Of a DNA stretch of 64,000 bases, positions 1 through 64,000 are shown in pieces. The notes under the pieces are model-generated. The model did not search any database. It was not told where the DNA came from and saw only the letters and a list, made by a program, of their open reading frames with translations. The stretch lies in the IMG/VR virus record IMGVR_UViG_3300025362_000006; one strand, given 5' to 3'. The position numbers and the translations under genes are program-made. How positions within the stretch are numbered: position 1 is the first letter of the stretch; the number at the start of each line of letters is the position of its first letter. Source of the DNA: an uncultured virus (IMG/VR IMGVR_UViG_3300025362_000006) (taxonomy: Duplodnaviria; Heunggongvirae; Uroviricota; Caudoviricetes).

Positions 1-1
1 C

Positions 2-133
2 CCAACATTGATTGATACTGATATTAACACAGTTAAATTTCAATTAACGACTACTGATTACGAACAATACTTTTGTGCGTCGCTTACATTGCCGATTATT
101 GTTCAATTTGTTGAAGTTCTTTCTGAAGACTAA
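2..133 (+). CDS. 3' end of a hypothetical protein (truncated by window start)
   Basis: Open frame PTLIDTDINTVKFQLTTTDYEQYF...VLSED ending at TAA 131-133. Confidence 0.5.
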   Translation, partial: PTLIDTDINTVKFQLTTTDYEQYFCASLTLPIIVQFVEVLSED

Positions 134-195
134 AAAAGCTTTAAGAAATTACTTTCATTTTTATTTATTTTATATTCTTTTAGGAGTTTTAAATT

Positions 196-792
196 ATGTC
201 CGCATTAATCGCTCTTTTTAATACCGAAAACGATGCCCTGGTAGAAAGTGTATTTGTTGATTCTTGTATCGATCTGGTTTCCAATCTAGGTGATGAAGAT
301 ATTGAGAAAATCAATGAGTATGTAACTCTTCTTGATAATAAACAAACCAAAGGTTCTCTGGAGCAGGAAATTTCAGAGGCTCTTGTAATGTTCATGGAAC
401 ACAACGCAGCTCTCTATGGTACTTTTCTTTATGAGTCTACTGATGAAGAGATTGATCCTGAAAATGCAAAGACTATGCTTGAGAATATTCGATCCGCATT
501 TGGTCGTGAGTTTGTTATGGAAGCCCTTTCTGACAAAGCTAAATCTCGTCTGAAAACTGCTGGTAAGATTGGGGCTGGTGCTCTTGCTGCTGGTGGTGCT
601 GCTTATGCTGGTTATAAGAATCAAGAAAGTATTAAAGGTGCAGGCAAAGCTGTATGGAAAAAGATGATAGGCGAAAAAGAAGGAAAAAAATTGCCTCGTA
701 CAGGTACAGGTGGGAGAGATGGTGGAGAAACAGGACAAGGTTATGATTCTCCAGGATTTGACGGTACAGCAAATGAACGTACTGGAAGATAA
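196..792 (+). CDS. putative internal head protein (acidic prodomain + Gly-zipper module)
   Basis: SD AGGAG; acidic N-half with LVE/LYE/VME motifs, then SDKAKSRLKTAGKIGAGALAAGGAAYAGYK shared with neighbouring ORFs. Confidence 0.6.
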   Translation: MSALIALFNTENDALVESVFVDSCIDLVSNLGDEDIEKINEYVTLLDNKQTKGSLEQEISEALVMFMEHNAALYGTFLYESTDEEIDPENAKTMLENIRSAFGREFVMEALSDKAKSRLKTAGKIGAGALAAGGAAYAGYKNQESIKGAGKAVWKKMIGEKEGKKLPRTGTGGRDGGETGQGYDSPGFDGTANERTGR

Positions 793-1238
793 CACACACA
801 TATAATTGACGGTACAGCAAATGAACGTACTGGAAGATAACACACACATATAATTGAGGATTTAATGCTATGAATACAGAACATTGTATGGCATCTGCCA
901 TTTCTGCTGGTCTTGGTGCAATGACTTTTCGTAATCATCTTCGGTCTTTGACTGAAATTTCTGACAAAGCTAAATCTCGTCTGAAAACTGCTGGTAAGAT
1001 TGGAGCTGGTGCTCTTGCTGCTGGCGGTGCTGCTTATGCTGGTTATAAGAATCAAGAAAGTATTAAAGGTGCAGGCAAAGCTGTATGGAAAAAGATGATA
1101 GGCGAAAAAGAAGGAAAAAAATTGCCTCGTACAGGTACAGGTGGGAGAGATGGTGGAGAAACAGGACAAGGTTATGATTCTCCAGGATTTGACGGTACAG
1201 CAAATGAACGTACTGGAAGATAACACACATATAATTGA
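527..1238 (+). repeat. ~280-bp near-identical direct repeat (527-809 vs 958-1238) plus 48-bp tandem duplication (760-857)
   Basis: Direct comparison: two synonymous substitutions and one CA unit differ. Confidence 0.9.
870..1223 (+). CDS. chimeric paralog of 196..792 and 1251..2378
   Basis: RBS/start region identical to that of ORF 1251; leader matches ORF 1251, body matches ORF 196. Confidence 0.65.
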   Translation: MNTEHCMASAISAGLGAMTFRNHLRSLTEISDKAKSRLKTAGKIGAGALAAGGAAYAGYKNQESIKGAGKAVWKKMIGEKEGKKLPRTGTGGRDGGETGQGYDSPGFDGTANERTGR

Positions 1239-1250
1239 GGATTTAATGCT

Positions 1251-2378
1251 ATGGGTATCGATATAAATAAAATCATTGCAGAAGCAACACAAGATGAATC
1301 TGCAAATGATAAAAATATTGAATTGATGACAGAGTCAGTAGAATCTGATCAGGACCAAATTCAAGATACTGGGGAATTAGATCAGACTCCTCAATATGAA
1401 ATGAATACCAACCACTGTATGGCATCTGCCATTTCTGCTGGTCTTGGTGCAATGACTTTTCGTAATCATCTTCGGTCTTTGACTGAAATTTCTGATAAAA
1501 CTAAAGGTCGTTTGAAAACTGCTGCTAAAGTTGTTGGTGGTGTTGGTGCTGCTGGAGTGGCTGGTGTTGCTGCATATAAAAACCAGGAAGGTATTACTAA
1601 AGCATTTAAAACTGGGGTAAAATCAGTTAAGTCACATTTTGCTAATAAAGAAGATTCTGTTAAAACACCTAACGTTTCTACTGATACTGAAAAACCATCC
1701 CCCACACCTATGAAAACTAAAGTTGCTGTACCTGGTACAGTTGGTTCTGGTGAGGCTGCTAGAGCAAGTGCTGCTGGTAAACCTGCGACTAAACCTGGTA
1801 CTTATTTTAAAGGTGGAGCAAAAATGGGCCAAGGTTCTAATACTGGTATGTCTGATGCTCGTAAATTGAATAAACTTGCACCTACTGCTAAGAACGATGG
1901 TGGTATGTCTGATGCTCGTAAATTGAATAAACTTGCACCTACTGCTAAGAACGATGGTGGTATGTCTGATGCTCGTAAATTGAATAAACTTGCACCTACT
2001 GCTAAGAACGATGGTGGTATGTCTGATGCTCGTAAATTGAATAAACTTGCACCTACTGCTAAGAACGATGGTGGTATGTCTGATGCTCGTAAATTGAATA
2101 AACTTGCACCTCATCAAATACTAAAACCAAAAGAAAATAACCCTGATCCTGATCGATTTAAAAGACTTCCTGGGCAAGATAAATTTGTTCCTAAACCTAC
2201 TAAAGTTATACCAACTAAATTAAGTAATCCTGATCCTGATCGATTTAAATCCAGTATAAATACTAGAGTAACAGGTTCAGATTCAACTAGACTTAATAAA
2301 AGTATATCTGATGCAAATAGACTTGCTAATAATAAAAAATTTGCAAAAGGACTTTTTAGTAAAAATACATATAAATAA
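1251..2378 (+). CDS. putative internal head protein with 19-aa tandem repeats
   Basis: SD GAGG; acidic leader, LTE|ISDK junction, Gly-zipper, Lys/Pro-rich tail. Confidence 0.65.
   Translation: MGIDINKIIAEATQDESANDKNIELMTESVESDQDQIQDTGELDQTPQYEMNTNHCMASAISAGLGAMTFRNHLRSLTEISDKTKGRLKTAAKVVGGVGAAGVAGVAAYKNQEGITKAFKTGVKSVKSHFANKEDSVKTPNVSTDTEKPSPTPMKTKVAVPGTVGSGEAARASAAGKPATKPGTYFKGGAKMGQGSNTGMSDARKLNKLAPTAKNDGGMSDARKLNKLAPTAKNDGGMSDARKLNKLAPTAKNDGGMSDARKLNKLAPTAKNDGGMSDARKLNKLAPHQILKPKENNPDPDRFKRLPGQDKFVPKPTKVIPTKLSNPDPDRFKSSINTRVTGSDSTRLNKSISDANRLANNKKFAKGLFSKNTYK
1845..2111 (+). repeat. 57-bp coding tandem repeat x~4.7 (GMSDARKLNKLAPTAKNDG)
   Basis: Identical units start at 1845, 1902, 1959, 2016, 2073. 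Confidence 0.95.
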
Positions 2379-2396
2379 TTATAAGGACAAAAAATA

Positions 2397-2903
2397 ATGT
2401 TGTCCACAAAATACCTATACGAAATTTCAGATATAAATAAATCAAGACTTGGTGTAGCAGGTAGGGCAGCATTAGTTGGTGGAGCAGGATTCGCTGCATA
2501 TCATGCTTTAAAAGGTAATGATGTTGATCAACCACCAAAAACTCCAAAAACTCCAAAACCTTCAGACGAAACTCCAACCAAACCTGCTAACTCAAATACA
2601 CCAATTAAAACTAGAAGCGATCGTGCAGTTGGGCAAACTAAAAGTGATGTTACTAAGAATCCTTGGAACCCTTTTAAATCGCTTAAGACTCATAGTCCTG
2701 AAAAAACTATGGTTCCAACACATGCGCCTGAACCTTCAAATTATCGTCCAGGTGCAACGGGTCATAATCCACCTGTTAAGGCCAGTACAATGACAACTAA
2801 ACAACCCCCTGGATTGAATGTTAAAGATCCTGGATCAAGAACTAGTAAATTAGGGCTGAATACTAATTCAGATAGAAAAAGAATGAATGACAATGGATTG
2901 TGA
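2397..2903 (+). CDS. putative internal head protein, Gly-zipper family (frame continues past TGA to 3083)
   Basis: MLSTKYLYE|ISDINKSRLGVAGRAALVGGAGFAAY; Pro/Lys-rich tail. Confidence 0.6.
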   Translation: MLSTKYLYEISDINKSRLGVAGRAALVGGAGFAAYHALKGNDVDQPPKTPKTPKPSDETPTKPANSNTPIKTRSDRAVGQTKSDVTKNPWNPFKSLKTHSPEKTMVPTHAPEPSNYRPGATGHNPPVKASTMTTKQPPGLNVKDPGSRTSKLGLNTNSDRKRMNDNGL

Positions 2904-3111
2904 AATAAACGAACTAGTCCAGGTCAATATCAATCTGCAAAGACACCAGATATTAATACTGGTGGTCAAATGTCAGTTACAGATAGTCAAAAAAGTATAG
3001 CTGCTCGTAAACCAATGAAACAGGGCATTAAAAACTTTTTTACTAAACATTATAGTGGCGACCCAACTTACGATAAAAAATAAAAAACAATACATAGGAG
3101 AATAAATAAAC

Positions 3112-3423
3112 ATGTCTATCTTAGATACTATTTTCGAAAACGAAGACTTTCAGAATGTAATGACTGAAAATGAAGCTGTTCTTGCTGAAACAGAGCAGAA
3201 GATTAGTGACTTTCCCAAAGTTCTTAAATCATTCATCCTTGCTAATCCGAATGAGTTTCTTGCAGAAAATGGGAACCAGATTTATAAGAACGTCAAGACT
3301 TTTACTGAAGTTGCTACTGCTCAGTATATTCAGGAACTCTCTACAGTTATGTCTGAAAACTTTCAGATGCCCAATGATGTAGATCCAATTGAAGAGAATT
3401 CTGCGATTAATGCTTATCTTTAA
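3112..3423 (+). CDS. small acidic protein, possible prohead core/scaffold component
   Basis: SD AGGAG; repeated IFE/MTE/LAE/MSE motifs like the MCP prodomain. Confidence 0.55.
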   Translation: MSILDTIFENEDFQNVMTENEAVLAETEQKISDFPKVLKSFILANPNEFLAENGNQIYKNVKTFTEVATAQYIQELSTVMSENFQMPNDVDPIEENSAINAYL

Positions 3424-3433
3424 TATTTAAATT

Positions 3434-3478
3434 TAGTGGGAGACTGTATTAGAAAGTGCAGTCTTCCACTAATTTTTT
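3434..3478 (+). terminator. intrinsic terminator-like hairpin
   Basis: TTAGTGGGAGACTGTATT-AGAA-AGTGCAGTCTTCCACTAA followed by a T-run. Confidence 0.65.
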
Positions 3479-3526
3479 AACGAGTTTGTTTTTTCAAGTG
3501 TTATATATAAATGCGAGGATTATTTT

Positions 3527-3679
3527 ATGGATGGACAAGATATTACAGCGGTTGCAGCAACAGGAGCAATGGCTCTTGCTTATAAGAAGTATCTTGAAGC
3601 ATTAAAACAAAAAGACAAACAGAAAGCTGATGACTATTTGACAATTCTTCAAAATAATAGTGGTTATACTGAACGATAA
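3527..3679 (+). CDS. small hypothetical protein (50 aa, not in ORF track)
   Basis: SD GAGGA, downstream of TATATAAAT motif; MDGQDITAVAATGAMALAYKKYLEALKQK... Confidence 0.55.
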   Translation: MDGQDITAVAATGAMALAYKKYLEALKQKDKQKADDYLTILQNNSGYTER

Positions 3680-3698
3680 TATATAGGAGATTGTAAAA

Positions 3699-4031
3699 AT
3701 GATTAGTGTGGGACGAATTTACGAAGGATTAACAATCACTGGTATTGCTAAAGTTGGTCTGGGTATTGCTGCTATAGGATCACTTATTAATCATCTTAAA
3801 GGCAACGATGTTAAAGAATCTAATCAATTCTTTGATGAATGGAAGAAGAAATACCAAGATGTTAAAATTGAAGATGCTATCAATTCTGTTGTTAAAAAGG
3901 GTGGAACGATTGTTGAAGATTTAAAGAATACTGAGGGTGTTAAATCTTGGATAGATAAAATGTTGACTAATGAACAATATCAAAAATTAACAACACGAGC
4001 TAAAGATTTTGTCGATCAATTAAAAAATTAG
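3699..4031 (+). CDS. putative internal head protein, Gly-zipper family
   Basis: SD AGGAG; MISVGRIYE|GL...AKVGLGIAAIGSLINHLKGND. Confidence 0.6.
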   Translation: MISVGRIYEGLTITGIAKVGLGIAAIGSLINHLKGNDVKESNQFFDEWKKKYQDVKIEDAINSVVKKGGTIVEDLKNTEGVKSWIDKMLTNEQYQKLTTRAKDFVDQLKN

Positions 4032-4050
4032 ACTATGTGGGGAAATTAAA

Positions 4051-4743
4051 ATGATTAGTGTTGCGCCACTTTATGAAATTTCAACTCGATGGAAATCTCG
4101 TTTTAAGACGGCGGGTAAAATAGGAGCAGGTGTTGCTGGAGCTGTTGGTGCGGGAGCAATTGTTTACAATACTATGAAAGGTAATCCTAATGAACATTAT
4201 GTTGACAACCAAATATTTAATAATTCAATCAAAACAAATAAAAAAGCAATTGATCCATATATTCAAAATCTTTATAATAAAATAAATCAGGATAAACCTG
4301 AAACGAATAATCCTTATATTGTTAAAGCAATTGTAAAACAAAAGATTGATAAACTTGAGGATTTCACTCCGGATATGGTAAAATGGGGTACTGAAGAACA
4401 CCCAGGTAAATATGGACATACTTCTAAATCGATTAGTAAATATATTAAAAAAACAGATAAAGATTCTAAAAATATGAGTAGGCTTCCCGAATATAGAGAA
4501 AAACAAAAAATATCACATACAATATTTATTGAAAGAGAAAAATTTAATAAGAAAATGAATAACTTAGAAATTAAATGGAATAAGACGAACACTGACTTAT
4601 CTATAAGGGCAAACAAGAGGGCATTTTTTCAAAAATTACATAACCAAGCTGATGAAATATTATCCAAAAAAGATGATATTGCTTATTATAAATACAGAAA
4701 GACATATATTGATAAATTTGATACACTTCCTCCTAATCTTTAA
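4051..4743 (+). CDS. putative internal head protein, Gly-zipper family
   Basis: MISVAPLYE|ISTRWKSRFKTAGKIGAGVAGAVGAGAIVY. Confidence 0.6.
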   Translation: MISVAPLYEISTRWKSRFKTAGKIGAGVAGAVGAGAIVYNTMKGNPNEHYVDNQIFNNSIKTNKKAIDPYIQNLYNKINQDKPETNNPYIVKAIVKQKIDKLEDFTPDMVKWGTEEHPGKYGHTSKSISKYIKKTDKDSKNMSRLPEYREKQKISHTIFIEREKFNKKMNNLEIKWNKTNTDLSIRANKRAFFQKLHNQADEILSKKDDIAYYKYRKTYIDKFDTLPPNL

Positions 4744-4819
4744 GTTATTTATTTTTTACAAATAAAAAACTCGCACACACTACAATTAAGTAATATATGC
4801 GAGCAAAGTTTTTTTAATA

Positions 4820-6169
4820 TTAGCGTGGAATAAGAATAGTCGAAGTATTCATCAACTCATCATCAAAAGATTTTGAAGTAGTGCTAATGAATACAGTCGG
4901 TACACTTCTGCACCATTTGAATTTTGTATCTTTCAAACAATATCCAATATCTGAATACCCGTCTGTAAGACTAAGAACTAAAGATAGTTTATCCTTCAAT
5001 TCGTTGTCACTTTCCCAATATTCTTTCTGAACAAATCTATAACAATCTTCGTGAGCGGTTCCACCTCCAGTATCGAAACCAATATTATTAATAAATGTCA
5101 TAAACTCGATTTTATTATCGCTTTCGAATTGAATATTTTGAACTATTCTAGAATTATGTACAAGTACATGAGTAGTCTCAAAATTATCCAATGATTGGTT
5201 GACAATATAAGCAAACTTTTTTAATTCTTTTTTGCTTATGCTGCCAGAAACATCAATCCAGATAACTAGAATACCAACATTCTCTTTTTCTTCTTCCATA
5301 GAAACTCCAGGAAGAGTGATGCCATGAGGAGCGTAGTATTTATTAATTGCTCTCCAACTACGATCATTAGGCTTTAATATTGTATTTGTTTTAATTGCTT
5401 TCTCAACAAGAGTTTCCCATTTAATTTCAACCTTTAACAGATTACTTAAAAACTCTTTAATTGATCCATTAGACGATGTTCCTCGACCCTTTTGGTCAAG
5501 TATGTTATTTGTTGCTCGAGCATTGTTGATTATTTGCTCGATTTTCTCTTTTAACTTTTGCTTGTCTTCTATTGTTGATTGTTCATCAGTATTTGAAACG
5601 TTATTACTTTCAAATTCCTGACCAGTATTGCTATCTGTAATAGTTGTTGACTTGTCTGATTTATCAGTTTGCTTAAATTGTTTTTCATTTTTTAATAACC
5701 ATTCATAAGCTTCTTCTTCAATACAATCGGGCATTTTTCTATCGAGTTCTGGAATAATATTAACACGATCTTTATAAAACTGGACAATTTTTAAATCTCG
5801 ACAACTTCGATCAATTATATGATCACAAGCAAGATTATACAGTTCTTTGTTTGATTTATTTTTACTAAGTACCCCATGTCTCCTAAATATGTGAGATAGT
5901 TCATGTATAATCAAACCAATTAAATCATCTGATGTATAGTCTGGTTGTCCAACAAATTTTCGGCTTATATGAATATACCCATCTATTGGTTTACTTTCAT
6001 CGAAACTTAATACAACGAAACCTTCATTCTCATAATCTCCAATTACCCATTCGTATTTGTATGACATAATTCCAAAAACTGCAAGTTCAAAGTCTCGTCT
6101 AAAGAATTTAATTTTAGCATGTTTAATCACATTCTTTATGTGTTGATCGATTTTTTCTTCTTCTGTCAT
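4820..6169 (-). CDS. vWA-domain protein with putative metallopeptidase domain
   Basis: HExxH (IIHELSHI), MIDAS DVSGS, GGGT and LTDG motifs; adjacent to AAA ATPase. Confidence 0.85.
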   Translation of the reverse strand: MTEEEKIDQHIKNVIKHAKIKFFRRDFELAVFGIMSYKYEWVIGDYENEGFVVLSFDESKPIDGYIHISRKFVGQPDYTSDDLIGLIIHELSHIFRRHGVLSKNKSNKELYNLACDHIIDRSCRDLKIVQFYKDRVNIIPELDRKMPDCIEEEAYEWLLKNEKQFKQTDKSDKSTTITDSNTGQEFESNNVSNTDEQSTIEDKQKLKEKIEQIINNARATNNILDQKGRGTSSNGSIKEFLSNLLKVEIKWETLVEKAIKTNTILKPNDRSWRAINKYYAPHGITLPGVSMEEEKENVGILVIWIDVSGSISKKELKKFAYIVNQSLDNFETTHVLVHNSRIVQNIQFESDNKIEFMTFINNIGFDTGGGTAHEDCYRFVQKEYWESDNELKDKLSLVLSLTDGYSDIGYCLKDTKFKWCRSVPTVFISTTSKSFDDELMNTSTILIPR

Positions 6170-6174
6170 TTTGA

Positions 6175-7377
6175 TTACCCTCCAGTAATTAATTCAATAA
6201 ATCTGTCCATAATAGTTGGATCTAATTTACCAATTTGATTACACACATTTTCATATATGTTTCTTTTATTGTGAGTTTTTTCATAATCGACTAATTCTTG
6301 AAACATCATATATCCAAGATCAGGTACATCATTAATATATCGAAATATTATATTTGTCAAATCAGGGATAACTTTCTTTGTATCTTTTAATCCAGTTACA
6401 TGACTACAAAGAGCAAAACAAAGAATGTATTGATCTTGAAGACTGTTTGGCATTTTAAAATTATCAGACTCTTCAAGAATTTTTTTAATATCGAATTTTG
6501 TAAATATATCATAATACAATACAAAATCTGAAGTCGCCTCCATACTTACATGACCTTGACACATATAATGAATATCTGATGTCGATAGCTTCTTTTCAGA
6601 TGTCCATGCTTCTTTTTGAGAAAGAAAATTACTAAGTCTGGTCCATGCTCTTGGACTTCCCCAAGGATTATCAACAACTTCATCTTCATGAAAATATTTT
6701 TGGTAATTTTCATTTTTTAAAAAAGACATAATAGAATAATGTATATTGTTCTTAATTGCAAATTTCTCTCGCCATTCTTCATACGTTGTTGTTACTGGCA
6801 TCATGAAAATTCTGTTGATAATAGCTGAAAACATTGTCTTGCTTCCAGCTTTGTTGTGACCATGATTTCCAGCCATAACAAGTGCAACAGTTTTCGGTAG
6901 ATCGTATTCTCTTAGTTTACGTTCTGTTAATAGCTCATATAATAATGCCATGTGGATTGATCCACAGAGATGCATATCATCAAGCAACCAGATAATCATG
7001 TCGTACTTTTTAACTGTTTCTCCATTAGAATCTAATTCAGTTTCTTCACTTAGTTCATAAAGTTTCTTCATGATAGCAGGAAATGACCATACTGTACCTA
7101 TTTGATCTTTTCCATTTACTGTTATTTTAGTAAACTGAGGAATTCCGCTATGTTCTTCATATGGAGTGATTGCAAAGTGAGTTGACACAACCGCAGTTTT
7201 ACCCATATTTACAGCGAGTGCTTGCATTGATTGAGTTTTACCTCCACCGGGTGCACCAGCAATATATGGAACTTGTACATCCACTCCATTAATTTGAAGA
7301 TAACAAGATTCGACTGCCCACTGTACAGCTTCGTTGATATTCTTATACTGTACTTTTTCAGAAATAATTTCAGACAT
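6175..7377 (-). CDS. MoxR-like AAA+ ATPase
   Basis: Walker A GAPGGGKT, Walker B-like LLDD, AGN sensor, SPRAW motif; SD on minus strand. Confidence 0.85.
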   Translation of the reverse strand: MSEIISEKVQYKNINEAVQWAVESCYLQINGVDVQVPYIAGAPGGGKTQSMQALAVNMGKTAVVSTHFAITPYEEHSGIPQFTKITVNGKDQIGTVWSFPAIMKKLYELSEETELDSNGETVKKYDMIIWLLDDMHLCGSIHMALLYELLTERKLREYDLPKTVALVMAGNHGHNKAGSKTMFSAIINRIFMMPVTTTYEEWREKFAIKNNIHYSIMSFLKNENYQKYFHEDEVVDNPWGSPRAWTRLSNFLSQKEAWTSEKKLSTSDIHYMCQGHVSMEATSDFVLYYDIFTKFDIKKILEESDNFKMPNSLQDQYILCFALCSHVTGLKDTKKVIPDLTNIIFRYINDVPDLGYMMFQELVDYEKTHNKRNIYENVCNQIGKLDPTIMDRFIELITGG

Positions 7378-7408
7378 TAAACATTCTCCTTTTTAAGTTG
7401 GGAAAAAT

Positions 7409-7753
7409 ATGAAACAAACCAGTGATCTAGGAACACATTATGATATCCAGCCAATGGATTACAAATCTATTTTTAATGAATTTACTAAATCAGTTCATAA
7501 TAATAGATTTATAATTAATTTAGATTATTTATTATATACTGATAATTTTGAATATGTTGATTTTTCAAAAGATGTTTGGACATTTCGTCCTGACTATTTT
7601 TGTGCGGATCATTATGATCATTCATTTGTTTATCCTGTAATTTTATTAGTAAATGGTATAAAAACAATATTTGAATTTATACCAGATAACATATCCGATA
7701 ACCGAATTATTGCTCCAAAAATAAATAAAATAATTAAATTACTTTCAATATAA
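7409..7753 (+). CDS. baseplate wedge protein, T4 gp53/LysM-like
   Basis: FRPDYFCADHY...VILLVNGI pattern resembles gp53/LysM family. Confidence 0.55.
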   Translation: MKQTSDLGTHYDIQPMDYKSIFNEFTKSVHNNRFIINLDYLLYTDNFEYVDFSKDVWTFRPDYFCADHYDHSFVYPVILLVNGIKTIFEFIPDNISDNRIIAPKINKIIKLLSI

Positions 7754-7839
7754 AAAAGTAGTTGAAATTAACTGACTATATATGTTATTTATATATAAAA
7801 ACAGCAAATATTAAAATTTTCAGATAAAGGATCTATACT

Positions 7840-8811
7840 ATGTCTCAAGAACTTAAAGCCGATAATATCGATTTTAATAGCAAAAAGAATGCTGATATTA
7901 ATAAAACATATAATAAAAAAGGAGACATGATAGTTTATACAAAAGATGAATTTAACTATACAGAATTTTATGATTTGTTTGGTTTATATTTATCTAAAAT
8001 GCCAAATAATTTAATGACAAAACAAGTTAGTAATTTGTATACTCGTAAAGGTATATTTGCGGGAATGCGATTAATTAAATCAAATATTTATCCATATTCT
8101 AGATTGATGATTAGAGATAAGAAAATAAACGGTATTATTCTTGATACTCAACAACTTGATATTAAATTAAGTGGAGAAACAGACAATATAGATAATTGTG
8201 TATATTCAACATATTTTTCAATGATTCGTGCAGCAATTATTTGTAATGAAGATAATATTCTTGGTGATTATGATTTTCATGCTCTTGTGATTAGTTATTT
8301 TTATTATACTGTATTGAAAGCTTTTGGTCAAGCTAATGTTTTAAACAAACAGCAATTGGATGGTATATTGTTAGCTTGTGGTTATCTGTATCTTCGTTAT
8401 CATTTATGTATGAATCATTCTGCTGCAAAAAATAGAGTATATAAGATATTTGATAAGATTGATAAAGATACTCTTAAACTATATTCTCCCAAGTTTGAGT
8501 TGTTGACAAAATATAAACAACTTAAAGATATTGGCAAAGTATTGATCGATTTAGAAATTATTTCTGAAGACCCAAATAGAATTTTAATTAACCTAATTCA
8601 ATTATTTGGTAAGACTCATTTTTATAATTTAATGGGTCCTTTGAGTTACGTTGTTGGATCAATTGTGTTAAGTAATTACCCTTCTGATTTATTTGAGAAG
8701 AATGTGATAATTAATAGTAGACTCCAAAGTAAAATTGAAAATGAAACATTAGCTTATTTGAGTAAAACTTCATTTGAAATTCATAAGATGAAAATTTCAA
8801 TTTGGGGATAA
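7840..8811 (+). CDS. hypothetical protein
   Basis: 323-aa ORF with SD AAGGA. Confidence 0.7.
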   Translation: MSQELKADNIDFNSKKNADINKTYNKKGDMIVYTKDEFNYTEFYDLFGLYLSKMPNNLMTKQVSNLYTRKGIFAGMRLIKSNIYPYSRLMIRDKKINGIILDTQQLDIKLSGETDNIDNCVYSTYFSMIRAAIICNEDNILGDYDFHALVISYFYYTVLKAFGQANVLNKQQLDGILLACGYLYLRYHLCMNHSAAKNRVYKIFDKIDKDTLKLYSPKFELLTKYKQLKDIGKVLIDLEIISEDPNRILINLIQLFGKTHFYNLMGPLSYVVGSIVLSNYPSDLFEKNVIINSRLQSKIENETLAYLSKTSFEIHKMKISIWG

Positions 8812-8832
8812 TGAATTTAAAAGGAGAATATT

Positions 8833-9810
8833 GTGTCCGTCCATACAGATATTGTTTTACAAGACAAAGAATTTATTGGAACTATTATACCTAAAGGGTC
8901 AGATAAAGAATATGATGACGTAAAAATGAAAGGACGATATAGAGTCCATATTCCTGAATTGATGCCTCATATAGAAAAAGATGAAGGTATTATGTGTAAA
9001 AATCATACACACAATTGGCGAATGACACCTTCTGATGTTGGAGAATATGGTAGTTATTATCCACTTCATTCTGGTACTCATGTAATAGTTAAATTCTATA
9101 CGAATGATTTGCTTTCTGGATATATTGATAGAATAATTTCAGATTGGAAAGACGATAGAGATGTTCTAGGTCAAGACTGTGTTGATGTTAAATCTGTTCC
9201 GACTGACCGTGATGAACAGTACATAATCTTTAAGACTCCCAAAAAATGGAGTATATTCTACGTGAATGAGGAGACGGAGAAAGAACCGAACACAATTTAT
9301 TTAGTTTATAATAGAGACAACGGACCAAAAAGACGAACAGTATTTCGAATTGATGAGAGTGGACTTAGTTTTGATACTAGAGATAATCGTAGGGTACGAA
9401 TTAGAATGGACGATAACCAACAAGTTGATGGTGATCAAACAGAATTAGTGAAGGGATACTCAACAGAACATATTGATGGTGATAAAGATTCACATTTTCA
9501 TAGTAACGAAATTATTGAAGTTGATGGGCATACCAATATTTCTAATCATGGATATATGGATCGTTGGTCAGGGACTTCTATTAATTATGATGCTCCAATT
9601 ATTAATTTAAATTGTGGGATTGCGGCACAAACATCTGCAAAACCAAATACTTCTGTACGAGATCTTGGACCACAAGAAACAAGTGAATATGATCTAGCAG
9701 ATACAGTACGAGAGGGTAGACCATTAGTTACTGGTGATAAGTGTGATGATGTGACAGATCATTATAATATTGAAAAACGTGACGGTGAGTCAATGGATTT
9801 ACCAGAGTAA
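8833..9810 (+). CDS. baseplate central spike, gp5/VgrG-like
   Basis: N-terminal KGRYRVHIPEL OB-fold motif, VDGD-type beta-helix repeats, APIINLN end motif. Confidence 0.75.
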   Translation: MSVHTDIVLQDKEFIGTIIPKGSDKEYDDVKMKGRYRVHIPELMPHIEKDEGIMCKNHTHNWRMTPSDVGEYGSYYPLHSGTHVIVKFYTNDLLSGYIDRIISDWKDDRDVLGQDCVDVKSVPTDRDEQYIIFKTPKKWSIFYVNEETEKEPNTIYLVYNRDNGPKRRTVFRIDESGLSFDTRDNRRVRIRMDDNQQVDGDQTELVKGYSTEHIDGDKDSHFHSNEIIEVDGHTNISNHGYMDRWSGTSINYDAPIINLNCGIAAQTSAKPNTSVRDLGPQETSEYDLADTVREGRPLVTGDKCDDVTDHYNIEKRDGESMDLPE

Positions 9811-9835
9811 TACGACAATAGGAGATAATATATGT

Positions 9836-10459
9836 ATGTGTATCATTTCGGAGAATAGAACATACGAAATGTTAAATGAAGAACGAGTATTATCTTCGAA
9901 AGACGATAACTCAGTTCAAAATAAATTCACAATTAAACCGGAAGGTATTCTATTAACAGATACTTTCAATAATCCATTTTTTCCAATTCCTCGACCAGCA
10001 ATTGATACAGCTAAATTTGATTTAGCAGATGTTTATAAACAATATCAAGAGTTTTATGGGCAAGGAAAAAGTCTTTATTTACCTTTCCATTTTTGTATTA
10101 CTTTAGTAGGAAAACGATATTACATATTCAATACTCGACCAATTGATATGAAGTTTCCAATAGATTCAAAATTTGCCGAGGCCAACAAAAAGAAAAAAAA
10201 TATAAAATGGGACAATATAACGGAAGTATTTTTTAAATATAAATTGTTTGATATAAGCGAAGCAATACATGTTTGTTTGATAGGTAATTCTGAGTTAGAT
10301 GTGTATACAAATACATTATACAAACTAATTGGTCAATCTTGTATGTATCCAATATTGAGACAGAATAAAGTACATGGAAAATTATATCAAAATGTATTAG
10401 GTTTAAATTTAGGAAGAAGATTCAACTTAAACATCATTAACAAATATCTTACAGTCTGA
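9836..10459 (+). CDS. hypothetical protein, weak amidase_2-like motifs
   Basis: SD GGAG upstream of ATG 9836; PFHFCI...RP...IHVCLIGN. Confidence 0.5.
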   Translation: MCIISENRTYEMLNEERVLSSKDDNSVQNKFTIKPEGILLTDTFNNPFFPIPRPAIDTAKFDLADVYKQYQEFYGQGKSLYLPFHFCITLVGKRYYIFNTRPIDMKFPIDSKFAEANKKKKNIKWDNITEVFFKYKLFDISEAIHVCLIGNSELDVYTNTLYKLIGQSCMYPILRQNKVHGKLYQNVLGLNLGRRFNLNIINKYLTV

Positions 10460-10578
10460 ATTAAAATTATCATATTTTATATATAAATAATTAAATTACA
10501 GGGTAATTTTATTTTTTATGTAAATTATTTTTATACATTAACTTATTTATATTAACTGTTGGAGGTCATACGTTTGCT

Positions 10579-12000
10579 ATGCTAAGTAATTGTTCAATAG
10601 AACCAACGCAATCTGATTTTTCCAATGACTATAATGTTCAACCAAACCTTCCATCATTACCTCTTATTGTAAAAGATATTAACTCTCCACCAATTAATAC
10701 TGTACCTTCAATTAAACCAGTAAGTTATTCTGATAAAAAAGGTTCACCAATAGTCGTTACTCCAGACGATCCTAATGTAAAAATTTGCACTAGATTAGTT
10801 GAAGATTATTTATCTACTGAACTTTGGCACATCACATCAAATAGTGATAAATATGGATTTACTTGTATTAGTAAAAAAACACTAACTCTATTTTTAAATA
10901 AATTAGAAAGTTCATACGCTAATATTTTATCGAAAGAAGACCAACTAACTAAACAGATGTATTATTTACATCATTTCTGTAACGGGCTCTATCAATATAA
11001 TGACAATATACTAAAACTATCTTATGAGCGTTTTAGATCTAGTGTATTATTTCCTAATTTGATGTATGTGTTGATTAGATACTATACTAAAGCTAAAGGG
11101 TTTTTACAATCTATTAACCGTAAAATCTTTAGTGAATACCAAGCGAAGAACAAAGGGATAATTAACAAATTCATTTCTTCATACTACATAGATGAAGAAG
11201 TAATAAAATCAGATGTTTTATATAGTTTCCTAGGAAATTGTCTTCGTAAGTTCGATCCCCTGTCCCTTACTAATTTATTTGGTTTTTATAATAGGTCGAT
11301 ACGAAGTATTTACTTTTATTACTTCAAAACAGATAGACATTTTAATGTTATCTTTATGGAGATGGCTGACATTGAAAAGAATATTGGTAATTCATATAAT
11401 ATACCAGCAAGATTAATTCATTATCGTGATGTATTATATGAAATTCAAATTGAGAAACTGTGCGAGAACTCAATCACTATGAGTCAACTTGGATATAACT
11501 ATGGTATATTCAAAAATGTGATTCTAGATAATGAGTTCCAGAGTATGTATTTTTCAATCAATTCAGATTCGTTTGTAGCAAAAAATAATCAATATAAACT
11601 TATGAGTTTGTATGATGATGAGAATTCTAAGAATTTTGAAGGTTCAGATGAACAAAAGTTGTTGGATGAATTGAAAAAAATGCCAATGATTTATAAATTG
11701 CTTCGATCAATTCATATAGTTAATCCAAAAAATAAACCATATGACACAACTATAATTAAAACTGATTTAGTTAAAATTATTGTACTAGAAGAATTAATGC
11801 ATCCATTTAAACATCTTTTTTCAGATACTCATATACAAGAAATTCTAAAGAGTACTGCTGATAATTTTGTTAATAAAATTTTATCTGGTGAATACATTAA
11901 CCCAATAACATTCACAACTATTAAGATAGGTCATTATAGTTTTTTGACACAACTAAGATCATTTATTAGACTTTGTATCCGAGAGCTTGGTATTCGATAG
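10579..12000 (+). CDS. hypothetical protein
   Basis: 473-aa ORF, SD GGAGG. Confidence 0.7.
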   Translation: MLSNCSIEPTQSDFSNDYNVQPNLPSLPLIVKDINSPPINTVPSIKPVSYSDKKGSPIVVTPDDPNVKICTRLVEDYLSTELWHITSNSDKYGFTCISKKTLTLFLNKLESSYANILSKEDQLTKQMYYLHHFCNGLYQYNDNILKLSYERFRSSVLFPNLMYVLIRYYTKAKGFLQSINRKIFSEYQAKNKGIINKFISSYYIDEEVIKSDVLYSFLGNCLRKFDPLSLTNLFGFYNRSIRSIYFYYFKTDRHFNVIFMEMADIEKNIGNSYNIPARLIHYRDVLYEIQIEKLCENSITMSQLGYNYGIFKNVILDNEFQSMYFSINSDSFVAKNNQYKLMSLYDDENSKNFEGSDEQKLLDELKKMPMIYKLLRSIHIVNPKNKPYDTTIIKTDLVKIIVLEELMHPFKHLFSDTHIQEILKSTADNFVNKILSGEYINPITFTTIKIGHYSFLTQLRSFIRLCIRELGIR

Positions 12001-12026
12001 GTTTAGGGTTATTAAAAAGGACAGAT

Positions 12027-12560
12027 ATGTCAAAAAAGAAAAAAGATCAAGATTCAGAAAATAGCGGAATTATTAAAAGCTTTGATAATATTTCAGATAG
12101 ACTCGATCAACAAATTACTTTGATCACTGGTAAGCAACAAGAACTACAGAATTATTTGATAATGATTGATAATCATATAATGCATTTCGATCAGATGATA
12201 CAACAAGAGATGCAGAGTAGTCAACCGGATTTCAAAAAAATTAATTCATACAGATCTGCTTCATTCAAGAATATTGAACTAATTTCGGTATTACACGCAA
12301 CATACAAAGAATATGAAAACACGAAATTCCGATATTTCAAAGAGATTAGTGACTCTAATTATAAGAAACAGAAACTCATTAGTGTTGATATTAAACGAAT
12401 TGGTTCTTCTGAGGATATGAATGGCGAGTTCTATAATATAATGCGGAATCTGTCCAAGTTAAATATAGTTGGTGGTGAGGCACGATCACAGATTGCTGAG
12501 AATGATAAAATGCTTGATGTGGTTAAATCAGGTTTGGTTGATGATGAATATGAGATGTAG
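12027..12560 (+). CDS. hypothetical coiled-coil protein
   Basis: ATG 12027 with SD AAGGA (track start 11973 is probably too early). Confidence 0.65.
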   Translation: MSKKKKDQDSENSGIIKSFDNISDRLDQQITLITGKQQELQNYLIMIDNHIMHFDQMIQQEMQSSQPDFKKINSYRSASFKNIELISVLHATYKEYENTKFRYFKEISDSNYKKQKLISVDIKRIGSSEDMNGEFYNIMRNLSKLNIVGGEARSQIAENDKMLDVVKSGLVDDEYEM

Positions 12561-12666
12561 ATTTTAGGTTTTTTTGATTTGTTATTGAGAGCATACATTC
12601 AATTGTTCTCGATAACATTTATTTTTTATTTATTTTTTAAATAATATTTGTTAAAAGGAACTTTTA

Positions 12667-14205
12667 ATGTCAGAAGAAAAACTAACAACAGATCAATCTA
12701 ATTCAATTGGTGCTATATTCGAAAGTGTTATCACTAAGAAGTTCGGGAGTAAAATTGCTCCCCAGCCCATATTCTTTAAAACTGGTATTAAACATCTTGA
12801 TGCTTTATTAGGTAATGGGATCATTTCTAGTGGACTTACAATGTTATCAAGTACACCGGAAACAGGTAAGAGTACCTTTGCTTATCAATTGGCAAAACAA
12901 ATGATAGATACTCATGAAAATTCAATAGTTGTTTACCTTGATACTGAAGGTTCGGGTAGTGTTACTGAATCCAATGATGGTATGGTATCTCGAGTAGATG
13001 CGTTTGGACTTAGAGATTCACCTCGTTTTTCGTACCACGCCATAATTTTAAATATTATGGAATTGTTTGAAGTAATTCAAGAATTAGTAGATACTAAAAA
13101 AGCTATTGAAGAAAAAACTGGAAAAGAAATATTACTATTTATCATATGGGACAGTGTTGCTGGTACCCCGTCAAGTAAGTCAGATACTGTTGATAACCCA
13201 AACCAGCTAATTGGGTTAAAAGGTCGACAATTGTCGTTTTTGTTAGATAAATATTTGCCTCAGTTAAAATTCAACAAAGTATTCCTTTTAGCAATCGATC
13301 AGGTCCGTGCTAACCTCGTGATTGATGGCCCATTCGCACCGAAAGAATCGACTGTGGGTGAATTTAAAAATTTAAAAAGTGCATCAAATATATTCAGCTT
13401 ACAACATAATACAACTCAGTGGTTATTCTTTTCAAAAACAAAAACAATAACTAAAGATTCATTTATGGGATTAGAAGGTTGGATTATCTCCATTTTTACG
13501 GAAAAAAATAAAATCGCACCAAGTAAGAATTATATCACGTGTGTGTTTGATAAATTTTCAGGAATTGATGTGTTTTGGAGTTCATTCATCTTCTTATCTG
13601 AAATGACATATAAAGAAAAGAAAACACTCAAAGTTGATACTAAATTACCATATCCGCTACTAATCAAAACTACGGGTAAAAAATCAACATTGAAAGTGGT
13701 TGATAAAGCAGGATCTGTTTTGTATACATCTGAATCGTTCTTCAAAAAGAATGCAAAAAAGATGTATAATGAAAATGCAGAATTCAAACAATGGTTTGAT
13801 TATGCAATGGATTTGTCATGTTATGAACGAATTACCAACGGTATGTTTAAAATAGACCAAAGTGCTCAATTGCAAACAAATCAAGAAATACCAGAAGTAA
13901 ACGAATTAGATATTGAAATAGAAAATCAGTTAATGAAAGACCCTGACCAAACCCAGTACGAACAAGAAACACAATCTCCAGATCAACTAACAGAACCATC
14001 AAATCATATGTCAGACGAAGAAATTCAGCAGCAAATCTACCAAGAAACATTATCAACACCATCTCCAGAAGAACCGTCACCAGAACCAACAGAACAAGAA
14101 CCAATCATCGAAGCATTTGACACAACGCAAGAAGTCCAAGTAGAAGAACCAGCAGAAGAACCAGTAAATATACCACCGTCAGAAGATTATAATTCGGTGT
14201 TTTAA
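12667..14205 (+). CDS. RecA/UvsX-like recombinase with acidic C-terminal tail
   Basis: TGIKHLDALLG, Walker A PETGKST, YLDTEG, IIWDSVA, IDQVR, KNKIAP motifs. Confidence 0.88.
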   Translation: MSEEKLTTDQSNSIGAIFESVITKKFGSKIAPQPIFFKTGIKHLDALLGNGIISSGLTMLSSTPETGKSTFAYQLAKQMIDTHENSIVVYLDTEGSGSVTESNDGMVSRVDAFGLRDSPRFSYHAIILNIMELFEVIQELVDTKKAIEEKTGKEILLFIIWDSVAGTPSSKSDTVDNPNQLIGLKGRQLSFLLDKYLPQLKFNKVFLLAIDQVRANLVIDGPFAPKESTVGEFKNLKSASNIFSLQHNTTQWLFFSKTKTITKDSFMGLEGWIISIFTEKNKIAPSKNYITCVFDKFSGIDVFWSSFIFLSEMTYKEKKTLKVDTKLPYPLLIKTTGKKSTLKVVDKAGSVLYTSESFFKKNAKKMYNENAEFKQWFDYAMDLSCYERITNGMFKIDQSAQLQTNQEIPEVNELDIEIENQLMKDPDQTQYEQETQSPDQLTEPSNHMSDEEIQQQIYQETLSTPSPEEPSPEPTEQEPIIEAFDTTQEVQVEEPAEEPVNIPPSEDYNSVF

Positions 14206-14387
14206 TCAATCGTCAGTAACACTAGTTAATAAATAGTATACGTCGGCTACCGCCAACATATACTATTTATTAACTATAATTAAATTAATTAATTAAACAA
14301 AATAATATTCAAAATAAAAATATCAACGAATCATAAACAAAAATAATCTTTCTAAAATGCTCAAATCTATTAGGAGACATTTAACTC

Positions 14388-15488
14388 ATGGACAGAAGAT
14401 TCTTAAAAGAAATTGCAGAAGGCTATATCACTAACCATGATGTGTTTTCTGAATTTAAACCAAAACAAGTAGACTTAATTCGGGAGACAGTATACAGTGA
14501 CCTGTGTGAAGTCTGTGATGAATTGAGGGATGAAGATGAACCATTTTATAATGATCTATATTTTTCGAATAGATTTTATCAAAATGATGTGTTTGAAAAT
14601 TATTTGAATATTCGGTATAGTTCAGCAAAACATAATAATGAAGTTCCACTTGAAGAAGGGTTTACTTCTGCGGTTATTGGAACAGGTAGTCTTCTTTGGA
14701 AAGCTGTAATGTATGTTTATACATTACCTGTTACTTCACAGATAATACTGGTGGGACTACTGATTGGAGCATATTGGAAATTTAACGGAGCAATTGGGAA
14801 ACAATTCTTTAAACTGCTAAATAAGACAGGAGATATTCTTAAAACCTTTGGTAAACTCATTGAGGGATCAGGCAAAAACTTTCAATTGCGATATGCTATT
14901 ATTCAGAAAAATTTTGATCATTGTTATAAACGAGCAGGGATTACAGAAGATTTAAAAAATATCAAGTTAACTGATTATTTTAATAAACATAGTGGATCTA
15001 GAGAAATTAAATATGGATGGATGGATCAAACATCAGTATATAAATTAATTAATTGTTATGTTGAAACAACTATTGATGTGATTAAATTACAAATGCGAAT
15101 GTATTTAACTTGCATCAAGGCAACGAAAGGATATTCTGAAATGTCTAAACTTAGTACAGCTGAGTTTATGGCATATCTTCAATCTTCACAATATAAACAA
15201 AATGAATTTAATCTTGAAATTACTTGTTTTGAATATTATCGAATAGCTTCGGAACAAATTGCTCAATTTGATGATCTTCTTAACTATTTTTATGATCAGG
15301 AATCAGAAAAACGTCAAATGACATTGAAATTAATCAGTTCAGTTGAAGAAGCAAGAAATGAAGTTGCAAGAGTCCAAAAAGATACACGATCTTTTTCAAA
15401 GTTTAAAACAAACACCAATCCAAAAGGAGTTCAACAAAGTTCTTCTGGTGGATTTCAAAAGAAACCATACAACAAGAAAAAATATTAA
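14388..15488 (+). CDS. hypothetical virion/membrane protein
   Basis: SD AGGAG; acidic N-terminal region followed by hydrophobic segments. Confidence 0.65.
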   Translation: MDRRFLKEIAEGYITNHDVFSEFKPKQVDLIRETVYSDLCEVCDELRDEDEPFYNDLYFSNRFYQNDVFENYLNIRYSSAKHNNEVPLEEGFTSAVIGTGSLLWKAVMYVYTLPVTSQIILVGLLIGAYWKFNGAIGKQFFKLLNKTGDILKTFGKLIEGSGKNFQLRYAIIQKNFDHCYKRAGITEDLKNIKLTDYFNKHSGSREIKYGWMDQTSVYKLINCYVETTIDVIKLQMRMYLTCIKATKGYSEMSKLSTAEFMAYLQSSQYKQNEFNLEITCFEYYRIASEQIAQFDDLLNYFYDQESEKRQMTLKLISSVEEARNEVARVQKDTRSFSKFKTNTNPKGVQQSSSGGFQKKPYNKKKY

Positions 15489-15517
15489 CTAATTTTTTAA
15501 AATAAGGGAAAGTTAAA

Positions 15518-15727
15518 ATGGGTGTTAAAGCGTCAATTACAAAAGTGTCTCGTCAAGATAAAATCAATAGATTAACTGGTGCTCTTGCTGTAAGTATAGC
15601 AAAAAAGAGAAATGATCCAGATGTTAAAAAACTTTTGAAGTATAAAAAATTGTATTTTCAGTTTAAAGCAAAAATAAATGCAAAATATAAAAATGCAAGT
15701 TCGGCTGCTGCAAGAAATTCAATGTGA
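15518..15727 (+). CDS. small basic protein
   Basis: 69 aa, Lys-rich, SD AAGG. Confidence 0.6.
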   Translation: MGVKASITKVSRQDKINRLTGALAVSIAKKRNDPDVKKLLKYKKLYFQFKAKINAKYKNASSAAARNSM

Positions 15728-15814
15728 TAATTTGTGTAATTCATCTTTTGATATATAAATATTATAAGTAGTGTTTTATTTTTGACTGAAACATAATATT
15801 TAAAAGGAGAATTT

Positions 15815-16846
15815 ATGAGTAATTTTACCGGTATTTTAGATCTTTTAGATGAAGACACAAATCGGGATGCATCACACATTTCTGCAAGTGAAGCAAGTAA
15901 TCATCAAGGTAGTGAACAGAAAGTTGGTGATAAAACAAATGTGATTAATCCTTATGCTACCGATCAAGTTTTAACACCGGTAGTTGAACATCATATTGTT
16001 GCACAAGAACCTGGTAAACCTTTTGATGTTGAACTCTTTACTGAAGAGATAAGAGCAAAATCTGAGAAAGATAACCGTTTAAGACAATATTATAGCAGCA
16101 CAATTAGTGGTTACAGTATTGCACATGATTGTATTGGTGCGACAGTTTTAAAGATTATGAATTACCCAGTAAAAAGTTTTGCTCACAAATGGTTGCCTAT
16201 TGTAATGCGAGCCTCTCTTGGCAATGCTGTACATGATTGTATTCAAAAGAATAGTGATCAATTCACTGAACAAGAGAAATCGATCAAAGTTCCGTCTATT
16301 CGTTGTTCGGTTAGATTAGATTGTTTGATTGGAGATAATATTTTAGTTGAAATTAAGTCATGTACTTATACTGACTATAAAAAGATAATTAAAAATCAAA
16401 CTCCAAGGATTGAAGATTTCTATCAAGTGATGATGTATAAATATTTGCTTGAACATCATCTTAAAGAAGCACAGGCTCAAACGCAATTAAGAACACCGCC
16501 ACCGGAATTGGCTAAGTATAATATAGATACTTTACAATTGATTTATGTTGCACATGATATTTGTGCATCAGATGCAGAGTCGTTTAGTCAATGTTTAAAA
16601 ATGGCTACTGAATTGAAAAAATTATTAAACTCGAGAAGAAATAAGTTTTTCTTCATAACTACAATCACATTAAAGACTTCGGATTTTGATCCGAAACCTT
16701 ATACTGATTATGTTATTAATAAAATCAAAAAAATTAATTGGTATATTGATAACAATAAGATTCCAAAGCTTGGTGATGAGTTTGTTGATGCAAAGAAATG
16801 TTTCTTTTGTCTTTACGCTGATCAATGCCCAATTAAGAACGGTTAA
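15815..16846 (+). CDS. Cas4-like PD-(D/E)xK exonuclease
   Basis: GNAVH, RLD...VEIKS, QxxxY and C-terminal CxxC-x5-C cluster. Confidence 0.8.
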   Translation: MSNFTGILDLLDEDTNRDASHISASEASNHQGSEQKVGDKTNVINPYATDQVLTPVVEHHIVAQEPGKPFDVELFTEEIRAKSEKDNRLRQYYSSTISGYSIAHDCIGATVLKIMNYPVKSFAHKWLPIVMRASLGNAVHDCIQKNSDQFTEQEKSIKVPSIRCSVRLDCLIGDNILVEIKSCTYTDYKKIIKNQTPRIEDFYQVMMYKYLLEHHLKEAQAQTQLRTPPPELAKYNIDTLQLIYVAHDICASDAESFSQCLKMATELKKLLNSRRNKFFFITTITLKTSDFDPKPYTDYVINKIKKINWYIDNNKIPKLGDEFVDAKKCFFCLYADQCPIKNG

Positions 16847-16911
16847 ACTTTATTATACGAAAACTACTAGGTATTTACTTAGTAGTTTTTTATTTATAGG
16901 AGGGAATTTTC

Positions 16912-17118
16912 ATGATTTCTACTTCTGGTTTACACAGTCCTAGTATTGTTAAACCGAACATTCCATATTCAAGTAAACGAGTTAAAGAATTTAATCAACG
17001 TCAGAACTATAATCGTTTACATAAGAAAAATCCAGCGACCCAACAAAATTTAATCGATCGTAAAATTACTCCTATTAACTCTTCTAATAAACCAATTGAG
17101 TCTTTAGAGAAAGGATAG
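16912..17118 (+). CDS. small hypothetical protein
   Basis: SD AGGAGG, 68 aa. Confidence 0.55.
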   Translation: MISTSGLHSPSIVKPNIPYSSKRVKEFNQRQNYNRLHKKNPATQQNLIDRKITPINSSNKPIESLEKG

Positions 17119-17123
17119 AAAAA

Positions 17124-19310
17124 ATGAATATTTCAGGACCGCAATATTCATCAGCAACAGTAGGACTTCGTCAACCAAAGAAAATAAAAGATCAGCAGTT
17201 TAAATTAGTTTATATCTATCCAATGTTATGTGATAGTTCATTATCGAAGTATAAAGACTTACTTCGGACGTTTTTATCTGTATCAGTATTGAAAGAAATC
17301 TTTACAAGTAATAGCATTAGTTTTTTTAATATGGGAAGCAACATTGCTCCATTAGTTGATGAACAAGGTAATGTTATTGATATTGATGATCATGTAATGT
17401 CTAGTATTGGTAGTAGAGGTTCTTTTGGTGCAGATAGTCCGTTAAAAACAAAACACGACATACAACAAAATGTTAAATTTGACATACAAGAAAAGATTAA
17501 TGAACGGTCTACATATATTAAAAAATTATTAAATGTTGACCCAGCATTAAAAATATTTAAACCGTATGTTGAAATGATAACAATGAATAATTTTATTAAT
17601 ATTCCTGTTGTTGTTGGTACTAAAGTTCTTGACATAAATAAAGTTGTATTATTGATGGTCTTGACTGTAGCTGTTGCTGATAAAAAATTGTCAATGGATT
17701 CATATCCAGATATTCAAAGAATATTTAGGATAATAAAACAAACTTCAAAAAATGATTTAAATAGTATTTTGAATCACTTAGTTGATATTCCAATTAAAGA
17801 TAAAACAATTAGAGAAAAGGTACTTGGATTTTTTACGACTGGTAGAACGATTCCTAATCCGTCTAGGAGACAGCGTGCAGTTGGATGGGTTAACAAATTA
17901 CCGGGGACATATTCGAGTAGTATAAAAGATAAACGAACAGCATTAAGTGGACCAAAAACAAGATTACAAGACTCAGAAATACAGAATGTTCCAGGGACAA
18001 ATCAATTATCTGAGTTAGTTGATGTTTCTCAAAATGATGTAAGTCAGGCAGAAATATTTTTTAAGTTGAGTATGGATCCAGAAACACTTGCTAGTCAGTT
18101 TGGGTATGACTCTTCTCGAGGACAATTAAAAGACACATTTACAAGAATTAATCCAAGGATAAATAGAGTTTTTGAAGAAGCAAATACGCTGTTTGCAGAT
18201 ACTATTTGGCCTAGACATATTGTTCCAGTGATAAATTCATTTCTTTATACAATTATTCCAAGAGATAGTGGAATAAATGTTTCTGAACTTGTTATAGCAC
18301 TTCAAAACGGTGACCCAACAACTAAAATCAAAGGTATCTTTGGACCAATACTTGATTATATTACTAATGATTTTAAGAAAGAAGTGAATAACACTATTGA
18401 AAAACAGGGGCCAGATAAAGCTGATGAAACATTAGATAATTTAAAAGCTTTGTGTGCCGATCATTTTCCTGCGTCTTCAAACAGTATCGAATACGGACAA
18501 TCAGCTATTCAAAGAGTTGCGTTAACTGGTCCGGATTACACAATTGAACAACATATTGAATATGAAGAAACATTTGAACGAATTATAACAGAAGATGCTT
18601 CTCATATGCATGTTGTTGAAGCGGCATTCAAACAAATTTTACCAAATAGTTTAATTGATGATTTATTGGTTAAGCAAACTGCATCAGTAATTAATGATGG
18701 ATTAAATAGTGTAATTACTTATCTTAATACTATTCCAAATTATCCAAACAGTACTCCATTTTTTCAACATGAAGGGGTACAGACGACAGCAGAATCACAT
18801 ATTTCAGCTTATATTGCATCAAGTAAAAAACAAATCATCTTCTATATTCGAAAATATATTCTTTATATTGTACAATATATTCTTTGTAAATATGTTAATG
18901 AGACTAAGGTTGCTGTGACAACAGCTAAACATGACGTAATCGATACCAACAATTATTCATTGATAATTCCACTTGAAACTGTTATGATGCTTGCTAATGC
19001 TTATGCAGCAAAGAGTTATAGAAGTCTTTATAATAAATCCATTGCAGAAAGTAATAGAAATGCAAACGATCGAAAATCTATTAACACTTCCGAAGAAATG
19101 AGACTAGTTAAAGATTTAAGTCAAAATTATGTAAAAGGTATTATTAAATTTATGTATAAACAATTGAATATACCTAATCTCTTTGTGGTTGATGAATCTC
19201 GTCAAGAAGTGTGGCATAAATTAATGTACCAATCACAAGTAAATAAAATTAAATTAAACACAATTGAAACTTATTCAAAAAATATTTTGAACAATTATTC
19301 TGGTAATTAA
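17124..19310 (+). CDS. hypothetical protein (possibly virion)
   Basis: 728-aa ORF. Confidence 0.75.
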   Translation: MNISGPQYSSATVGLRQPKKIKDQQFKLVYIYPMLCDSSLSKYKDLLRTFLSVSVLKEIFTSNSISFFNMGSNIAPLVDEQGNVIDIDDHVMSSIGSRGSFGADSPLKTKHDIQQNVKFDIQEKINERSTYIKKLLNVDPALKIFKPYVEMITMNNFINIPVVVGTKVLDINKVVLLMVLTVAVADKKLSMDSYPDIQRIFRIIKQTSKNDLNSILNHLVDIPIKDKTIREKVLGFFTTGRTIPNPSRRQRAVGWVNKLPGTYSSSIKDKRTALSGPKTRLQDSEIQNVPGTNQLSELVDVSQNDVSQAEIFFKLSMDPETLASQFGYDSSRGQLKDTFTRINPRINRVFEEANTLFADTIWPRHIVPVINSFLYTIIPRDSGINVSELVIALQNGDPTTKIKGIFGPILDYITNDFKKEVNNTIEKQGPDKADETLDNLKALCADHFPASSNSIEYGQSAIQRVALTGPDYTIEQHIEYEETFERIITEDASHMHVVEAAFKQILPNSLIDDLLVKQTASVINDGLNSVITYLNTIPNYPNSTPFFQHEGVQTTAESHISAYIASSKKQIIFYIRKYILYIVQYILCKYVNETKVAVTTAKHDVIDTNNYSLIIPLETVMMLANAYAAKSYRSLYNKSIAESNRNANDRKSINTSEEMRLVKDLSQNYVKGIIKFMYKQLNIPNLFVVDESRQEVWHKLMYQSQVNKIKLNTIETYSKNILNNYSGN

Positions 19311-19327
19311 TATTAGGAGACTTACCC

Positions 19328-20041
19328 ATGTTATACGACGACGACAATTTAATCTTTGAATCTTCACAAACTTTGAAACGAATTAACGAATCCAAAACGT
19401 ACAAGAAGACGTTGGAGGAAGAAATCGCCGAGGCCAAAACAAGAGCCGATAATGGAAGACATCTATTTGATGAATATGATTTAGATTCATTTAAAACGAA
19501 AATTGGTATTGATTTAATGTTCTTCGAACAATTAACTCAAAAATTAGATGAAACACAAACTCTTCAAGTTCAACCAGTTCTTACAAAATTATACACAACA
19601 GTCCGTGAAATTTATGAATTCACAAATATTAAACCCGAAGTGTTTGGAAGATTTGATGAATCTATTCTTTCTGAATCTGATGAAATAGTTAAACGTAAAC
19701 TTTCTAAAAAAATATTTACGTTTCTAGAGAATAAATTTTATAACCTTACATCATCTAAAAAAGAACAGAAGTTTAAAGACAGGATTGTTCCAACTAGTCA
19801 ACAGTTGATGATGGAAGGAGCTGAGTGTACTGAAGCTGTTGAATTTGCATTAAAAGAATGTATTAGTGAGGACTTAATTTCAAATATTTGTTTTCCTTTC
19901 TCGATTAAGTCAAGGCTTGATTATCTGATGGAAAATGAAGCATATGCTGAAATATTTGATCAAGATAGATTGAGAGAATTATATGAGAACTATACAACAA
20001 CTTCTAAAAATGTCGCCAAGATTATTGCAACTTGTGTTTAA
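19328..20041 (+). CDS. hypothetical protein (possible head-associated)
   Basis: SD AGGAG; IFE/INE/LSE motifs. Confidence 0.7.
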   Translation: MLYDDDNLIFESSQTLKRINESKTYKKTLEEEIAEAKTRADNGRHLFDEYDLDSFKTKIGIDLMFFEQLTQKLDETQTLQVQPVLTKLYTTVREIYEFTNIKPEVFGRFDESILSESDEIVKRKLSKKIFTFLENKFYNLTSSKKEQKFKDRIVPTSQQLMMEGAECTEAVEFALKECISEDLISNICFPFSIKSRLDYLMENEAYAEIFDQDRLRELYENYTTTSKNVAKIIATCV

Positions 20042-20065
20042 TTTAAATAGTAAGGAGAATTTAAT

Positions 20066-21307
20066 TTGTCGTCATTAAAAGCATTATATAATGAGGTCAG
20101 CACAAAATTACATTCTGATGGAGCATTAAACAGACGAGTTGAATCACAATTAATTAAAACAGTTTCAGATGCATTTCTCCAAATGATGAGCAATAAATCG
20201 GATGAAGGTTATTGTTTTGGTTTTTTTATTAGGGTAACAATGTTTAAAGACCTAATGAATACTCTTGATATTACACCAGATAGATTAAAAGTAGTATACC
20301 TTCATGAATGGGGTACTGGTGCAATGTCTAATCATATGCATTCTGATCCATATTACCAGTTTTATTTATTCATGCTTTACTATTATATTAAAGAGAAAAA
20401 TGAAAAATTAATAAATAATTGTATGATAAATATATTGATTAAATTATGGAATGGTCGTAAGAAAAAATATATACCTTACTGTAATAAAGATGTGATGGCG
20501 TATGTAGTCAATTATATGACAAGTAAAAAACATGTAGTTAATAAATATACTAACCCATTAGAATTAATTCAGAATTATTTTACACCAACTCTATTGAAAA
20601 AATATAAATCAAATATTGAAAAATCTGACGCGACTGGTCTTAAACAAATGTTTGAAGCTTCGTTTTCAAGAATGCGACAAATATTTGTTTTTAATCCAGT
20701 TGTTGATATAAAGACAGGGAAGTCTTCAGCAACAGGCGGTTTGATGCCAATGTATTTGAAAGCAGTTAAAGAAGGGAAATCAATAAAAACGGTCACGATG
20801 TATGATCGTAAAGATGACGAATCGGCAATCACTTTTTCAGATTATATTTCAATTAATAATTTAGATGAAATTATTGACAGAACTATTAATAGAATGACAA
20901 TGAATACCCATCCGAAATATTCTGAATTGTTTATTAACAATCTTTATAAAGATTATGGGATAAAGAAACCTACTATTATTCATATATTGACTTCGACTCA
21001 TAATTATAAATATAAAGACCAATTGAGCGATATTTATAGTATTATTTTACACCAAACTAGAGTAATCTCAAAAGATGATGTTTGTAGTCCTGATTTTACT
21101 AGAGCAGTTAATAAATTGTTAAAGAGTAAAAATAATAAAGACATCAATAAATTGAAAGAATATAACTTAGAATTATTATCAGATATTATGACTGATTATT
21201 TGAAAATTAAACCTTTAACGTCTCATTCAAAGAATCATTTAATTCAACTTCATAAATTATTAATTAGAGGATTGATCTACAATCTTCGATCAGCTATTTG
21301 TGTCTAA
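20066..21307 (+). CDS. hypothetical protein
   Basis: SD AAGGAG, TTG start, 413 aa. Confidence 0.7.
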   Translation: MSSLKALYNEVSTKLHSDGALNRRVESQLIKTVSDAFLQMMSNKSDEGYCFGFFIRVTMFKDLMNTLDITPDRLKVVYLHEWGTGAMSNHMHSDPYYQFYLFMLYYYIKEKNEKLINNCMINILIKLWNGRKKKYIPYCNKDVMAYVVNYMTSKKHVVNKYTNPLELIQNYFTPTLLKKYKSNIEKSDATGLKQMFEASFSRMRQIFVFNPVVDIKTGKSSATGGLMPMYLKAVKEGKSIKTVTMYDRKDDESAITFSDYISINNLDEIIDRTINRMTMNTHPKYSELFINNLYKDYGIKKPTIIHILTSTHNYKYKDQLSDIYSIILHQTRVISKDDVCSPDFTRAVNKLLKSKNNKDINKLKEYNLELLSDIMTDYLKIKPLTSHSKNHLIQLHKLLIRGLIYNLRSAICV

Positions 21308-21383
21308 TGTAGGTATGACAGTTTCCATTGAATAATGGAAACTGTCACTTTCTATTTATATTATAATAAGGAGGAGGAGAGTA

Positions 21384-22139
21384 TTGGGTGATGCAACATC
21401 AATGTCAGGGTCTATTGACCTACAAGGATTTTTATATGAATTAATTTATAAAGGTGGGACAACATTAGAAAACATTCCTGAAATGATGTATTTTAATTCT
21501 CAAATTTCAGGAAGATTTAATCCTGATATTAATGGATATACTCTGTGTTTTATGGTCCCTCCTCCATTTAAAGCTTTACAAAATGAAGGAAAATATAATG
21601 AAGAATATATTAAATTATTTAGAAAATTAACTATTTTCTCTTCAATGGATTTTACCCCTCCACAACGTCAAGTACAAAGTGAAAAATTTTCAGCAAGAAC
21701 AGGAGGGGTTTCATATGCAACTGAAGTAGATGTTTCTGCTCAATGTTCTGTAAGTTATGTAGATAACATGGATTTAGATATTTTTAATTTTCATTCCGTG
21801 TGGTTAGAATTTATTCATGAACTCTTACTTGGGTATATTCCTGTTCCTCCAGAATATTTAGTAGAGGGTGATTTATATGGTGCATTAGATTATGCTGCAT
21901 CCATGTTTATAATTAAATATGAACCATCAATGAATGAAATTACATATCTTTGTAAAATGACAGGAATATATCCTCAATCATTGCCAAATAAAGAAATTAT
22001 AGGACAAAGATCATCTAACGAAATGTCTGTAATTCCAATTACATATGCATGTTCTTGGTTTGAAGAAACATTAGATAGAAATCATCCAATTTGGGCAGAA
22101 CTATTAGATAAATTAGCAGAATTTTTCCCGAAATTTTAA
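21384..22139 (+). CDS. tail tube-like / baseplate tube protein
   Basis: Tube-fold-like pattern (dedicated beta-strands, GIYPQS, C-terminal ITYAC); context upstream of wedge gene. Confidence 0.45.
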   Translation: MGDATSMSGSIDLQGFLYELIYKGGTTLENIPEMMYFNSQISGRFNPDINGYTLCFMVPPPFKALQNEGKYNEEYIKLFRKLTIFSSMDFTPPQRQVQSEKFSARTGGVSYATEVDVSAQCSVSYVDNMDLDIFNFHSVWLEFIHELLLGYIPVPPEYLVEGDLYGALDYAASMFIIKYEPSMNEITYLCKMTGIYPQSLPNKEIIGQRSSNEMSVIPITYACSWFEETLDRNHPIWAELLDKLAEFFPKF

Positions 22140-22140
22140 T

Positions 22141-24891
22141 ATGGGACTTTTGAATATGGTAACAACAACTGAATTATTAAAAACACCACAAGATTTTATC
22201 GATGAAGAGACAGAAAATATAAAAACATATTTAGCTGATCATAATGATGTCCAAGTTAATAAATTAGGAATAATTGGGTTCATGATGAATCTTCTTGGTA
22301 ATATTAGATATGATTCAACTCAATATTACCAAAAATTATTTATTGAATCGAATGCATCTACTGCTAGAGATGAAAATAATCTATATATGCATGCTTCTTT
22401 ATACGGATACTCTCCAGCAATGGCCACACCTTCAAAAGCAGATGGTATGTTTAGTTTTGATTTTGCTAACTTATCGACAAACTCTACTGCTGTTAAAAGA
22501 ACTGTGACTTTTAAAACAGTTAGTTTTAAAGTCAATGGTAAGATATTTACTTCAGACACAGTTTATAAATTTGTACAAGAAAATCAATCTAATTATTATG
22601 TTATAGTTTATTTATTGGATGGGACAATAAATCATATTCCTTCTTCTTCTTCATTGGTTTCTGCACCATTTTTTGAGGTATATCAAAAAACTCGACAGAT
22701 TGAAACGATATTACTGTCTAACTATGATTCATTAACTTACTATACCCATCCGTTCACAACAGGTGATGAATATTTAAGTAATATTTCTGTTTATATTAAA
22801 GAAAATGGCGAAACATATACATCTTTATATGGTGATGAATATGATGTCACATTGATTAAATATTTAACATCTTCATTTTCAAAAAGTTGTTTTTTAAGAA
22901 TGGATTCAGCAAATACATATAAATTAGAATTCGGATCTGGTATTAGAGGAAAACATATACCTCTTGCGACAGCTACAATCATTAAAGACATTACATATGC
23001 TGAATCTGGAATTATCAATGTTGAAAGTGTTGGACTTCCAGAAAGTACATGTGAAATAGTTCTTCGAACGTATTCAACAGCAACTACATTTGTGCAAAAT
23101 TATTTATCTGCTAAATTAATATCTGTACAATTTACTGACTCTACACAAGGGATAAATCCTAAGACTGGAGATGGATTAAGAGATGAAATAACATCACACA
23201 TTCAAACTAGGGAATTTTTAATTGATAAACAAGATTATGAAAACTTAACTAGTATTGACGATAATGAGTTTGTCTATTCATTTAAGAAAACAGCTATACA
23301 ACGAAATGATTTTTATTTGTATCAAGTTTTAAGAGATGAAAATCAAATCCCAGTTAAATCTTTTTGTGTTAATTTCCCAATAATAGATACAACTAAAACG
23401 ATACAGACTTTAATATCAACAAAATTAACTGAAAGTGATGGAGAGTTAACTGCTGGTGATTATTTATATACCGTATATGCGAGCGATGGTTTTCATATTT
23501 CTGAAGGTGTTGTACTAAGAGACACTTTAACAACGGAAAATGGAATTGAATTGAATTGGGATGATTTTACATATGCGTCAACTTATATTATATCGGTATA
23601 TGATGGTGTTAGTTATCGAGATTTTTTAACATATGAAAGTACATTTATAGATCTTGGGCAAGTTTCAGATAATGAAGTTAATTTTGCTCAAGAGGAAATT
23701 AGCACCGATGTTTTACCATTGACGTATTCATGGCAAGATTCTTATATATTTTTTCCAGAATTTGAATTAAATAGTATTGAATTTATTAGTCCATTTATAT
23801 ACAAATATAATTCTTTCATGAACTGGTTTGAAGGTCATCTTTTTTATGACGATTTCATAGTTTTATTTGCTAGAAACAACCCAGTTACATTGGAAATCAA
23901 TCAAAACTACACTATTCCACAATTTCATGTACGGGTTGAATATGATTATATTAATAAAAAAACAAGGCTTACAGTAATTTCTCCACAAGATTGTAGTGAA
24001 TTTACGGGTAAAATATCAATATCTAATACATCTATTCAAACACAACAAATTACTCGGCTTACAAGTAATGTATTTTACATTGATTACGATGAAAATTATT
24101 ATGGTATTTTATTTGTAGAACATGTGATTGATTTAATAATTTATAATTGTGATTCGAGTGATGTCATCAATGGTCCAGTATTAACTTATTATACCACTGT
24201 TGAATTTAAACAAATTGAATCACTAAAAGACCAAATAAAAATAGTTAAATATGTTGATGAAGTAGATGAAACTCATATATTGACTATACCTGTTTTAGAA
24301 AAATTAGTTTATGAAGAAAAAGTTGAAGACTATAATTTAAAACTGTTGTCGAATATAACAACAACAAATCTTGCGGAAAAACGATTTCCAAATGATGAAA
24401 TTCAGTATAGATTTTTAAATACATATTATATCGATAAGAAATATCTACGAAGTATTATTAAACAGACGTATGAGTTTACTATGTATTTTCCGTTATTGTT
24501 GACGGTAAATATAATATTTGATAACGTCTATATTGAAAATACAATAATTGATTTAACTACTGAAAAAAATAGTTTGTATATGGCAATTGCGAATAAATTA
24601 CAAGAATCATATACTGGACATGGTATTATATTTTATAATAGTCAGATGATTGATTTCATACATAATGATAGACCATTTATAAAATCGATTACTATCGGAG
24701 TTACTGATAATAATTTAAATGATATTGCTTATGGTATTGAGGTTAATGATGAAGATACTATAATGGAAAACATTCAAGACGACACTTTTGATACTGATGA
24801 AGGTAATACTAAAACAAATATTACTTATTATAATCCTGCATACTTTTGGTGGGATGTTGATAACATTACTATGAATTACGTGTTTAATTAA
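22141..24891 (+). CDS. baseplate wedge protein, T4 gp6-like
   Basis: ESNASTAR...HASLYGYSP, LEFGSGIRGK and IDKQDYE motifs typical of gp6-type wedges. Confidence 0.75.
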   Translation: MGLLNMVTTTELLKTPQDFIDEETENIKTYLADHNDVQVNKLGIIGFMMNLLGNIRYDSTQYYQKLFIESNASTARDENNLYMHASLYGYSPAMATPSKADGMFSFDFANLSTNSTAVKRTVTFKTVSFKVNGKIFTSDTVYKFVQENQSNYYVIVYLLDGTINHIPSSSSLVSAPFFEVYQKTRQIETILLSNYDSLTYYTHPFTTGDEYLSNISVYIKENGETYTSLYGDEYDVTLIKYLTSSFSKSCFLRMDSANTYKLEFGSGIRGKHIPLATATIIKDITYAESGIINVESVGLPESTCEIVLRTYSTATTFVQNYLSAKLISVQFTDSTQGINPKTGDGLRDEITSHIQTREFLIDKQDYENLTSIDDNEFVYSFKKTAIQRNDFYLYQVLRDENQIPVKSFCVNFPIIDTTKTIQTLISTKLTESDGELTAGDYLYTVYASDGFHISEGVVLRDTLTTENGIELNWDDFTYASTYIISVYDGVSYRDFLTYESTFIDLGQVSDNEVNFAQEEISTDVLPLTYSWQDSYIFFPEFELNSIEFISPFIYKYNSFMNWFEGHLFYDDFIVLFARNNPVTLEINQNYTIPQFHVRVEYDYINKKTRLTVISPQDCSEFTGKISISNTSIQTQQITRLTSNVFYIDYDENYYGILFVEHVIDLIIYNCDSSDVINGPVLTYYTTVEFKQIESLKDQIKIVKYVDEVDETHILTIPVLEKLVYEEKVEDYNLKLLSNITTTNLAEKRFPNDEIQYRFLNTYYIDKKYLRSIIKQTYEFTMYFPLLLTVNIIFDNVYIENTIIDLTTEKNSLYMAIANKLQESYTGHGIIFYNSQMIDFIHNDRPFIKSITIGVTDNNLNDIAYGIEVNDEDTIMENIQDDTFDTDEGNTKTNITYYNPAYFWWDVDNITMNYVFN

Positions 24892-25032
24892 GTGGAGACT
24901 TTTTCTATGAATTTACCAATTATATTTATATCGTTTATTGATTTTTTTATTTGGGTTAGTATATTCTTTTGGTTCAGTTTATTGTGATTTATATTTGATT
25001 AATTTTTATATTTTAAAAAGGAGAATTATAGT

Positions 25033-26484
25033 GTGGCTACGATGCGATCTCCAATTGATTTAAGTGGCAATGGTCCAATCATTACTGTTAATGAAGGTGA
25101 GCGAATTATTAAACCGGATAAACCCAGCATAGAATGTGGTACTGATAAGGTTTCTAGAGAAGGTAGTCGAATTGTTCGTCCAGATTGTTGTGGTGTTGAA
25201 ACTGTTGAAGATAAGTTTATTCCGGCTATTGATAGAGTTTTGACAACTGAACAGAAAGCTGTTGAGTATTTGCGATGTAAGAATAATCCATTGTATTGGA
25301 TTTATAATTATGCTTTTTTGCCTGAAACTGGAACTGGGGGTTCGTTTAAAGTTACACCAACTAATCTTCATCCTAAAATGAAGACTGTAGTTAGATCTTT
25401 ATTTCGTTATCATAAGTGTGTTCTTATGGCTAGTCGACAGCTTGGTAAAAGTTCGATTGCTGCACTAATGTTAGCATGGTGTGCGGTATTCTTTGCCGGA
25501 ATTAAGATAATTATATTGAATATGAAGAAAAATGCCGCACTGAATAACCTGGCAACAATTAAACACATTATTAAAACATTACCTCGATGGATGACAGGTG
25601 GGAACGCTTTTAAGTCTAAATCAGAGATAGTTACATATTTAACTTTGTTTAATGATTCCAGGATTGATGTTTTTTATCCGTCAACGACTCATACTGCTAG
25701 TACTTTGGCTAGATCACTAACTTCGCCTATATTGTATATTGATGAGGGAAGTTTCATTTCACATATGACCGAAATCTTTGGCAGTTCTCAGCAAACACTA
25801 TCAAGAGCCAGGGATCAAGCCATTAAAAATGGGATTCCTTATTTTATTTTTGTAACCTCTACGCCGAATGGAACGACGGGGACCGGTGCGTGGTTTTTTC
25901 AACGTTGGCAGAACTCGGTGGATTCAAAATTAATTTTTGACGATAATGCACAGTTCAAGAAAGATGTAGATATAGACATAATAGTAAAAGATCCAAGTAA
26001 AAATTCATTTATTAAAGTCAAATATGGTTGGGAGGAAGATCCTACAAAAAATCAACAATGGTATGATGAACAATGTCAAGAAATTGGAGATGCAAGAACA
26101 GTCAACCAAGAATTAGATTTAGTTTTCGTTGGTACTCAATATTGTATCTTTGATGATAAAACATTATCAAGTTTTGAAGCAGTAAAGAAACCAGATCATA
26201 TAATTATGGCTTCTGGAACTAAACTATTGACATTTCTAGATCATACTTTAAACCCCCATGACTATTATTTGATAGGTGTAGATACAGCAGAGAGTTTACA
26301 GGGTGCATATTGTGCAATTAATGTTTTTTCTTTTCATGAATTTAAACAAATTGCAGAGGTTCAACATCGATATGGTTCTTATAATTTATTTGGAGAAGAT
26401 ATCAATTATGTATTTAAATGGTTAAGACGTACTGTAGGACATGATAATATTATTCTGGCGGTTGAAAATAATACTATCGGACGT
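25033..26484 (+). CDS. terL: terminase large subunit, exon 1 (join 25033..26484,26806..27360; 668 aa)
   Basis: Walker A SRQLGKSS, YIDEG, TSTPNG, nuclease GVDTA; ends at ENNTIGR. Confidence 0.92.
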
Positions 26485-26805
26485 TATTGATTAGCGTCGT
26501 AACTTTGTGAATTGTCTGGAATACCCTTAGAGCTAATATAACAACAACGTGACTTGAAAAGGTGAGCGTGAGAACAGCACAAATGTCTGTTCGTGTTTAA
26601 AAATATATTAGATTGGGCAATCAGCAGCGAAGCTTTATTTAAAATATAAATAGAGAACGTTCAACGACTATCCCTACGGGGAGTACACTCAAGTGAGTGG
26701 AAGTACAAGGCATCGAAAGATGAAGATATAGTCTAATCTGTATAGAAATATACAGTGTATATAATAATACAAGATAGAATTAACGAATCTATCTTAATAC
26801 AAATG
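26485..26805 (+). ncRNA. group I intron (IA-like, no ORF) in terminase
   Basis: P1 GACGU/GCGUC with U.G; core AAUUGUCUGGAA, AAUCAGCAG, CAACGACUA, GAUAUAGUC; P7.1/P7.2; terminal G; removal restores frame. Confidence 0.9.
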
Positions 26806-27360
26806 GCACCAATTGAATACTTGCAACAGTTTGCGAATGCAGATAAATTAAATACAAAAGAATATATTTATTATAATGATTATCTTTATCGAGAAAAAGT
26901 TAAAGATGAAATGAAAGATAAATATGGCATACAAACCACGGGTTTGTCAAAACCATTGATGGTTGGTTGTCTCTTGCAATTTGTAAATGAAGACCCAAAA
27001 TGTATTAAGTCACAAGATTTGATTGATCAATTCTCTAGTATAGAAAAAACAAGTTCAGGGACAATTAAATCGACAGGTTATTCAGATTTATTCATGGCGG
27101 CTTGCTTCTGTGCCCTCGTAAGAAATAAAATGGCAATGGAAATTCTCCCATTAATAGAATCAAAATCATCAAAACTTCAAGGAACACAATTTGTTGATAA
27201 TTATACAAATGTCTTAGCAACGATTCATGGATCTAAATCACAAAAACAATCTGATTATTCAGATGAAGAAGTTGTATATAGCTCTTCAATTGAAGCTTTG
27301 TATGGACACGAAGATATGGAAGAATCTGAAACATCATTCATTCCATTCTTTTCAAGTTAA
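26806..27360 (+). CDS. terL: terminase large subunit, exon 2
   Basis: APIEYL...KYGIQTT...SDLFMA nuclease C-terminal motifs. Confidence 0.88.
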   Translation, partial: APIEYLQQFANADKLNTKEYIYYNDYLYREKVKDEMKDKYGIQTTGLSKPLMVGCLLQFVNEDPKCIKSQDLIDQFSSIEKTSSGTIKSTGYSDLFMAACFCALVRNKMAMEILPLIESKSSKLQGTQFVDNYTNVLATIHGSKSQKQSDYSDEEVVYSSSIEALYGHEDMEESETSFIPFFSS

Positions 27361-27523
27361 CAAAGATATTGTGTGACTAACTTTAAACAATCATAAAACA
27401 ATCGAAAATCCGCCGAGGCCAAAAATGCCGAAGCTTTGAAATCTGCTGAGGCCTCAAAAAATAAAAAGTGAGGATCTTTCTGGGGATATTATATTTATAT
27501 TTATATAGAGGAGTTTTAACTAT

Positions 27524-30500
27524 ATGTCAACAACAAATCAGAAAAAAAATCAATCTAATTCATACTTATTAAAAAATCAATTAGAAAAAGCAAATCTTAA
27601 TCAAAATACTCCAGAAAATCAAACAACAAACTTACAGTATTTAGAACAACGTCAACAAGAACAAGATAGAAGAAATCAAGAACAATTGCAATATGAACAG
27701 CAACAACAAAATGCACCAAATGTTCAAGATCAAGCAGATAGAATTCATTCACAATCTAAACAAGTTAAACGTGGAAAAGTTCTTAATGAATCTGATGCTA
27801 GAAAACGACAACTTAAAATGAATGAGTTATCTGCTTCTAAAGGTTACATGGCTGCGAGTATGGGTGCAAGTTATGTAAAGCAAGCAGGTAGAACAGCAGA
27901 AAACATGGGACTTGGATCTGTCGGAGGAGCATTATTAGGTTCCACTGGTGGATTTTATCAAGGTGGAATGAAGTCAATTTCAAATGCTGGTCGTGTAAAT
28001 AAACGAATGGAAATGGCAAAACATGCTAAAGAATTAGGAGCGACAGGAACAACTAAGAGAGCAACATCACTCATTAATGACACAATGCGTATGTCTTACT
28101 CTGCTAATCTTATGAAAGGACTTATGGGTGGACAGATTGCTCCTACAAGTTCTATGAAAGGTTCTATGGTTGGTGGAATTAATTCTATGTTTGGTGCTGG
28201 TGGTGGTGCCCCTGTTGCTATTGCCAGTGCTGCTGGTCCTGGAGCGGGTCAAGCTGGTATTGGTTCCGCTATTGCTGGTGCTGGAAATGCTGCTGCTACT
28301 GGTGCAGGGTCTATGATATCTCCAGGTATGGCGGCTACTGTTGGACTTGCTGCATTAAGTATGGGGAGTAGCATGGCAGCAAATAAAAAACTTCGTAAAT
28401 TAATGGTCACCAAGAAAACTCCAGGAGAGTTAGAAAGAAAATATGCAAAAGGATCTAATCTTGATAGTTTTTACAAATCACTAAGAGCACAAGAACAAAT
28501 TACTCCTCAACAACAACTTCAATATATTCTCCTCTCTTATATTGAAGGTCATACTAGTGTATTACCAGAATTACTCAGTTTAAATCAACAAACTTCAGAA
28601 GGAAAAGATAAAGCAGGAAAACAGTTAGATGGGAAATATACTAAACAAACAGGAATTTCAGACGACCCTGATGTACTAAAACATGATTCATTACTTACAA
28701 CTCTTGAAAATACACTTAATTTAATGATCACTAAGTATGATCCAATTTCACAGTTAACAAGTTTTATTTTAACTGGATCAACTCCTAAAAAGATTCTTGA
28801 AGATATTGAAAAAGGTAAAGGTTTAAGTAAGAAAGAGTTAAGTGAGAAAGATGATTCTGCACATCGACTAGGAATTTCAACAGATCAATTTAGACTACTT
28901 GGAATTAATTCAGCATCTCTTATTGCTGGTCTTCCATCATATGAAGTAAAAATGCTTGCACTTGCATCTGCATCATATGATATGAATAGATTAATTGCAC
29001 AAGAATCAGCAACTATTCGAAAACATGGTCTAGGAGTAGATCATAATTCATTCAATAGTCCAATTTCAAAAACAGGTTTGTTTGGTAAACTTGAAAATGT
29101 TGTTAATCTAATCCCAGGGTTGAGTGCTGGTTATAATGTTATTAAAGACACCTTATTACTTCCTAAAAAAGGTGCTGAATTTATGAAAGGGTTATTCAAA
29201 GGTGGAATGAACACAATCTTTGGAAAAGACTTTCTTAGACATAAAGATCAGAAAGAGTTAGATAAAGACTTGGGGTTTGATAAATCTGCTCAAGTTAAAG
29301 CTACTGAATACACTGCTGAAGGACTTCCTACTCATATGGAGAAAGTCCGAACACTTGCAGCACAGCAACTAGACATTCAATATAACATTTTTGATGTGTT
29401 GACAAAACAATATAATTTAACTCACGAACAAACGACTGGTAAAAAGTCTGAATATGGTTATACACAAAAGATGGATAACGATGTTCTTCAAGAGAGAACT
29501 TGGGATTCATTTGAACAAAAAATGCTGACTGGTGAAGGATTAGAAAAAGCTCTTGAAAAGCGCCAGGTGATGTATCAACTACAAAGAGATAAAGATTTTA
29601 AAAAATCTGGCATTAATAAACTTACTATGGCAGGGACACTAGGTTTAGCAGGTTTAGTTAATATTGATAGAAAACAAAGTCTTGTGGATAAAATAACACC
29701 AGGTTCTATTGACACAAAAAAAGAAAAAGAACAAAATATTCGTTCAACTATTAAAGATGATACTCATGTTAAAGAAGTTGATTTAGAGACTGAACGTAAA
29801 AGAGCTACTGCTGATGTTACTAAAGAAATAATGCTCCCATTAATGTCTGCAATGGGTCTCTTGACAGCAGTTGCAACAGGAGGTGTTTCAGCAATAGTTG
29901 CTGGTGGTGGAGCTACTGCTTTAGGTAGTGGTGTCGGTGGATTACTAGAAATAAATAATGAAAACCGACGAGATAAATTATTATCTGAGTTAGAAGAAAA
30001 AAATTTAGGAAGAGAAGCAATTGAAGGGAGAGGAATAACTTCAATAGATGACGAAACAAAAAAGAGAAGTAATTTAGCAAATAAAACAACGAGTGCCAGT
30101 AGTATGGGTTTAAGTAGCCCGACATTAACTTCAATAATCGACAAAGACAAAATTGTCCCAGATAAAATTCAAGTTCTTCATGAAATGATTGATGATAGAT
30201 TTGGTGAAGTTGTAGATTTATTTATTTCGCCTATTCAAGTTGAAAATTTAAGTATATTGTCGAGATTGACAGCGATAAAAGATAGACTCACATCTCCAAT
30301 TGGTGTCGATATAAAAAGTTTCACTTCTAGTCTTGTTCGACCAATTAAGAAAGGGTTTGATCGGGTCGTCTCTAAATTAAATTCTAAATTGAAAGTCGAT
30401 GTTAAATCGAATGTTTTCGGTGATTATAAATTAAAGATTCCAAAAGATTCTTCTAGTATTCTTCCAGGTTCTGGTGCTGCTGATAGTTATGCTGAAATCA

Positions 30501-33500
30501 AAGCTGCTGCAGGTGGTGGAGTGTTAGTTGGTGAAAATGGACCAGAGTACATAAAAGATAATAAATATGTTTACAATGCAGACCAAGCAAAATCTAAACT
30601 TGGATTGGATCTTCATAGTTTAGCATCTGACCCAAATGTACGTAAACTAGCTGGTGGAGGAACACTTCCATCTGCTGACGATCTAAAATCTGCCGAGGCC
30701 AAACCAGAAAATAATGTAGTAAGTATTGCCTCAAAAATGAAGGAAGATAAAGAAGAAAAGAAATACACAGAAGAACAAAAAATTCAAAATAAAATACTTT
30801 CGAATAGTGATGAAACTTATAAATTATTAACAGACATTGAAAAAAATACTAGAAAGAAAAATGAAAAGAAAAAAGATGGTATATTTTCAAAAGTACTTGC
30901 TGGATTAGCTGCATTACTTAGTGGCGGTGGTTTAGCTGCATTACTCACTGGAGGAGCGGCATTAGCAGCATTTTTTGGTACAGGGGGTAAGGTAGGAACA
31001 AAAGCAGTCGCCGGTATCGCTGGAAGGATGATGACAAAGATTCTTGCTGGTATTGGAAAAATATTTAAAAAATCAGGACCAGAATTATTAGAAACTATAT
31101 TTGAAAAGATTGGTAAAAACTTTACTAAAATGTGGCCAACCGCACTTAAAGCGTTAGGTGTAGGTAAAGGTTTCTTCACAGATTTAATCACTCACAGTTG
31201 GTCTTTTGTCAAATCAGGTATTAAAAAATTAATGCCTGATATGTTTGATAATATTGGTGCAAAATTAGCTGGTCTTGGTGGTAAAGCAGCTAAAATATTT
31301 AAAAAACTACCAGGGTCAACAGGCATCTTTAAAAAATTAGGTTCTGGATTACTAGAGAAAATAGGTCTTAAAGGTGTTGCTAAGATGGGAATGAAAGGTG
31401 CTGGAAAATTAATCAGTAAACTTATTCCAGGACTAGGGCTTCTTGTTGGTGGTTATTTTGCGGTTCAACGAGCATTAAAAGGTGAATGGCTTGAAGCAGC
31501 AGTTGAATTAGGGTCTGGTATAGCATCATTAGTTCCTGGATTCGGTACAGCACTTAGTCTTTCAGCTGATGTTTGGTTAGCTTTTCGAGATAGTAAAAAA
31601 GAAACTGTTGTTGATGGTGGTCCTGGCTCAAGGACTGGAGCAAAAAAAGAAAAAGTAGATGGACCAGGTCTGCTCAATAAAATGGGAACATTTATTACTG
31701 AAGGTTTTGCTAAAGTTGGAAACTGGATACTTGATAAAGTTTATGCCACACCATTTATTGGTGGATTTATTGAATCTTTTGTGACTGGTGTTAAGAATAC
31801 ATTCTTTGATGTTGTTGACACAGTAAAAGATGCTACGGTTGAAGATGGAAAACTTAAACCTGATTGGTTAGGTAGTCTTGCTACCACTATATGGGATGGA
31901 TTTGGAGAGTTTAAAGATAAAATATTTGAAGGAATTTATAAACTACCAATCATCGGTGGTGCAATTAAGTCTCTTATTACTGGTGTAGATAATGTAATGT
32001 TTGCAACTACTGAATTTGCTAAAGATATTGGAAAATCGGTAGACGGTGGACAGTTTAAACCTGGTTGGATGTCTCGACTGTGGACAACTGTGTCTGAAGG
32101 TTTTGGTAAAGTTAAAACTGTTATACTTGGAGAAATATATAAATTACCAGTCATCGGAGGGGTAATTAAGTCTTTAGTAACTGGTACAGAAAATGTGATG
32201 TTTGCAACTACTGAACTAGTGAAAGGTATTGGAAGTGCTGTCGATGATGGACAATTCAAACCTGGTTGGCCTGGTAGACTGTGGACAACTGTAAAAGAAG
32301 GTTTTGGTAATGTTAAAGATGCTATATTTGACGGTATATATAAACTACCGTTCATAGGTAGTTTTATAGAATCTTCTGTAACTGGTGTTAAAAATACTTT
32401 TTTTGCAACTCAAGACTTTGTTAACGAAACTAATGAAAAAATATCTAATTTTAGTATTTCGGATACTTTTCACAGCATTAAAGATTCATTAGTCACTAAA
32501 TCATCTGATTTTTTTGGTAAAATTCCTTTTATTGGGTCATATTTAAAAGATCGTATCCTTGGTAAAGAAACTAATATTCAAGAAACTCTAACAAATATTA
32601 AAACTGAAGTTAACAATAAAGCTAAAAACTTTAGTGTATCTGATACTTTTACAAATATTAAAGAAAAATATATTGAATTTGCTGCAACTATGTTTAACTC
32701 TGTCCCAATTATTGGTTCGTTCATAAAGAACTTTATTATGGGTAAAGACACAAATTTACAAGAAGAGTTAAAATTAGCTAATATTGATGCTAAAGACACA
32801 GCTAAAAGCTTTAGTATTACTAATACTTTTACAAATATTAAAGAAAAGTATATCGAGATTTATACTACATTATTTAAATCAATTCCAATTATTGGTTCAT
32901 TTATATCGAATTTTCTTATTGGAAAAGAAACTAATGTTCAAGAAGAGTTAAAATTAGCTAATATTGATGCTAAAGACACAGCTAAAAATTTTAGTATTTC
33001 GGATACTTTTCACAGCATTAAACTATTAGTAATAGAAAAAGCTGCTGGGTTTTTTGGTAAAATCCCACTTATTGGATCATGGTTAAGTAATGGTATGTTG
33101 GGTCTTGATCCTAGTTTTAAAAATGAACTCGACCAAATTAAATTAGATCAAGTAAAACAATCTCCTCAATTTAAATTAGCAGATATTTTAAATGATATGA
33201 TATCTGGTATACGAAAAGCTGCTGCTATTAAAGCTTCTTCGATTCCATTAGTTGGTGCTGTTATCGCCAACAAACTTTATCCAGAAGGTGATTTTGATGA
33301 AGATACTGAGATTGTTGATGGTAAGATAGTAAGTGAACCTAAGAGTCTTTCTAAGATTGCTCCTAAAAATATTCTTAAGAAATTAGAGAATCGAGGAGTT
33401 GTTGATATAAATAATATGATCCTAGGAGACAGATCAACAATTGCTGATAATCAATGGGATACTATTTCTGAATTATCTACACCACAACTTCAATCTGTTA

Positions 33501-36500
33501 TTGATTATGATGATTGGAGTAAAACAACTAAAGATAGATTATTAGAAATTCAAAAATCTAAAGAAACTACACGGTCTAATGTTGTGACCGCACCGAAAAC
33601 TGAAAAAGAAGTTTTACCTGTTAAGACTAAACAAATACCTGTGTCTGTTCCAAGAGGACCTGGTGCTATGTCATTACCAGAAGTTAATCACCCAGTTATT
33701 TCTAACCCAGTATCTACAAAAAAAGTTTTACAGACTAAATCAGTACCTGGACCACCGGATCGTTCGTTTGCAAGAGGTGGTATACTACCAGAGGGATTAA
33801 GTCTTATTGGTGAAGGTTCTTCTGGAAAAATAAGTGAACATGCTGAAGCAGCATTTACAGGAGTTAACCCAAGATCAGGTAAAGAAAAAACAACTATATT
33901 CCCTGCTGAATTGACAAGTAGAATGGGTATAACTAATGAAAATATGTCCAGCATTTTTGGAGATACTTCAAACATTCATGATAATTATGAATTTATTTCT
34001 GACATAGCGGAACTTGCAGGTACTGGAGTTAACTATATTGGAAAATCAAAATCAGTTGCGAAAGAGTTAAGTTCAAAAATAGTTAATATGTTTTCTAAAC
34101 GTGGTCTTAAGATGTTTGGGAAAAAAGTACCTGGTTTGGGAGCATTAATAGGTATTTATTCTGCATATGAAAAGTTTCAAGAAGGAGATAATGTTGGAGC
34201 AATGATGGAGATTGCTTCTGGATTAACTTCTTTTCTTCCAATCATTGGTACTGCGGCTGGTACCGCTATTGATATTGCTTCGATGGTAAGAGAAAGTAAA
34301 CGGGCTTCAAACGAAGCTGAAATTACTTCTGGTGGGGCTATTCCTGCATTTGAAAAAGGTGGTAAACTAAAACCTGGATTAAATATTGTTGGTGAAAAAG
34401 GTCCTGAAGCAGCATATGTAGACCCAAAGAAAAAAGATGTTCAAATTTACAATGCAGGACAAGCACAATCTAAATTTGGAATTGATGTTAATGATTCGAA
34501 TCCAAGTGTTGCTAAATTTGCTGATGGTCAAGAATCGAATAATCGACATAATAATTTATCAACTAATTTCAATTCATTATTAGATATTCGTTCAAAATTA
34601 GAACAATCAAAAACTGAATTGTCTGATATGGAAATTGAATTTCCTTCTAAACAAGTTGAACGAAGTGATGATTGGAGTCGTTGGACAGAGACAGTTTTTG
34701 ATGATCCAAAAATAGATAAACGATATGATAAACTAAGGGGTTCAATTCACGATTATAATAAAAGTTATAAAATAAAATTGAATAGATTATTTAAATTAGA
34801 TCCGAATCCTCCAAAAAGTTATAGTGAATTGTCTGGATATAGTTTATATCCAAATGAGATGAAAATATTCGATGAACAATTTGGAAAATTTGATCTATTT
34901 AATAATCAACAACAACAATGGTTCAAAACTACTTTATTTGACCTCCGTAAACAAAGGTTTTCTGAATTAGTAAAAAATGAAGAAACTCAACTTCCAACAC
35001 TAGATGAATCTGGGGTAGTTTCAGCTCCAAAAACTCAAGAAGAAGTTCAATCTGTCCCACAATCAAGGGCAGGAGCTAGAAAACGACTAATAGATAAACG
35101 AAAAGCAGCATTAATGAAATTAATGCCTAAGTCTACTCTTAAACCTGGAGAATCTGGAACAAGTTCATTTGAAGGCACTGTTTATAAACAACCTGGTCAG
35201 ACTGATTTTGATATGACAAAGGTTCAACCAGATACTACTATTTCTTCTAAACCAACTTGGACTTCTTCTAGAGGTATACCTGATCTTTCCTTTCTCCATG
35301 ATGAAAGTTCAACTAATTATGACTCTTCTGTTATTGGAAATTCTATGCATCCTACTCAACCTAATGCTCCTGGAGCATATGACACAGTAAAAGATGTAGC
35401 AGGTAAAGGATTTGATACTGCTAAGATACTTGGTACATCAGCTTATGATAAAGCAAAAGATTTAGGAAGTAAGGCAAAAGATTCTATCGTTGCTAATGCT
35501 CCTGGAGCATATGACACAGTAAAAGATGTAGCAGGTAAAGGATTTGATACTGCTAAGATACTTGGTACATCAGCTTATGATAAAGCAAAAGATTTAGGAA
35601 GTAAGGCAAAAGATTCTATCGTTGCTAATGCTCCTGGAGCATATGACACAGTAAAAGATGTAGCAGGTAAAGGATTTGATACTGCTAAGATACTTGGTAC
35701 ATCAGCTTATGATAAAGCAAAAGGACTAATTTCTGGAGACGATTCTACTTCATCTGAAATTCCTGTCATTGGAAACGCTATGCATCCTACTCAACCTAAT
35801 GCTGTCGGTCATGCAATGCATCCTACTCAACCTAAGAAATTTAAAGGTAAATTTGATGCAATGTCATTTGCTGGATCGTTTGCTTCTCAACTTACTGGAT
35901 TACTTGGTAGAGCAGGTAAAATGGCAGCTAAATTTGCTATTGGTGGTGTGCTTGGTGAAGACACATATGATAAAGTTGCTTCTGTGCTTTCTGGAGACGA
36001 TAAGAAACCAATTAAACCAGATACTGATAATTTAGATAGCCCTATTTGGGATGTAGTAAAGAATCATACTATGGCAAGTGAAGGAATTGTTCTTCATAAA
36101 TATAAAGATCATTTAGGTTATGACACTATTGGTGTTGGGCATTTAATTAAGAAAGGTGAACGATTTCCAGATAAGATTAGTTCAGGTGAAGCAAGAACAA
36201 TATTCAATAAGGACTTTAGAGAGCATAAAATGATGACTTCTCGAATGCCTGGATTTGATAAATTAGATGATGTACATCAAGGTGCAATAGTTGATATGGG
36301 ATTTAATTTAGGATTTGGTTCTGAAGCGAAAGGAACTGGTCTTATGGGATTTAAAAATACTCGTAAAAAACTAGTGTCTGGTGATTTTGCTGGAGCTGCT
36401 GGAGGTATACGTGATAGTAAATATCATAAACAAGTCCCAAATAGAGCTGAACGTATTGCTAAAGTTGTTGAAACTAGTGATCCAAGCTATTTCAATTCAG

Positions 36501-37114
36501 ACAAACCTCAAATCATTGCAAGACATGGGGCATTTACTGGCAAAGGTATTTCTGAGATGCTCAGTTCAAAGAAAACTATGCTTGCTGACAAAGCTAATCA
36601 AATGTTCAGTAATGTGTCCTCTAAAATAGAGGATGGGGCAAGAGGATTAGGTTTCACAGGTAAAGGTACTGCACCTATTTCTGCAACACTTCATCCAAAT
36701 GAATTTGTGTTTGGTAAAGGACAATTTGAAGGTTTGATGAGTAAGATTGTTGATGATACTAATGCTCAAATAGGTAAAAATCTTGATTTAAAACGAATGG
36801 ATATCTCAAATATTTTATCCAAAGCTAAAGAATTTGAGAAAGTTCAAAATGAAAATATTAAAGAGACTGCAAAGAAAGAAACTGATATACAAACTAAAGC
36901 AGCTAATCCTGCTCCACCAGTTATTGTAAATAATAACAACAATACCCAGGCAGCTCCACCACAGAATAATAGACAAGAAGCAGAAGGACAGTTTACAGAA
37001 ATTGATAATTCATTAGATAAAATGGTTTATAATTTATTTAATGCTTCTACAAACTCATTAATAACATTTATTAATGATTCTGTTTTTTCAAATAATGCTT
37101 CATTTGATTTTTAA
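27524..37114 (+). CDS. tape measure-like protein with C-terminal T4-type lysozyme (GH24) domain
   Basis: 3196 aa; Gly/Ala-rich hydrophobic and periodic helical repeats; EGIVLHKYKDHLGYDTIGVGHLI and SKYHKQVPNRA lysozyme motifs. Confidence 0.85.
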   Translation: MSTTNQKKNQSNSYLLKNQLEKANLNQNTPENQTTNLQYLEQRQQEQDRRNQEQLQYEQQQQNAPNVQDQADRIHSQSKQVKRGKVLNESDARKRQLKMNELSASKGYMAASMGASYVKQAGRTAENMGLGSVGGALLGSTGGFYQGGMKSISNAGRVNKRMEMAKHAKELGATGTTKRATSLINDTMRMSYSANLMKGLMGGQIAPTSSMKGSMVGGINSMFGAGGGAPVAIASAAGPGAGQAGIGSAIAGAGNAAATGAGSMISPGMAATVGLAALSMGSSMAANKKLRKLMVTKKTPGELERKYAKGSNLDSFYKSLRAQEQITPQQQLQYILLSYIEGHTSVLPELLSLNQQTSEGKDKAGKQLDGKYTKQTGISDDPDVLKHDSLLTTLENTLNLMITKYDPISQLTSFILTGSTPKKILEDIEKGKGLSKKELSEKDDSAHRLGISTDQFRLLGINSASLIAGLPSYEVKMLALASASYDMNRLIAQESATIRKHGLGVDHNSFNSPISKTGLFGKLENVVNLIPGLSAGYNVIKDTLLLPKKGAEFMKGLFKGGMNTIFGKDFLRHKDQKELDKDLGFDKSAQVKATEYTAEGLPTHMEKVRTLAAQQLDIQYNIFDVLTKQYNLTHEQTTGKKSEYGYTQKMDNDVLQERTWDSFEQKMLTGEGLEKALEKRQVMYQLQRDKDFKKSGINKLTMAGTLGLAGLVNIDRKQSLVDKITPGSIDTKKEKEQNIRSTIKDDTHVKEVDLETERKRATADVTKEIMLPLMSAMGLLTAVATGGVSAIVAGGGATALGSGVGGLLEINNENRRDKLLSELEEKNLGREAIEGRGITSIDDETKKRSNLANKTTSASSMGLSSPTLTSIIDKDKIVPDKIQVLHEMIDDRFGEVVDLFISPIQVENLSILSRLTAIKDRLTSPIGVDIKSFTSSLVRPIKKGFDRVVSKLNSKLKVDVKSNVFGDYKLKIPKDSSSILPGSGAADSYAEIKAAAGGGVLVGENGPEYIKDNKYVYNADQAKSKLGLDLHSLASDPNVRKLAGGGTLPSADDLKSAEAKPENNVVSIASKMKEDKEEKKYTEEQKIQNKILSNSDETYKLLTDIEKNTRKKNEKKKDGIFSKVLAGLAALLSGGGLAALLTGGAALAAFFGTGGKVGTKAVAGIAGRMMTKILAGIGKIFKKSGPELLETIFEKIGKNFTKMWPTALKALGVGKGFFTDLITHSWSFVKSGIKKLMPDMFDNIGAKLAGLGGKAAKIFKKLPGSTGIFKKLGSGLLEKIGLKGVAKMGMKGAGKLISKLIPGLGLLVGGYFAVQRALKGEWLEAAVELGSGIASLVPGFGTALSLSADVWLAFRDSKKETVVDGGPGSRTGAKKEKVDGPGLLNKMGTFITEGFAKVGNWILDKVYATPFIGGFIESFVTGVKNTFFDVVDTVKDATVEDGKLKPDWLGSLATTIWDGFGEFKDKIFEGIYKLPIIGGAIKSLITGVDNVMFATTEFAKDIGKSVDGGQFKPGWMSRLWTTVSEGFGKVKTVILGEIYKLPVIGGVIKSLVTGTENVMFATTELVKGIGSAVDDGQFKPGWPGRLWTTVKEGFGNVKDAIFDGIYKLPFIGSFIESSVTGVKNTFFATQDFVNETNEKISNFSISDTFHSIKDSLVTKSSDFFGKIPFIGSYLKDRILGKETNIQETLTNIKTEVNNKAKNFSVSDTFTNIKEKYIEFAATMFNSVPIIGSFIKNFIMGKDTNLQEELKLANIDAKDTAKSFSITNTFTNIKEKYIEIYTTLFKSIPIIGSFISNFLIGKETNVQEELKLANIDAKDTAKNFSISDTFHSIKLLVIEKAAGFFGKIPLIGSWLSNGMLGLDPSFKNELDQIKLDQVKQSPQFKLADILNDMISGIRKAAAIKASSIPLVGAVIANKLYPEGDFDEDTEIVDGKIVSEPKSLSKIAPKNILKKLENRGVVDINNMILGDRSTIADNQWDTISELSTPQLQSVIDYDDWSKTTKDRLLEIQKSKETTRSNVVTAPKTEKEVLPVKTKQIPVSVPRGPGAMSLPEVNHPVISNPVSTKKVLQTKSVPGPPDRSFARGGILPEGLSLIGEGSSGKISEHAEAAFTGVNPRSGKEKTTIFPAELTSRMGITNENMSSIFGDTSNIHDNYEFISDIAELAGTGVNYIGKSKSVAKELSSKIVNMFSKRGLKMFGKKVPGLGALIGIYSAYEKFQEGDNVGAMMEIASGLTSFLPIIGTAAGTAIDIASMVRESKRASNEAEITSGGAIPAFEKGGKLKPGLNIVGEKGPEAAYVDPKKKDVQIYNAGQAQSKFGIDVNDSNPSVAKFADGQESNNRHNNLSTNFNSLLDIRSKLEQSKTELSDMEIEFPSKQVERSDDWSRWTETVFDDPKIDKRYDKLRGSIHDYNKSYKIKLNRLFKLDPNPPKSYSELSGYSLYPNEMKIFDEQFGKFDLFNNQQQQWFKTTLFDLRKQRFSELVKNEETQLPTLDESGVVSAPKTQEEVQSVPQSRAGARKRLIDKRKAALMKLMPKSTLKPGESGTSSFEGTVYKQPGQTDFDMTKVQPDTTISSKPTWTSSRGIPDLSFLHDESSTNYDSSVIGNSMHPTQPNAPGAYDTVKDVAGKGFDTAKILGTSAYDKAKDLGSKAKDSIVANAPGAYDTVKDVAGKGFDTAKILGTSAYDKAKDLGSKAKDSIVANAPGAYDTVKDVAGKGFDTAKILGTSAYDKAKGLISGDDSTSSEIPVIGNAMHPTQPNAVGHAMHPTQPKKFKGKFDAMSFAGSFASQLTGLLGRAGKMAAKFAIGGVLGEDTYDKVASVLSGDDKKPIKPDTDNLDSPIWDVVKNHTMASEGIVLHKYKDHLGYDTIGVGHLIKKGERFPDKISSGEARTIFNKDFREHKMMTSRMPGFDKLDDVHQGAIVDMGFNLGFGSEAKGTGLMGFKNTRKKLVSGDFAGAAGGIRDSKYHKQVPNRAERIAKVVETSDPSYFNSDKPQIIARHGAFTGKGISEMLSSKKTMLADKANQMFSNVSSKIEDGARGLGFTGKGTAPISATLHPNEFVFGKGQFEGLMSKIVDDTNAQIGKNLDLKRMDISNILSKAKEFEKVQNENIKETAKKETDIQTKAANPAPPVIVNNNNNTQAAPPQNNRQEAEGQFTEIDNSLDKMVYNLFNASTNSLITFINDSVFSNNASFDF
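35363..35723 (+). repeat. 132-bp coding tandem repeat x~2.7 (44 aa, 11-residue periodicity)
   Basis: Identical units at 35363, 35495, 35627. Confidence 0.92.
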
Positions 37115-37194
37115 TTTAATTTTTATATTCGGCCTTGGTGAATTTTGATATTTTCATAATATTGAAATTTGCCGAGGCCAAAAAAGGTAAAAAT

Positions 37195-38472
37195 ATGGGA
37201 GACGTAATATCGGGAGCTGAACTCATCAAAATTGGAAAACCAAGTGCTTTCCATAATGATGTAGACAAAGACCACAGAGTAGGTAAATTTCTTAGATCTA
37301 GAATGAATGTAATTGATTTGCTTCCATGTTCTTACAAATTAAATTTTGCAGCAGGAATGGAAACAAGTGAAGATGCAGCGGGCCTATTACCTGAAATCGA
37401 ATATGATGCGATGGAGGATTTTAAAAAAACAGGAGTAACATATGGGTTAAATCCAGTAAGTGGAATAAGATTGTACACAACCGATTCAACAACCGCCACA
37501 GATTCAATCTCTAATACTTTGAAAGATAATTATTTTCAAAATGGGTTAAATGATCTTTCGAAAGCAATGTCCCCAGTTAAAGATTTTATGAAATCAATAG
37601 ATAGTAGTGGAACATCTTCATTAATAGAACCTTTATTATCTAGACCAAAAATAGATGCAGGTATGTCAGAAAATGATATATACAATCAAAAAATAGCATC
37701 TGCAGTACTCAACACAGGTGTGAATGTCATAGGAAAAGGACATCGAATTAGTCTTCCCTCTATCTGGAGCGATTCAACATATACTCCTAATTTCCATGCA
37801 AGAATTAAATTAGTATCTCCATATGGTCATCCAAAAGCAATTAAAGAATTTATTATCAGACCATTAATGCATTTATTAATTCTAGCTTCACCAAAAACAG
37901 AAGACGGAGTTTCATATGGTGATCCATATTGTTTAACAATTAAAGCATATGGTATGAACTATACACCAATTGGAATGATCAGTAATATGACTCTCCATAG
38001 AGGGGGTAATGATACAAGTTATAATTTATTCAGACAGCCACTTTCTGTTGATGTTGATTTAGATTTTCAATATTTAATAAATGGTTTTGCACATTATAAA
38101 CATGATAAAAACACAGCCGAGCCCGATATATTTGGTTCGACTGATCAATTTGAGTTTCTAACTAAAGCAGAAAATGCTAGTCTACCAACAGTTGGACATC
38201 TAATCAAATCATTAACACCAAGAGAACCTGAAATAGATTACACAAGTTATCGTGCAAACATGGATGCTTGTCGTAATACGAAAGAAACTGCATCTGAAGA
38301 TTCATTCTATACTTCTTTATTTGGAACAATTCCAACTAGTTCAGGTAGTCCATTAGCAAGTGTATCTGTTGCTGCTTCACAAGCTATGTCAGATAAATCT
38401 TTAATTTCAGAAACTGGTGCAAGTATTGCTGAAGCAATCATCACAGAAGCTGTCAATTCCGTATTGTCTTAA
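37195..38472 (+). CDS. putative baseplate/tail structural protein
   Basis: ATG 37195 likely start; follows tape measure. Confidence 0.65.
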   Translation: MGDVISGAELIKIGKPSAFHNDVDKDHRVGKFLRSRMNVIDLLPCSYKLNFAAGMETSEDAAGLLPEIEYDAMEDFKKTGVTYGLNPVSGIRLYTTDSTTATDSISNTLKDNYFQNGLNDLSKAMSPVKDFMKSIDSSGTSSLIEPLLSRPKIDAGMSENDIYNQKIASAVLNTGVNVIGKGHRISLPSIWSDSTYTPNFHARIKLVSPYGHPKAIKEFIIRPLMHLLILASPKTEDGVSYGDPYCLTIKAYGMNYTPIGMISNMTLHRGGNDTSYNLFRQPLSVDVDLDFQYLINGFAHYKHDKNTAEPDIFGSTDQFEFLTKAENASLPTVGHLIKSLTPREPEIDYTSYRANMDACRNTKETASEDSFYTSLFGTIPTSSGSPLASVSVAASQAMSDKSLISETGASIAEAIITEAVNSVLS

Positions 38473-38488
38473 ATGGGGATAATAATAT

Positions 38489-40243
38489 ATGCAAACAATT
38501 AACACCCAGTTCTTTAAATTCTTAAATAGTATATTCAACATTTCGGAAATAAAACTATCGGTATATGATCAATTCAATCAATATTTTAATATGTTAAGAA
38601 ATTATGAACATATTCCGATTGATTTCGATTCAACTATATCAAATTATCCAATATATCCGAATAATTATAAATATTATAATTCCCTTCAGATAACACCAAC
38701 CGATAGTTTTAGTTCACAAAAAATAATTTCAACAGCGTTGCCAAATAGTGAATATCTTAATAAATCCAATGTTGCATTAAATTTAACTACGTTAAACACA
38801 AAAATCGAAAAGATGCCAAAGAAAATTAATGATATTAATTTTTCACATTTGACTCAAAAACTATTTATCAACAATGATTATTTCAATAATTATATGTTGA
38901 CTCTTCGACAAAATGAAGTGTATGAGAATGATTATATTTTTTACGACTTACTATTTACAGAGGGTACAGATTGTGATAGTTCATACGACCAGTTAAATTT
39001 AATTCAACTATTGACAGTATATTATTCTGCATACTCTACATACACAAACTGTTATTCAATTAAAGATTCGTTGTTTTTATATTTTTATGAACTCGACAGT
39101 ACAGAACAACCAATAACTATATCAAATCTGTGTTCATCTTTTGATACTTTTTTAACAACTGTAGCCACTGTTGAAGATCCGGTATATATTGACTTAACTA
39201 AATTTATATTAAAAAATAATTTTGATATGATTATGCCTGTTGATGATATTGTGAATAGTGTAAAAAATTATATGATTACAACACAATTACCAGACTTAAC
39301 AACAACATTCACAACATTTTTAAATGATAATTATAGTAATCTATTAAAATTATTTTTCAGTTCAGCATTTAATAAATGTGATAACTTTATTTTTCATGAG
39401 GCTTTTAAGAAACTAGTCGATACATTATCTGTAAATAGATTATTAAACATTTCAGAAGAATCTCCATTAAAAACTGATTTATCTGATAAATTATGTAGTG
39501 GGTATGTTGACACTTTATTACAAGGATTGAATACATATGACCTACAGAAATATCTATTACCTATATTTCTGTCTTCTTCTGCTCCAATTAAGTTTATTAA
39601 TATTATACCACAATTCATTAAAGAGTTCATTACAGATAATTTTTTAACTGTAGATCAATATGAAGATATATTTATTGAACCTGAAGTATTTTCAGTTGTG
39701 TCGAATACATCTGATGTTATAAATCGTTCTGAATTAAATGATTTTTTCAGTTCATTAGATGTAAATGAAATATATGAAACAAGTTCATTAGGGGGGTTGA
39801 CTTCATCCCTGTTTATAACTGATATATTTCAACAATTTACAGATAGTGATAGTTTTAATACTTTTATAATAAGTATGTTGAGTGGAATTAACGATCATCT
39901 ATATTCAGAAAGATTAATTCCATATACTCAAAATTGGTATACTTGTATTGAGTTGACAAAATCATTTTTCAAATCATTTTTCATGACATATATTAATCAC
40001 CAAACAGATACTACATATACAAATCATATTTTCCCTGCTCTCCAAATACATTTAGATAATTATTTTACTGAGAATACTGTTGTTTATTCGGGGTCTTCTG
40101 AAACTGTTGATCGAATATTAACTCAACAAATAAATAATACTAAATTAACAACTGACATTTATAATTTGACAAAGAATGTTTTTTATGGCCATTTAAATAA
40201 AACAATTTATAATAAAATATTAACGTTTTATTTAAACACATAA
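38489..40243 (+). CDS. hypothetical protein
   Basis: 584-aa ORF. Confidence 0.7.
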   Translation: MQTINTQFFKFLNSIFNISEIKLSVYDQFNQYFNMLRNYEHIPIDFDSTISNYPIYPNNYKYYNSLQITPTDSFSSQKIISTALPNSEYLNKSNVALNLTTLNTKIEKMPKKINDINFSHLTQKLFINNDYFNNYMLTLRQNEVYENDYIFYDLLFTEGTDCDSSYDQLNLIQLLTVYYSAYSTYTNCYSIKDSLFLYFYELDSTEQPITISNLCSSFDTFLTTVATVEDPVYIDLTKFILKNNFDMIMPVDDIVNSVKNYMITTQLPDLTTTFTTFLNDNYSNLLKLFFSSAFNKCDNFIFHEAFKKLVDTLSVNRLLNISEESPLKTDLSDKLCSGYVDTLLQGLNTYDLQKYLLPIFLSSSAPIKFINIIPQFIKEFITDNFLTVDQYEDIFIEPEVFSVVSNTSDVINRSELNDFFSSLDVNEIYETSSLGGLTSSLFITDIFQQFTDSDSFNTFIISMLSGINDHLYSERLIPYTQNWYTCIELTKSFFKSFFMTYINHQTDTTYTNHIFPALQIHLDNYFTENTVVYSGSSETVDRILTQQINNTKLTTDIYNLTKNVFYGHLNKTIYNKILTFYLNT

Positions 40244-40345
40244 TATCATATTGAAAGTTAATATTATCACTTTTTATATATAAATAATAAAAGTATACTG
40301 TTATTATTTTATTTTATTTTTATATCAAATAGGAGGTTTAACTCT

Positions 40346-42211
40346 TTGTCAACTCTGAATACTCTCCCGGTAAAAACTAATAGTTTTAATACTGTCAATT
40401 CATTTTTAGTTAATTTCGTTTCAGATGATTTTTTTAAAGAAATCATTAACTTGTGTTTATTCCCAAGTAATTTTAGTGCATCTGCTGTCGGTGAAAACGA
40501 ATCAATGACAGCGTTTATTAGAAATTTTTTAATTGATCTTGACAAAACTGCTTCAAAAATGAAAGTAGTAAATTTAAATCAGTTAAGAAACTTGATTCAT
40601 ATGTCCAAAACAGTATTGAATGTAAGAGAGTTTGGTAATACAATTATTGATATTAATAATATTTATCAACATCTTCCTAATTTGGATGTCCCTCAACAAA
40701 ACTTACTAAACTCAATTAAAACAAATCCAATAATTATTAAAGAAGAAGACTTCAGAGTACATATTGATAGATTAGTTAACAACATTCAAATCTATTATGA
40801 AATATGTTCAATCAGTACAGGTATGATTGAGTTTGATCAATTTCTTGAATATTCAAATTCAAATTCAGTTTCTGTTTATGAAGCTGCAACTATGTATAAA
40901 GAACGAGTAATTCGACTCTATAATGATTTAAATAAACTACAAACATTAAATGCTGCTGAACATGAAAAAGATTATTTTATAATCAGTGATAAGGATTCAA
41001 CAAAAGAGTTGTCTAAAAGTATAGTTGATTATATATCAACAGGATATTCGGCATTTCAAACAGGAATGGATATTATTGATAATAATGTAGATGGTGTTGA
41101 ATCTGCAGCATTCTATTTAATCTCAGCACCGTCCAATCATGGTAAGTCTATTTGGATGGCAAATATTGCTCATAGGATTATTACTGAAAACATTCAAGAT
41201 TATGATTCAAACGATGCTATTTTAGTAGTTACTCTTGAGGACGATATTAGAAAACTAGTTAGACGACTGTGTTCAATATTTGGTAATTACCAACAAACTT
41301 CAATTAAAGCAATGTACAAACAAGGTTATCAATGTTTAAAAAGTAATGATGACCCATCAATTAAAAAACAATTTGAAGGAGTGATGAACGGAGTATTAGA
41401 AACAAGTCTGTACAGTCAGACACAAGGAAAAGTTCAACTTGTTGTAAAACATGCTCCTGAAGGTTCGTTTTCTCCTGGAGATTTAAGTAAATTTATTGAT
41501 AGACTATATGTTGAATATGGGATTAAAGTTAAATTAGCAATTGCTGATTATCTTGATGTTATGAGAACAACAGGAAAACCGACAGGAGACACATATAAAG
41601 ATCAAGGAACGGTTACACATGAATTAAGAGCATTAGGTAGATCTCATAAAATACCAATGATAACAGCTACACAGAACAATAAACAATCCGAAGACTTACG
41701 AAACAGTCAATCCAATATGAGTATTGGAGATAGTTATTTGAAAGTTCGTTATTCTGATTTTATTTTTATGTGTCGAATGGATAGCACCAAGACACCATTT
41801 GATAGTGATGTCCAACGGGATTGTTTTTCAACAAATCATTTTACTGGACAAGATCAAATTACTCCATCAATTTTAAAAATTCAAGATAAAATTAATGAAG
41901 ATTTAATTCCTTTTGAAATTAAAATTACAAAAACAAAAGAAGATGGAAAAGGTATTATTAAATATAGTCTTTTCTGTAAACAAAATTTGCGAGTATATGA
42001 TAACATTCAACATTATATCGATGACATGCCTTCACTATTATTAAAATCAGCTAAACTTGATCATGATATTAAGCTGTTGTCTGACATGACAATCAGTTGT
42101 GTCTCTGATGATTATATGCCAAATATAGTTTCAGATATTGAAGCACCTTTAAATGGGAACAGTCAAGATGATTTTAATGAGTTTATGAGCAGCATAGATA
42201 TGGCGATTTAA
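40346..42211 (+). CDS. DnaB-like replicative helicase
   Basis: Walker A APSNHGKS, VTLED, IADYLD, ITATQ, DFIF motifs; SD AGGAGG. Confidence 0.85.
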   Translation: MSTLNTLPVKTNSFNTVNSFLVNFVSDDFFKEIINLCLFPSNFSASAVGENESMTAFIRNFLIDLDKTASKMKVVNLNQLRNLIHMSKTVLNVREFGNTIIDINNIYQHLPNLDVPQQNLLNSIKTNPIIIKEEDFRVHIDRLVNNIQIYYEICSISTGMIEFDQFLEYSNSNSVSVYEAATMYKERVIRLYNDLNKLQTLNAAEHEKDYFIISDKDSTKELSKSIVDYISTGYSAFQTGMDIIDNNVDGVESAAFYLISAPSNHGKSIWMANIAHRIITENIQDYDSNDAILVVTLEDDIRKLVRRLCSIFGNYQQTSIKAMYKQGYQCLKSNDDPSIKKQFEGVMNGVLETSLYSQTQGKVQLVVKHAPEGSFSPGDLSKFIDRLYVEYGIKVKLAIADYLDVMRTTGKPTGDTYKDQGTVTHELRALGRSHKIPMITATQNNKQSEDLRNSQSNMSIGDSYLKVRYSDFIFMCRMDSTKTPFDSDVQRDCFSTNHFTGQDQITPSILKIQDKINEDLIPFEIKITKTKEDGKGIIKYSLFCKQNLRVYDNIQHYIDDMPSLLLKSAKLDHDIKLLSDMTISCVSDDYMPNIVSDIEAPLNGNSQDDFNEFMSSIDMAI

Positions 42212-42461
42212 ATATTTACTATACACTATACTAGATTCTAACTAAATCAAGTATAGTGTATAGTACCCTTTATATTTTTATCATTTTCATCTAACAATTA
42301 ACTATCAACTCTTTAACTTTCAATTAAAAAAAAATCAACAACTTATTTTTTGAACACGGGGAAAGGTTATCTAAAAATTGTATTTTTTGTATCTAAAACA
42401 CATAAATTAACAGGTGTTCACGTTCACTAATTTTTTATTTTTTATTTAAGGAGTGCTTAAA

Positions 42462-42674
42462 ATGTTAAGAACTTTTACTGACTTGGTTAATGAAACCGTT
42501 AATGAAGCCTATGAGAATGGTATTAATTTGTTTCTTGAGACATTGGAAACAGATCTTGAAAAAGATTTGTACATTAATGAACATGGTTTGGCAGAAACAC
42601 TTGAGGAATCACTCCAAGTTGGTTTTGATCCAAACACAGAAATTGTAAATGACGGAGTTACTAATATTGAGTAA
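42462..42674 (+). CDS. small acidic protein, possible prohead core
   Basis: SD AAGGAG; many xxE repeats (VNE, FLE, INE, LAE). Confidence 0.55.
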   Translation: MLRTFTDLVNETVNEAYENGINLFLETLETDLEKDLYINEHGLAETLEESLQVGFDPNTEIVNDGVTNIE

Positions 42675-43047
42675 TATTAGTATTTGGCATATTGAATTTT
42701 TATTATTAATTGTTTTATTGATCGGGTTTTTTCGTAGTTTTATGCAAAGAATTTGTTCTGATGAATATACGACATTAAACCATTTATTGACTGCATCTGT
42801 GTCGATTTATAAAGTTAATATTTATGTACCGAAACTTAATAAATTACACAACACTTATGATTTAGATGAAAACTCACAGACGAATGCTAGTAAATTGTTT
42901 AATGAAAATTCAACTAAACTATTAAACGAAAGTTGTAATGATATCATTAAACATTATTTAAATAGCCAAATACTAACTAAGTTGTATAAGTACTATTCAG
43001 AAGCTGGTATTATTATAACTATACTTTCTATTTTACAAGAGGATTGA
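42649..43047 (+). CDS. hypothetical membrane protein
   Basis: N-terminal hydrophobic helix FLLLIVLLIGFF. Confidence 0.6.
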   Translation: MTELLILSNISIWHIEFLLLIVLLIGFFRSFMQRICSDEYTTLNHLLTASVSIYKVNIYVPKLNKLHNTYDLDENSQTNASKLFNENSTKLLNESCNDIIKHYLNSQILTKLYKYYSEAGIIITILSILQED

Positions 43048-43051
43048 TATT

Positions 43052-45211
43052 ATGGGCAGTCTACTAAGCCAGTTATTAGGATCTCCAGATCTGTCAAATA
43101 TTGACAATAAAATAGATGATATTATTCAGAATTTAAACAACCCGAATTCAAAGTCTACAACCGAAACCGAGTCTAAAAATTTAGATGATGTTACTGGAGA
43201 TTTTTTAAATCTGTTTCAAAAAGAAAAAGATAAAGAAGGTGAAAACGGGGGTGAAGGAACTAACGGTCAATTTGATCAATTATTTCAGAATATGAATGTC
43301 CCGGCGGAAAGGTTACAAAGATATAACTTATATGATGAATTATATCAATCTGTACCAATGATGAAACGGATATTGACTGTTTATATTTCTAATATTGTTC
43401 CAAAGAATCCAGTTAATGATGACGTGTTTATTTATACAGAAATTGAAAATAAACAGACTAGTGATTCTGTTAACTTGACTCAACAAAAAGAACAGTATAA
43501 AGAGATTGTTAAAAAATTTAATTTGTCGAATAGGCTAAAGAAATATATTTTGCCATATAGATTAAAGTATGGTGATTATTTTGTTGAAGTTATAAATGTT
43601 GATGAAATGCTGTCAACTTCAAAATTAAAACAAGTACTAACAAATACTTCAACATCTGTCATTTCAGAATGTAAACGAATTAACAATAAATTAGATACAA
43701 CAGCAAATGCAGTACTAACTGAAGATGCATTTGATCAAGTACTATCATCAACGTCAAAGATGTTATTTGATTATAGTGATTATGATAGTGATCTAACTAA
43801 TATGATGGATGTTGATGAGTTAAAAGAAGTATTTAGTGAATCTGGATCTAACGTTGGAGTAATTTGTGATGCAGAAGCCGATGATGAAAACGGTAAAGAA
43901 ACTGTTAAAGATATTGAAAATGATAATGTCCGCGAGCAAGAAAAAGCAGACAAGATTAACTTCGATAACGTATTATTAAGATATCATTTACCCCATAATA
44001 TTATTATTCTAGAAACTAAATACGGTACTACTCTTGGATATCTTGAAGTTAATAAAGATAAAAACGACACTGGAGCATCTTCGATATCTAGTATGGTTCA
44101 AAAGGTAGTATCGAAAGGTAAGAACAATCAGCAACAAAATGTTGATAAACTTATACAGCATGTTCTCCATAATATTTTTCATAAATCTATAACAAAATCA
44201 AAAAAGTCGATAGATTCAGTTATTTCCTCACTATCTCCTGATGTATTTAATTTTATCAAAAGGCTAATCATTGAAAATGATTTGACTAATGATAAAAATA
44301 TTTCAAATGTGAATAAAATCAAAGTTAGATTTATTCCACCAAAGGGTATGGTTCATTTTAGTAATCCTGATGGTTCAGATTATTTGCCTTTTGCATCTTC
44401 TGTTCTTGACCCTTTGTTGTTACCTGGTAAGTTGTATATGTTGACTCAATTGTCTAACATAATTACCAAACTATCTCGTGCTTCGGTCATTCGTAAATGG
44501 ACACTTGATATGGGAAGCTCGAAAATGTCCGCTCAGAATTTACAAAAATTAAAGAAAGAAATATATAACACTCGAGTAACACTCAATGATCTTGGTTCAT
44601 TTAAAAGTATTTCAAAGATTCTTTCTGATTTTAGAGATATGTTTACAATAAGTCAGAATGGTCGCACACCTGTCGATATGAGTATTGAACAGACAGGTGA
44701 TCCGAATATCAAAACGGAAGATTTGAGAGATTTGAGAAATGAGCTTGTGTCGATGTCGGGAATTCCTGCTACTTTTCTGGGAATGAATGATGTGATTGAG
44801 TTGCGTGAGCAACTTGTTCATATCAATCAGAACTTCGCCACTGAGATTTCTAACCATCAAGATAATGATATTCGAGCGTTGAATGATTTGATGAAGAAGA
44901 TTTGTAATAATCTTGGTTACGATGACAAGACTAACCCGACTAATTTTTATCGGATAACATTGATTCCACCAATTACTTTGATTTTGCAACTTATAGAAAC
45001 CACTTTGCAATCCATAGGCAATATATCTAGTATATTCAATCAACTTGAGATTCCTGTTGATCCTTATCATCTCTTGGAAAATTATCTTCCACAGATCGAT
45101 TGGGACACATTCAAGAAGAAAGCTGAAACTTATAAGATGAAAAATGATTTAAAAGAAGCTCAAACTGCTGGTGGAGGTAATGATGGAGGTGGAGGAGGTA
45201 GTCAATGGTAA
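43052..45211 (+). CDS. portal protein, T4 gp20-like
   Basis: KYGDYF, SRASVIRKWTLDMG, GIPATFLG motifs; upstream of protease and capsid genes. Confidence 0.8.
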   Translation: MGSLLSQLLGSPDLSNIDNKIDDIIQNLNNPNSKSTTETESKNLDDVTGDFLNLFQKEKDKEGENGGEGTNGQFDQLFQNMNVPAERLQRYNLYDELYQSVPMMKRILTVYISNIVPKNPVNDDVFIYTEIENKQTSDSVNLTQQKEQYKEIVKKFNLSNRLKKYILPYRLKYGDYFVEVINVDEMLSTSKLKQVLTNTSTSVISECKRINNKLDTTANAVLTEDAFDQVLSSTSKMLFDYSDYDSDLTNMMDVDELKEVFSESGSNVGVICDAEADDENGKETVKDIENDNVREQEKADKINFDNVLLRYHLPHNIIILETKYGTTLGYLEVNKDKNDTGASSISSMVQKVVSKGKNNQQQNVDKLIQHVLHNIFHKSITKSKKSIDSVISSLSPDVFNFIKRLIIENDLTNDKNISNVNKIKVRFIPPKGMVHFSNPDGSDYLPFASSVLDPLLLPGKLYMLTQLSNIITKLSRASVIRKWTLDMGSSKMSAQNLQKLKKEIYNTRVTLNDLGSFKSISKILSDFRDMFTISQNGRTPVDMSIEQTGDPNIKTEDLRDLRNELVSMSGIPATFLGMNDVIELREQLVHINQNFATEISNHQDNDIRALNDLMKKICNNLGYDDKTNPTNFYRITLIPPITLILQLIETTLQSIGNISSIFNQLEIPVDPYHLLENYLPQIDWDTFKKKAETYKMKNDLKEAQTAGGGNDGGGGGSQW

Positions 45212-45711
45212 ATTTATCAATGCATGATTTGTATCTCGGTGTTGATGATAGTGTTGAAGCAGGTTTGGTTTGTGCTATTGCTGAGGCTACTGATCCTGAT
45301 CCTGATCCTGATGATGATAACGGTGTTGGCATAGGTACTGCTGATGCTGAAGACATTCCTGACGAAGCGGAAGGAGTGGCTCCAGAATCTGATGCGGACG
45401 ATGGTGCAGATACTGGCAAAGGTACTCAAGCTAATGCAGCAGCGACTGATCGTGTTGAGGAGGAAAGAAAACTTTCTGAAAATCCCGAGCTTGAATCTTT
45501 GAAGAAGTTTTTGTTGATTCAAAAATTGCAAGATTTGAATACTAATTTGATGAAACATAATATTTTGAATGATAGTCTATCGACTTTCTTAGAATTTTGT
45601 GGAACACTGAGTTATGATACTATCGTGTCAATTAGTGCAGGGTTTACTGATTATATTATACAGAATTTAGGTACACTTAATAAGGAAACTTCTGCTATTG
45701 ATGTTAAGTAG
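45205..45711 (+). CDS. acidic prohead core/scaffold-like protein
   Basis: Very acidic low-complexity N-half; position between portal and protease. Confidence 0.5.
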   Translation: MVNLSMHDLYLGVDDSVEAGLVCAIAEATDPDPDPDDDNGVGIGTADAEDIPDEAEGVAPESDADDGADTGKGTQANAAATDRVEEERKLSENPELESLKKFLLIQKLQDLNTNLMKHNILNDSLSTFLEFCGTLSYDTIVSISAGFTDYIIQNLGTLNKETSAIDVK

Positions 45712-45806
45712 ATAGTTTAAATTATATTTTTTCTTTATTATACTTGTTTTTTGATTTCTTTATGGTTTTTGATTTAAAGACATTATTATTATTTTTTGAT
45801 TTTTAT

Positions 45807-45881
45807 ATGGGAGGAGAGATTAATTACCTCGTTGGGTTGCTATCACAACCTTCCTCCCATTCTTTAACCTTGATAGAGGAG
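45807..45881 (+). promoter_or_regulatory. structured leader with RBS-pairing pseudoknot (copy 1)
   Basis: Stem ATGGGAGGA/TCCTCCCAT; hairpin loop CTATCA complementary to TGATAG at 45871-45876 abutting SD. Confidence 0.7.
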
Positions 45882-45889
45882 ATTTTATT

Positions 45890-47075
45890 ATGACCGATTT
45901 TGATTGTGTTGATATTATTAATGTTCCAACAACTAAATCTTGTTCTTGTATTGATTGTGTACAAATTAATCCACAACAATTATGTAATTTCACTAAAAAC
46001 CCAAATAGCAAAGATGGTAAAGAATCTTTTTGTAAATTTTGTATAAGTCGAAGACGTACAGAAAAAAGGGTCCTTCAAAAATTTTTTGCTATAATGAAAA
46101 CTACGCATATAGATCAATTTAAAACAACAGTAGCTTGTGTTTATATTTCACAAACTCACACATGTAATTTGAAAAGTAAACGATTGTTGAATAATTTTAA
46201 ATTGACAGAACAAGAATTAATTGAAATATTAAAAGATGAACAGGTATTTCAATATAAAATATGTATAAGTTGTCAACAACTAAAACCTTTTGACGAATAT
46301 TATAAAATGAGTAAAAACTCTCTACAATCAATTTGTATTCTATGTCAACAAGATTTATATAAAAAATAGTGAAAGCATTAAAACTAATTCTAAGGTATAT
46401 AGAAATGGCCCAGGTAAATATGATACGTATGCTAAACAATTGTTTGCAGACGATTGTAGACGATCGAAACATGATCCATCAGTTTTAGAATTAAAATGCA
46501 CATATTGTGGTCGTTATTATTCGCCATCCATTAATCAAATTTCGAATAGAATACGATCGACTGCTGATAATGCTAAATATGTAGACATTAGATTATATTG
46601 TTCAACTAATTGTAAACAATCGTGTCCAATGTTTAGTAGAACAGTAGACCAACTAATAAATGTAGATGCAAAAATAAATTCTGAAACCAGTATTCCATTG
46701 AATCGAGAGATTCAAGCTCAGTTACGTCAAATGGTTCTTGCTCGGGATAACTACACTTGTCAAAAGTGTGGTAAACATCAGGATAACTTAGATGTGGGGC
46801 TTCATGCACATCGTATCGAAGGTATTCGTCATAACCCCATCGAATCTGCAGATATTGATATGGTTATCACAGTCTGTGTTAATTGTCATAAAGAGATCCA
46901 CAGACAACCTGGGTGTACTAGACAAGATATGATGTGTAATTTAGAAGATTATGATGAAGATACAATGAACAAAATCAAAAAAAATAAAGAAATCAAAAAA
47001 CAAGATATTGATAAAGTTGAAGATATTGAAATAAATATATCTAATGAAATGTTAGAAGATATTTTATTTTATTAG
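45890..47075 (+). pseudogene. free-standing HNH homing endonuclease, frameshifted (ORFs 45890..46369 and 46440..47075)
   Basis: CxxC zinc modules, RDNYTCQKCG...CVNCHKEIH; frames join at A6 run 46361-46366; HHI motif reads HRI. Confidence 0.8.
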
Positions 47076-47094
47076 ATTAACATAGGAGACACCA

Positions 47095-47339
47095 ATGGCT
47101 AGTAAAGCGAAAAAGTTTGGCTTTATATTTGAGCAAACGGTGGTCGTCCCGAATAGTAAGCTTGAGATTCTTGAAGAATCTTTGACTGACGATAAGCGAC
47201 CAAGGGTACATTTCAGATCTCTTTTACAAGAATCTGGAGTAAAGAATCAAAATAATAGAATTTATGGTCAGCCGGTTTGTGAAAGTATAGTTGCACAACT
47301 TGCTCCTAAAGCAAAAGCAAGAAATTTGTTAATGGAAGT
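47095..47339 (+). CDS. prohead protease (T4 gp21-like), exon 1 (join 47095..47339,47701..48232; 258 aa)
   Basis: LQESGVKNQNNRIY motif; splicing restores MEV|DHP catalytic His motif. Confidence 0.9.
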
Positions 47340-47700
47340 AAAATGATCTGCTTCCCATATTCAGTGATGAGTATGAAAAAAATCTCGTGAACTGTCTGGG
47401 ATATCCTTAGAGCTAATATAACTACAACGTGACTTGAAAAGGTGAGCGTGAGAACAAATATTTGTTCGTGTTTGAAAATATATTAGATTGGACAATCAGC
47501 AGCGAAGCTCCTGTAAAATGGAGAACGTTCAACGACTATCCCGAAAGGGAGTACACTTCAAGTGAAGTGGAAGTGCGAGACAACTTATTTTTTTATTTTC
47601 AGTAAGTTGAAGATATAGTCTAATCTTATAAGAAATTATGAGCAAGAAGAATTTAACTTCTTCTTAGATAGAATTAACGATTCTGTCTGAATGGATGATG
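47340..47700 (+). ncRNA. group I intron (IA-like, no ORF) in prohead protease
   Basis: P1 GGAAGU/GCUUCC, 7-bp P10 AUGAUCU/AGAUCAU, P/Q/R/S core, terminal G 47700. Confidence 0.93.
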
Positions 47701-48232
47701 AGATCATCCTCTATTTGGAATCAGTGATCCAAATCAATTAAAACGTCGAGCAGGAATCGTAGAGATTCGCAATTGTGGGGCGTACATCAAGGACATCTCC
47801 TATAAAGGTAATCAAGTGATTGGAGAAATTCAAACTCTGTCTGGTTTTCAAGGACCTAGTTTAGCTAACCTTATTCTCCGAGACAAAGTCAATATAGGTT
47901 TTTCATTACGAGCTTTAGGATCTGTTGAACCACTCACTGATGGGACATTAGATGTCAAGATGCCACTTCGTGCGATTACATATGATATCGTGAGTTCGCC
48001 GTCGCATGATAATGCTCGCATCACGGAGTTCCTACCAGAGTCATTCATATGTGAATCCGCAGATGAATCTGGAATTTTAGCAGAAGCAGCAGATTTATCA
48101 TTACTTGAGCAGCAAGATAATATTGTTATTGATAATGTAAATGGAAATCATTATATTCAGGCTTTTACAGATGATTTGATTCATGAGACTTTCTTAAATA
48201 TTATTAATAAAGGTCTACGATTTAAACTTTAA
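47701..48232 (+). CDS. prohead protease, exon 2
   Basis: DHP...IGFSLRALGS...TYDIVSSPSH motifs of S77/gp21-type proteases. Confidence 0.9.
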
Positions 48233-48298
48233 TTAATACTCCTCTAAGTCTAACACTTAGAGATTCAATATAACTATTTCTAGAGGAAGAGGTTTACA

Positions 48299-49171
48299 AT
48301 GGAATTAATATTTGAAAATTACGAAAACTTCATTACGGAAAATAAAGACGAGCTCAATTCTCCAAGAGATGCATATCGGCTTTTGCACGATGATGCGATG
48401 TTCAGGAGCTATAAAGACAGTTTGCTCGAAGGTATTGATGAAGCTGTGCGTCCGAGTATTATGGGTGTTTTGGATCGCCAAAGAGAAATGCTGCTTTCTG
48501 AGGCAGCGAACGTGGGGAGTAGCTCATTCGCAGCTGGGTGGACTGTGATGTCGTTTCCGATTTTGGTCGACATATATGCAGAGCCATTAATATCAGAAAT
48601 TTGTACTTCCTACCCAATTTCTAAGTCAGTAATCTCCATCCCCCGTATGAGGGTAAAAGCCACAACTACGTCTTATGATGGGACTACAGAAACATCACGT
48701 TACATTCCTACTGCAACTGAACTCGTCAGAGCAAATGAAGAAGTAGTAACAGTAACTCCTGGAACAAATTATAACATCTATACTGGATTGGGTTTCACTA
48801 TTGCAACTCATAAAATGAATAGACGTTATAATATTATGTATTCTACTGCTATCACTGAGACTAAAACTGGTGGTGGTACTGAAGATCATACTGTTGTTCT
48901 TAATTATCGTCCTGATAACCGTAATCAGATTGCCCAGACCTTTACATTCACTAGTTCTGATAGTGAGACTGTCACTGGTAATGTAATGGCTCATGTAAAT
49001 AATGATGCTGGTACAGTATCTGTTCAAATTACATTTGATATTGGTGATTCTACTTCTACTTTTGAAGCAGATACAGCTACATTTAAACTGCGTTTTCGTC
49101 CTGTTGGATCTAATCACGGACGAACTAAAGTTAGTGTGACTACTGAAATGATAGATTGTACCGTGGACCCT
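48299..49171 (+). CDS. major capsid protein, exon 1 (join 48299..49171,49571..49615,49996..50052,51353..51813,53018..53147; 521 aa)
   Basis: Follows protease; acidic prodomain ending LLSE|AAN; spliced product has a gp23-like EDIQDFNSIFKIDV...QIALNKD helix. Confidence 0.88.
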
Positions 49172-49570
49172 AAGACTTGTTGGGGCTTATGTTAGTAATG
49201 ACATTCGAAGAACTTCTTTAACTGTCTGGAAACTCCTTAGAGCCAAATAACTACAACGTAACTTGAAAAGGTAAGCGTGAGTCACTTTTGTGTGACGGAT
49301 TGTATAGTTAAAAAATATTTGGATTGGACAATCAGCAGCGAAGTCTCTAATTAAAAATTCGCAATTTTTATATGAGAAACGTCCAACGACCATCCCGCGA
49401 GGGAGTACACTTCAAGTGAAGTGGAAATAGGAAGGTTCCTATATTTTCAATGTTACACATAGGAACGTGATATGGTCTGTTCTTCATAGAGATATGGAGC
49501 AAAAATATTTTTATTTATTCAACTAAAATTATTTTTGTTTATGATTTAACGCATCGTAAATAATATCAAG
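49172..49570 (+). ncRNA. group I intron 1 of MCP (no ORF)
   Basis: P1 CCCU/GGGG, core AACUGUCUGGAA, AAUCAGCAG, CAACGACCA / GAUAUGGUC (covarying P7), terminal G. Confidence 0.9.
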
Positions 49571-49615
49571 AACGAAGATTTCCTTCTCGAGCTAGAGACT
49601 GAAGATATTCAGGAT
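49571..49615 (+). CDS. MCP exon 2 (45 nt, NEDFLLELETEDIQD)
   Basis: Between terminal G of intron 1 and P1 (GGAU/GUCC) of intron 2; in frame. Confidence 0.82.
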
Positions 49616-49995
49616 ACCCAGTTGGTTCTCTATTAAAAATCAACTAAGTCCCTTGTATCAGTAATGATATTCGAAAAACTCTCTTAATTGCTGGAACGTC
49701 CTTAGAGCTAATATAACTACAACGTAACTTGAAAAGGTAAGCGTAAAGTTCATTTATGAACTATGTTTGAAAATATATTAGATTGGAAAATCAGCAGCGA
49801 AGCTCCTGTAAAATGGAGAACGTTCAACGACTATCCAGGAATGGAGTAGGATTCAAGCGAATCCGAAATAGAAAGTACCCAATTATCATCTATTGGGTAA
49901 TGATATAGTCTAGACTATATAGAAATATATAGTAGTTTATATGACGATTTTACATATAAACAGGAATAGGTTCGCGACTTATTTCGAATATTTCG
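49616..49995 (+). ncRNA. group I intron 2 of MCP (no ORF)
   Basis: Extended P1, AAUUGCUGGAA, AAUCAGCAG, CAACGACUA, GAUAUAGUC, P9 with GAAA loop. Confidence 0.9.
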
Positions 49996-50052
49996 TTCAA
50001 CAGCATTTTTAAAATCGACGTACTAAGAACGATTACAGAAGCAATTAAGCGT
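49996..50052 (+). CDS. MCP exon 3 (57 nt, FNSIFKIDVLRTITEAIKR)
   Basis: In frame between introns 2 and 3. Confidence 0.82.
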
Positions 50053-50310
50053 TAACCTTAGCGCCGTATGGCAGTAATGTCATATGAAAATTTCGTGAAT
50101 TGTCTGGGATACCCTTAGAGCTAATATAACTACAACGTGACTTGAAAAGGTGAGCGTGAATGTTTGAAAATATATTAGATTGGGCAATCAGCAGCGAAGT
50201 CTCTAAGTAAAATTTGTTATTTTATATGAGGAACGTTCAACGACTATCCCGCAAGGGAGTAGAATTCAAGTGAATTCGAAGTACGAAACAACCCATTGTA
50301 GTGATTACTT

Positions 50311-50410
50311 ATATGGGGAAACAGATTGGGATTTATGTACTCTAATTAAGTACCCCAATTGACTTAGGTGCCGATACACTTGAGTCTCCCCGCCCATATC
50401 TTATCGGAGG
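50311..50410 (+). promoter_or_regulatory. structured leader with RBS-pairing pseudoknot (copy 2)
   Basis: Stem ATATGGG/CCCATAT; hairpin loop CCGATA complementary to TATCGG 50402-50407 overlapping SD GGAGG. Confidence 0.72.
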
Positions 50411-50417
50411 TCAACTA

Positions 50418-51215
50418 ATGAAAGTATGAACATGTGCAGGATGTAAGAAAAGCGAACCTGAAGTAGAATTTTATGCAGCGGGAAGACATTGTAAAAAATG
50501 CAGGTCTGTTAATAATGTGAGAAAATATTACACCGAACAGATTGGTCAATTTGAATTAATTGGTATTCAAGAATTACACAAATTTCAACGATCTTTTTTG
50601 TATAATTCTATCCACAAAAGAAAACGGTCTTTAGAATTCTGTTCCCAAGTAATGGGATATCCAATTGACAAATTAGAATCTGCATTAAATTCAATTGGGT
50701 ATTATGAGGATAATCATGGTTGGTGTTCCAAGTGTGCTATACTAAAACCGTTAAGTGAATTTAGTATATCTACTACTCTAAAGTGTGGACATCACTATTG
50801 GTGTAAAGAATGTGATAACGCCGGTACAAAACAATATAAATTAGATAACCATGAAAAACATCTGGAATATTGCAAAACTCATTATCATAAAAACAAAGAA
50901 CAATGTGCAGCATATGGTAAACAATATAGAAAAGATAACCCCGACAAAATAGCACAATACGGTTTAAAACAACGCACTAATTATAAACAAGCAACGGCTT
51001 GTTGGGCAGATTTGGATAAACTCAAACAAATTTATTTGGAACGGGACAGATTAACTGAAGAAACGGGCATACGACACAATGTTGATCACGTAATTCCCTT
51101 AAATGGGAAGAATGTGTGTGGTCTACACGTAGAGACCAATCTCCAAATCTTAACTGAAACAGAAAACAAATCAAAAAGTAACAAATTTGAACCAATTATC
51201 GAATCGTTCAAATAG
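50418..51215 (+). pseudogene. intron-encoded HNH endonuclease with TGA at codon 4 (open part 50517..51215)
   Basis: SD GGAGG + ATG 50418 in frame; CxxC modules; HNVDHVIPL...GLHVETNLQIL...N HNH motif. Confidence 0.8.
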
Positions 51216-51352
51216 TCAAAACAAAAAATCATATCATATATTATCATGGGTTGATAATATAGTCTGGTCTGTGTAGAAATATACAGCCGTTGTTCAAGTC
51301 CAATCTTTACTTGAACACGGAATAAGAGTAACGATCTTATTTGAACATAACG

Positions 51353-51813
51353 CAAATCGCCTTGAATAAAGATTACGATTTGGTATATTTTTTAGCGGCG
51401 AGCGAGACCTCCATGGCAGATTATGGAGCCCGTTTCACGGTTGATCTTGACAACTTCAAGGGGGATAGTAATTATAAGCCGTCTACCCCGATCGATGTAT
51501 TCAAGGCAATTATTCCTCACATCTCCACATTAATGGGAGTGATCCGCAAAAATTATCAAATGTATCCGTCATACCTAGTCGCTGGGATTAAAACCGCATC
51601 TATGCTTCGATCACTCCAGGAAATGATGGTTAGTCTTCCTGGTGATCGTGGTGGAATGGGTTTCGGTGGAACAACTGCTCAGTTCTTGAAATTGAAAATT
51701 CTTGAATCTGTATCAGCTGACGAAAATAAGATTTATCTTACAACGAAAGCTCCTGCAAATGCTCTTGAGAAAGCGTCAATCATTGATCTCATCTATCAAC
51801 CTCTCTACATCGT
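51353..51813 (+). CDS. MCP exon 4
   Basis: QIALNKDYDL...LIYQPLYIV; YQPLY resembles the gp23 YxPY motif. Confidence 0.88.
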
Positions 51814-52061
51814 TAACTAATAGCGACCTTATGCAGTAATGTATATTGAATAACCTTGTGAATTCATGGGAAGCCTAACTCTGAAAAGATATGGTAATCA
51901 TGAGCCAAGCTTTAATGAGACCACTAATTTCATTATTGAAGGTGCAACGACTATCGAAACCACATCTAGTAAATTAGATGGAAGGGAGTAGAGTACACAA
52001 CGAGTGTTGTGGAAGCGCAAGGTATCCGAAAAGAAAAAACCAGAAACAATTTTTTAAAAGT

Positions 52062-52142
52062 TTCTGGGGGGACAACGGTTGATCGCCGGATAATTACCTA
52101 TTTAATTATCTTACCCTCAGAATCTATCATATCTAATAGGAG
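52062..52142 (+). promoter_or_regulatory. structured leader with RBS-pairing pseudoknot (copy 3)
   Basis: Stem TTCTGGGGG/CCCTCAGAA; hairpin loop CCTATT complementary to AATAGG 52135-52140 overlapping SD AGGAG. Confidence 0.72.
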
Positions 52143-52150
52143 AAAATATA

Positions 52151-52901
52151 ATGTTAAACAAAAAACCAGTAAAAACAACAAAAATCTGTTCGCGAAAAAC
52201 ATGTAGATGCCCATATAAAGGTATGCCCCAGCCAATTGAAAACTTCACCAAACAATCATCATCAAAAGATGGTTATTATCCAGCTTGTAAAGCTTGCGTT
52301 GCAGCATACGAAGAATCAAAAGGAATACATAAATACCGTAAAGATTTCACAAAAAAATGGAAACAAGAATTAGCTAAATTCGATATCTCTGCAGACAATA
52401 TTTCTTATTGTGAACAAGTAAGAAGAGATCCTGACAATTCTGAATTACTTCAAGTGCAATGTTCATTGTGTAAAAATTGGATGAATCCAAAAAATGGTCA
52501 AGTCCATAATCGAACAAGTGCATTAGATGGTAAAAAAGCTGGAGAATCAAAGTTCTATTGTAGTGAAGAATGTAAAAAACAGTGTCAGACTTATCGAAGA
52601 CAAACACATCGTAAATCTGAAGCTAAAAATTATAGTCCTATGAATAGAGATGCTACGGTTCAATATCTATCATCTGCGTAATATGGCATTAGAAAGAGAT
52701 AATTATACTTGTCAAAAATGTGGGTCAACAGAAAATTTGATCTGTCATCATATCGAGTCAATAAATGAAAATCCAATAGAAAGTGCAGATCTTGATAATG
52801 TTGTAATGTTATGTACAATATGTCATGAAGAAATTCATTCACGTGTCGGTTGTCGTCGACAAGATTTGACATGCGAAAATATAAAAATTAACATAGGTTA
52901 G
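52151..52901 (+). pseudogene. intron-encoded HNH endonuclease, frameshifted by TATC duplication
   Basis: ORFs 52151..52681 and 52650..52901; removing one TATC (52664-52671) gives VQYHLRNMALERDNYTCQKCG...CHHIE...CTICHEEIH. Confidence 0.85.
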
Positions 52902-53017
52902 TGGCCTAGTACCAACTTCGGATAATGATATAGTCTTGTCTGTATAGAAATATGCAGCAGTAGTGTATAATCAATTACCCTACGAATAGAGTCTAACGAA
53001 TTCTATTGAAAATTACG

Positions 53018-53147
53018 TAAGGAAATCACTGACGGAGCAACCAGAAACTACGTCCGATCAAGAACAATGATCGAAATCGCTCGTACCGATGGAATGGGTT
53101 GCATCGAAGTACTTAATATTGACAATTATCTGGCGAATACTGCCTAA
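53018..53147 (+). CDS. MCP exon 5 (C-terminus)
   Basis: V|KEITDGATRNYVRSRTMIEIARTDGMGCIEVLNIDNYLANTA*; not in ORF track. Confidence 0.85.
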
Positions 53148-53153
53148 ACAAAT

Positions 53154-53196
53154 GTTTTATATAGTAGCTAGGCGATAGCTAGCTACTATATAAAAC
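53154..53196 (+). terminator. perfect 18-bp inverted repeat after MCP
   Basis: GTTTTATATAGTAGCTAG-GCGATAG-CTAGCTACTATATAAAAC. Confidence 0.65.
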
Positions 53197-53505
53197 CATT
53201 TTTGAAGTCAAGAGTAGTGTAATAACCAGCTACTTATACCTTTACATTACTCTTGATCAATTTTTTATTTTCATTTTAAACAGCAATAGATACTTCATCC
53301 TCAAATATTTTCCAATTCGTAAATCTTGATATTTGTTTGATGTTGTGCAGCTATACACAATGTGTATAGATCTGTATCGGGGGAAATGTCAGACGACGAT
53401 ATTATAAACTTTCCTTTTTAGATTAGAATATATTCATTTGATGAATATTTATTGCTGTTTAAAATTAAAATAAAAACCTACTTAATTGATAGGATAATAA
53501 TATTT

Positions 53506-54447
53506 ATGAAAGAATCAAAAACTAACTATGTTATTTGTGGTTTACCTGACTCCGGTCAAAAAGAATTATACACATTATTAAAAGATAACTTATCAAAAAA
53601 ATACTCATTTAATGAGTCGGGATTATCAATATTAGATAATTCAATTAAAGAAGATACTATTAATTTTAACTTATTTGATTTAACTCGAATAGAAGAGTTG
53701 CAAAAAACAACTAAATTTATTATTTGTGTTCGAGATATTCGGGATATTCTTTGTGATAAATTCATATTCAATGATTCAAAAACATATGTAAATGATTGGA
53801 ATTGTAGGTATATGTTTGATGATTTAATTATGCATGATTTGATCATCAACTCAACTACAAGTTTTGGACTTCGGTACTATGCTGACTTTATTAAAAACTT
53901 GTCAGAAGAACAAAAATTAAGTTGTATAATCATTACATATGAACAATTAATCGTTGACCCAATCACAACACAGCTTGAATTAATGGAGTTTGACACAACT
54001 CTAGATTTTGAATCTGATTTCACAATTACTGAAATTAGAAGACCTACTTGGGAAAACAATCTTGAAAGAATGAAAGATCAAGTTTGTAAGTTTCCAAAAA
54101 TGATCGATTACATAACATATTTTAATTTTGAACAAGATAATTCTTGGTGTGATGGAATTTACGACGAAGAACAAGTTCAAACAAATGAACAAAATATTAA
54201 ACTTGAAATTGATGGTTTAATTAAAACGTCATTGACTTCTGTAGCTCCTGTTGGTTTTTCAAGACACAACAAAATTAAAAGACCGTTTAGGAATCAATTA
54301 AATGTACGGAAAAACAAAATTGGTAGATCAAAACCTAGGAATCAATTAAATGTACGGAAAAACAAAATTGGTAGATCAAAACCTACTATTCAAGCAAAAA
54401 AGAAAATAAAGAATCAAGTAAATATTAAATTTAATACTTCCAAATAA
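53506..54447 (+). CDS. sulfotransferase-like protein with basic C-terminal tail
   Basis: VICGLPDSG (5'-PSB-like), VRDIRD (3'-PB-like), ITYEQLIVDP; 48-bp tandem duplication at about 54288-54385. Confidence 0.6.
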   Translation: MKESKTNYVICGLPDSGQKELYTLLKDNLSKKYSFNESGLSILDNSIKEDTINFNLFDLTRIEELQKTTKFIICVRDIRDILCDKFIFNDSKTYVNDWNCRYMFDDLIMHDLIINSTTSFGLRYYADFIKNLSEEQKLSCIIITYEQLIVDPITTQLELMEFDTTLDFESDFTITEIRRPTWENNLERMKDQVCKFPKMIDYITYFNFEQDNSWCDGIYDEEQVQTNEQNIKLEIDGLIKTSLTSVAPVGFSRHNKIKRPFRNQLNVRKNKIGRSKPRNQLNVRKNKIGRSKPTIQAKKKIKNQVNIKFNTSK

Positions 54448-54462
54448 ATAGGATAAAACTAT

Positions 54463-54723
54463 ATGGCTAACTTAATGTTACTTGAAATGAAACGAACTAA
54501 AAATCCTAAAATATATAATTTCATTCAAAAAATTACTCAATATCTTGAGGGTGAAGGATTTAGTACAATTGACGATTCAATGAATAATAGAATTATTTAT
54601 ATGACAATGAAATCAATGCCACAAATTAAAACGACAAACTATATTAAAACAATTAAAAACACAACAGATTATTCGTTGGCTGTTAAAGAAATTTACACAA
54701 CAACAAATTTAATCAAACAATAG
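54463..54723 (+). CDS. hypothetical protein
   Basis: 86 aa, SD AGGA. Confidence 0.55.
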   Translation: MANLMLLEMKRTKNPKIYNFIQKITQYLEGEGFSTIDDSMNNRIIYMTMKSMPQIKTTNYIKTIKNTTDYSLAVKEIYTTTNLIKQ

Positions 54724-54776
54724 TGTCAATGTCGACACACTAACGATAGAATATTATAATTCAAAAGGAGAATTAT

Positions 54777-55676
54777 ATGGTTGCTGGATTTTCACCATTC
54801 TTAGATGCAATGGCTAAACTAAGTTCAATAAAAATGACTGAATGTGTATTTCCGATTGCTAGATTGACAGCAAATTTTACCCCGATGGTAACTGGAGATG
54901 ATGTATCACTTAGGACTTCATTAGTGAGTCCAATTAGTTATGATAGAGAATTATGTAAACTAATAATTAAACATCTTACAATCGTTGATAAAGAACAAGA
55001 CAAAAAATTAAACTATAATGAATTAGTTGCATCAATTAGTAATATTGACAAATTGTCAGCAATATGGGCTTTGTATAAAGCAACATATGATAATTTGGCA
55101 GATCAAAGAGAAATGACTTGTGTAAATAAAGATTGTAAACAAAAATTTAAAATAGACATTCCAATGGATGAGTTGATCCATGAAGATACATATACATTTT
55201 GGGATGTTGCTGATGCTGAAGGGAATATGATTCCTTTTGACACTTACAGAACAGTAATTAGTATTGAACATAAAGACAATGTATATAACTTCAAAGCGAA
55301 ATTGCCTTCTATTAAAGACAATAATACGCTTCTTGGAATAGTATCTATTGACGCACTGCAATATAACCTAGAGAATACAGGGAGCATTTTTAGTAAACCA
55401 CAGAGGATGGGCCTATTAGTTGATGGTTTGCAGATCACATCAAAAACGAATGCATTTGAACCTATCGAAACTATTAATTTTGATGAGTTGCTATTGTCAT
55501 TTAATAATTACTTACCCTTTCAAGTTTCAGATAACTTCTTTAAAGAATATAATACAATGTTTGAAAAATATTCTCCTAATTATTATCTTGAAACTGCTTG
55601 CCCATTTTGTGGTAATGTTGATAAACTTACTATTGATTTGGAAACAGAGTTCTTTCGCAAGTGCCTTTCTGTCTGA
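54777..55676 (+). CDS. baseplate hub assembly protein, T4 gp26-like
   Basis: Cys pairs CVNKDC and CPFCG, near-terminal EFF motif. Confidence 0.65.
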   Translation: MVAGFSPFLDAMAKLSSIKMTECVFPIARLTANFTPMVTGDDVSLRTSLVSPISYDRELCKLIIKHLTIVDKEQDKKLNYNELVASISNIDKLSAIWALYKATYDNLADQREMTCVNKDCKQKFKIDIPMDELIHEDTYTFWDVADAEGNMIPFDTYRTVISIEHKDNVYNFKAKLPSIKDNNTLLGIVSIDALQYNLENTGSIFSKPQRMGLLVDGLQITSKTNAFEPIETINFDELLLSFNNYLPFQVSDNFFKEYNTMFEKYSPNYYLETACPFCGNVDKLTIDLETEFFRKCLSV

Positions 55677-55884
55677 AAATCGAGCTAGTAATTATTATAA
55701 TGACTTTGTTGAAACATTTTGTGTTTATAATGATTTGTTTGAAGGTTGTGTTTCAGTACAAGAAGTATTCGATACCCCGTACCCAGTATATCGAGACATA
55801 ATATTAACTCAAATAAAACGTAAGAAAAAACAAAATGACTTGTTGAAAAAACAACAAGCGAATTCACAAAGGCCACAAAAATAA
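55666..55884 (+). CDS. gp51-like baseplate hub assembly segment (possibly reached by +1 frameshift)
   Basis: NYYNDF...SVQEVFDTPYPVYRDII pattern; no SD-associated start. Confidence 0.5.
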   Translation, partial: FLSENRASNYYNDFVETFCVYNDLFEGCVSVQEVFDTPYPVYRDIILTQIKRKKKQNDLLKKQQANSQRPQK

Positions 55885-56175
55885 ATAATAGCATCGAGTA
55901 GAGTATTTTAGGAAAGGCCAAATTTCAAATTAATAGCAAATATATAGTTTTGGCTAATGTTTTTTCTCCTTTTTACATTAGTTAACTCGGAGGCCTCCAT
56001 GTCTCTCCTGCCTTAAGGTTAGACGGGGGTCTCCAACCCCAAACTTTTTTATAAAAGGTTTACTAATTTTGTACTCCCGATATTAGAATTACAAATTTCA
56101 TATATAAATATTAATAATAATGTTTGGTGATATGTATGTTAACTTGTTATTTTACTTTTACTTAGGAGGTACAAA

Positions 56176-56424
56176 ATGCCAGAAATAATCATTTCAGAAA
56201 AAGACCAATTTGATAAACTTGCTGAGTGGGAAAAGTATGAGTTAATTGAATCCCTTGAGAAATTGAATCGACATGGATCTGTTCAGGTTAAAGTTCGATG
56301 TTGTCAGAATCATCAAGGTATTTCATTTGACCGAGTGGATTCCATTCATTGTCGTTCTGACGAACAAATTGATGGGTCGTATTGTAGCCCGCTTAAACTG
56401 TTAAATGTTTTTGATGGATTTTAA
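56176..56424 (+). CDS. hypothetical protein
   Basis: SD AGGAGG; downstream of TATATAAATA motif. Confidence 0.65.
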   Translation: MPEIIISEKDQFDKLAEWEKYELIESLEKLNRHGSVQVKVRCCQNHQGISFDRVDSIHCRSDEQIDGSYCSPLKLLNVFDGF

Positions 56425-56612
56425 ATTATTCTGCAATTTTATTGCAGTCTAATCCATGAGTTGGATTTTAAGAAAAATTCTAATTTTACTACTTGGGTTT
56501 TCTGTCTCAATTTTGATGATATTCTCCTTTTTTATATATAAATATTAATAGTGCAGACCATCCTAGTTGGGTGGTTGTGCGATGATATACATTTATTAAA
56601 AGGAGAAGTATC

Positions 56613-56888
56613 ATGACTATTGAGACTATGAATTTAAATAAAGAAACGTTTAGTGACGAGAAACTGACCCGAATTCTGTCCGATATTCATACAGAAGTCA
56701 ACTGCCAGATGCAGTTGACAACTCTGACGGGTAAAGCCCGTAGAGCTGAGTGGACTGAACTGAACAATAACCTTATGGAAAAACACATCGTCCATAAGGT
56801 TAGAAAACAATACAACGTGTTCGTTGTATTGTTCTATGAAACAAGAATCCAGTTAGACAAATTGTTTACCTGGATTTGTGGGGGTTGA
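56613..56888 (+). CDS. hypothetical protein
   Basis: SD AAGGAG; downstream of TATATAAATA motif; followed by hairpin near 56898-56926. Confidence 0.65.
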   Translation: MTIETMNLNKETFSDEKLTRILSDIHTEVNCQMQLTTLTGKARRAEWTELNNNLMEKHIVHKVRKQYNVFVVLFYETRIQLDKLFTWICGG

Positions 56889-57059
56889 TCCCCCAAATAG
56901 AAACCCCTGATTTTAGGGGTTTTCTACTTTTATTTAATCATTGAATTTAGTTAATATTAACCCTGTTTGGGGAATGTATTTTTTTATTTTTCTAAAGAAT
57001 TTCCAAAATCCGCCGAGGCCAAAAAAGATAAAACCAAAAATAATATAAGGACACTTAAA

Positions 57060-57623
57060 ATGGCTACCTACACAGAACCAATAGACACAACAGAGGTAAC
57101 TTTAAGTAGCCTACCACTAACTATTCAAAGTCAAATTCCTTATTCAATAAGATCAAGAAAAGATACATACAAATTAGCAAAACTACCAATAAACATTCAA
57201 TACTTAGTAAAAGAATATATATTAAGTAAAAAATCAGTTTCATATGATGTAGTTTTCGATACGATGCCTAATATAGTATCTACAGGAGATTTCGAAGTAA
57301 TAGATAATTACTTCGATTTAGCAGTAGAATATTTAAAAAACTATTTAATGTTAGCAAAAGGTCAATACCCATTCGATCCATCGTTCTATAGCAAACTAAA
57401 ATACTACATTCAAACAAGAGATACATCAACAAGATACACTTTAGTAAATACTGAAGTAACACGAATAGCAAATGTATTAGCATCAGACTTACACATTCCA
57501 ATACAAGTAGTAAACGTAGTAATAGATAAATCTAGTCCGTCAGGTGTGTCAGTAACATATCATGTTGCAATAAATCTTAAAATCAATAATCAATCGAAAC
57601 AATTAGGTATTGATGTGGTATAA
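57060..57623 (+). CDS. baseplate wedge / sheath initiator, T4 gp25-like
   Basis: KGQYPFDPSF resembles the gp25 GE-P-FG motif; ATG 57060 with SD AAGGA. Confidence 0.6.
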   Translation: MATYTEPIDTTEVTLSSLPLTIQSQIPYSIRSRKDTYKLAKLPINIQYLVKEYILSKKSVSYDVVFDTMPNIVSTGDFEVIDNYFDLAVEYLKNYLMLAKGQYPFDPSFYSKLKYYIQTRDTSTRYTLVNTEVTRIANVLASDLHIPIQVVNVVIDKSSPSGVSVTYHVAINLKINNQSKQLGIDVV

Positions 57624-57650
57624 TTTTATAATTAATGTGGAGATTTTTTA

Positions 57651-58592
57651 ATGTCAAATGATAATATTCATTTTGAACCAAACTTAATAAGTCAATATCA
57701 AAAAGAGTATTTAACATTAATTAATTATTATACTCAATTGACTAGAAATAGTGTATTTGTAAAATATTTTAACATCAATCTATCAAGCACTTATGACGAT
57801 AAACTATTTTCAACTTATGATCGATATAATGCTTCAGATATTAAATTTAATATCTATGAATATACCCCAATTTATCATATTCAAGCAATTAGTAATCGAT
57901 CAACATATAGTGAAGACAAAGCAGGGGATGTACTTGAAGGTGTAAGCAGTATAACAGTAAATACTATTTCTCGTCCAAGAATCAACGATCTTATTTATTT
58001 TTATTCTCCAATTCATTCTCAAGAGATATTTAGAGTTATTAATTTTTCAACAGTTTCAAACATGCTTCACTCTGATCCACCTGTCAACTGGTATGAATTA
58101 GATATTGAATATGCCCCAATTGAAGATATTAATAACTTGACTATTTTCAATCATTATATTTACGATTTATCTATTGAAGAATATTTAACTCTTGAAGATT
58201 ATAGAACTAAATTAGATAACTTCAACTTAATTTCAAATATTCTCTTTAGTGCGAAGACATTTTATAATAAAAATTTAGATATTTATTTAACTGACGATAG
58301 GTATATACCAATTGATTTGAATGTTATGATATTTAATTTAAAAACGTCTTCTGATCTTAAAAGTAAATATAAAAAGACTCTTGAACAATATCCAACCCCG
58401 TATGGATATACAAAATACATAGATTCTGTTATTGCCCCTTATTCAACAACATTATTAGAATTCAATAATAAATTTTTAGTTTACGATTTAGAAGAAAAAT
58501 TAATTATTGAATATGAATTTGAAGATATGAAAACACCAATTAATGACTTAGAAAATTTAATTCTGTATGGATATCAATTAATGTCTTTCTAA
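57651..58592 (+). CDS. hypothetical structural protein
   Basis: 313 aa, SD GGAG, structural gene context. Confidence 0.65.
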   Translation: MSNDNIHFEPNLISQYQKEYLTLINYYTQLTRNSVFVKYFNINLSSTYDDKLFSTYDRYNASDIKFNIYEYTPIYHIQAISNRSTYSEDKAGDVLEGVSSITVNTISRPRINDLIYFYSPIHSQEIFRVINFSTVSNMLHSDPPVNWYELDIEYAPIEDINNLTIFNHYIYDLSIEEYLTLEDYRTKLDNFNLISNILFSAKTFYNKNLDIYLTDDRYIPIDLNVMIFNLKTSSDLKSKYKKTLEQYPTPYGYTKYIDSVIAPYSTTLLEFNNKFLVYDLEEKLIIEYEFEDMKTPINDLENLILYGYQLMSF

Positions 58593-58626
58593 ACCCCCTA
58601 GTTCAATAAGGAGAATTAAAAATGTT

Positions 58627-61600
58627 ATGGACCATTCTCAAGTAATTAAATATTTTGATGAATATATAAAAAAATATTCTCCTTACCAAGATAATGAGAC
58701 TTATTTAGCATTAATGGAGTATATAAGTCAAACATTCACAAAAGAATTATATGAAAATATTCCAACTCAATTTAAACAATTGTATGAAGATAACTATATA
58801 GATATTGATATGTATGATATTTTATTACGGAACATCGGTGTCCCGGATAAGATATTATCTAAATTAAAAATCAATGAAAAAATAATTCTATTTAAAAACT
58901 TTACTGATTTTTATCGGTATCGTGGGGACGTTTATTTTTTTGATAAAGTATCTAAGTTATTTGAGGGGGCAGATACATTATTTGATATTTATGAATTGTA
59001 TATTGATTATGATGAAGCAATGCAAGATTGGGTATTTAAACCGTATAAATTAGTTAAAAACACAAATCTTGAGTTATTGACAGATAATATCAGGTACGAT
59101 CAGATATATGATAACATACCAAGTTTCTTAATTACCAGACAACAGTTAACTACACATAAAAATAATAAAGAAATAGTTCTTCCAGTTAAATCGAATATTC
59201 TTTTATTGGATTACTCATTTACTTATAATTTAAGTGAGATGATGCACTTAGTGAATGCTACATTCTTAAAACAATATAAGAAGAAAGAAATAACTTGTTA
59301 TTTTATAGCTGATGAATTCATATTTACATTAAGAGAATTTTTTATAATTTGGTATTATATTTTATTACGGTGTTATGATTCATCAATTGGTGACGTCCCC
59401 TTACAATGGATAATAGAATACATTGATTCAAGTAATCCATATACACTTTCTAATATTGATGAAATATTAGAAGAATATAAATTGGTGACAACTGCTCTTC
59501 AAAGTCGAAATTTTTATGAAAAATATATAAGTCGTCCATTTAAAAACTTTACATATAGTGCCCCACATGAATCTACAGATTTTGAATATTTGCTTACATC
59601 AGATTTTATTGAATACATCGATAGTAGGATAGTTGAATCTATAATGGACGATAAACAAGTATATAATATTATACTTGATGAATTATTAAATTCATTAGTC
59701 TTAGACATTAGTACAACATATGATGAATATTATGTAAAATATTCAGAATATTTTATAAACTCGTTAACTCGTATAACTCTTGATCCTAAATTAACTAGTT
59801 CATATTTACTAATGCATAACTATAAACCTTATCATACTGAATTATTATCAGCATATAATGAACTTATCTTCTCAAATAGTAATTTTGATTTAGCTGCTCC
59901 CGATGCTTACAAAGTACAATTTTTATATGATATGCAGGTTTTAGATAATCTTAATAAAGTGGATTATTATATTACTAATTTTATTTATAATTCTTTTAAC
60001 GCTTTGACTTTTAATGAAAATACTCTTTCGAAATTTGTATTAGAAATTCAAAAAGATTTAGAAATACTTGAAAAGAGTAACTTCAAATATTCTAAGTTTA
60101 ATATAAGTAATCTTGAACAAGTAGATGTTAATAAAATTGATGTGGATTTAACACAAATATTTCAACTGTTACCAATTGAATATTCAAAAATAAATACATT
60201 ACAAAATGCATTCAATAAACTGACTGTTGATGGTGAGTTTATTATTAATTATTTGACACAACTCAATTCTACATTTACCTTTTTTGATTATACTATAAAG
60301 AAAATTCATAATTTGTTTTCTTCATTTAATAATTTAACTGATGTTTCAAAGAGCAATTATAATAACATTTTACAAGATATATTAGAAAAGATTGAGTATA
60401 CTGTTTTTGAAGTTTTAGGTAAAACCTCAGACACATTGTTAACTACAGAATTTTTAGAAACAATTTATAATATATTGTTTAATGTGGTTAACAATATTAG
60501 TGAAGATTTAAAAATTGATTATAATCAAATTGAACAAAGTGGAAAATCTACAATTAATCACGATTTCAATTTTATAAATTCAAAAGATAAAATATATACA
60601 TTTAATCTTAGTGAATATATTGGTATAGGTAAACTAAATATTGGTGACAAAGTAAAATACATACACGATGATGATGTTCATTACGGAGTCATAAAAAGAT
60701 TTGAAAGTGATCATATTAAATTAGCATCTGAGTATACAGGATCAACTATTTCTGGTCAACTAATGAAACAGTCTTCACCAGTACTAGATATTGTAGGACG
60801 AATATCTTTGAGTGCAGTTAAACTTATTGACTCACTATTAACTACAGAGTTCTTAACGCTCATTCAAAATATATTCCTTACAACTGTTCACACTACTGAA
60901 GACATTTCTAATATTAATTCTACTAAAATATTTGAACTTTCATTAGAAAAAAGTGAATCAATATTATTTGAACAATTGACAAATTTAATTGACAGTTTAA
61001 GTATTTCCGACTTTGAACACTCTAAACTCAAACTTCAAGTAGTTAAATTGTTGTCCCTTTATGATCAGGCAATTTGTAAGTATATGGTATATGGTTCTGA
61101 AGTTACCGATTTATTAGATGAACAAGGAACTACAGATTTTAAGAAACAAATATTAGATAAATTATTATCAACAGAGTTCTTAAATTCAATTATAAATATA
61201 TTTTATACGACATTTAATAATATTGATGATAGTTCAAGTAGTAATTTTTTTCAAATTGAACAAAGTGGAAAATCTACAATTAATCACGATTTCAATTTTA
61301 TAAATTCAAAAGATAAAATATATACATTTAATCTTAGTGAATATATTGGTATAGGTAAACTAAATATTGGTGACAAAGTAAAATACATACACGATGATGA
61401 TGTTCATTACGGAGTCATAAAAAGATTTGAAAGTGATCATATTAAATTAGCATCTGAGTATACAGGATCAACTATTTCTGGTCAACTAATGAAACAGTCT
61501 TCACCAGTACTAGATATTGTAGGACGAATATCTTTGAGTGCAGTTAAACTTATTGACTCACTATTAACTACAGAGTTCTTAACGCTCATTCAAAATATAT

Positions 61601-62037
61601 TCCTTACAACTGTTCACACTACTGAAGACATTTCTAATATTAATTCTACTAAAATATTTGAACTTTCATTAGAAAAAAGTGAATCAATATTATTTGAACA
61701 ATTGACAAATTTAATTGACAGTTTAAGTATTTCCGACTTTGAACACTCTAAACTCAAACTTCAAGTAGTTAAATTGTTGTCCCTTTATGATCAGGCAATT
61801 TGTAAGTATATGGTATATGGTTCTGAAGTTACCGATTTATTAGATGAACAAGGAACTACAGATTTAAAAATTGCTCCGTTTACTGATTTGTTGTCATCAA
61901 CAGAATTTTTAAGTTTAGTTTATAATTTAATTTTTTCTTCACTTAATATTATTGTTGATAAGTCAAATACTATTTATCAACAGGCTGCAACTGATAGCCA
62001 AACAATATTAGAGGAGATTTTAATTTTTCAACTTTAA
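58627..62037 (+). CDS. large baseplate/tail-associated protein with internal duplication
   Basis: FYRYRG and YKPYHT motifs resemble baseplate wedge (gp7-type) proteins. Confidence 0.6.
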   Translation: MDHSQVIKYFDEYIKKYSPYQDNETYLALMEYISQTFTKELYENIPTQFKQLYEDNYIDIDMYDILLRNIGVPDKILSKLKINEKIILFKNFTDFYRYRGDVYFFDKVSKLFEGADTLFDIYELYIDYDEAMQDWVFKPYKLVKNTNLELLTDNIRYDQIYDNIPSFLITRQQLTTHKNNKEIVLPVKSNILLLDYSFTYNLSEMMHLVNATFLKQYKKKEITCYFIADEFIFTLREFFIIWYYILLRCYDSSIGDVPLQWIIEYIDSSNPYTLSNIDEILEEYKLVTTALQSRNFYEKYISRPFKNFTYSAPHESTDFEYLLTSDFIEYIDSRIVESIMDDKQVYNIILDELLNSLVLDISTTYDEYYVKYSEYFINSLTRITLDPKLTSSYLLMHNYKPYHTELLSAYNELIFSNSNFDLAAPDAYKVQFLYDMQVLDNLNKVDYYITNFIYNSFNALTFNENTLSKFVLEIQKDLEILEKSNFKYSKFNISNLEQVDVNKIDVDLTQIFQLLPIEYSKINTLQNAFNKLTVDGEFIINYLTQLNSTFTFFDYTIKKIHNLFSSFNNLTDVSKSNYNNILQDILEKIEYTVFEVLGKTSDTLLTTEFLETIYNILFNVVNNISEDLKIDYNQIEQSGKSTINHDFNFINSKDKIYTFNLSEYIGIGKLNIGDKVKYIHDDDVHYGVIKRFESDHIKLASEYTGSTISGQLMKQSSPVLDIVGRISLSAVKLIDSLLTTEFLTLIQNIFLTTVHTTEDISNINSTKIFELSLEKSESILFEQLTNLIDSLSISDFEHSKLKLQVVKLLSLYDQAICKYMVYGSEVTDLLDEQGTTDFKKQILDKLLSTEFLNSIINIFYTTFNNIDDSSSSNFFQIEQSGKSTINHDFNFINSKDKIYTFNLSEYIGIGKLNIGDKVKYIHDDDVHYGVIKRFESDHIKLASEYTGSTISGQLMKQSSPVLDIVGRISLSAVKLIDSLLTTEFLTLIQNIFLTTVHTTEDISNINSTKIFELSLEKSESILFEQLTNLIDSLSISDFEHSKLKLQVVKLLSLYDQAICKYMVYGSEVTDLLDEQGTTDLKIAPFTDLLSSTEFLSLVYNLIFSSLNIIVDKSNTIYQQAATDSQTILEEILIFQL
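60525..61865 (+). repeat. 615-bp direct repeat (60525-61139 and 61251-61865), in frame
   Basis: Copies look identical by eye; offset 726 bp. Confidence 0.92.
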
Positions 62038-62133
62038 CAGATAGAGTTAAATGTCTGAATTTTATAATGTAATGTAATTTATTAACAACATTGTTTAAAT
62101 ATCAATCAATCAATATAGGAGAAATTGTTATCC

Positions 62134-62784
62134 ATGGACCATATCATAACTAATACAGATGATTATAAAATTTTTGATAAATTGGGGTCAAATAAAAAAC
62201 CTGGACCAAAAGGTTGGGTGAGAGCGTTTCTTCATAAAAACCCTAATTTTCTTGGAACCCCTTTTTTTGAAGGTGAAAATTTAATTGTTGGTAACGGTAG
62301 AGAACTTGTTGGTCAACGAATCTTTAATGTTGCTTCACCAGGGCATACTTGGACAAGTTATACAATTTCAGATTTTGGAGTAGGAAGTGGTGGTGCAACA
62401 GTTAGTGACGGTACACCAATAATTGCTGACCCTACACTCGATGATGTAGGATTAAATAATCCAATTACATTAAGTTCAGCATACGATGCTGAAAGTAGCA
62501 GTAGTACAACAGGGGTAATTAAACCAATTACAACAGATGGTTCAATTACATTAATGGATGGTGAATATGGAACTAGTACTTACTATTCAAAATCTAAATG
62601 TGTCTGTGTAGTTGATGCAAGTGAACCTACAAGTTTAGGGGCAGGAGAGTCACAACAAATTTCTGAAGCCGGCTTGTATTTTACAAGTGGATCGACAAAT
62701 GTAATGTTTTCACATATCTGTTTTGCTCCTAAATGGAAAGAATCTGATAGTATATTAACTATTGAATGGTATATTATTTGTTAA
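62134..62784 (+). CDS. baseplate/tail-fibre attachment structural protein
   Basis: ENLIV...GVGSGG...ISEAGLY...LTIEW motifs typical of tail-collar/baseplate proteins. Confidence 0.65.
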   Translation: MDHIITNTDDYKIFDKLGSNKKPGPKGWVRAFLHKNPNFLGTPFFEGENLIVGNGRELVGQRIFNVASPGHTWTSYTISDFGVGSGGATVSDGTPIIADPTLDDVGLNNPITLSSAYDAESSSSTTGVIKPITTDGSITLMDGEYGTSTYYSKSKCVCVVDASEPTSLGAGESQQISEAGLYFTSGSTNVMFSHICFAPKWKESDSILTIEWYIIC

Positions 62785-62837
62785 ATTGTTTTCTTAAAAT
62801 ATAGACAATAATAATCGTTATTAAGGAGTTTTTTATT

Positions 62838-64000
62838 ATGATTACTGATCGTCGAGAGCCGGGAGTATATGTATCAATCGAAGACTTGAGTTATGTTGCA
62901 GCTAACCCTAATGTGGGAAGGTCTGTATATTGTGTAGGGGTCTGTAAAAAGGGCCCTCACAATCGAATAGTTCAAGTAACTTCACAATCTGAGTTTCATA
63001 CAACTTTTGGGAAACCAAATTTTTATGAAACTAGTAAATCTCATTATCATATGGACAAAGCAATGCAATATTCCGGTAGAGGATATTATGTTCGCCTTTC
63101 TCCAGATGATGCAATTCAAGCTTGTGCATTGGTTAAACAATCTAGTTCTGTAGAAAGTGAATTAGTAAGTGAAATTGCACATACATTTACTTGGGCAGCC
63201 TCTGCAACTTTAGTTTGTGCTACTGATTGTTCTGCTGCTGTAAATGTTGGAGACTGGATATTTAGTGCAACTGAAGCTGCTGCTGACTATCAGTATGCAA
63301 AACAAGTACTTACTATATTTGTTGAATCTGATGGTTCTACAACACTCACATTAGATTCTGCTTATGCTGGAACAATTGGTGATGCTCAAGCGTTTAAATT
63401 TGTTCCTTATGAAACTGTTACCAATACAGGTTGGGATACAGGTCTTGAATTACCTGACACTACTGCTGACCTGGACACCGATGTTGTGTATGGTTTCTAT
63501 GCAACTGGTGCTGGTGCTTTTTATAATGATTATAAAATTAAAGGTGCCCGTAATGTTGAATTAGAAAGAATGTATGTTGATGATGAAGGTCTTGCAAAAT
63601 ACAAATATTTGTTCATGAATGTTGCTATTTATAGAGTTAATGATGATTTGACTGAATCTATGATTGAAGGTCCTTGGGTAGTATCATTAACTGATGAAAC
63701 TCCAGACGGTATTCGAATTCGTGATTTGTCAAGTGGACAGCCGCTTTATATTGAAGATATTATTAATGATAATAGTAAATTGATTCATTGTTGTGTAGGT
63801 TCAGCAATGCAAGATCTACGATCTTCTGTTAGTGCAACTAAAACGACTGAACTTCGTAAACAAATTATGATGATACTTAGTGCTGGTCAGCCTGCTGCTA
63901 CGTCTTTTATCGTTAGCGACACTACTGGGGTCCAACTCGGTAGTGGTTTTGATGGCACTACGGATGGTCAGGGAGACAGTGCAAGTCTTCCGCTTTATAA
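62838..64000 (+). CDS. tail sheath protein, N-terminal part (runs off window)
   Basis: SD AAGGAG; EPGVYVSIEDLS...KKGP...SQSEFHTTFGKP sheath N-terminal signature. Confidence 0.88.
   Translation, partial: MITDRREPGVYVSIEDLSYVAANPNVGRSVYCVGVCKKGPHNRIVQVTSQSEFHTTFGKPNFYETSKSHYHMDKAMQYSGRGYYVRLSPDDAIQACALVKQSSSVESELVSEIAHTFTWAASATLVCATDCSAAVNVGDWIFSATEAAADYQYAKQVLTIFVESDGSTTLTLDSAYAGTIGDAQAFKFVPYETVTNTGWDTGLELPDTTADLDTDVVYGFYATGAGAFYNDYKIKGARNVELERMYVDDEGLAKYKYLFMNVAIYRVNDDLTESMIEGPWVVSLTDETPDGIRIRDLSSGQPLYIEDIINDNSKLIHCCVGSAMQDLRSSVSATKTTELRKQIMMILSAGQPAATSFIVSDTTGVQLGSGFDGTTDGQGDSASLPLY

Follow-up and report, generated by a model that had tools for sequence, protein, structure and literature searches.

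Dense intron colonisation of core and structural phage genes has already been published for the crAss-like and Jug phages. The sections of Yutin et al. 2021 (PMC7886860) used here describe a crAss-like Zeta-group phage whose MCP gene lies in five fragments, with group I intron-type domains in three of the four spacers, and report up to 14 introns in crAss-like genomes, in core genes including that for MCP. Jug (jumbo gut) phages carry a mean of 18.5 group I introns per genome, and their terL is found in two or three fragments, according to the excerpted text of PMC12880540. In Escherichia phage rV5, terL consists of three segments and a homing endonuclease lies in one of the inserts, and Lactobacillus phage LL-H is cited for a group I intron in the same gene (PMC3606486, excerpt). 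In phage PhiPA3, gp210 is an HNH endonuclease within a group I intron of an essential jumbo phage gene. Experiments showed that it cleaves the homologous site in a relative that co-infects, its target being the virion RNA polymerase gene (PMC11620839, excerpt).

We analysed a 64,000-nucleotide stretch (64 kb; hereafter the window, with all coordinates on its + strand) of the uncultured Caudoviricetes virus IMGVR_UViG_3300025362_000006. It carries six predicted group I introns, one in terL, one in the prohead protease gene and four in the major capsid gene. A sequence-only reading of this locus had treated introns in head genes as unusual; on the published excerpts, the crAss-like, Jug and rV5/LL-H precedents make that premise out of date, and the window is an unusually dense further example that leaves what is known about phage introns unchanged. 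The Zeta-group case concerns a gut phage of another order, with another family of capsid protein, and the crAss-like introns were found via endonuclease domains, whereas four of our six are ORF-less and were found as ribozymes (PMC7886860, as excerpted). Two exons of only 45 and 57 nt distinguish the window phage from the crAss-like MCP case. Jug phages are Bacteroides-associated gut phages with introns averaging ~206 nt (PMC12880540, excerpt), and the rV5 and LL-H terminases belong to families different from that of the window, with protease or capsid introns not reported for them in the excerpt of PMC3606486. The nearest sequenced phage group comprises 10 records matching capsid exon 1 at 25–35% identity, including Staphylococcus jumbo phage Madawaska (MW349129). 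The deposited annotation of Madawaska joins the protease CDS from three pieces and gives terL as two CDS around a homing endonuclease, but the capsid gene is a single CDS, unlike that of the window.

Searching with the covariance model RF00028, whose gathering score of 50 bits is the threshold for membership, yielded five matches at or above that score under default filters (85, 82.4, 69.9, 60.2 and 53.6 bits). The sixth intron (match 51804–52089) reached 52.0 bits under laxer filters. Two weaker matches, at 51185–51286 and 52787–52957, are the 3′ portions of both ORF-bearing introns, and no further match with E ≤ 0.1 was found elsewhere in the 64-kb window. Borders were fixed by tblastn with uninterrupted homologues of terL, the protease and the capsid gene, which the exons tile with neither gap nor overlap. 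The two approaches agree on six introns exactly where the sequence-only reading had placed them. In all six, the base before the intron is T (U) and the last intron base is G; P1 pairings of 4–7 bp could be read from the sequence, and in-frame stops lie 0–8 codons past each 5′ splice site. Removing the introns restores stop-free frames of 668 (terL), 258 (protease) and 521 aa (capsid). Each of the three products would otherwise be truncated, in line with the earlier proposal that these head genes need splicing.

Exon 1 of terL (25033–26484; 484 codons, ending in ENNTIGR) matches phrog_2 of PHROG (E = 9.7e-27), and tblastn with P0046, an uninterrupted homologue, gives a match that stops at 26484. 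The intron (26485–26805; 321 nt, no ORF, 85 bits) pairs GACGU/UA with UAGCGUC in P1, where a slash within a motif marks the splice site. Exon 2 (26806–27360) starts with APIEY and aligns by tblastn with P0046 residues 444–634, and the homologue reads ENNTIGR/APIEY across the joint. Protease exon 1 (47095–47339; phrog_207), whose border was set by tblastn of P0169 and P0171–P0173, ends in LLME plus the gt of a V codon. The intron (47340–47700; 361 nt, no ORF, 82.4 bits; P1 GGAAGU with GCUUCC) is followed by exon 2 (47701–48232; phrog_3014/207), which supplies the missing a and continues DHPLFG, restoring V/DHP at the joint. The protease homologues carry Pfam PF03420/PF20034. Insertion at conserved motifs, as claimed earlier, is borne out by the DHP, which is invariant in 35 of 35 aligned protease homologues, and by the six junctions, which rank at the 79th–96th percentile of 8-residue conservation within their own proteins.

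The capsid gene is divided into five exons, placed by tblastn against its homologues, 43 of which are uninterrupted and 516–535 aa long. Exon 1 (48299–49171; 291 codons, phrog_20655) precedes intron a (49172–49570; 399 nt, no ORF, 60.2 bits), in which P1 pairs CCCU with GGGG and whose site is also occupied in relatives L040 and L090. Micro-exon 2 (49571–49615; 45 nt, 15 codons) corresponds to homologue residues 293–307. Intron b (49616–49995; 380 nt, no ORF, 69.9 bits, with the Rfam match beginning 20 nt too far inside) pairs GGAU with GUCC, has a long P1 loop and has an orthologue in L040. Micro-exon 3 (49996–50052; 57 nt, 19 codons) covers residues 308–326 (E = 2.9e-4 with P0001). Intron c (50053–51352; 1300 nt; 53.6 bits at the 5′ and 23.2 bits at the 3′ match) pairs GCGU/UA with UAGCGC, and exon 4 (51353–51813) aligns with residues 327–483 at 55–62% identity. 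Intron d (51814–53017; 1204 nt; 52.0 bits 5′, 31.2 bits 3′) pairs UCGU/UA with UAGCGA, and exon 5 (53018–53147; 127 coding nt plus the stop) completes residues 484–521 at 63–76% identity. Guides matched to their own exons, another claim of the sequence-only reading, are thus found at the junctions, and CGT/TA with guide TAGCG does recur at three sites (terL, capsid c and capsid d). Landthaler and Shub reportedly described, in 1999, three related ORF-less phage-type group I introns in orf142 of Staphylococcus phage Twort, in a paper whose title also reports exon skipping. Skipping matters for the window because both micro-exons, 2 and 3, keep the phase, with lengths that are multiples of 3. Compared with orf142, the window gene contains four introns, of which two carry endonuclease ORFs, and the host gene is, by homology, a capsid gene.

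Endonuclease ORFs occur in two of the six introns, capsid c and d, and in both lie between the P8 arms (P8 loop), as read from the sequence. The intron c ORF (50517–51215) matches phrog_1035 'endonuclease VII' (E = 7.7e-22), with a CxxC...CxxC stretch upstream of its first start codon, directly after a stop. In intron d the coding region is split over two ORFs (52151–52681 and 52650/52684–52901), the latter encoding an HNH domain (Pfam PF01844, E = 1.5e-7). Since both look imperfect, their present homing ability is uncertain. By analogy with gp210 (PMC11620839, excerpt), a possible role of the two predicted ORFs would be cutting in co-infecting relatives.

Relative to the Rfam consensus, two hairpins are inserted between P3′ and P7, at the P7.1/P7.2 position. 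Such extra helices between P3′ and P7 define subgroup IA2, the phage type (for example T4 td and Twort). An alignment of 36 family sequences, made with MAFFT and not fitted to structure, reveals compensation on both sides for 23 of the 33 predicted pairs, covering P3, P5, P6 and P7.1; the P7.1 pairs covary, and the P7.2 arms of the copies differ in a complementary way. All six are genuine group I introns and, with putative P7.1/P7.2 helices, probably belong to the phage type (IA2-like). With ribozyme matches, borders, frame restoration and covariation observed directly, the introns are predicted to be self-splicing.

Repeated intron sequence could in principle cause mis-joins in assembly and make the gene fragmentation unreal. 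One contig, L028, does look chimeric, with an intron bridging an exon of the UvsX-like gene and one of terL, and many repeat-induced joints exist among the contigs placed on the region. All exons of the three genes nevertheless stand in the correct order and frame, 98% of the words of the stretch are present in five runs, and independent contigs of relatives repeat its layouts: intron a, exon 2 and intron b in L040, terL in L059, and exon 1 with intron a in L090. We therefore regard an artefact as highly improbable for the locus as a whole. Because short metagenome contigs can be chimeric across the repeat, as L028 seems to be, some mosaic signals, such as intron b of L040, could still be artefacts.

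A shared peripheral segment, noted earlier as a mark of intragenomic spread, is visible as the P5 extension in an alignment of five of the introns. The 20-mer ACAACGTRACTTGAAAAGGT occurs 5 times against 0.04 expected, and none of 100 shuffles reached 5. The presence of the segment was confirmed, but its significance was not: introns of this subfamily in genes of other phages carry it almost unchanged, and as a subfamily hallmark it provides no evidence of recent intragenomic spread. An exact key 18-mer, a sampling that favours close relatives, was present in 19 viral loci and in 74 metagenome stretches, and three of these stretches are the contig of the window itself. Elsewhere, the family resides in genes for tail sheath, other capsid families, RNA polymerase beta, DNA polymerases, primase, tape measure, RNR and a Dda-like helicase. 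By sequence, the five introns are one family, part of a widespread mobile subfamily marked by the conserved P5 extension, and the sixth, capsid d, is a mosaic relative of it. The distinct core described earlier for this intron was recovered, as it lacks the P5 extension and a profile built from the other five did not match it; its nearest 5′ core is that of L004.

The segment bears on the possibility that a single founder recently multiplied in this genome and acquired a new guide specificity for every head-gene site that it entered. The abundance of the motif in five copies, and guide classes common to several sites, would fit such an expansion. The copies, by contrast, are only 63–80% identical, with a longest exact run common to any pair of 48 nt, when relatives that differ from the window in their introns are 97% (L029) and 95% (L055) identical to it in the flanking exons. 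Moreover, the terL, protease and capsid a and b sites are occupied in relatives at 35–92% protein identity, including distant ones at about 35–50%, and are therefore old sites.

A maximum-likelihood (ML) tree of 49 introns (221 columns, weakly supported) gave a mixed answer on monophyly. The window introns form no clade, and monophyly of the five alone was rejected (p-AU 0.0007), a rejection that is trivial in part, since relatives hold orthologues that disrupt such a grouping. The ML tree also fails to unite all 16 introns of the lineage, yet their monophyly was not rejected (p-AU 0.18), so that the monophyly expected earlier fails for the five and is compatible with the data for the lineage. 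The lineage introns form two groups, apart from those of proven different phages (among them L002, L004, L008, L015, L017 and L035), a pattern that would also suit recent multiplication. Nested among them are several 'foreign' introns (L005, L006, L019, L057, L071 and L074) whose host genes are absent from the 64-kb window and which could come from regions of related genomes that these contigs do not show. The introns may have radiated within this lineage only, while recent multiplication within the one genome appears quite unlikely.

Relatives of the window phage account for nine of the 44 loci, and in this lineage the family occupies at least 10 sites: one in the UvsX-like gene, three in terL, one in the protease and five in the capsid gene. 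Four of these hold family introns in relatives and are empty in the window. The first, at 13216..13217 in the UvsX-like recombinase gene (12667–14205; phrog_97), is occupied in L029 and L086, L029 being 97% identical over window positions 12043–14619 save for an insert of ~360 nt. Two further sites in terL exon 1 (~25782/3 and ~25866) are both occupied in L055 and L075, as seen from blastn/tblastx breaks and junction sequences. The fourth (48554..48555, VMS/F in capsid exon 1) is filled in L083, with an HNH ORF, and in L090; the L083 flanks show 100% amino acid identity (tblastx) and its junction reads GUCGU/UA...AAGCGAC. Conversely, all 9 of the 9 IMG/VR relatives have an unbroken protease gene and 7 of the 9 an unbroken capsid gene, and in a DNA contig from run X13 just 4 letters separate 51810 from 53019, so that intron d is missing there. 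Intron-less alleles, proposed earlier as a check, therefore exist.

Guides fall into classes that recur across sites: CGU with AGCG at terL-C, capsid VMS/F, capsid c and capsid d, and GGAU with GUCC at two, capsid b and the site close to 25782 in terL. CGT precedes 3 of 6 window sites (P ~5e-4) and 4 of 10 lineage sites (P ~1e-4). Internally, the copies share modules reticulately: the P6 module connects the protease intron to b and a to c, P5b connects the terL and protease introns, and P7.2 connects the protease intron to a. Pairs from different sites reach up to 89% identity, same-site orthologues 79–93%, and some of the latter are less alike than inter-site pairs.

These data speak to a second alternative, that all copies are old site-bound residents whose likeness reflects ancient origin, constraint and gene conversion, no new site having been colonised. 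The wide occupancy of the terL-C, protease and capsid sites agrees with it, and patchy, reticulate module sharing is typical of conversion. We consider it unlikely, given that four sites differ among exon-near-identical relatives, that guide classes recur at unrelated sites beyond chance and that same-site orthologues are at times less alike than inter-site pairs.

The overall best explanation, to which we assign a probability of roughly 0.6, is that genuine introns needing splicing have spread by mixed routes, with no recent burst in a single genome. Late pre-mRNAs of terL, the protease and the capsid gene would need splicing, the guide pairing with the final exon bases so that a U·G wobble marks the 5′ cut and the terminal G the 3′ cut; ligation would yield the full-length proteins and unspliced messages truncated ones. 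We infer a route and order in which introns would persist at long-occupied sites by homing or vertical descent, occasionally insert at new sites whose last exon bases suit an existing guide, and afterwards exchange helices between resident copies by recombination. Of the intragenomic spread proposed by the sequence-only reading, colonisation of new sites in the lineage is likely, given differing occupancy and recurring guides, whereas at 63–80% identity between copies this genome is unlikely to have seen a recent burst.

More speculatively, and in our view doubtful, the lineage may preserve a live natural record of how ORF-less introns transpose within the limits set by their guides, and the endonuclease-bearing copies in the capsid gene may act as weapons against the head genes of co-infecting relatives. 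Introns might, for example, reverse splice into late mRNAs wherever the last 3–6 exon bases fit the guide, followed by recombination; this would explain four sites sharing CGU with AGCG and two sharing GGAU with GUCC. With at least 10 sites of variable occupancy, shared guide classes and swapped helices, the lineage is a usable natural system for the spread of ORF-less introns.

For annotation, gene callers fragment all three genes (terL, protease and capsid) in this phage group, the 45- and 57-nt exons are reported by no ORF finder, and many short database entries for the three families are intron-split fragments. Short terL ORFs end at ENNTIG in 6 of 7 cases, many protease ORFs start at (D)HP, and capsid ORFs end at the a, b and VMS/F sites, several homologue ORFs of ~85 aa ending at GWTVMS.

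The Rfam group I intron model (RF00028) matched the plus strand of the 64-kb window five times above its gathering score with default filters (26475–26755, 47330–47642, 49162–49499, 49636–49932 and 50043–50337; 85 to 53.6 bits). Laxer filters added a sixth match at 51804–52089, whose 52.0 bits exceed the gathering score of 50. Two further hits with lower scores (51185–51286 and 52787–52957) represent the 3′ halves of two long introns, and no further match was found in the 64 kb at E ≤ 0.1. The introns interrupt the terminase large subunit gene terL (26485–26805), the protease gene (47340–47700) and, four times, the capsid gene (a, 49172–49570; b, 49616–49995; c, 50053–51352; d, 51814–53017), c and d being the two long ones. 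The Rfam start of intron b lies 20 nt too far in because of the long P1 loop in this intron.

Flanking reading frames matched PHROGs families for the terminase large subunit (phrog_2, E = 9.7e-27), head maturation protease (phrog_207/3014) and major head protein (phrog_20655). Pfam searches with the protease and capsid exons were uninformative; these two genes were identified from PHROGs and from precomputed Pfam hits of their homologues. Protein searches retrieved uninterrupted homologues of all three: terL proteins of ~600–650 aa (for example, P0046, 64% identity), proteases of ~250–261 aa with PF03420/PF20034, and 43 capsid proteins of 516–535 aa. Placed on the window with tblastn, they tile the plus-strand exons with neither gap nor overlap. 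The terL exons (25033–26484 and 26806–27360) meet between ENNTIGR and APIEY, and the protease exons (47095–47339 and 47701–48232) between LLMEV and DHP, with the V codon split as gt and a; the capsid gene has five exons (48299–49171, 49571–49615, 49996–50052, 51353–51813 and 53018–53147). Every intron is directly preceded by T and ends in G. This tiling and these terminal bases bear out the intron borders proposed by an earlier sequence-only reading. The joined frames are free of stops over 668 (terL), 258 (protease) and 521 aa (capsid). Unspliced, each frame stops 0–8 codons past the 5′ splice site, which rules out optional splicing with introns as 'spare exons'. Inteins were ruled out as well, the inserts being ribozyme matches and out of frame. 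We put the probability that all six introns are real at roughly 0.95. As the sequence-only reading inferred, assembly of the head would require all six introns to be spliced, unless further copies of these genes lie outside the window.

Two hairpins in the Rfam alignments stand at the place of P7.1/P7.2, which mark the phage-type IA2 subgroup. Alignment of the terL, protease and capsid a, b and c introns (hereafter, the five) revealed a common P5 extension (...CCTTAGAGCTAATATAACTACAACGTRACTTGAAAAGGTRAGCGT...AAAATATATTAGATTGG), and the 20-mer previously noticed in them occurs 5 times, against 0.04 expected. Intron d has no P5 extension and is not matched by a profile built from the five; the nearest relative of its 5′ core is the tail-sheath intron of another viral contig, L004.

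The insertion sites fall in conserved motifs, as the sequence-only reading had suggested for several of them: all 35 aligned proteases have D-H-P unchanged, and 8-residue windows at the six joints rank at the 88th, 93rd, 93rd, 79th, 96th and 83rd conservation percentile within their own proteins. P1 pairs exon and guide as follows (slash, 5′ splice site): GACGU/UA with UAGCGUC in terL, GCGU/UA with UAGCGC in capsid c, UCGU/UA with UAGCGA in capsid d, GGAAGU with GCUUCC in the protease gene, CCCU with GGGG in capsid a and GGAU with GUCC in capsid b. The CGU/AGCG class recurs at four different sites, namely the occupied terL site, capsid c, capsid d and a capsid exon 1 site (between VMS and F) that is filled in the related locus L083. 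The GGAU/GUCC class is found at capsid b and at a terL site near 25782. Given T at position −1, CGT accounts for 3.0% of positions in these exons; the probability of its presence at 3 of 6 sites is about 5e-4, and at 4 of 10 about 1e-4. This sharing is expected if introns insert, or persist, only at positions where a guide already present can pair, whatever the route of movement.

The wider set of sites emerged from relatives. Megablast of 46000–54000 against phages revealed no close sequenced relative; each of the 18 records it gave was a short match to an intron core, over ≤3% of the query. Viral contigs searched with capsid exon 1 alone yielded no related loci; with a protease alignment as query, they yielded nine IMG/VR relatives. 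Genes are shared with the window in 9 of 44 loci (L028, L029, L040, L055, L059, L075, L083, L086 and L090). Sites filled in the window are also occupied here: L059 has an intron at the terL site, L040 repeats the capsid a–exon 2–b arrangement and L090 that of exon 1–a. Four further sites are empty in the window. The UvsX-like gene is interrupted between 13216 and 13217 in L029 (exons 97% identical) and in L086, where the intron carries a LAGLIDADG-type ORF; terL is interrupted at ~25782/3 in L055 (95% identical) and L075, and at ~25866 in L075; and capsid exon 1 is interrupted between 48554 and 48555 in L083 (flanks with 100% amino acid identity, HNH ORF) and L090. Added to the six of the window, these bring the lineage to ten sites or more.

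L028 was dropped as evidence for the terL site near 25866, which we keep on the basis of L075. In this short metagenome contig (positions 1–1167), a family intron connects the end of a UvsX-like exon to a terL exon that starts at window 25866; the contig was probably misassembled through the intron repeat, and it calls for caution with every short contig of the family.

Among distant relatives, six of the seven terL ORFs under 500 aa stop at ENNTIG, many protease ORFs start at (D)HP, and capsid ORFs break off at site a, at site b (P0261, with the terminus ...DIQD) or at GWTVMS. Intron-less alleles, a check named in the sequence-only reading, were recovered: the protease gene is uninterrupted in all nine IMG/VR relatives and the capsid gene in seven, and in a contig from DNA sequencing run X13 just four letters separate 51810 from 53019, so that this allele lacks intron d. 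When contigs from four DNA runs were compared with the region, most joints connected different introns and were set aside as repeat effects, and joints 51807–53067 and 47316–47805, for which the letters between the ends are not known, were kept with reserve. In two IMG/VR relatives, the capsid gene carries inserts at other positions. Two introns whose P5 extension is diverged follow ...GWTV in L095 (5008–5911), and L097 (5753–7072) has a 1.3-kb insert at about residue 311 containing a family intron matched by the profile, below the Rfam gathering score.

Sampling by the exact 18-mer ACTTGAAAAGGTRAGCGT, which is biased toward close relatives, placed the family in 19 viral-contig loci and 74 metagenome stretches, including three of the window's own contig. 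Introns over the 18-mer in the viral loci were recognized by Rfam in 10 of 19 and by the profile of the five in 17 of 19. No window-type terL, protease or capsid relative is encoded in these 19 loci. Family host genes encode tail sheath (L004, L010), capsid proteins of other families (L002, L008/L020, L017), RNA polymerase beta (L019, L071), DNA polymerases (L005, L006, L030, L089), primase (L012), tape measure (L035), a UvsX-like recombinase (L081), RNR (L085, L074), a Dda-like helicase (L057) and other terminases (L013, L015). The bases around the 18-mer are also nearly invariant among 36 aligned members, and in P3, P5, P6 and P7.1 compensatory variation was seen at 23 of 33 predicted pairs. 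The near-identical peripheral segment is thus a conserved structural hallmark rather than a sign of recent copying, being near-invariant across the family in the genes of other phages.

This hallmark counts against a recent burst of intron copying within the genome, as does the divergence of the five, which are only 63–80% identical in pairs with a longest common exact run of 48 nt. Lineage-wide, the best inter-site pairs reach 85–89% identity, and same-site orthologues 79–93%. By module, the protease intron is nearest to b in P6 and groups with a in P7.2, a is nearest to c in P6, and terL groups with protease in both P5b and the 3′ tail. The orthologue of capsid intron b (window 49616–49995) in L040 (1223–1491) carries a P5b hairpin and P6 of the intron a type and shares 89% identity with window intron a but 82% with intron b; this pattern would be explained by recombination of the two neighbours or by chimerism of the contig.

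For the intron phylogeny, 58 hits were reduced to 49 sequences by removing hits that did not cover profile positions 50–200, the contig of the window itself (L054, L078, L079) and 9 sequences that were exact duplicates; the alignment had 221 columns. In the maximum-likelihood tree, the lineage introns fell into two sets, terL/protease/c and a/b, and other introns were interspersed, both between the sets and inside them, with weak support. A clade of the five was rejected (p-AU 0.0007), a partly trivial outcome because orthologues in relatives break it, whereas a clade of all 16 lineage introns was not (p-AU 0.18). Several nested 'foreign' introns in genes absent from the window could belong to related genomes, and short contigs, such as L028, may be chimeric. 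The family is a community-wide mobile subfamily and a heavy coloniser of this lineage. Compared with a recent intragenomic burst, the data are better fitted by a combination in which some sites are old, some are polymorphic and some are new but suit a guide, and in which the copies have recombined.

The terL, protease, capsid a and capsid b introns lack ORFs (321–399 nt). Intron c (1300 nt) contains an ORF at 50517–51215 (phrog_1035, E = 7.7e-22), and intron d (1204 nt) contains two, the second of which encodes an HNH domain (Pfam E = 1.5e-7); judged from the sequence, the insert in each intron sits between the P8 arms. The endonuclease ORFs of c and d both look imperfect. An in-frame CxxC...CxxC at 50430–50516 in intron c immediately follows a stop and precedes the first start codon, and the coding region of intron d is divided into 52151–52681 and an HNH ORF from 52650 or 52684 (to 52901). 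Within the latter, ~35 nt (52688–52723) show a metagenome-contig word depth of 68–307 in three runs versus ~2–30 alongside, with dozens of loose contig ends on both sides; this is probably a motif common to many HNH genes of those communities. Two adjacent free-standing HNH/endonuclease VII-like ORFs lie just upstream of the protease gene (45890–46369 and 46440–47075, plus strand; phrog_1035, E = 1.2e-6, and phrog_119, E = 5.9e-10) and might cut in trans for the nearby ORF-less introns.

A gene with three introns has reportedly been described in Twort. In Staphylococcus jumbo phages, the nearest sequenced phages, the annotated protease is joined from three pieces and terL is split. Published accounts describe a multiply split capsid gene in crAss-like Zeta phages (five fragments, up to 14 introns per genome; PMC7886860) and a split terL in Jug phages (two or three fragments, 18.5 introns per genome on average, 37 of 76 introns supported by RNA reads; PMC12880540) and rV5 (three segments), as well as a terL intron in LL-H (PMC3606486). 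Given these precedents, the window is a further example of intron-split core genes. Elsewhere in the window, a 3196-aa ORF (27524–37114, plus strand) lies directly downstream of terL, an ORF at 15815–16843 (plus strand) matches phrog_1706, 'CRISPR/Cas system associated' (E = 1.8e-12), and a 448-aa ORF (4820–6166, minus strand) matches the HNH endonuclease family phrog_1314 (E = 3.2e-39).

Follow-up and report, generated by a model that had tools for sequence, protein, structure and literature searches.

A three-way-junction RNA with a kissing loop at the SD, probably a widespread leader of phage homing-endonuclease genes

Results

Nuclease genes and introns

The window, i.e. the whole 64,000-nucleotide stretch of DNA analysed, is from an uncultured salt-lake virus assigned to the Caudoviricetes (IMG/VR record IMGVR_UViG_3300025362_000006). 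Its three nuclease genes, the second and third of which lie within group I introns, are arranged as follows.

45890..47075, + strand: nuclease gene 1, with a zinc-ribbon N-terminus and HNH (ORFs 45890-46369 and 46380-47075, the latter in the +1 frame)
50043..51300, + strand: group I intron (RF00028) in the major-capsid gene, the P8 loop of which holds leader 2 and gene 2
50418..51215, + strand: nuclease gene 2, endonuclease-VII-like HNH (phrog_1035)
51804..52957, + strand: group I intron (RF00028, 52.0 and 31.2 bits), the P8 loop of which holds leader 3 and gene 3
52151..52901, + strand: nuclease gene 3, a homolog of gene 1 with HNH PF01844 (ORFs 52151-52681 and 52650-52901, the latter in the +1 frame)

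The 5' and 3' parts of the capsid-gene intron match Rfam RF00028 at 53.6 and 23.2 bits, respectively, and its putative P8 (AACCCAT 50290-50296 with ATGGGTT 51246-51252) was assigned by eye with the ORF-less intron 49636-49932 as reference; the putative P8 of the next intron (TATCCGAA 52023-52030 with TTCGGATA 52917-52924) was likewise assigned by eye. The capsid protein of these phages is of the Gp23 type (PF07068 on P0132).

All three nuclease genes are broken. Gene 1 is split by a +1 shift at an A6 run (46361-46366), the sequence of which is identical in contigs of two other runs, gene 2 is interrupted in frame by TGA at codon 4 (50427-50429), a position at which its homolog P0002 has Arg (MKVRTC), and gene 3 again carries a +1 shift; thus, unless recoding occurs, no intact nuclease is regulated at present. 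The first-pass annotation of this DNA had placed a structured leader before every HNH endonuclease gene, and one does precede all three nuclease genes that a scan of 52 window ORFs revealed. A fourth 'HNH endonuclease' by PHROG label (ORF 4820-6169, minus strand) is a DUF2201/VWA protein according to Pfam and was rejected; neither model R3 (see below) nor loop/target scans of the window place a leader upstream of it.

Fold of the three leaders

The leaders and their parts, all on the + strand, are:

45807..45881, +: leader copy 1, of a free-standing gene; SD AGGAG 45877-45881, ATG 45890
45807-45815 / 45852-45860, +: copy 1 P1
45816-45818 / 45828-45830, +: copy 1 P2, loop AUUAAUUAC
45834-45839 / 45846-45851, +: copy 1 P3, loop CUAUCA 45840-45845
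45868-45870 / 45877-45879, +: copy 1 P4, its loop UGAUAG 45871-45876 being the target
50315..50411, +: leader copy 2, borne by the capsid-gene intron (P8 loop); ATG 50418
50315-50319 / 50387-50391, +: copy 2 P1
50324-50360, +: copy 2 P2, long
50361-50370 / 50377-50386, +: copy 2 P3, loop CCGAUA 50371-50376
50398-50401 / 50408-50411, +: copy 2 P4, its loop UAUCGG 50402-50407 being the target, followed by AGG
52062..52143, +: leader copy 3, a canonical member, borne by the next intron (P8 loop); ATG 52151
52062-52070 / 52114-52122, +: copy 3 P1, with J1/2 GACAA and J3/1 UUA
52076-52079 / 52085-52088, +: copy 3 P2, loop UGAUC
52089-52096 / 52103-52110, +: copy 3 P3, loop CCUAUU 52097-52102
52132-52134 / 52141-52143, +: copy 3 P4, its loop AAUAGG 52135-52140 being the target, followed by AG

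In agreement with the single architecture earlier proposed, the MFE fold of all three leaders has an outer stem, P1, around hairpins P2 and P3, the first hairpin of copy 1 being, as also remarked then, weak at only 3 bp. The MFE values for copies 1, 2 and 3 are -24.5, -31.5 and -23.5 kcal/mol (z-scores -2.11, -1.92 and -2.01), and 5, 6 and 8 shuffles, each of 200, fold as well. Copy 3, with GGGGG/CCCUC in P1, GACAA as J1/2 and UUA as J3/1, is close to the canonical GGAGG/CUCC, (G)ACA and U-N-A. Copy 1 (P1 GGGAGGA/UCCUCCC) and copy 2 (P1 GGGGA/UCCCC, J1/2 AACA) have no J3/1, by contrast with the canonical U-N-A.

Pairing of the P3 loop with the SD hairpin

The reported exact complementarity of the 6-nt P3 loop to the bases abutting the SD is present in every copy, with 6 of 6 pairs Watson-Crick: CTATCA/TGATAG(AGGAG) in copy 1, CCGATA/TATCGG(AGG) in copy 2 and CCTATT/AATAGG(AG) in copy 3. 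By a loose chance test, of the window's 116 other SD-like ATGs, 7 likewise have a loop complement of at least 6 nt. A stricter test, with a stem of at least 6 bp and the whole 6-nt loop matched 10-60 nt downstream, gives 11 window matches versus 5.4 +/- 2.5 in 100 shuffles; with the start of a long ORF behind as well, only nuclease leaders are left (n=2, versus a shuffle mean of 0.13), copy 2 being absent because of the stop codon in gene 2. The tails of copies 2 and 3 can be aligned (CATATCT-T/A-AT-C/A-GGAG), and their two differences are mirrored by two differences between the loops, so that the changes are indeed compensatory.

The target is itself the loop of a small hairpin, P4 (cct[TGATAG]agg, atct[TATCGG]aggt and tct[AATAGG]aga in copies 1, 2 and 3), the stem of which has 3, 4 and 3 bp, respectively, with the SD core as its 3' strand. 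Across the family, P4 has at least 3 bp around the target in 41/49 members, with a mean of 4.5 bp versus 0.67 at control positions. The element had been described as a pseudoknot; the pairing between loop and SD side and the occlusion of the SD stand, but the target lies in the P4 loop rather than in a free single strand, and the element is an intramolecular kissing complex of the P3 loop with the SD hairpin P4.

An RNA family in uncultured phages

The junction/kissing-loop leader family was defined by covariance models R2 and R3. The search models R1 and R2 describe only P1-P3 and hold no loop-target information; they find members in 4 of 9 loci and records of related phages (T4-like uncultured phages), and the loop complement is present in all five of these model-first members (L164:1919, L164:1145, L163:1507, L176 and L180), the match in L163:1507 including one G-U. 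R2 is also passed by 50 of 80 IMG/VR loci fetched via a P1/SD pattern, a set in which P1 and SD are fixed by construction. The covariance-model search of phage metagenomes suggested by the first-pass annotation has thus found members both in related phages and in IMG/VR, and the complementarity of loop to SD side in homologs, also in question there, is fully Watson-Crick in 45 of 48 distinct members, with at most one G-U in 47/48; for this count three predicted loops that were too long were cut back to the part that matched, and one loop was assigned manually. The 48 members have 36 different loop sequences, and as a control, when loops and tails are swapped between members, 20 of 2230 pairs match. 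Since the members are related by descent, their numbers do not count independent events.

The stems covary, 95.5% of cells being paired as against 42-54% with a slid partner. In P3, pairing reaches 99.7% and both sides are changed in 7 of 9 pairs; a G-U conserved in P2 is consistent with the strand of the RNA. The canonical form has P1 (5'-GGAGG/CUCC-3'), P2, and a P3 of 8-10 bp whose loop, 6-7 nt long, starts C-C/U. R3, built from IMG/VR members with no window sequence and run on the whole window with filters off, has copy 3 as its best match (41.7 bits, E 2.8e-7) and copy 1, detected only weakly, as its second (23.1 bits, E 0.0041), the next match being at 12.4 bits; R1 also detects copy 3 (E 4e-5). 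Copy 2 is detected neither by R2 nor by R3 (on the window, E up to 10) and so appears to be a divergent variant, the membership of which rests on its fold, loop match, P4 and the nuclease gene behind it. R3 has no match in five cultured phages including T4 (T4 record NC_000866.4, E up to 1).

That the leader belongs to no named family, as was first supposed, is borne out by Rfam 15, which gives nothing on the window leaders at E up to 5, the sole match in the window at gathering score being Intron_gpI; 20 IMG/VR member loci give no Rfam match at E up to 0.01. The leaders are a real RNA family that recurs in many uncultured phages and is not in Rfam.

Genes behind the leader

Nuclease or NUMOD3 domains are encoded behind the leader in 21 of 34 ORFs scanned (7 HNH, 5 GIY-YIG, 8 NUMOD3 only and 1 His-Me finger), and an HNH_3 gene follows it in L164 and L180. 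The nuclease genes behind family leaders are mostly free-standing. Eight of the 48 members precede ORFs of <40 codons with their loop pairing intact, and so the leader either outlives its gene or has another role.

The proposal that the element travels with the nuclease gene rather than with the ribozyme is supported in part: one window copy is free-standing, and 0/20 IMG/VR loci have a group I intron. However, no single nuclease lineage is followed, and L081, which has the closest relative of the gene 2 protein among the loci fetched (41% identity, same capsid gene), has no leader, there being just 19 nt from P8 to the ATG and no such fold. None of the loci L001-L160 (n=160) holds an R2 member, and scanning 73 of these, all distant relatives, for loop/SD matches shows no enrichment. 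The leader is a cassette common to unrelated nuclease families in one group of uncultured phages.

Discussion

Proposed function

The three leaders probably represent a widespread, uncatalogued family of phage homing-endonuclease mRNA leaders that combine a three-way junction with a kissing SD lock. That the leader folds in this way, that the fold covaries and that it accompanies nuclease genes is established. From this anatomy and the T4 precedent, the likeliest function is translational repression in cis, which would keep the enzyme scarce; the repression would be essentially constitutive. The three-way junction would act as a scaffold presenting the P3 loop to the P4 loop, such that the first SD Gs and the 4-5 preceding bases in the P4 loop pair (kiss) with the P3 loop, the remaining SD (AGG/AGGU) forming the 3' strand of the P4 stem. 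The whole SD would be double-locked and 30S binding rare, so nuclease synthesis is proposed to be low-level; for the intron-borne copies 2 and 3, ribosomes would also be kept out of the intron. Hence, of the translational OFF switch for nucleases proposed earlier, the covarying SD-occluding structure is present, and repression itself is deduced from anatomy and precedent.

Comparison with known systems

In the T-even systems, RBS-sequestering hairpins repress T4 I-TevI, I-TevII, I-TevIII and segB and Aeh1 mobE, and their loss impairs td intron splicing (PMC2988022). As with the window leaders, a cis RNA structure before a mobile nuclease gene hides the SD, both systems include intron-borne and free-standing genes and different nuclease families, and a rationale is shared, i.e. 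to hold nuclease levels down and to prevent ribosomes from entering the intron (PMC2988022). Conserved leaders before GIY-YIG and other endonucleases of uncultured phages, proposed as translation attenuators and in one case retained after gene loss, were also described by Dassa et al. 2009 as 5' UTR hairpins of free-standing endonucleases associated with 'fractured genes' in ocean metagenomes (PMC2677866). There, by contrast, the two motifs form opposite strands of a single long hairpin, often together with TATAAATA, and neither a GGAGGACA...CUNACUCC junction nor loop-loop pairing is seen in the sequences printed in that paper, compared by text (PMC2677866). The T-even element, as described, is a single hairpin with the SD in its stem, whereas here one part of the SD is held in a stem of 3-4 bp and the other in a loop-loop helix formed with a distant hairpin; an internal late promoter (TATAAATA) relieves T-even repression, and none is evident in the window copies.

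The guanidine-II (mini-ykkC) riboswitch has conserved ACGR tetraloop ligand sites on both hairpins, and its kiss is ligand-induced. The loops here are CUAUCA, CCGAUA and CCUAUU, with no Rfam match, and no conserved pocket can be built from the family loops, given their hypervariable sequence and full complementarity. The likeness lies in kissing loops of two hairpins that control SD access (PMC10351892). PreQ1-type SD-sequestering pseudoknots similarly have a loop-to-tail helix that includes part of the SD, but are described as small ligand-binding H-type pseudoknots with conserved pockets, for which there is no Rfam match here (PMC11625349). In type I toxin mRNAs, e.g. dinQ, an SD-occluding leader structure likewise silences the mRNA of a harmful protein (PMC5066626). 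By contrast, type I toxin mRNAs depend on 5' or 3' processing for activation and are countered by antisense RNA, none of which is known here. The hok mRNA, of another type I toxin, is also folded and translationally inert.

Alternative explanations

A regulated switch, in which binding of a ligand, protein or second leader RNA at the junction or P2 apex toggles the P3-P4 kiss, is unlikely, even though the junction bases (J1/2 ACA, J3/1 UUA) are conserved across members and the P2 apex has a palindrome of at least 6 nt (UGAUCA, UGGCCA, UAGCUA, GUGCAC, CUGCAG and others) in 27/48 members, compared with 4/48 for P3 and 11% in shuffles; the window P2 apices are UGAUC (copy 3) and AUUAAU/UAAUUA (copies 1 and 2). 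No alternative fold that would free the SD is evident, both anti-SD-like strands being able only to mask it, an apex palindrome is missing from 11/48 members, Rfam yields no riboswitch match, and autoregulation by the encoded protein is improbable because the nucleases behind the leaders belong to unrelated families. Nothing in these analyses supports the responsiveness to ligand, protein or splicing entertained in the first-pass annotation. A similarly doubtful idea is that the leader is a communicating device, the P2 apices, selected for self-complementarity, pairing leader RNAs of different nuclease genes within an infected cell such that dimerisation sets the SD lock; if so, the dimer may stabilise the junction or create a site for a double-strand RNase, enabling collective, dose-dependent control of all the selfish nucleases of a phage. 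The self-complementarity of the P2 apex resembles that of a retroviral dimerisation loop.

Temporal control as in T4, with a late promoter between P1 and P4 giving transcripts that lack P1-P3 and so free the SD late, is a mechanism demonstrated for I-TevI (PMC2988022), and is consistent with the Gp23-type capsid protein of these phages and with ATAAA-type A/T runs, read by eye, just before P4 in ~11/46 member linkers. This motif is not general in the family, however, and the window linkers (TTCTTTAACCT, CCGCCCATATCT and AGAATCTATCATATCT) have no TATAAATA-like box, albeit that this T-even box may not be the consensus of these phages, and we consider such control quite improbable. A window-wide late-promoter scan gave 374 matches in ~31% GC DNA and is hence uninformative. 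The lariat-capping ribozyme of eukaryotic twin-ribozyme introns provides a precedent for an RNA processing/stability element or small ribozyme that defines or protects the nuclease mRNA 5' end or frees the mRNA from the intron. Location at the gene 5' end inside intron loops, persistence before dead ORFs, and a compact junction with a tertiary contact fit such a role, which is nevertheless very unlikely, in that the variable, covarying loop contact overlaps the SD in 47/48 members, an overlap that cleavage or stability does not need, no candidate catalytic core is conserved beyond the junction, and no Rfam ribozyme matches at E up to 5. It is hardly credible that the element is an intron accessory domain insulating the inserted gene from the ribozyme core: copies 2 and 3, L164:1919 and L180 do lie in intron P8 loops, but copy 1 is free-standing, a group I intron is present in 0/20 IMG/VR member loci (E up to 0.01), and the L081 homolog, also an intron gene, lacks such a domain.

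Significance

Throttling of homing endonucleases was previously known from a few T4-type hairpins. With translational repression in cis as the preferred reading, the family adds a strongly covarying, Rfam-absent RNA throttle, with a three-way junction and a kissing complex, that occurs across HNH, HNH_3 and GIY-YIG genes. The leader provides a sequence handle by which viral metagenomes can be searched for mobile nuclease genes and for remnants of them, and would be a natural, modular and tunable SD lock, useful for synthetic biology since its 6-7 nt loop pair is free to vary. The self-complementary P2 apex poses a testable question of RNA-RNA dimerisation, and the family may offer a clean system for how selfish genes and their host introns and phages negotiate expression.

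Genomic setting of the nuclease genes

The phage from which the window derives (GC ~31%) is tailed and has a T4-type capsid protein, the relatives of which are 36-55% identical, one of them with a Pfam Gp23 match. No close relative was found among cultured phages, a DNA search matching intron cores only; DNA near-identical to the window is present in salt-lake metagenome runs. Six group I introns (Rfam RF00028) lie within the 64 kb. Four of them split the major-capsid gene into five exons over ~4.8 kb; the genes for the large terminase and the head protease have one each. The last two capsid introns carry nuclease genes which, on our reading of a comparison with the ORF-less introns, appear to sit in the P8 loop.

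26475-26755: group I intron in the large-terminase gene
43052-45211: large ORF, no Pfam or PHROG match; putative portal by position only
45205-45711: small ORF
45807-45881: leader copy 1
45890-47075: free-standing nuclease gene 1
47330-47642: group I intron in the head-protease gene
49162-49499: group I intron, major-capsid gene
49636-49932: group I intron, major-capsid gene
50043 to ~51300: group I intron, major-capsid gene, with leader copy 2 (50315-50411) and nuclease gene 2
51804-52957: group I intron, major-capsid gene, with leader copy 3 (52062-52143) and nuclease gene 3

Elsewhere in the window, the ORF that PHROG names 'HNH endonuclease' (phrog_1314; 4820-6169, within the minus-strand stretch 4820-7377), which comes after an ATPase gene (phrog_1297), is by Pfam DUF2201 metallopeptidase-like plus VWA, and the PHROG name is misleading. 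The ORF at 15815-16846 has weak Cas4-like nuclease matches (phrog_1706; PADLOC Cas4, E 5e-6), and 27524-37114 is a single 3196-aa ORF matching families of tape-measure proteins, peptidases/endolysins and baseplate-hub lysozymes.

Architecture of the three leaders

The common architecture proposed in the first-pass annotation is borne out by RNAfold, which in all three leaders gives an outer stem (P1) around two hairpins, P2 and P3, the latter with a 6-nt loop (z ~ -2). In each copy the P3 loop is, as had been claimed, the exact complement of six bases (the target) ending at or inside the Shine-Dalgarno sequence (SD), the loop/target pairs being CUAUCA/UGAUAG-AGGAG (copy 1), CCGAUA/UAUCGG-AGG (copy 2) and CCUAUU/AAUAGG-AG (copy 3). 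The asserted compensatory changes are likewise present, in that the alignable tails of copies 2 and 3 differ at two positions, both compensated in the loops. On a loose test, 7 of the window's 116 other SD-like ATGs likewise have a loop complementary to the SD over >=6 nt; a stricter test gives 11 matches, versus 5.4 +/- 2.5 in shuffles, and among these only the nuclease leaders have a long ORF downstream.

Overlooked in the earlier annotation was a small hairpin, P4 (cct[UGAUAG]agg in copy 1, atct[UAUCGG]aggt in copy 2, tct[AAUAGG]aga in copy 3), which has the target as its loop and the remaining SD bases as its 3' strand. Because the target lies in the P4 loop, the loop/target contact is an intramolecular kissing complex, with the SD locked twice. 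A box common to copies 1 and 2, TATATGGG, has four matches in the window, a number equalled in 13 of 100 shuffles, and is not significant. Directly 5' of leader 3, an 8-bp hairpin, CCAGAAAC/GUUUCUGG (52040-52067), overlaps the 5' strand of P1, so that the two structures are mutually exclusive.

A family of related leaders

Nine IMG/VR loci of phage relatives were obtained via capsid alignment, and a descriptor scan found the leader, with the full junction fold in each case, ahead of nuclease-type genes in three of them. Since MAFFT alignments of the leaders were inconsistent with the structure, a first covariance model (R1) was seeded from a single sequence entered twice; a second (R2) was built from seven. 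Both describe P1-P3 only and hold no target information. They identified further members in L163 and L164 and, once the complete records from which the loci came were searched, in L176 and L180. Homologs keep the loop/SD complementarity: in all five members first found by model, the P3 loop pairs with the SD-abutting bases.

Loop/target pairs in the five model-found members
CCUAAU/AUUAGG
CCGUAU/AUACGG
CCUAUA/UGUAGG (one G-U)
CUGUUUC/GAAACAG
CUUAUAU/AUAUAAG

A pattern search of IMG/VR with the conserved P1 strands plus GGAG gave 82 stretches, often several per contig, and 50 of 80 pattern-derived loci pass R2 at E <= 0.01. For covariation, 48 distinct members were assembled, 43 from the pattern set together with L164, L169, L176, L180 and copy 3. 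With three over-long predicted loops trimmed to the matched part and one loop set by hand, 45 of the 48 have a tail that pairs with the entire loop by Watson-Crick rules, and 47 do so when one G-U is allowed; one locus (L219) fails the match and is probably not a family member. There are 36 distinct loop sequences, and loops match other members' tails in only 20 of 2230 comparisons. The stems covary: 95.5% of cells are paired, versus 42-54% with the partner slid, and in P3 99.7% are paired with both sides changed in 7 of 9 pairs. All these figures measure consistency rather than independent events, the alignments being model-fitted, P1 and the SD being fixed by the search pattern and the members being related by descent.

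A third model (R3), for which only IMG/VR members were used, was applied to the window with filtering switched off. It ranks copy 3 first (41.7 bits, E 2.8e-7), with copy 1 next (23.1 bits, E 0.0041) and no match to copy 2. Copy 2, which has a P2 of 37 nt and lacks the junction strand J3/1, is a divergent variant, linked to the family by fold, kissing pair and P4, and by a tail resembling that of copy 3. That the leader structure and the family are real is close to certain.

A palindrome of 6 nt or more is present at the P2 apex in 27 of the 48 members, versus 4 of 48 for P3 and 11% of shuffles, with at least six different sequences, including UGAUCA, UGGCCA, UAGCUA, GUGCAC and CUGCAG. The P2 apices in the window also fit (UGAUC, AUUAAU/UAAUUA):

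45819-45827: P2 apex, copy 1
50344-50352: P2 apex, copy 2
52080-52084: P2 apex, copy 3

Such self-complementarity, as a feature of sequence, suggests that P2 may mediate RNA-RNA dimerisation or be bound by a dyad-symmetric partner.

Single-sequence IMG/VR searches with the three nuclease proteins gave no useful close relatives, and capsid exon 1, also used as a single sequence, found none; against cultured phages, the gene 3 protein had no tblastn match and relatives of the gene 2 protein are distant. Among 73 distant gene 2 relatives in IMG/VR, loop and SD are complementary over >=6 nt in one and over 5 nt in three, with no enrichment. R2 matched none of 160 loci (L001-L160), in which (471,539 nt) a descriptor scan gave five matches (L052, L058, L067, L068, L129); those in L067/L068 and L129 precede a nuclease homolog, fail R2 and were taken as chance or a different element. 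A metagenome scan yielded one close relative (L081:1-1554), with the same capsid gene and a gene 2 homolog (41% identical), in which the nuclease-bearing intron occupies the capsid-gene site of the window's ORF-less intron at 49162. In this closest gene 2 relative examined at the DNA level there is no junction leader, only 19 nt separating P8 from the ATG. In Vibrio phage vB_CoeS_P1, the stretch 5' of the gene 2 homolog gives a different fold.

Genes behind the leader

Genes 1 and 3 are homologous, with zinc-ribbon modules and HNH PF01844; gene 2 is an endonuclease-VII-like HNH gene that does not significantly resemble gene 1 (E 0.13). Outside the window an HNH_3 gene is also found behind the leader, and a scan of 34 ORFs gave seven HNH, five GIY-YIG, eight NUMOD3 only, one His-Me finger, four other and nine with none. 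The proposal that the element goes with nuclease genes rather than with introns stands, with 0 of 20 member loci having a group I intron, or any other Rfam family, at E <= 0.01. Given the varied nuclease families and the intron-less loci, the leader belongs to mobile nuclease genes generally in this phage group, not to introns or to one lineage. In two weaker members (L213:897-1342 and L252:523-984; E 4e-5 and 7e-5; GC ~0.55) the 7-nt loop and its target match perfectly, and the genes behind encode DUF5055 proteins, not recognisable nucleases; here another gene may have taken over the leader.

Damaged genes and leaders without genes

In each of the window's nuclease genes, a single lesion breaks a reading frame that is otherwise open:

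46361-46369: gene 1, +1 shift at an A6 run
50427-50429: gene 2, TGA at codon 4 (Arg in the homolog P0002)
52650-52681: gene 3, +1 shift, leaving UAA-U-AUG

Judging from its sequence, UAA-U-AUG could allow restart. Contigs from two other runs agree with the window at two of the three lesion sites; their sequence is identical across the A6 run and also around copy 3. The three lesions may represent decay, or else low-level recoding as a further brake.

Eight of the 48 members lie ahead of ORFs of <40 codons. One leader within a group I intron (L164:1919-2010, equivalent to L231 and L236) has perfect pairing and an ORF down to 7 codons, and the loop pairing is also perfect at L164:1145-1260, L194, L216 and L187; behind these leaders the dead genes are ORFs of 7, 18, 11 or 16 codons, or have the start codon changed to AUA. 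Like the lesions in the window genes, these leaders weigh against the reading as a translational brake: either the losses are recent or the leader RNA has a function in its own right.

Proposed mechanism and relation to known systems

From its anatomy, the leader would occlude the SD, such that translation initiation would be rare, and translational repression is probably the best reading of it. The precedent comes from RBS-sequestering hairpins, which are described for T4 I-TevI, I-TevII, I-TevIII and segB and for Aeh1 mobE, and td intron splicing falls when the I-TevI hairpin is lost (PMC2988022). The model favoured is one in which the lock would be constitutive, with leak, because the canonical 3' strand of P1 (CUCC) and the 5' strand of P4 are both anti-SD-like; no alternative fold freeing the SD was found. 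None of the three window linkers shows an internal late promoter of the T4 kind, and scans for sigma-70 promoters and terminators, and for TATAAATA, were uninformative.

The leaders have no match in Rfam 15, in agreement with the first-pass view that they are not a named family. R3 gave nothing below E 0.6 against T4 and four other cultured phages, and one IMG/VR member had no blastn match among cultured phages. The conserved leader hairpins reported for endonucleases of ocean 'fractured genes' (PMC2677866) each consist of one long hairpin and differ in sequence from the junction leader described here. No description of a junction/kissing-loop leader of homing endonucleases was found in the literature searched. 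The leader is a new form, so far uncatalogued, of a known kind of control.

Follow-up and report, generated by a model that had tools for sequence, protein, structure and literature searches.

The td, nrdB and nrdD (sunY) introns of phage T4 belong to subgroup IA2 and occur one per gene in genes of nucleotide metabolism, and orf142 of the Staphylococcus phage Twort is reportedly interrupted by three group I introns. Among capsid genes, that of the mycobacteriophage LittleE, a temperate siphovirus, is described as having one probable group I intron, with a LAGLIDADG-like ORF that runs on the other strand (Pope et al. 2013, PMC3706429). The same account cites a further case in the lactococcal phage Tuc2009, and shows by RT-PCR and N-terminal sequencing that an intron-bearing capsid gene can supply capsid (PMC3706429). 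In the eukaryotic giant virus Faustovirus E12, the transcriptome-supported description gives the major capsid gene 12 introns of differing type, among them five of group I and two with homing endonuclease ORFs (GIY-YIG), and exons down to 13 bp (Cherif Louazani et al. 2018, PMC6247863). For the Jug jumbo phages of the gut the mean number of introns is put at 18.5 per genome, and terL is in two to three fragments (PMC12880540); Bastillevirinae have up to three introns in the DNA polymerase or terL gene (PMC11878797). What these accounts say on split genes includes neither capsid-gene introns nor any gene with more than three introns, and their supplementary tables could contain such cases.

The principle of intron-split phage and capsid genes is established, and the locus described here goes beyond the three introns per phage gene found in print. 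It lies in a 64-kb window, the 64,000-nucleotide stretch of DNA that was analysed, from an AT-rich uncultured jumbo myophage of salt-lake and marine metagenomes. With a probability of about 0.93, its major capsid gene (48299-53147, + strand) consists of five exons separated by four mobile group I introns that would be removed by splicing. As in Twort orf142, several introns of the same family, apparently multiplied within the genome, are closely spaced in one gene in an arrangement where skipping is possible; there are four rather than three, the gene they interrupt encodes the major capsid protein, and in relatives the number rises to five or more. Like the LittleE intron as described, U ends exon 1, G ends the intron and a homing endonuclease gene lies inside; unlike it, there are four introns, same-strand HNH ORFs and micro-exons. 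The likeness to the published Faustovirus gene is in the richness of introns and in the recovery of the exon structure by means of the known protein, but the ORFs are of the HNH type and the arrangement is predicted from sequence. With the Jug phages and Bastillevirinae, as described, it shares a large phage genome in which group I introns and HNH genes repeatedly interrupt essential genes. Against this background the preliminary description overstated its case in calling the gene structure unusually eukaryote-like: the introns are of the ordinary mobile phage type of group I, and phage genes with several introns as well as capsid genes riddled with them have been published (PMC11878797, PMC3706429, PMC6247863).

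The gene is preceded by a Shine-Dalgarno-like GAGGAAGAGG (48283..48292), read from the sequence 6 nt upstream of the ATG at 48299, and is followed 7 nt past its stop codon by a terminator-like hairpin of 18 bp with a T-rich tail (53154..53196). Exon 1 (48299..49171, 873 nt) encodes residues 1-291. It is separated by the ORF-less intron 1 (49172..49570, 399 nt) from the first micro-exon, exon 2 (49571..49615, 45 nt), which encodes residues 292-306, NEDFLLELETEDIQD. The likewise ORF-less intron 2 (49616..49995, 380 nt) leads to the second micro-exon, exon 3 (49996..50052, 57 nt), encoding residues 307-325, FNSIFKIDVLRTITEAIKR. Intron 3 (50053..51352, 1300 nt) and intron 4 (51814..53017, 1204 nt) each have an ORF in the P8 loop and flank exon 4 (51353..51813, 461 nt), which encodes residues 326-478 and two bases of codon 479; exon 5 (53018..53147, 130 nt) runs from the last base of that codon to the TAA stop. 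Exons 4 and 5 are supported by the homologue alignments. Joined, the exons total 1566 nt and translate into a stop-free protein of 521 aa and a terminal stop, whereas introns make up 3283 of the 4849 nt. The exon sizes, the reading frame and the intron sum given in the preliminary description were reproduced exactly on recomputation, as was its remark that exons 2, 3 and 5 are invisible to ORF callers, none of the three being covered by a + strand ORF of at least 30 aa.

Contiguous alignment with capsid homologues had been set beforehand as the test on which this structure could fall, and when it was run the spliced protein aligned with all 27 homologues found. The 20 full-length ones (510-535 aa) all align end to end, from residue 1-4 to residue 510-519, at 50-57% identity. 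In an alignment of 18 sequences (17 full-length homologues and P0001, leaving out three near-duplicates and six truncated ORFs) no row is gapped at residues 265-350 or 450-518, stretches which take in both micro-exons and the last junction. The micro-exons are the best-conserved parts of the protein, with a mean identity to the 18 homologues of 69% for exon 2 and 64% for exon 3 compared with 47% for exon 1, and family-invariant residues are kept at every junction. Since the match to homologues extends throughout the spliced protein, chance is excluded, and every junction of the five-exon, four-intron structure, micro-exons included, is upheld by homologues and by ribozyme matches. The capsid gene is uninterrupted in 19 loci, and exon 1 on its own finds 109 representative homologues at E values up to 0.001.

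That the gene encodes the major capsid protein, as first proposed, is borne out by several lines of evidence. Exon 1 matches phrog_20655, 'major head protein' (E 1.7e-9), the family profile matches the capsid protein of the Staphylococcus jumbo phage S6 (PDB 7x30 chain A, E 4.9e-18), and the gene lies directly 3' of a prohead protease gene. The suggested check by HK97-fold prediction was carried out on an AF2 model of the homologue P0003 (pLDDT 75.7), for which Foldseek returned the capsid proteins of S6, PhiKZ, phi-kp24, P1 and T4 with E values from 1e-13 to 1.5e-3, though with TM-scores of only 0.2-0.3. Pfam Gp23 is matched by one of 21 family members (E 0.0075). By these profile and model comparisons the product is an HK97-fold, T4 gp23-like major capsid protein with the S6 capsid as its closest solved relative. 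The Faustovirus capsid protein has a double jelly-roll, unlike the HK97 fold.

The four gaps in the coding sequence all match the Rfam group I covariance model RF00028, scored against a threshold of 50 bits: introns 1 and 2 reach 60.2 and 69.9 bits, and the 5' parts of introns 3 and 4 reach 53.6 and 52.0 bits, the last appearing only under laxer filters and not in the whole-window gathering-mode scan. Introns 3 and 4 barely exceed the threshold because their ORFs split the cores, and the 3' part of each gives a separate match (23.2 bits at 51185-51286 in intron 3; 31.2 bits in intron 4). T ends each 5' exon (49171, 49615, 50052, 51813) and G ends each intron (49570, 49995, 51352, 53017), and every intron holds one CAACGAC (P7) and one (G/A)ATAT(A/G)GTC (J8/7-P7') motif in the correct order. 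P8 stems of 7 bp flank both intron ORFs, their strands starting at 50290 and 51246 in intron 3 and at 52024 and 52917 in intron 4. Minimum free energy folds of the four 5' junctions contain a P1 hairpin in which the splice-site U is paired to G, in line with the 5' sites proposed in the preliminary description, followed by a P2 with a GUAA loop. With z-scores of -0.5 to -3.4 against shuffled sequence, the folds are clearly better than expected at one junction and no better at the other three, so that they indicate possible pairing rather than its significance. P1 is formed by CCCUAA/UUGGGG in intron 1 and UCGUUA/UAGCGA in intron 4, while that of intron 2 has only 4 bp with the exon (GGAU/GUCC) and is lengthened by an 8-bp hairpin; by hand pairing, P10 amounts to 5 bp in intron 1 and only 2 bp in introns 2, 3 and 4. 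Reading through the 5' splice site meets an in-frame stop after seven codons in intron 1, six in intron 2 and two in intron 4, and the first codon of intron 3 is an in-frame TAA. Introns 1-3 also show, by eye, two short hairpins after CAACGACUA, between P7 and P3'. The ORFs looped out from the core and the stops just inside the intron are shared with the T4 introns, and the extra hairpins may be a further likeness; unlike the four in this capsid gene, the T4 introns occur singly in nucleotide-metabolism genes. Stops just inside the intron are a feature of many group I introns according to a review (PMC3984707), and more than half of the group I introns of viruses are assigned to IA2 (PMC11835236).

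We propose that a single late pre-mRNA covers 48299-53147 and ends at the hairpin at 53154-53196. Each intron would fold into a ribozyme whose internal guide pairs with the 3' end of the preceding exon, with a U.G pair where cleavage takes place; free guanosine would attack this 5' site, and the released exon would then attack after the terminal G. Four such reactions would join the five exons into the 1566-nt frame of the 521-aa capsid protein, and the in-frame stops 0-7 codons into the introns would keep ribosomes out of the ribozymes on unspliced RNA. It is a speculation that the introns serve as a control point for late expression.

A related possibility, which we consider unlikely, is that the introns are genuine but at least one no longer self-splices, and that the capsid requires a protein helper or is made by inefficient splicing with exon-skipped products. 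Self-splicing would be most in doubt for intron 2, whose P1 has 4 bp, and for introns 3 and 4, whose cores are split by ORFs and score near the threshold; the hand-paired P10 helices are weak as well. Exons 2 and 3 are both multiples of 3 nt, so skipping either preserves the frame; however, the micro-exons encode the best-conserved residues, and an exon-skipped capsid would therefore probably fail to assemble. The capsid protein is moreover essential and needed abundantly, all four introns retain intact core motifs, and the same four-intron arrangement is found in runs of 24 studies from 2017-2019, no run listed for this DNA being recorded as RNA.

It is far less probable that this is a pseudogene in decay, in a phage lineage that is defective or dying, with a different, intact capsid gene as the functional one. 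The 64 kb visible are probably part of a much larger genome, so an intron-less second capsid gene could lie elsewhere, and a frameshifted endonuclease gene in intron 4 attests to some decay in the region; but within the 64-kb window no second copy or paralogue of the capsid gene was found, and the gene itself keeps one open frame over 1566 nt and five exons, invariant residues at the junctions, the conserved position next to the protease gene and its own ribosome-binding site and terminator. Least probable of all is an assembly artefact in which a metagenome assembler stitched in extra intron copies through the repeated ribozyme cores, for although five introns share 69-82% identity and many chimeric-looking intron-copy joints appear when contigs of other runs are compared with the region, independent contigs from four further runs (X8-X11) cross the exon-intron boundaries with no differences over 48592-49278, 49385-49605, 49807-50087 (from run X11, spanning exon 3 and both its borders), 51091-51947 and 52718-53147, an X11 contig with variants at 49594, 49597 and 49625 crosses the junction of exon 2 and intron 2, and misassembly would not yield micro-exons that match the protein family exactly.

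On the preferred reading, two of the introns carry putative HNH-type homing endonuclease genes. The ORF in intron 3 (50517..51215, + strand, 232 aa from GTG) is a candidate endonuclease VII-like HNH homing endonuclease by its match to phrog_1035 (E 7.7e-22), and no Pfam family was matched by it. Its frame is open from 50430, where it encodes a zinc-finger-like CxxC...CxxC motif without a start codon, and its C-terminus matches the 302-aa ORF of an intron in a related locus (L006). The candidate HNH gene in intron 4 (52151..52901, + strand) is broken into ORFs at 52151-52681 and 52650-52901, the second of which matches Pfam HNH (E 1.5e-7). The frameshift is due to a 4-nt tandem repeat at 52664-52667; these 4 nt are absent in an X11 contig, and their removal leaves an unbroken frame of 248 codons. 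Intact colinear counterparts of 237-278 aa are present in four relatives (L018, L025, L033 and L034).

The 5' cores of introns 1-3 are 69-82% mutually identical with those of two introns elsewhere in the window, one in the prohead protease gene and one in the terminase large-subunit gene. The protease intron (47340..47745, + strand, RF00028 82.4 bits) separates exons at 47095-47339 and 47746-48232, and joining these gives a 243-aa product that aligns unbroken (query start 1-7, end 229-243) with the gene preceding the capsid gene at 18 of the 34 loci, with partial matches at five more. The terminase intron (26475..26755, + strand, the extent of an 85-bit RF00028 match rather than splice sites) is flanked by ORFs that match terminase PHROGs. 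These identities suggest that introns 1-3 and the protease and terminase introns are one family multiplied within the genome. Intron 4 has only 43-45% identity to the other introns and belongs to a separate lineage, at a site occupied in many relatives; an intron with the same P1 lies at this site in L025, L032, L033 and L031, both with and without an HNH ORF. Among relatives the capsid gene has about 12 different intron sites, and contig L031 has at least five introns in this gene with exons of 32 and 16 nt. The 20-aa windows around all four sites occupied here are better conserved than 76-97% of the gene, and the introns are seen here as selfish elements lodged where an essential gene is best conserved. 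The HNH endonucleases encoded in the P8 loops of introns 3 and 4 would drive spread into intron-less alleles during co-infection. Taken further, and as a tentative proposal whose joint truth we doubt, the capsid gene may be a battleground of endonuclease-driven competition between co-infecting relatives at about 12 sites or more, with the ORF-less introns 1 and 2 spreading jointly with intron 3. Introns would then pile up because each filled site is immune to its matching endonuclease, and introns 1 and 2, with exons of only 45 and 57 nt between neighbours, would be co-converted when the intron-3 enzyme cuts an intron-less allele. If so, the 16-nt exon of L031 would have to pair both in the P10 of one ribozyme and in the P1 of the one after it, and such a double role would impose an order of splicing.

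Gene callers catch only two of the five exons, and the key marker gene of this phage consequently appears in annotation as two fragments, of 298 and 159 aa. Among the entries of public protein collections are matching truncated 'proteins' from relatives, with ends that coincide exactly with these splice sites, and phage classification and abundance estimates based on the capsid gene will miss or mis-size genes that are split in this way. The window and its relatives also provide a natural series in which one essential gene ranges from intron-free to at least five introns, spread over about 12 sites, with endonuclease-bearing and endonuclease-free versions of the same intron. This series could serve to follow the colonisation of new sites by group I introns, the minimum exon length (16 nt here) at which adjacent ribozymes do not yet interfere, and what cost, if any, an intron load has in the most heavily expressed gene of a phage.

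The capsid gene (48299-53147, + strand) had been divided in the preliminary description into five exons encoding a stop-free protein of 521 aa, and this structure holds in every particular of exon size. Among the + strand ORFs visible between 48299 and 53147 are two capsid pieces, at 48299-49195 (298 aa) and 51341-51820 (159 aa); the stretches between and after them are either free of long ORFs or contain endonuclease-like ORFs. Joining exon 1 (48299-49171, 873 nt), micro-exons 2 (49571-49615, 45 nt) and 3 (49996-50052, 57 nt), exon 4 (51353-51813, 461 nt) and exon 5 (53018-53147, 130 nt), all on the + strand, restores a 1566 nt frame whose sole stop codon is the terminal one. By sequence inspection the Shine-Dalgarno-like GAGGAAGAGG lies on the + strand upstream of the capsid ATG, and an 18 bp terminator-like hairpin (53154-53196, + strand) lies 3' of the stop codon. 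Contiguous alignment with capsid homologues, regarded beforehand as the decisive test of the gene model, is what was found. A search among longer proteins using exon 4 alone as the query retrieved 27 homologues, most of 510-523 aa, all of which can be aligned with the spliced product; for the 20 homologues of 510-535 aa the alignment extends from residue 1-4 to residue 510-519, with 50-57% identity and 1-17 gaps. In a multiple alignment of 18 homologues (17 full-length proteins and the homologue P0001, omitting three near-duplicates and six truncated ORFs) the junction regions, residues 265-350 and 450-518, are free of gaps in every row. Mean identity in this alignment is 69% for exon 2, 64% for exon 3, 59% for exon 4, 56% for exon 5 and 47% for exon 1, and the two micro-exons are thus the best-conserved parts of the protein.

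The encoded product is a major capsid protein with the HK97 fold and is related to its counterparts in jumbo phages. In PHROG, exon 1 hits family 20655, 'major head protein' (E 1.7e-9), and tblastn of exon 1 against a phage collection yields only 10 matches, all from Staphylococcus jumbo phages (25-35% identity) and all to a 'precursor of major head subunit'; exon 4 has no tblastn match in that collection and the exon pieces have none in Pfam, where Gp23 is matched by one of the 21 capsid family members. The profile built from these 21 homologues matches PDB 7x30 chain A (E 4.9e-18), an entry that Foldseek identifies as the capsid from the Staphylococcus jumbo phage S6. The AlphaFold model of the homologue P0003 (mean pLDDT 75.7) has as its top Foldseek matches the capsid proteins of S6, PhiKZ, phi-kp24 and P1 and T4 gp23, with E-values of 1e-13 to 1.5e-3 and low TM-scores of 0.2-0.3. 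As in its relatives, the capsid gene is located immediately 3' of the prohead protease gene, and no second capsid gene was found within the 64 kb window. Other products include a UvsX-like recombinase, a DnaB-like helicase, a 3196 aa tail protein and a tail sheath, and contigs of relatives reach 315 kb; the window is therefore part of a large myophage. The PHROG matches of the single 3196 aa ORF (27524-37114) are peptidase/lysozyme-like, tape-measure-like and baseplate-hub-like; its product is a tail or injection protein of very large size.

All four inserts carry group I ribozyme cores. At a threshold of 50 bits the Rfam group I intron model RF00028 matches intron 1 (49162-49499, 60.2 bits), intron 2 (49636-49932, 69.9 bits) and the 5' parts of intron 3 (50043-50337, 53.6 bits) and intron 4 (51804-52089, 52.0 bits, appearing with laxer filters only), and the 3' part of the model gives additional, lower-scoring matches in introns 3 (51185-51286, 23.2 bits) and 4 (52787-52957, 31.2 bits). 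Each intron contains one CAACGAC motif (P7) and one (G/A)ATAT(A/G)GTC motif (J8/7-P7') in the correct order, and in introns 3 and 4 a perfect 7 bp P8 stem closes around the ORF, with strands starting at 50290 and 51246 and at 52024 and 52917, respectively. The claim of 5' sites defined by a U.G pair and of introns ending in G was borne out at all four junctions: T is the last base of every 5' exon, G is the last base of every intron, and minimum-energy folds pair each splice-site U with G in a P1 hairpin (CCCUAA/UUGGGG in intron 1, GGAU/GUCC with an 8 bp extension in intron 2, GCGUUA/UAGCGC in intron 3 and UCGUUA/UAGCGA in intron 4), followed in all four by a P2 hairpin with a GUAA loop. The z-scores of these junction folds against shuffled sequences range from -0.5 to -3.4, most folds being no better than the shuffled sequences; the P1/P2 folds indicate compatibility rather than significance. 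In-frame stops occur 7, 6, 0 and 2 codons past the 5' splice sites of introns 1, 2, 3 and 4; stops near the 5' splice site are a feature of many group I introns in protein genes, according to a review (PMC3984707). The presence of stops and of ribozyme cores in the inserts rules out inteins, and group II introns are rejected because Rfam scans gave no group II matches.

The arrangement is also supported by independent assemblies. The stretch is present in runs of 24 salt-lake and marine metagenome studies from 2017-2019, five of which are possibly its source, and contigs from four further runs (X8-X11) cross exon-intron boundaries without differences, for example at 48592-49278, 49385-49605, 49807-50087, 51091-51947 and 52718-53147. 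None of the runs listed for the stretch is recorded as RNA. No contig in these four further runs precisely skips an intron, as an intron-less DNA allele would. Contig joints considered as such alleles were rejected: in all those listed the sides are short (21-37 nt) or foreign letters intervene, as if paralogous intron cores from other places in the metagenomes had cross-matched.

Introns of the same kind interrupt two other genes. The prohead protease gene directly upstream contains a full RF00028 match (47330-47642) and is split by a 406 nt group I intron (47340-47745) that belongs to the family of capsid introns 1-3; its joined exons (47095-47339 and 47746-48232) encode a 243 aa protein whose alignment with the gene preceding the capsid gene in relatives is unbroken. 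A full RF00028 match of 85 bits (Rfam match bounds 26475-26755) lies between two terminase large-subunit ORFs, and the terminase large-subunit gene (25033-27360) is split by an intron of the capsid introns 1-3 family. The 5' cores of introns 1, 2 and 3 and of the protease and terminase introns share 69-82% identity with one another, whereas that of intron 4 shares only 43-45% with them. One intron family has therefore spread by multiplication to five sites or more, in three late genes, and intron 4 derives from a second lineage. In the related locus L025 the protease gene is likewise interrupted by a group I intron (271-527, 110 bits), at about residue 170 rather than at residue 82 as in the window.

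The larger introns contain putative endonuclease genes. The 232 aa ORF of intron 3 matches 'endonuclease VII', PHROG 1035 (E 7.7e-22), and has no meaningful match in a PDB sequence search. A CxxC...CxxC motif is encoded in the same frame, which is free of stops from 50430 on, but the first start codon is a GTG at 50517. One base out of frame lies an ATG (50426) preceded by GGAGG, which points to another endonuclease gene with slight damage, the second here, or to an atypical start. Intron 4 contains an HNH gene (Pfam HNH, E 1.5e-7) broken into two overlapping ORFs, both pieces of which are colinear with intact proteins of 237-278 aa in the same-site introns of relatives. A tandem repeat, TATC TATC, is located at 52664-52667, where an X11 contig lacks 4 nt, and without these the frame is continuous for 248 codons; the copy in the window is thus frameshifted by the 4 nt repeat, and intact and broken alleles of this endonuclease seem to coexist in nature. 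Between a 168 aa ORF and the protease gene, two adjacent ORFs of 159 and 211 aa (45890-47075) are jointly similar to the intron 4 endonuclease, in its zinc-finger and HNH parts; no ribozyme core was found around them, and the pair looks like a free-standing homing endonuclease gene, likewise in two pieces. Contig depth in four metagenomes is many-fold higher over the HNH motif (52673-52834) and over the conserved P4-P6 of intron 3 (50081-50242), and therefore numerous related endonuclease genes and introns must exist in these communities.

The capsid gene is uninterrupted and colinear in 19 of the 34 related loci fetched (two pairs being the same contig twice) and interrupted in eight; the loci were reached with an alignment query, P0003 alone retrieving none from the viral contigs. 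The intron at site 4, 3' of GT in codon 479, recurs with an identical P1 in L025, L033, L031 and L032, in the last as an ORF-less form of 294 nt, and L018 ends at this point with an HNH ORF downstream. L032 starts at residue 307, immediately 3' of the 3' part of a group I core. In L006 the gene is interrupted at residue 310/311 by an insert of 1318 nt whose P1 is of the U.G type and whose endonuclease ORF resembles that of intron 3, L004 has two introns (residues 84/85 and about 101, the second splice site ambiguous) flanking an exon of about 52 nt, and the exact placement of the insertion in L034 is ambiguous. The 6.5 kb contig L031 has at least five introns, the fifth leaving the contig, and exons of 241, 32, 648, 16 and 514 nt; all boundaries have the expected T and G, and the 483 aa product is stop-free and 75% identical to the homologue P0026. 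A stretch of about 1 kb located 5' of its contiguous protease gene contains four further group I core matches (505-1530, 36-73 bits), and another gene in that stretch is probably as heavily interrupted as the L031 capsid gene. Truncated database 'proteins' end exactly at site 1 (P0029, P0037, P0065, P0069), site 2 (P0030) and site 4 (P0022-24). Altogether this capsid gene family contains about 12 distinct insertion sites. Conservation in the 20 aa segments that contain the four sites of the window exceeds that of 76-97% of the gene, which fits endonuclease-driven targeting of conserved sequence.

Splicing of the capsid introns and its order, like homing and co-conversion, are here read from DNA. 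Most likely a single late transcript is made, from which four independent guanosine-initiated pairs of transesterifications would produce the 1566 nt reading frame, while the stops at the intron starts may hold ribosomes away from unspliced ribozymes. Introns 3 and 4 would spread through their own endonucleases into intron-less alleles during mixed infections, and nearby ORF-less introns would probably be carried along by co-conversion. The control point for late expression raised in the preliminary description is speculative.

The phage Twort reportedly has one gene with three introns. In mycobacteriophage LittleE a single intron, probably of group I, interrupts the capsid gene, as RT-PCR and protein sequencing verified, and a capsid-gene intron is cited for lactococcal phage Tuc2009 (PMC3706429); Bastillevirinae are reported to have up to three introns in one gene, in polymerase and terminase genes (PMC11878797); and genomes of Jug jumbo phages contain on average 18.5 group I introns, terL being divided into 2-3 pieces, a picture backed by metatranscriptomes (PMC12880540). 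The capsid gene of Faustovirus E12 is described as comprising 13 exons (13-527 bp) separated by 12 introns, of which five belong to group I (PMC6247863). In the main texts of mostly open-access literature, no phage capsid gene with at least four group I introns was found. The four-intron capsid gene is real and cleanly resolved, and its introns are a further instance of an established type of element whose mechanism is not new; the number of introns in this one gene exceeds the published per-gene count for phages.
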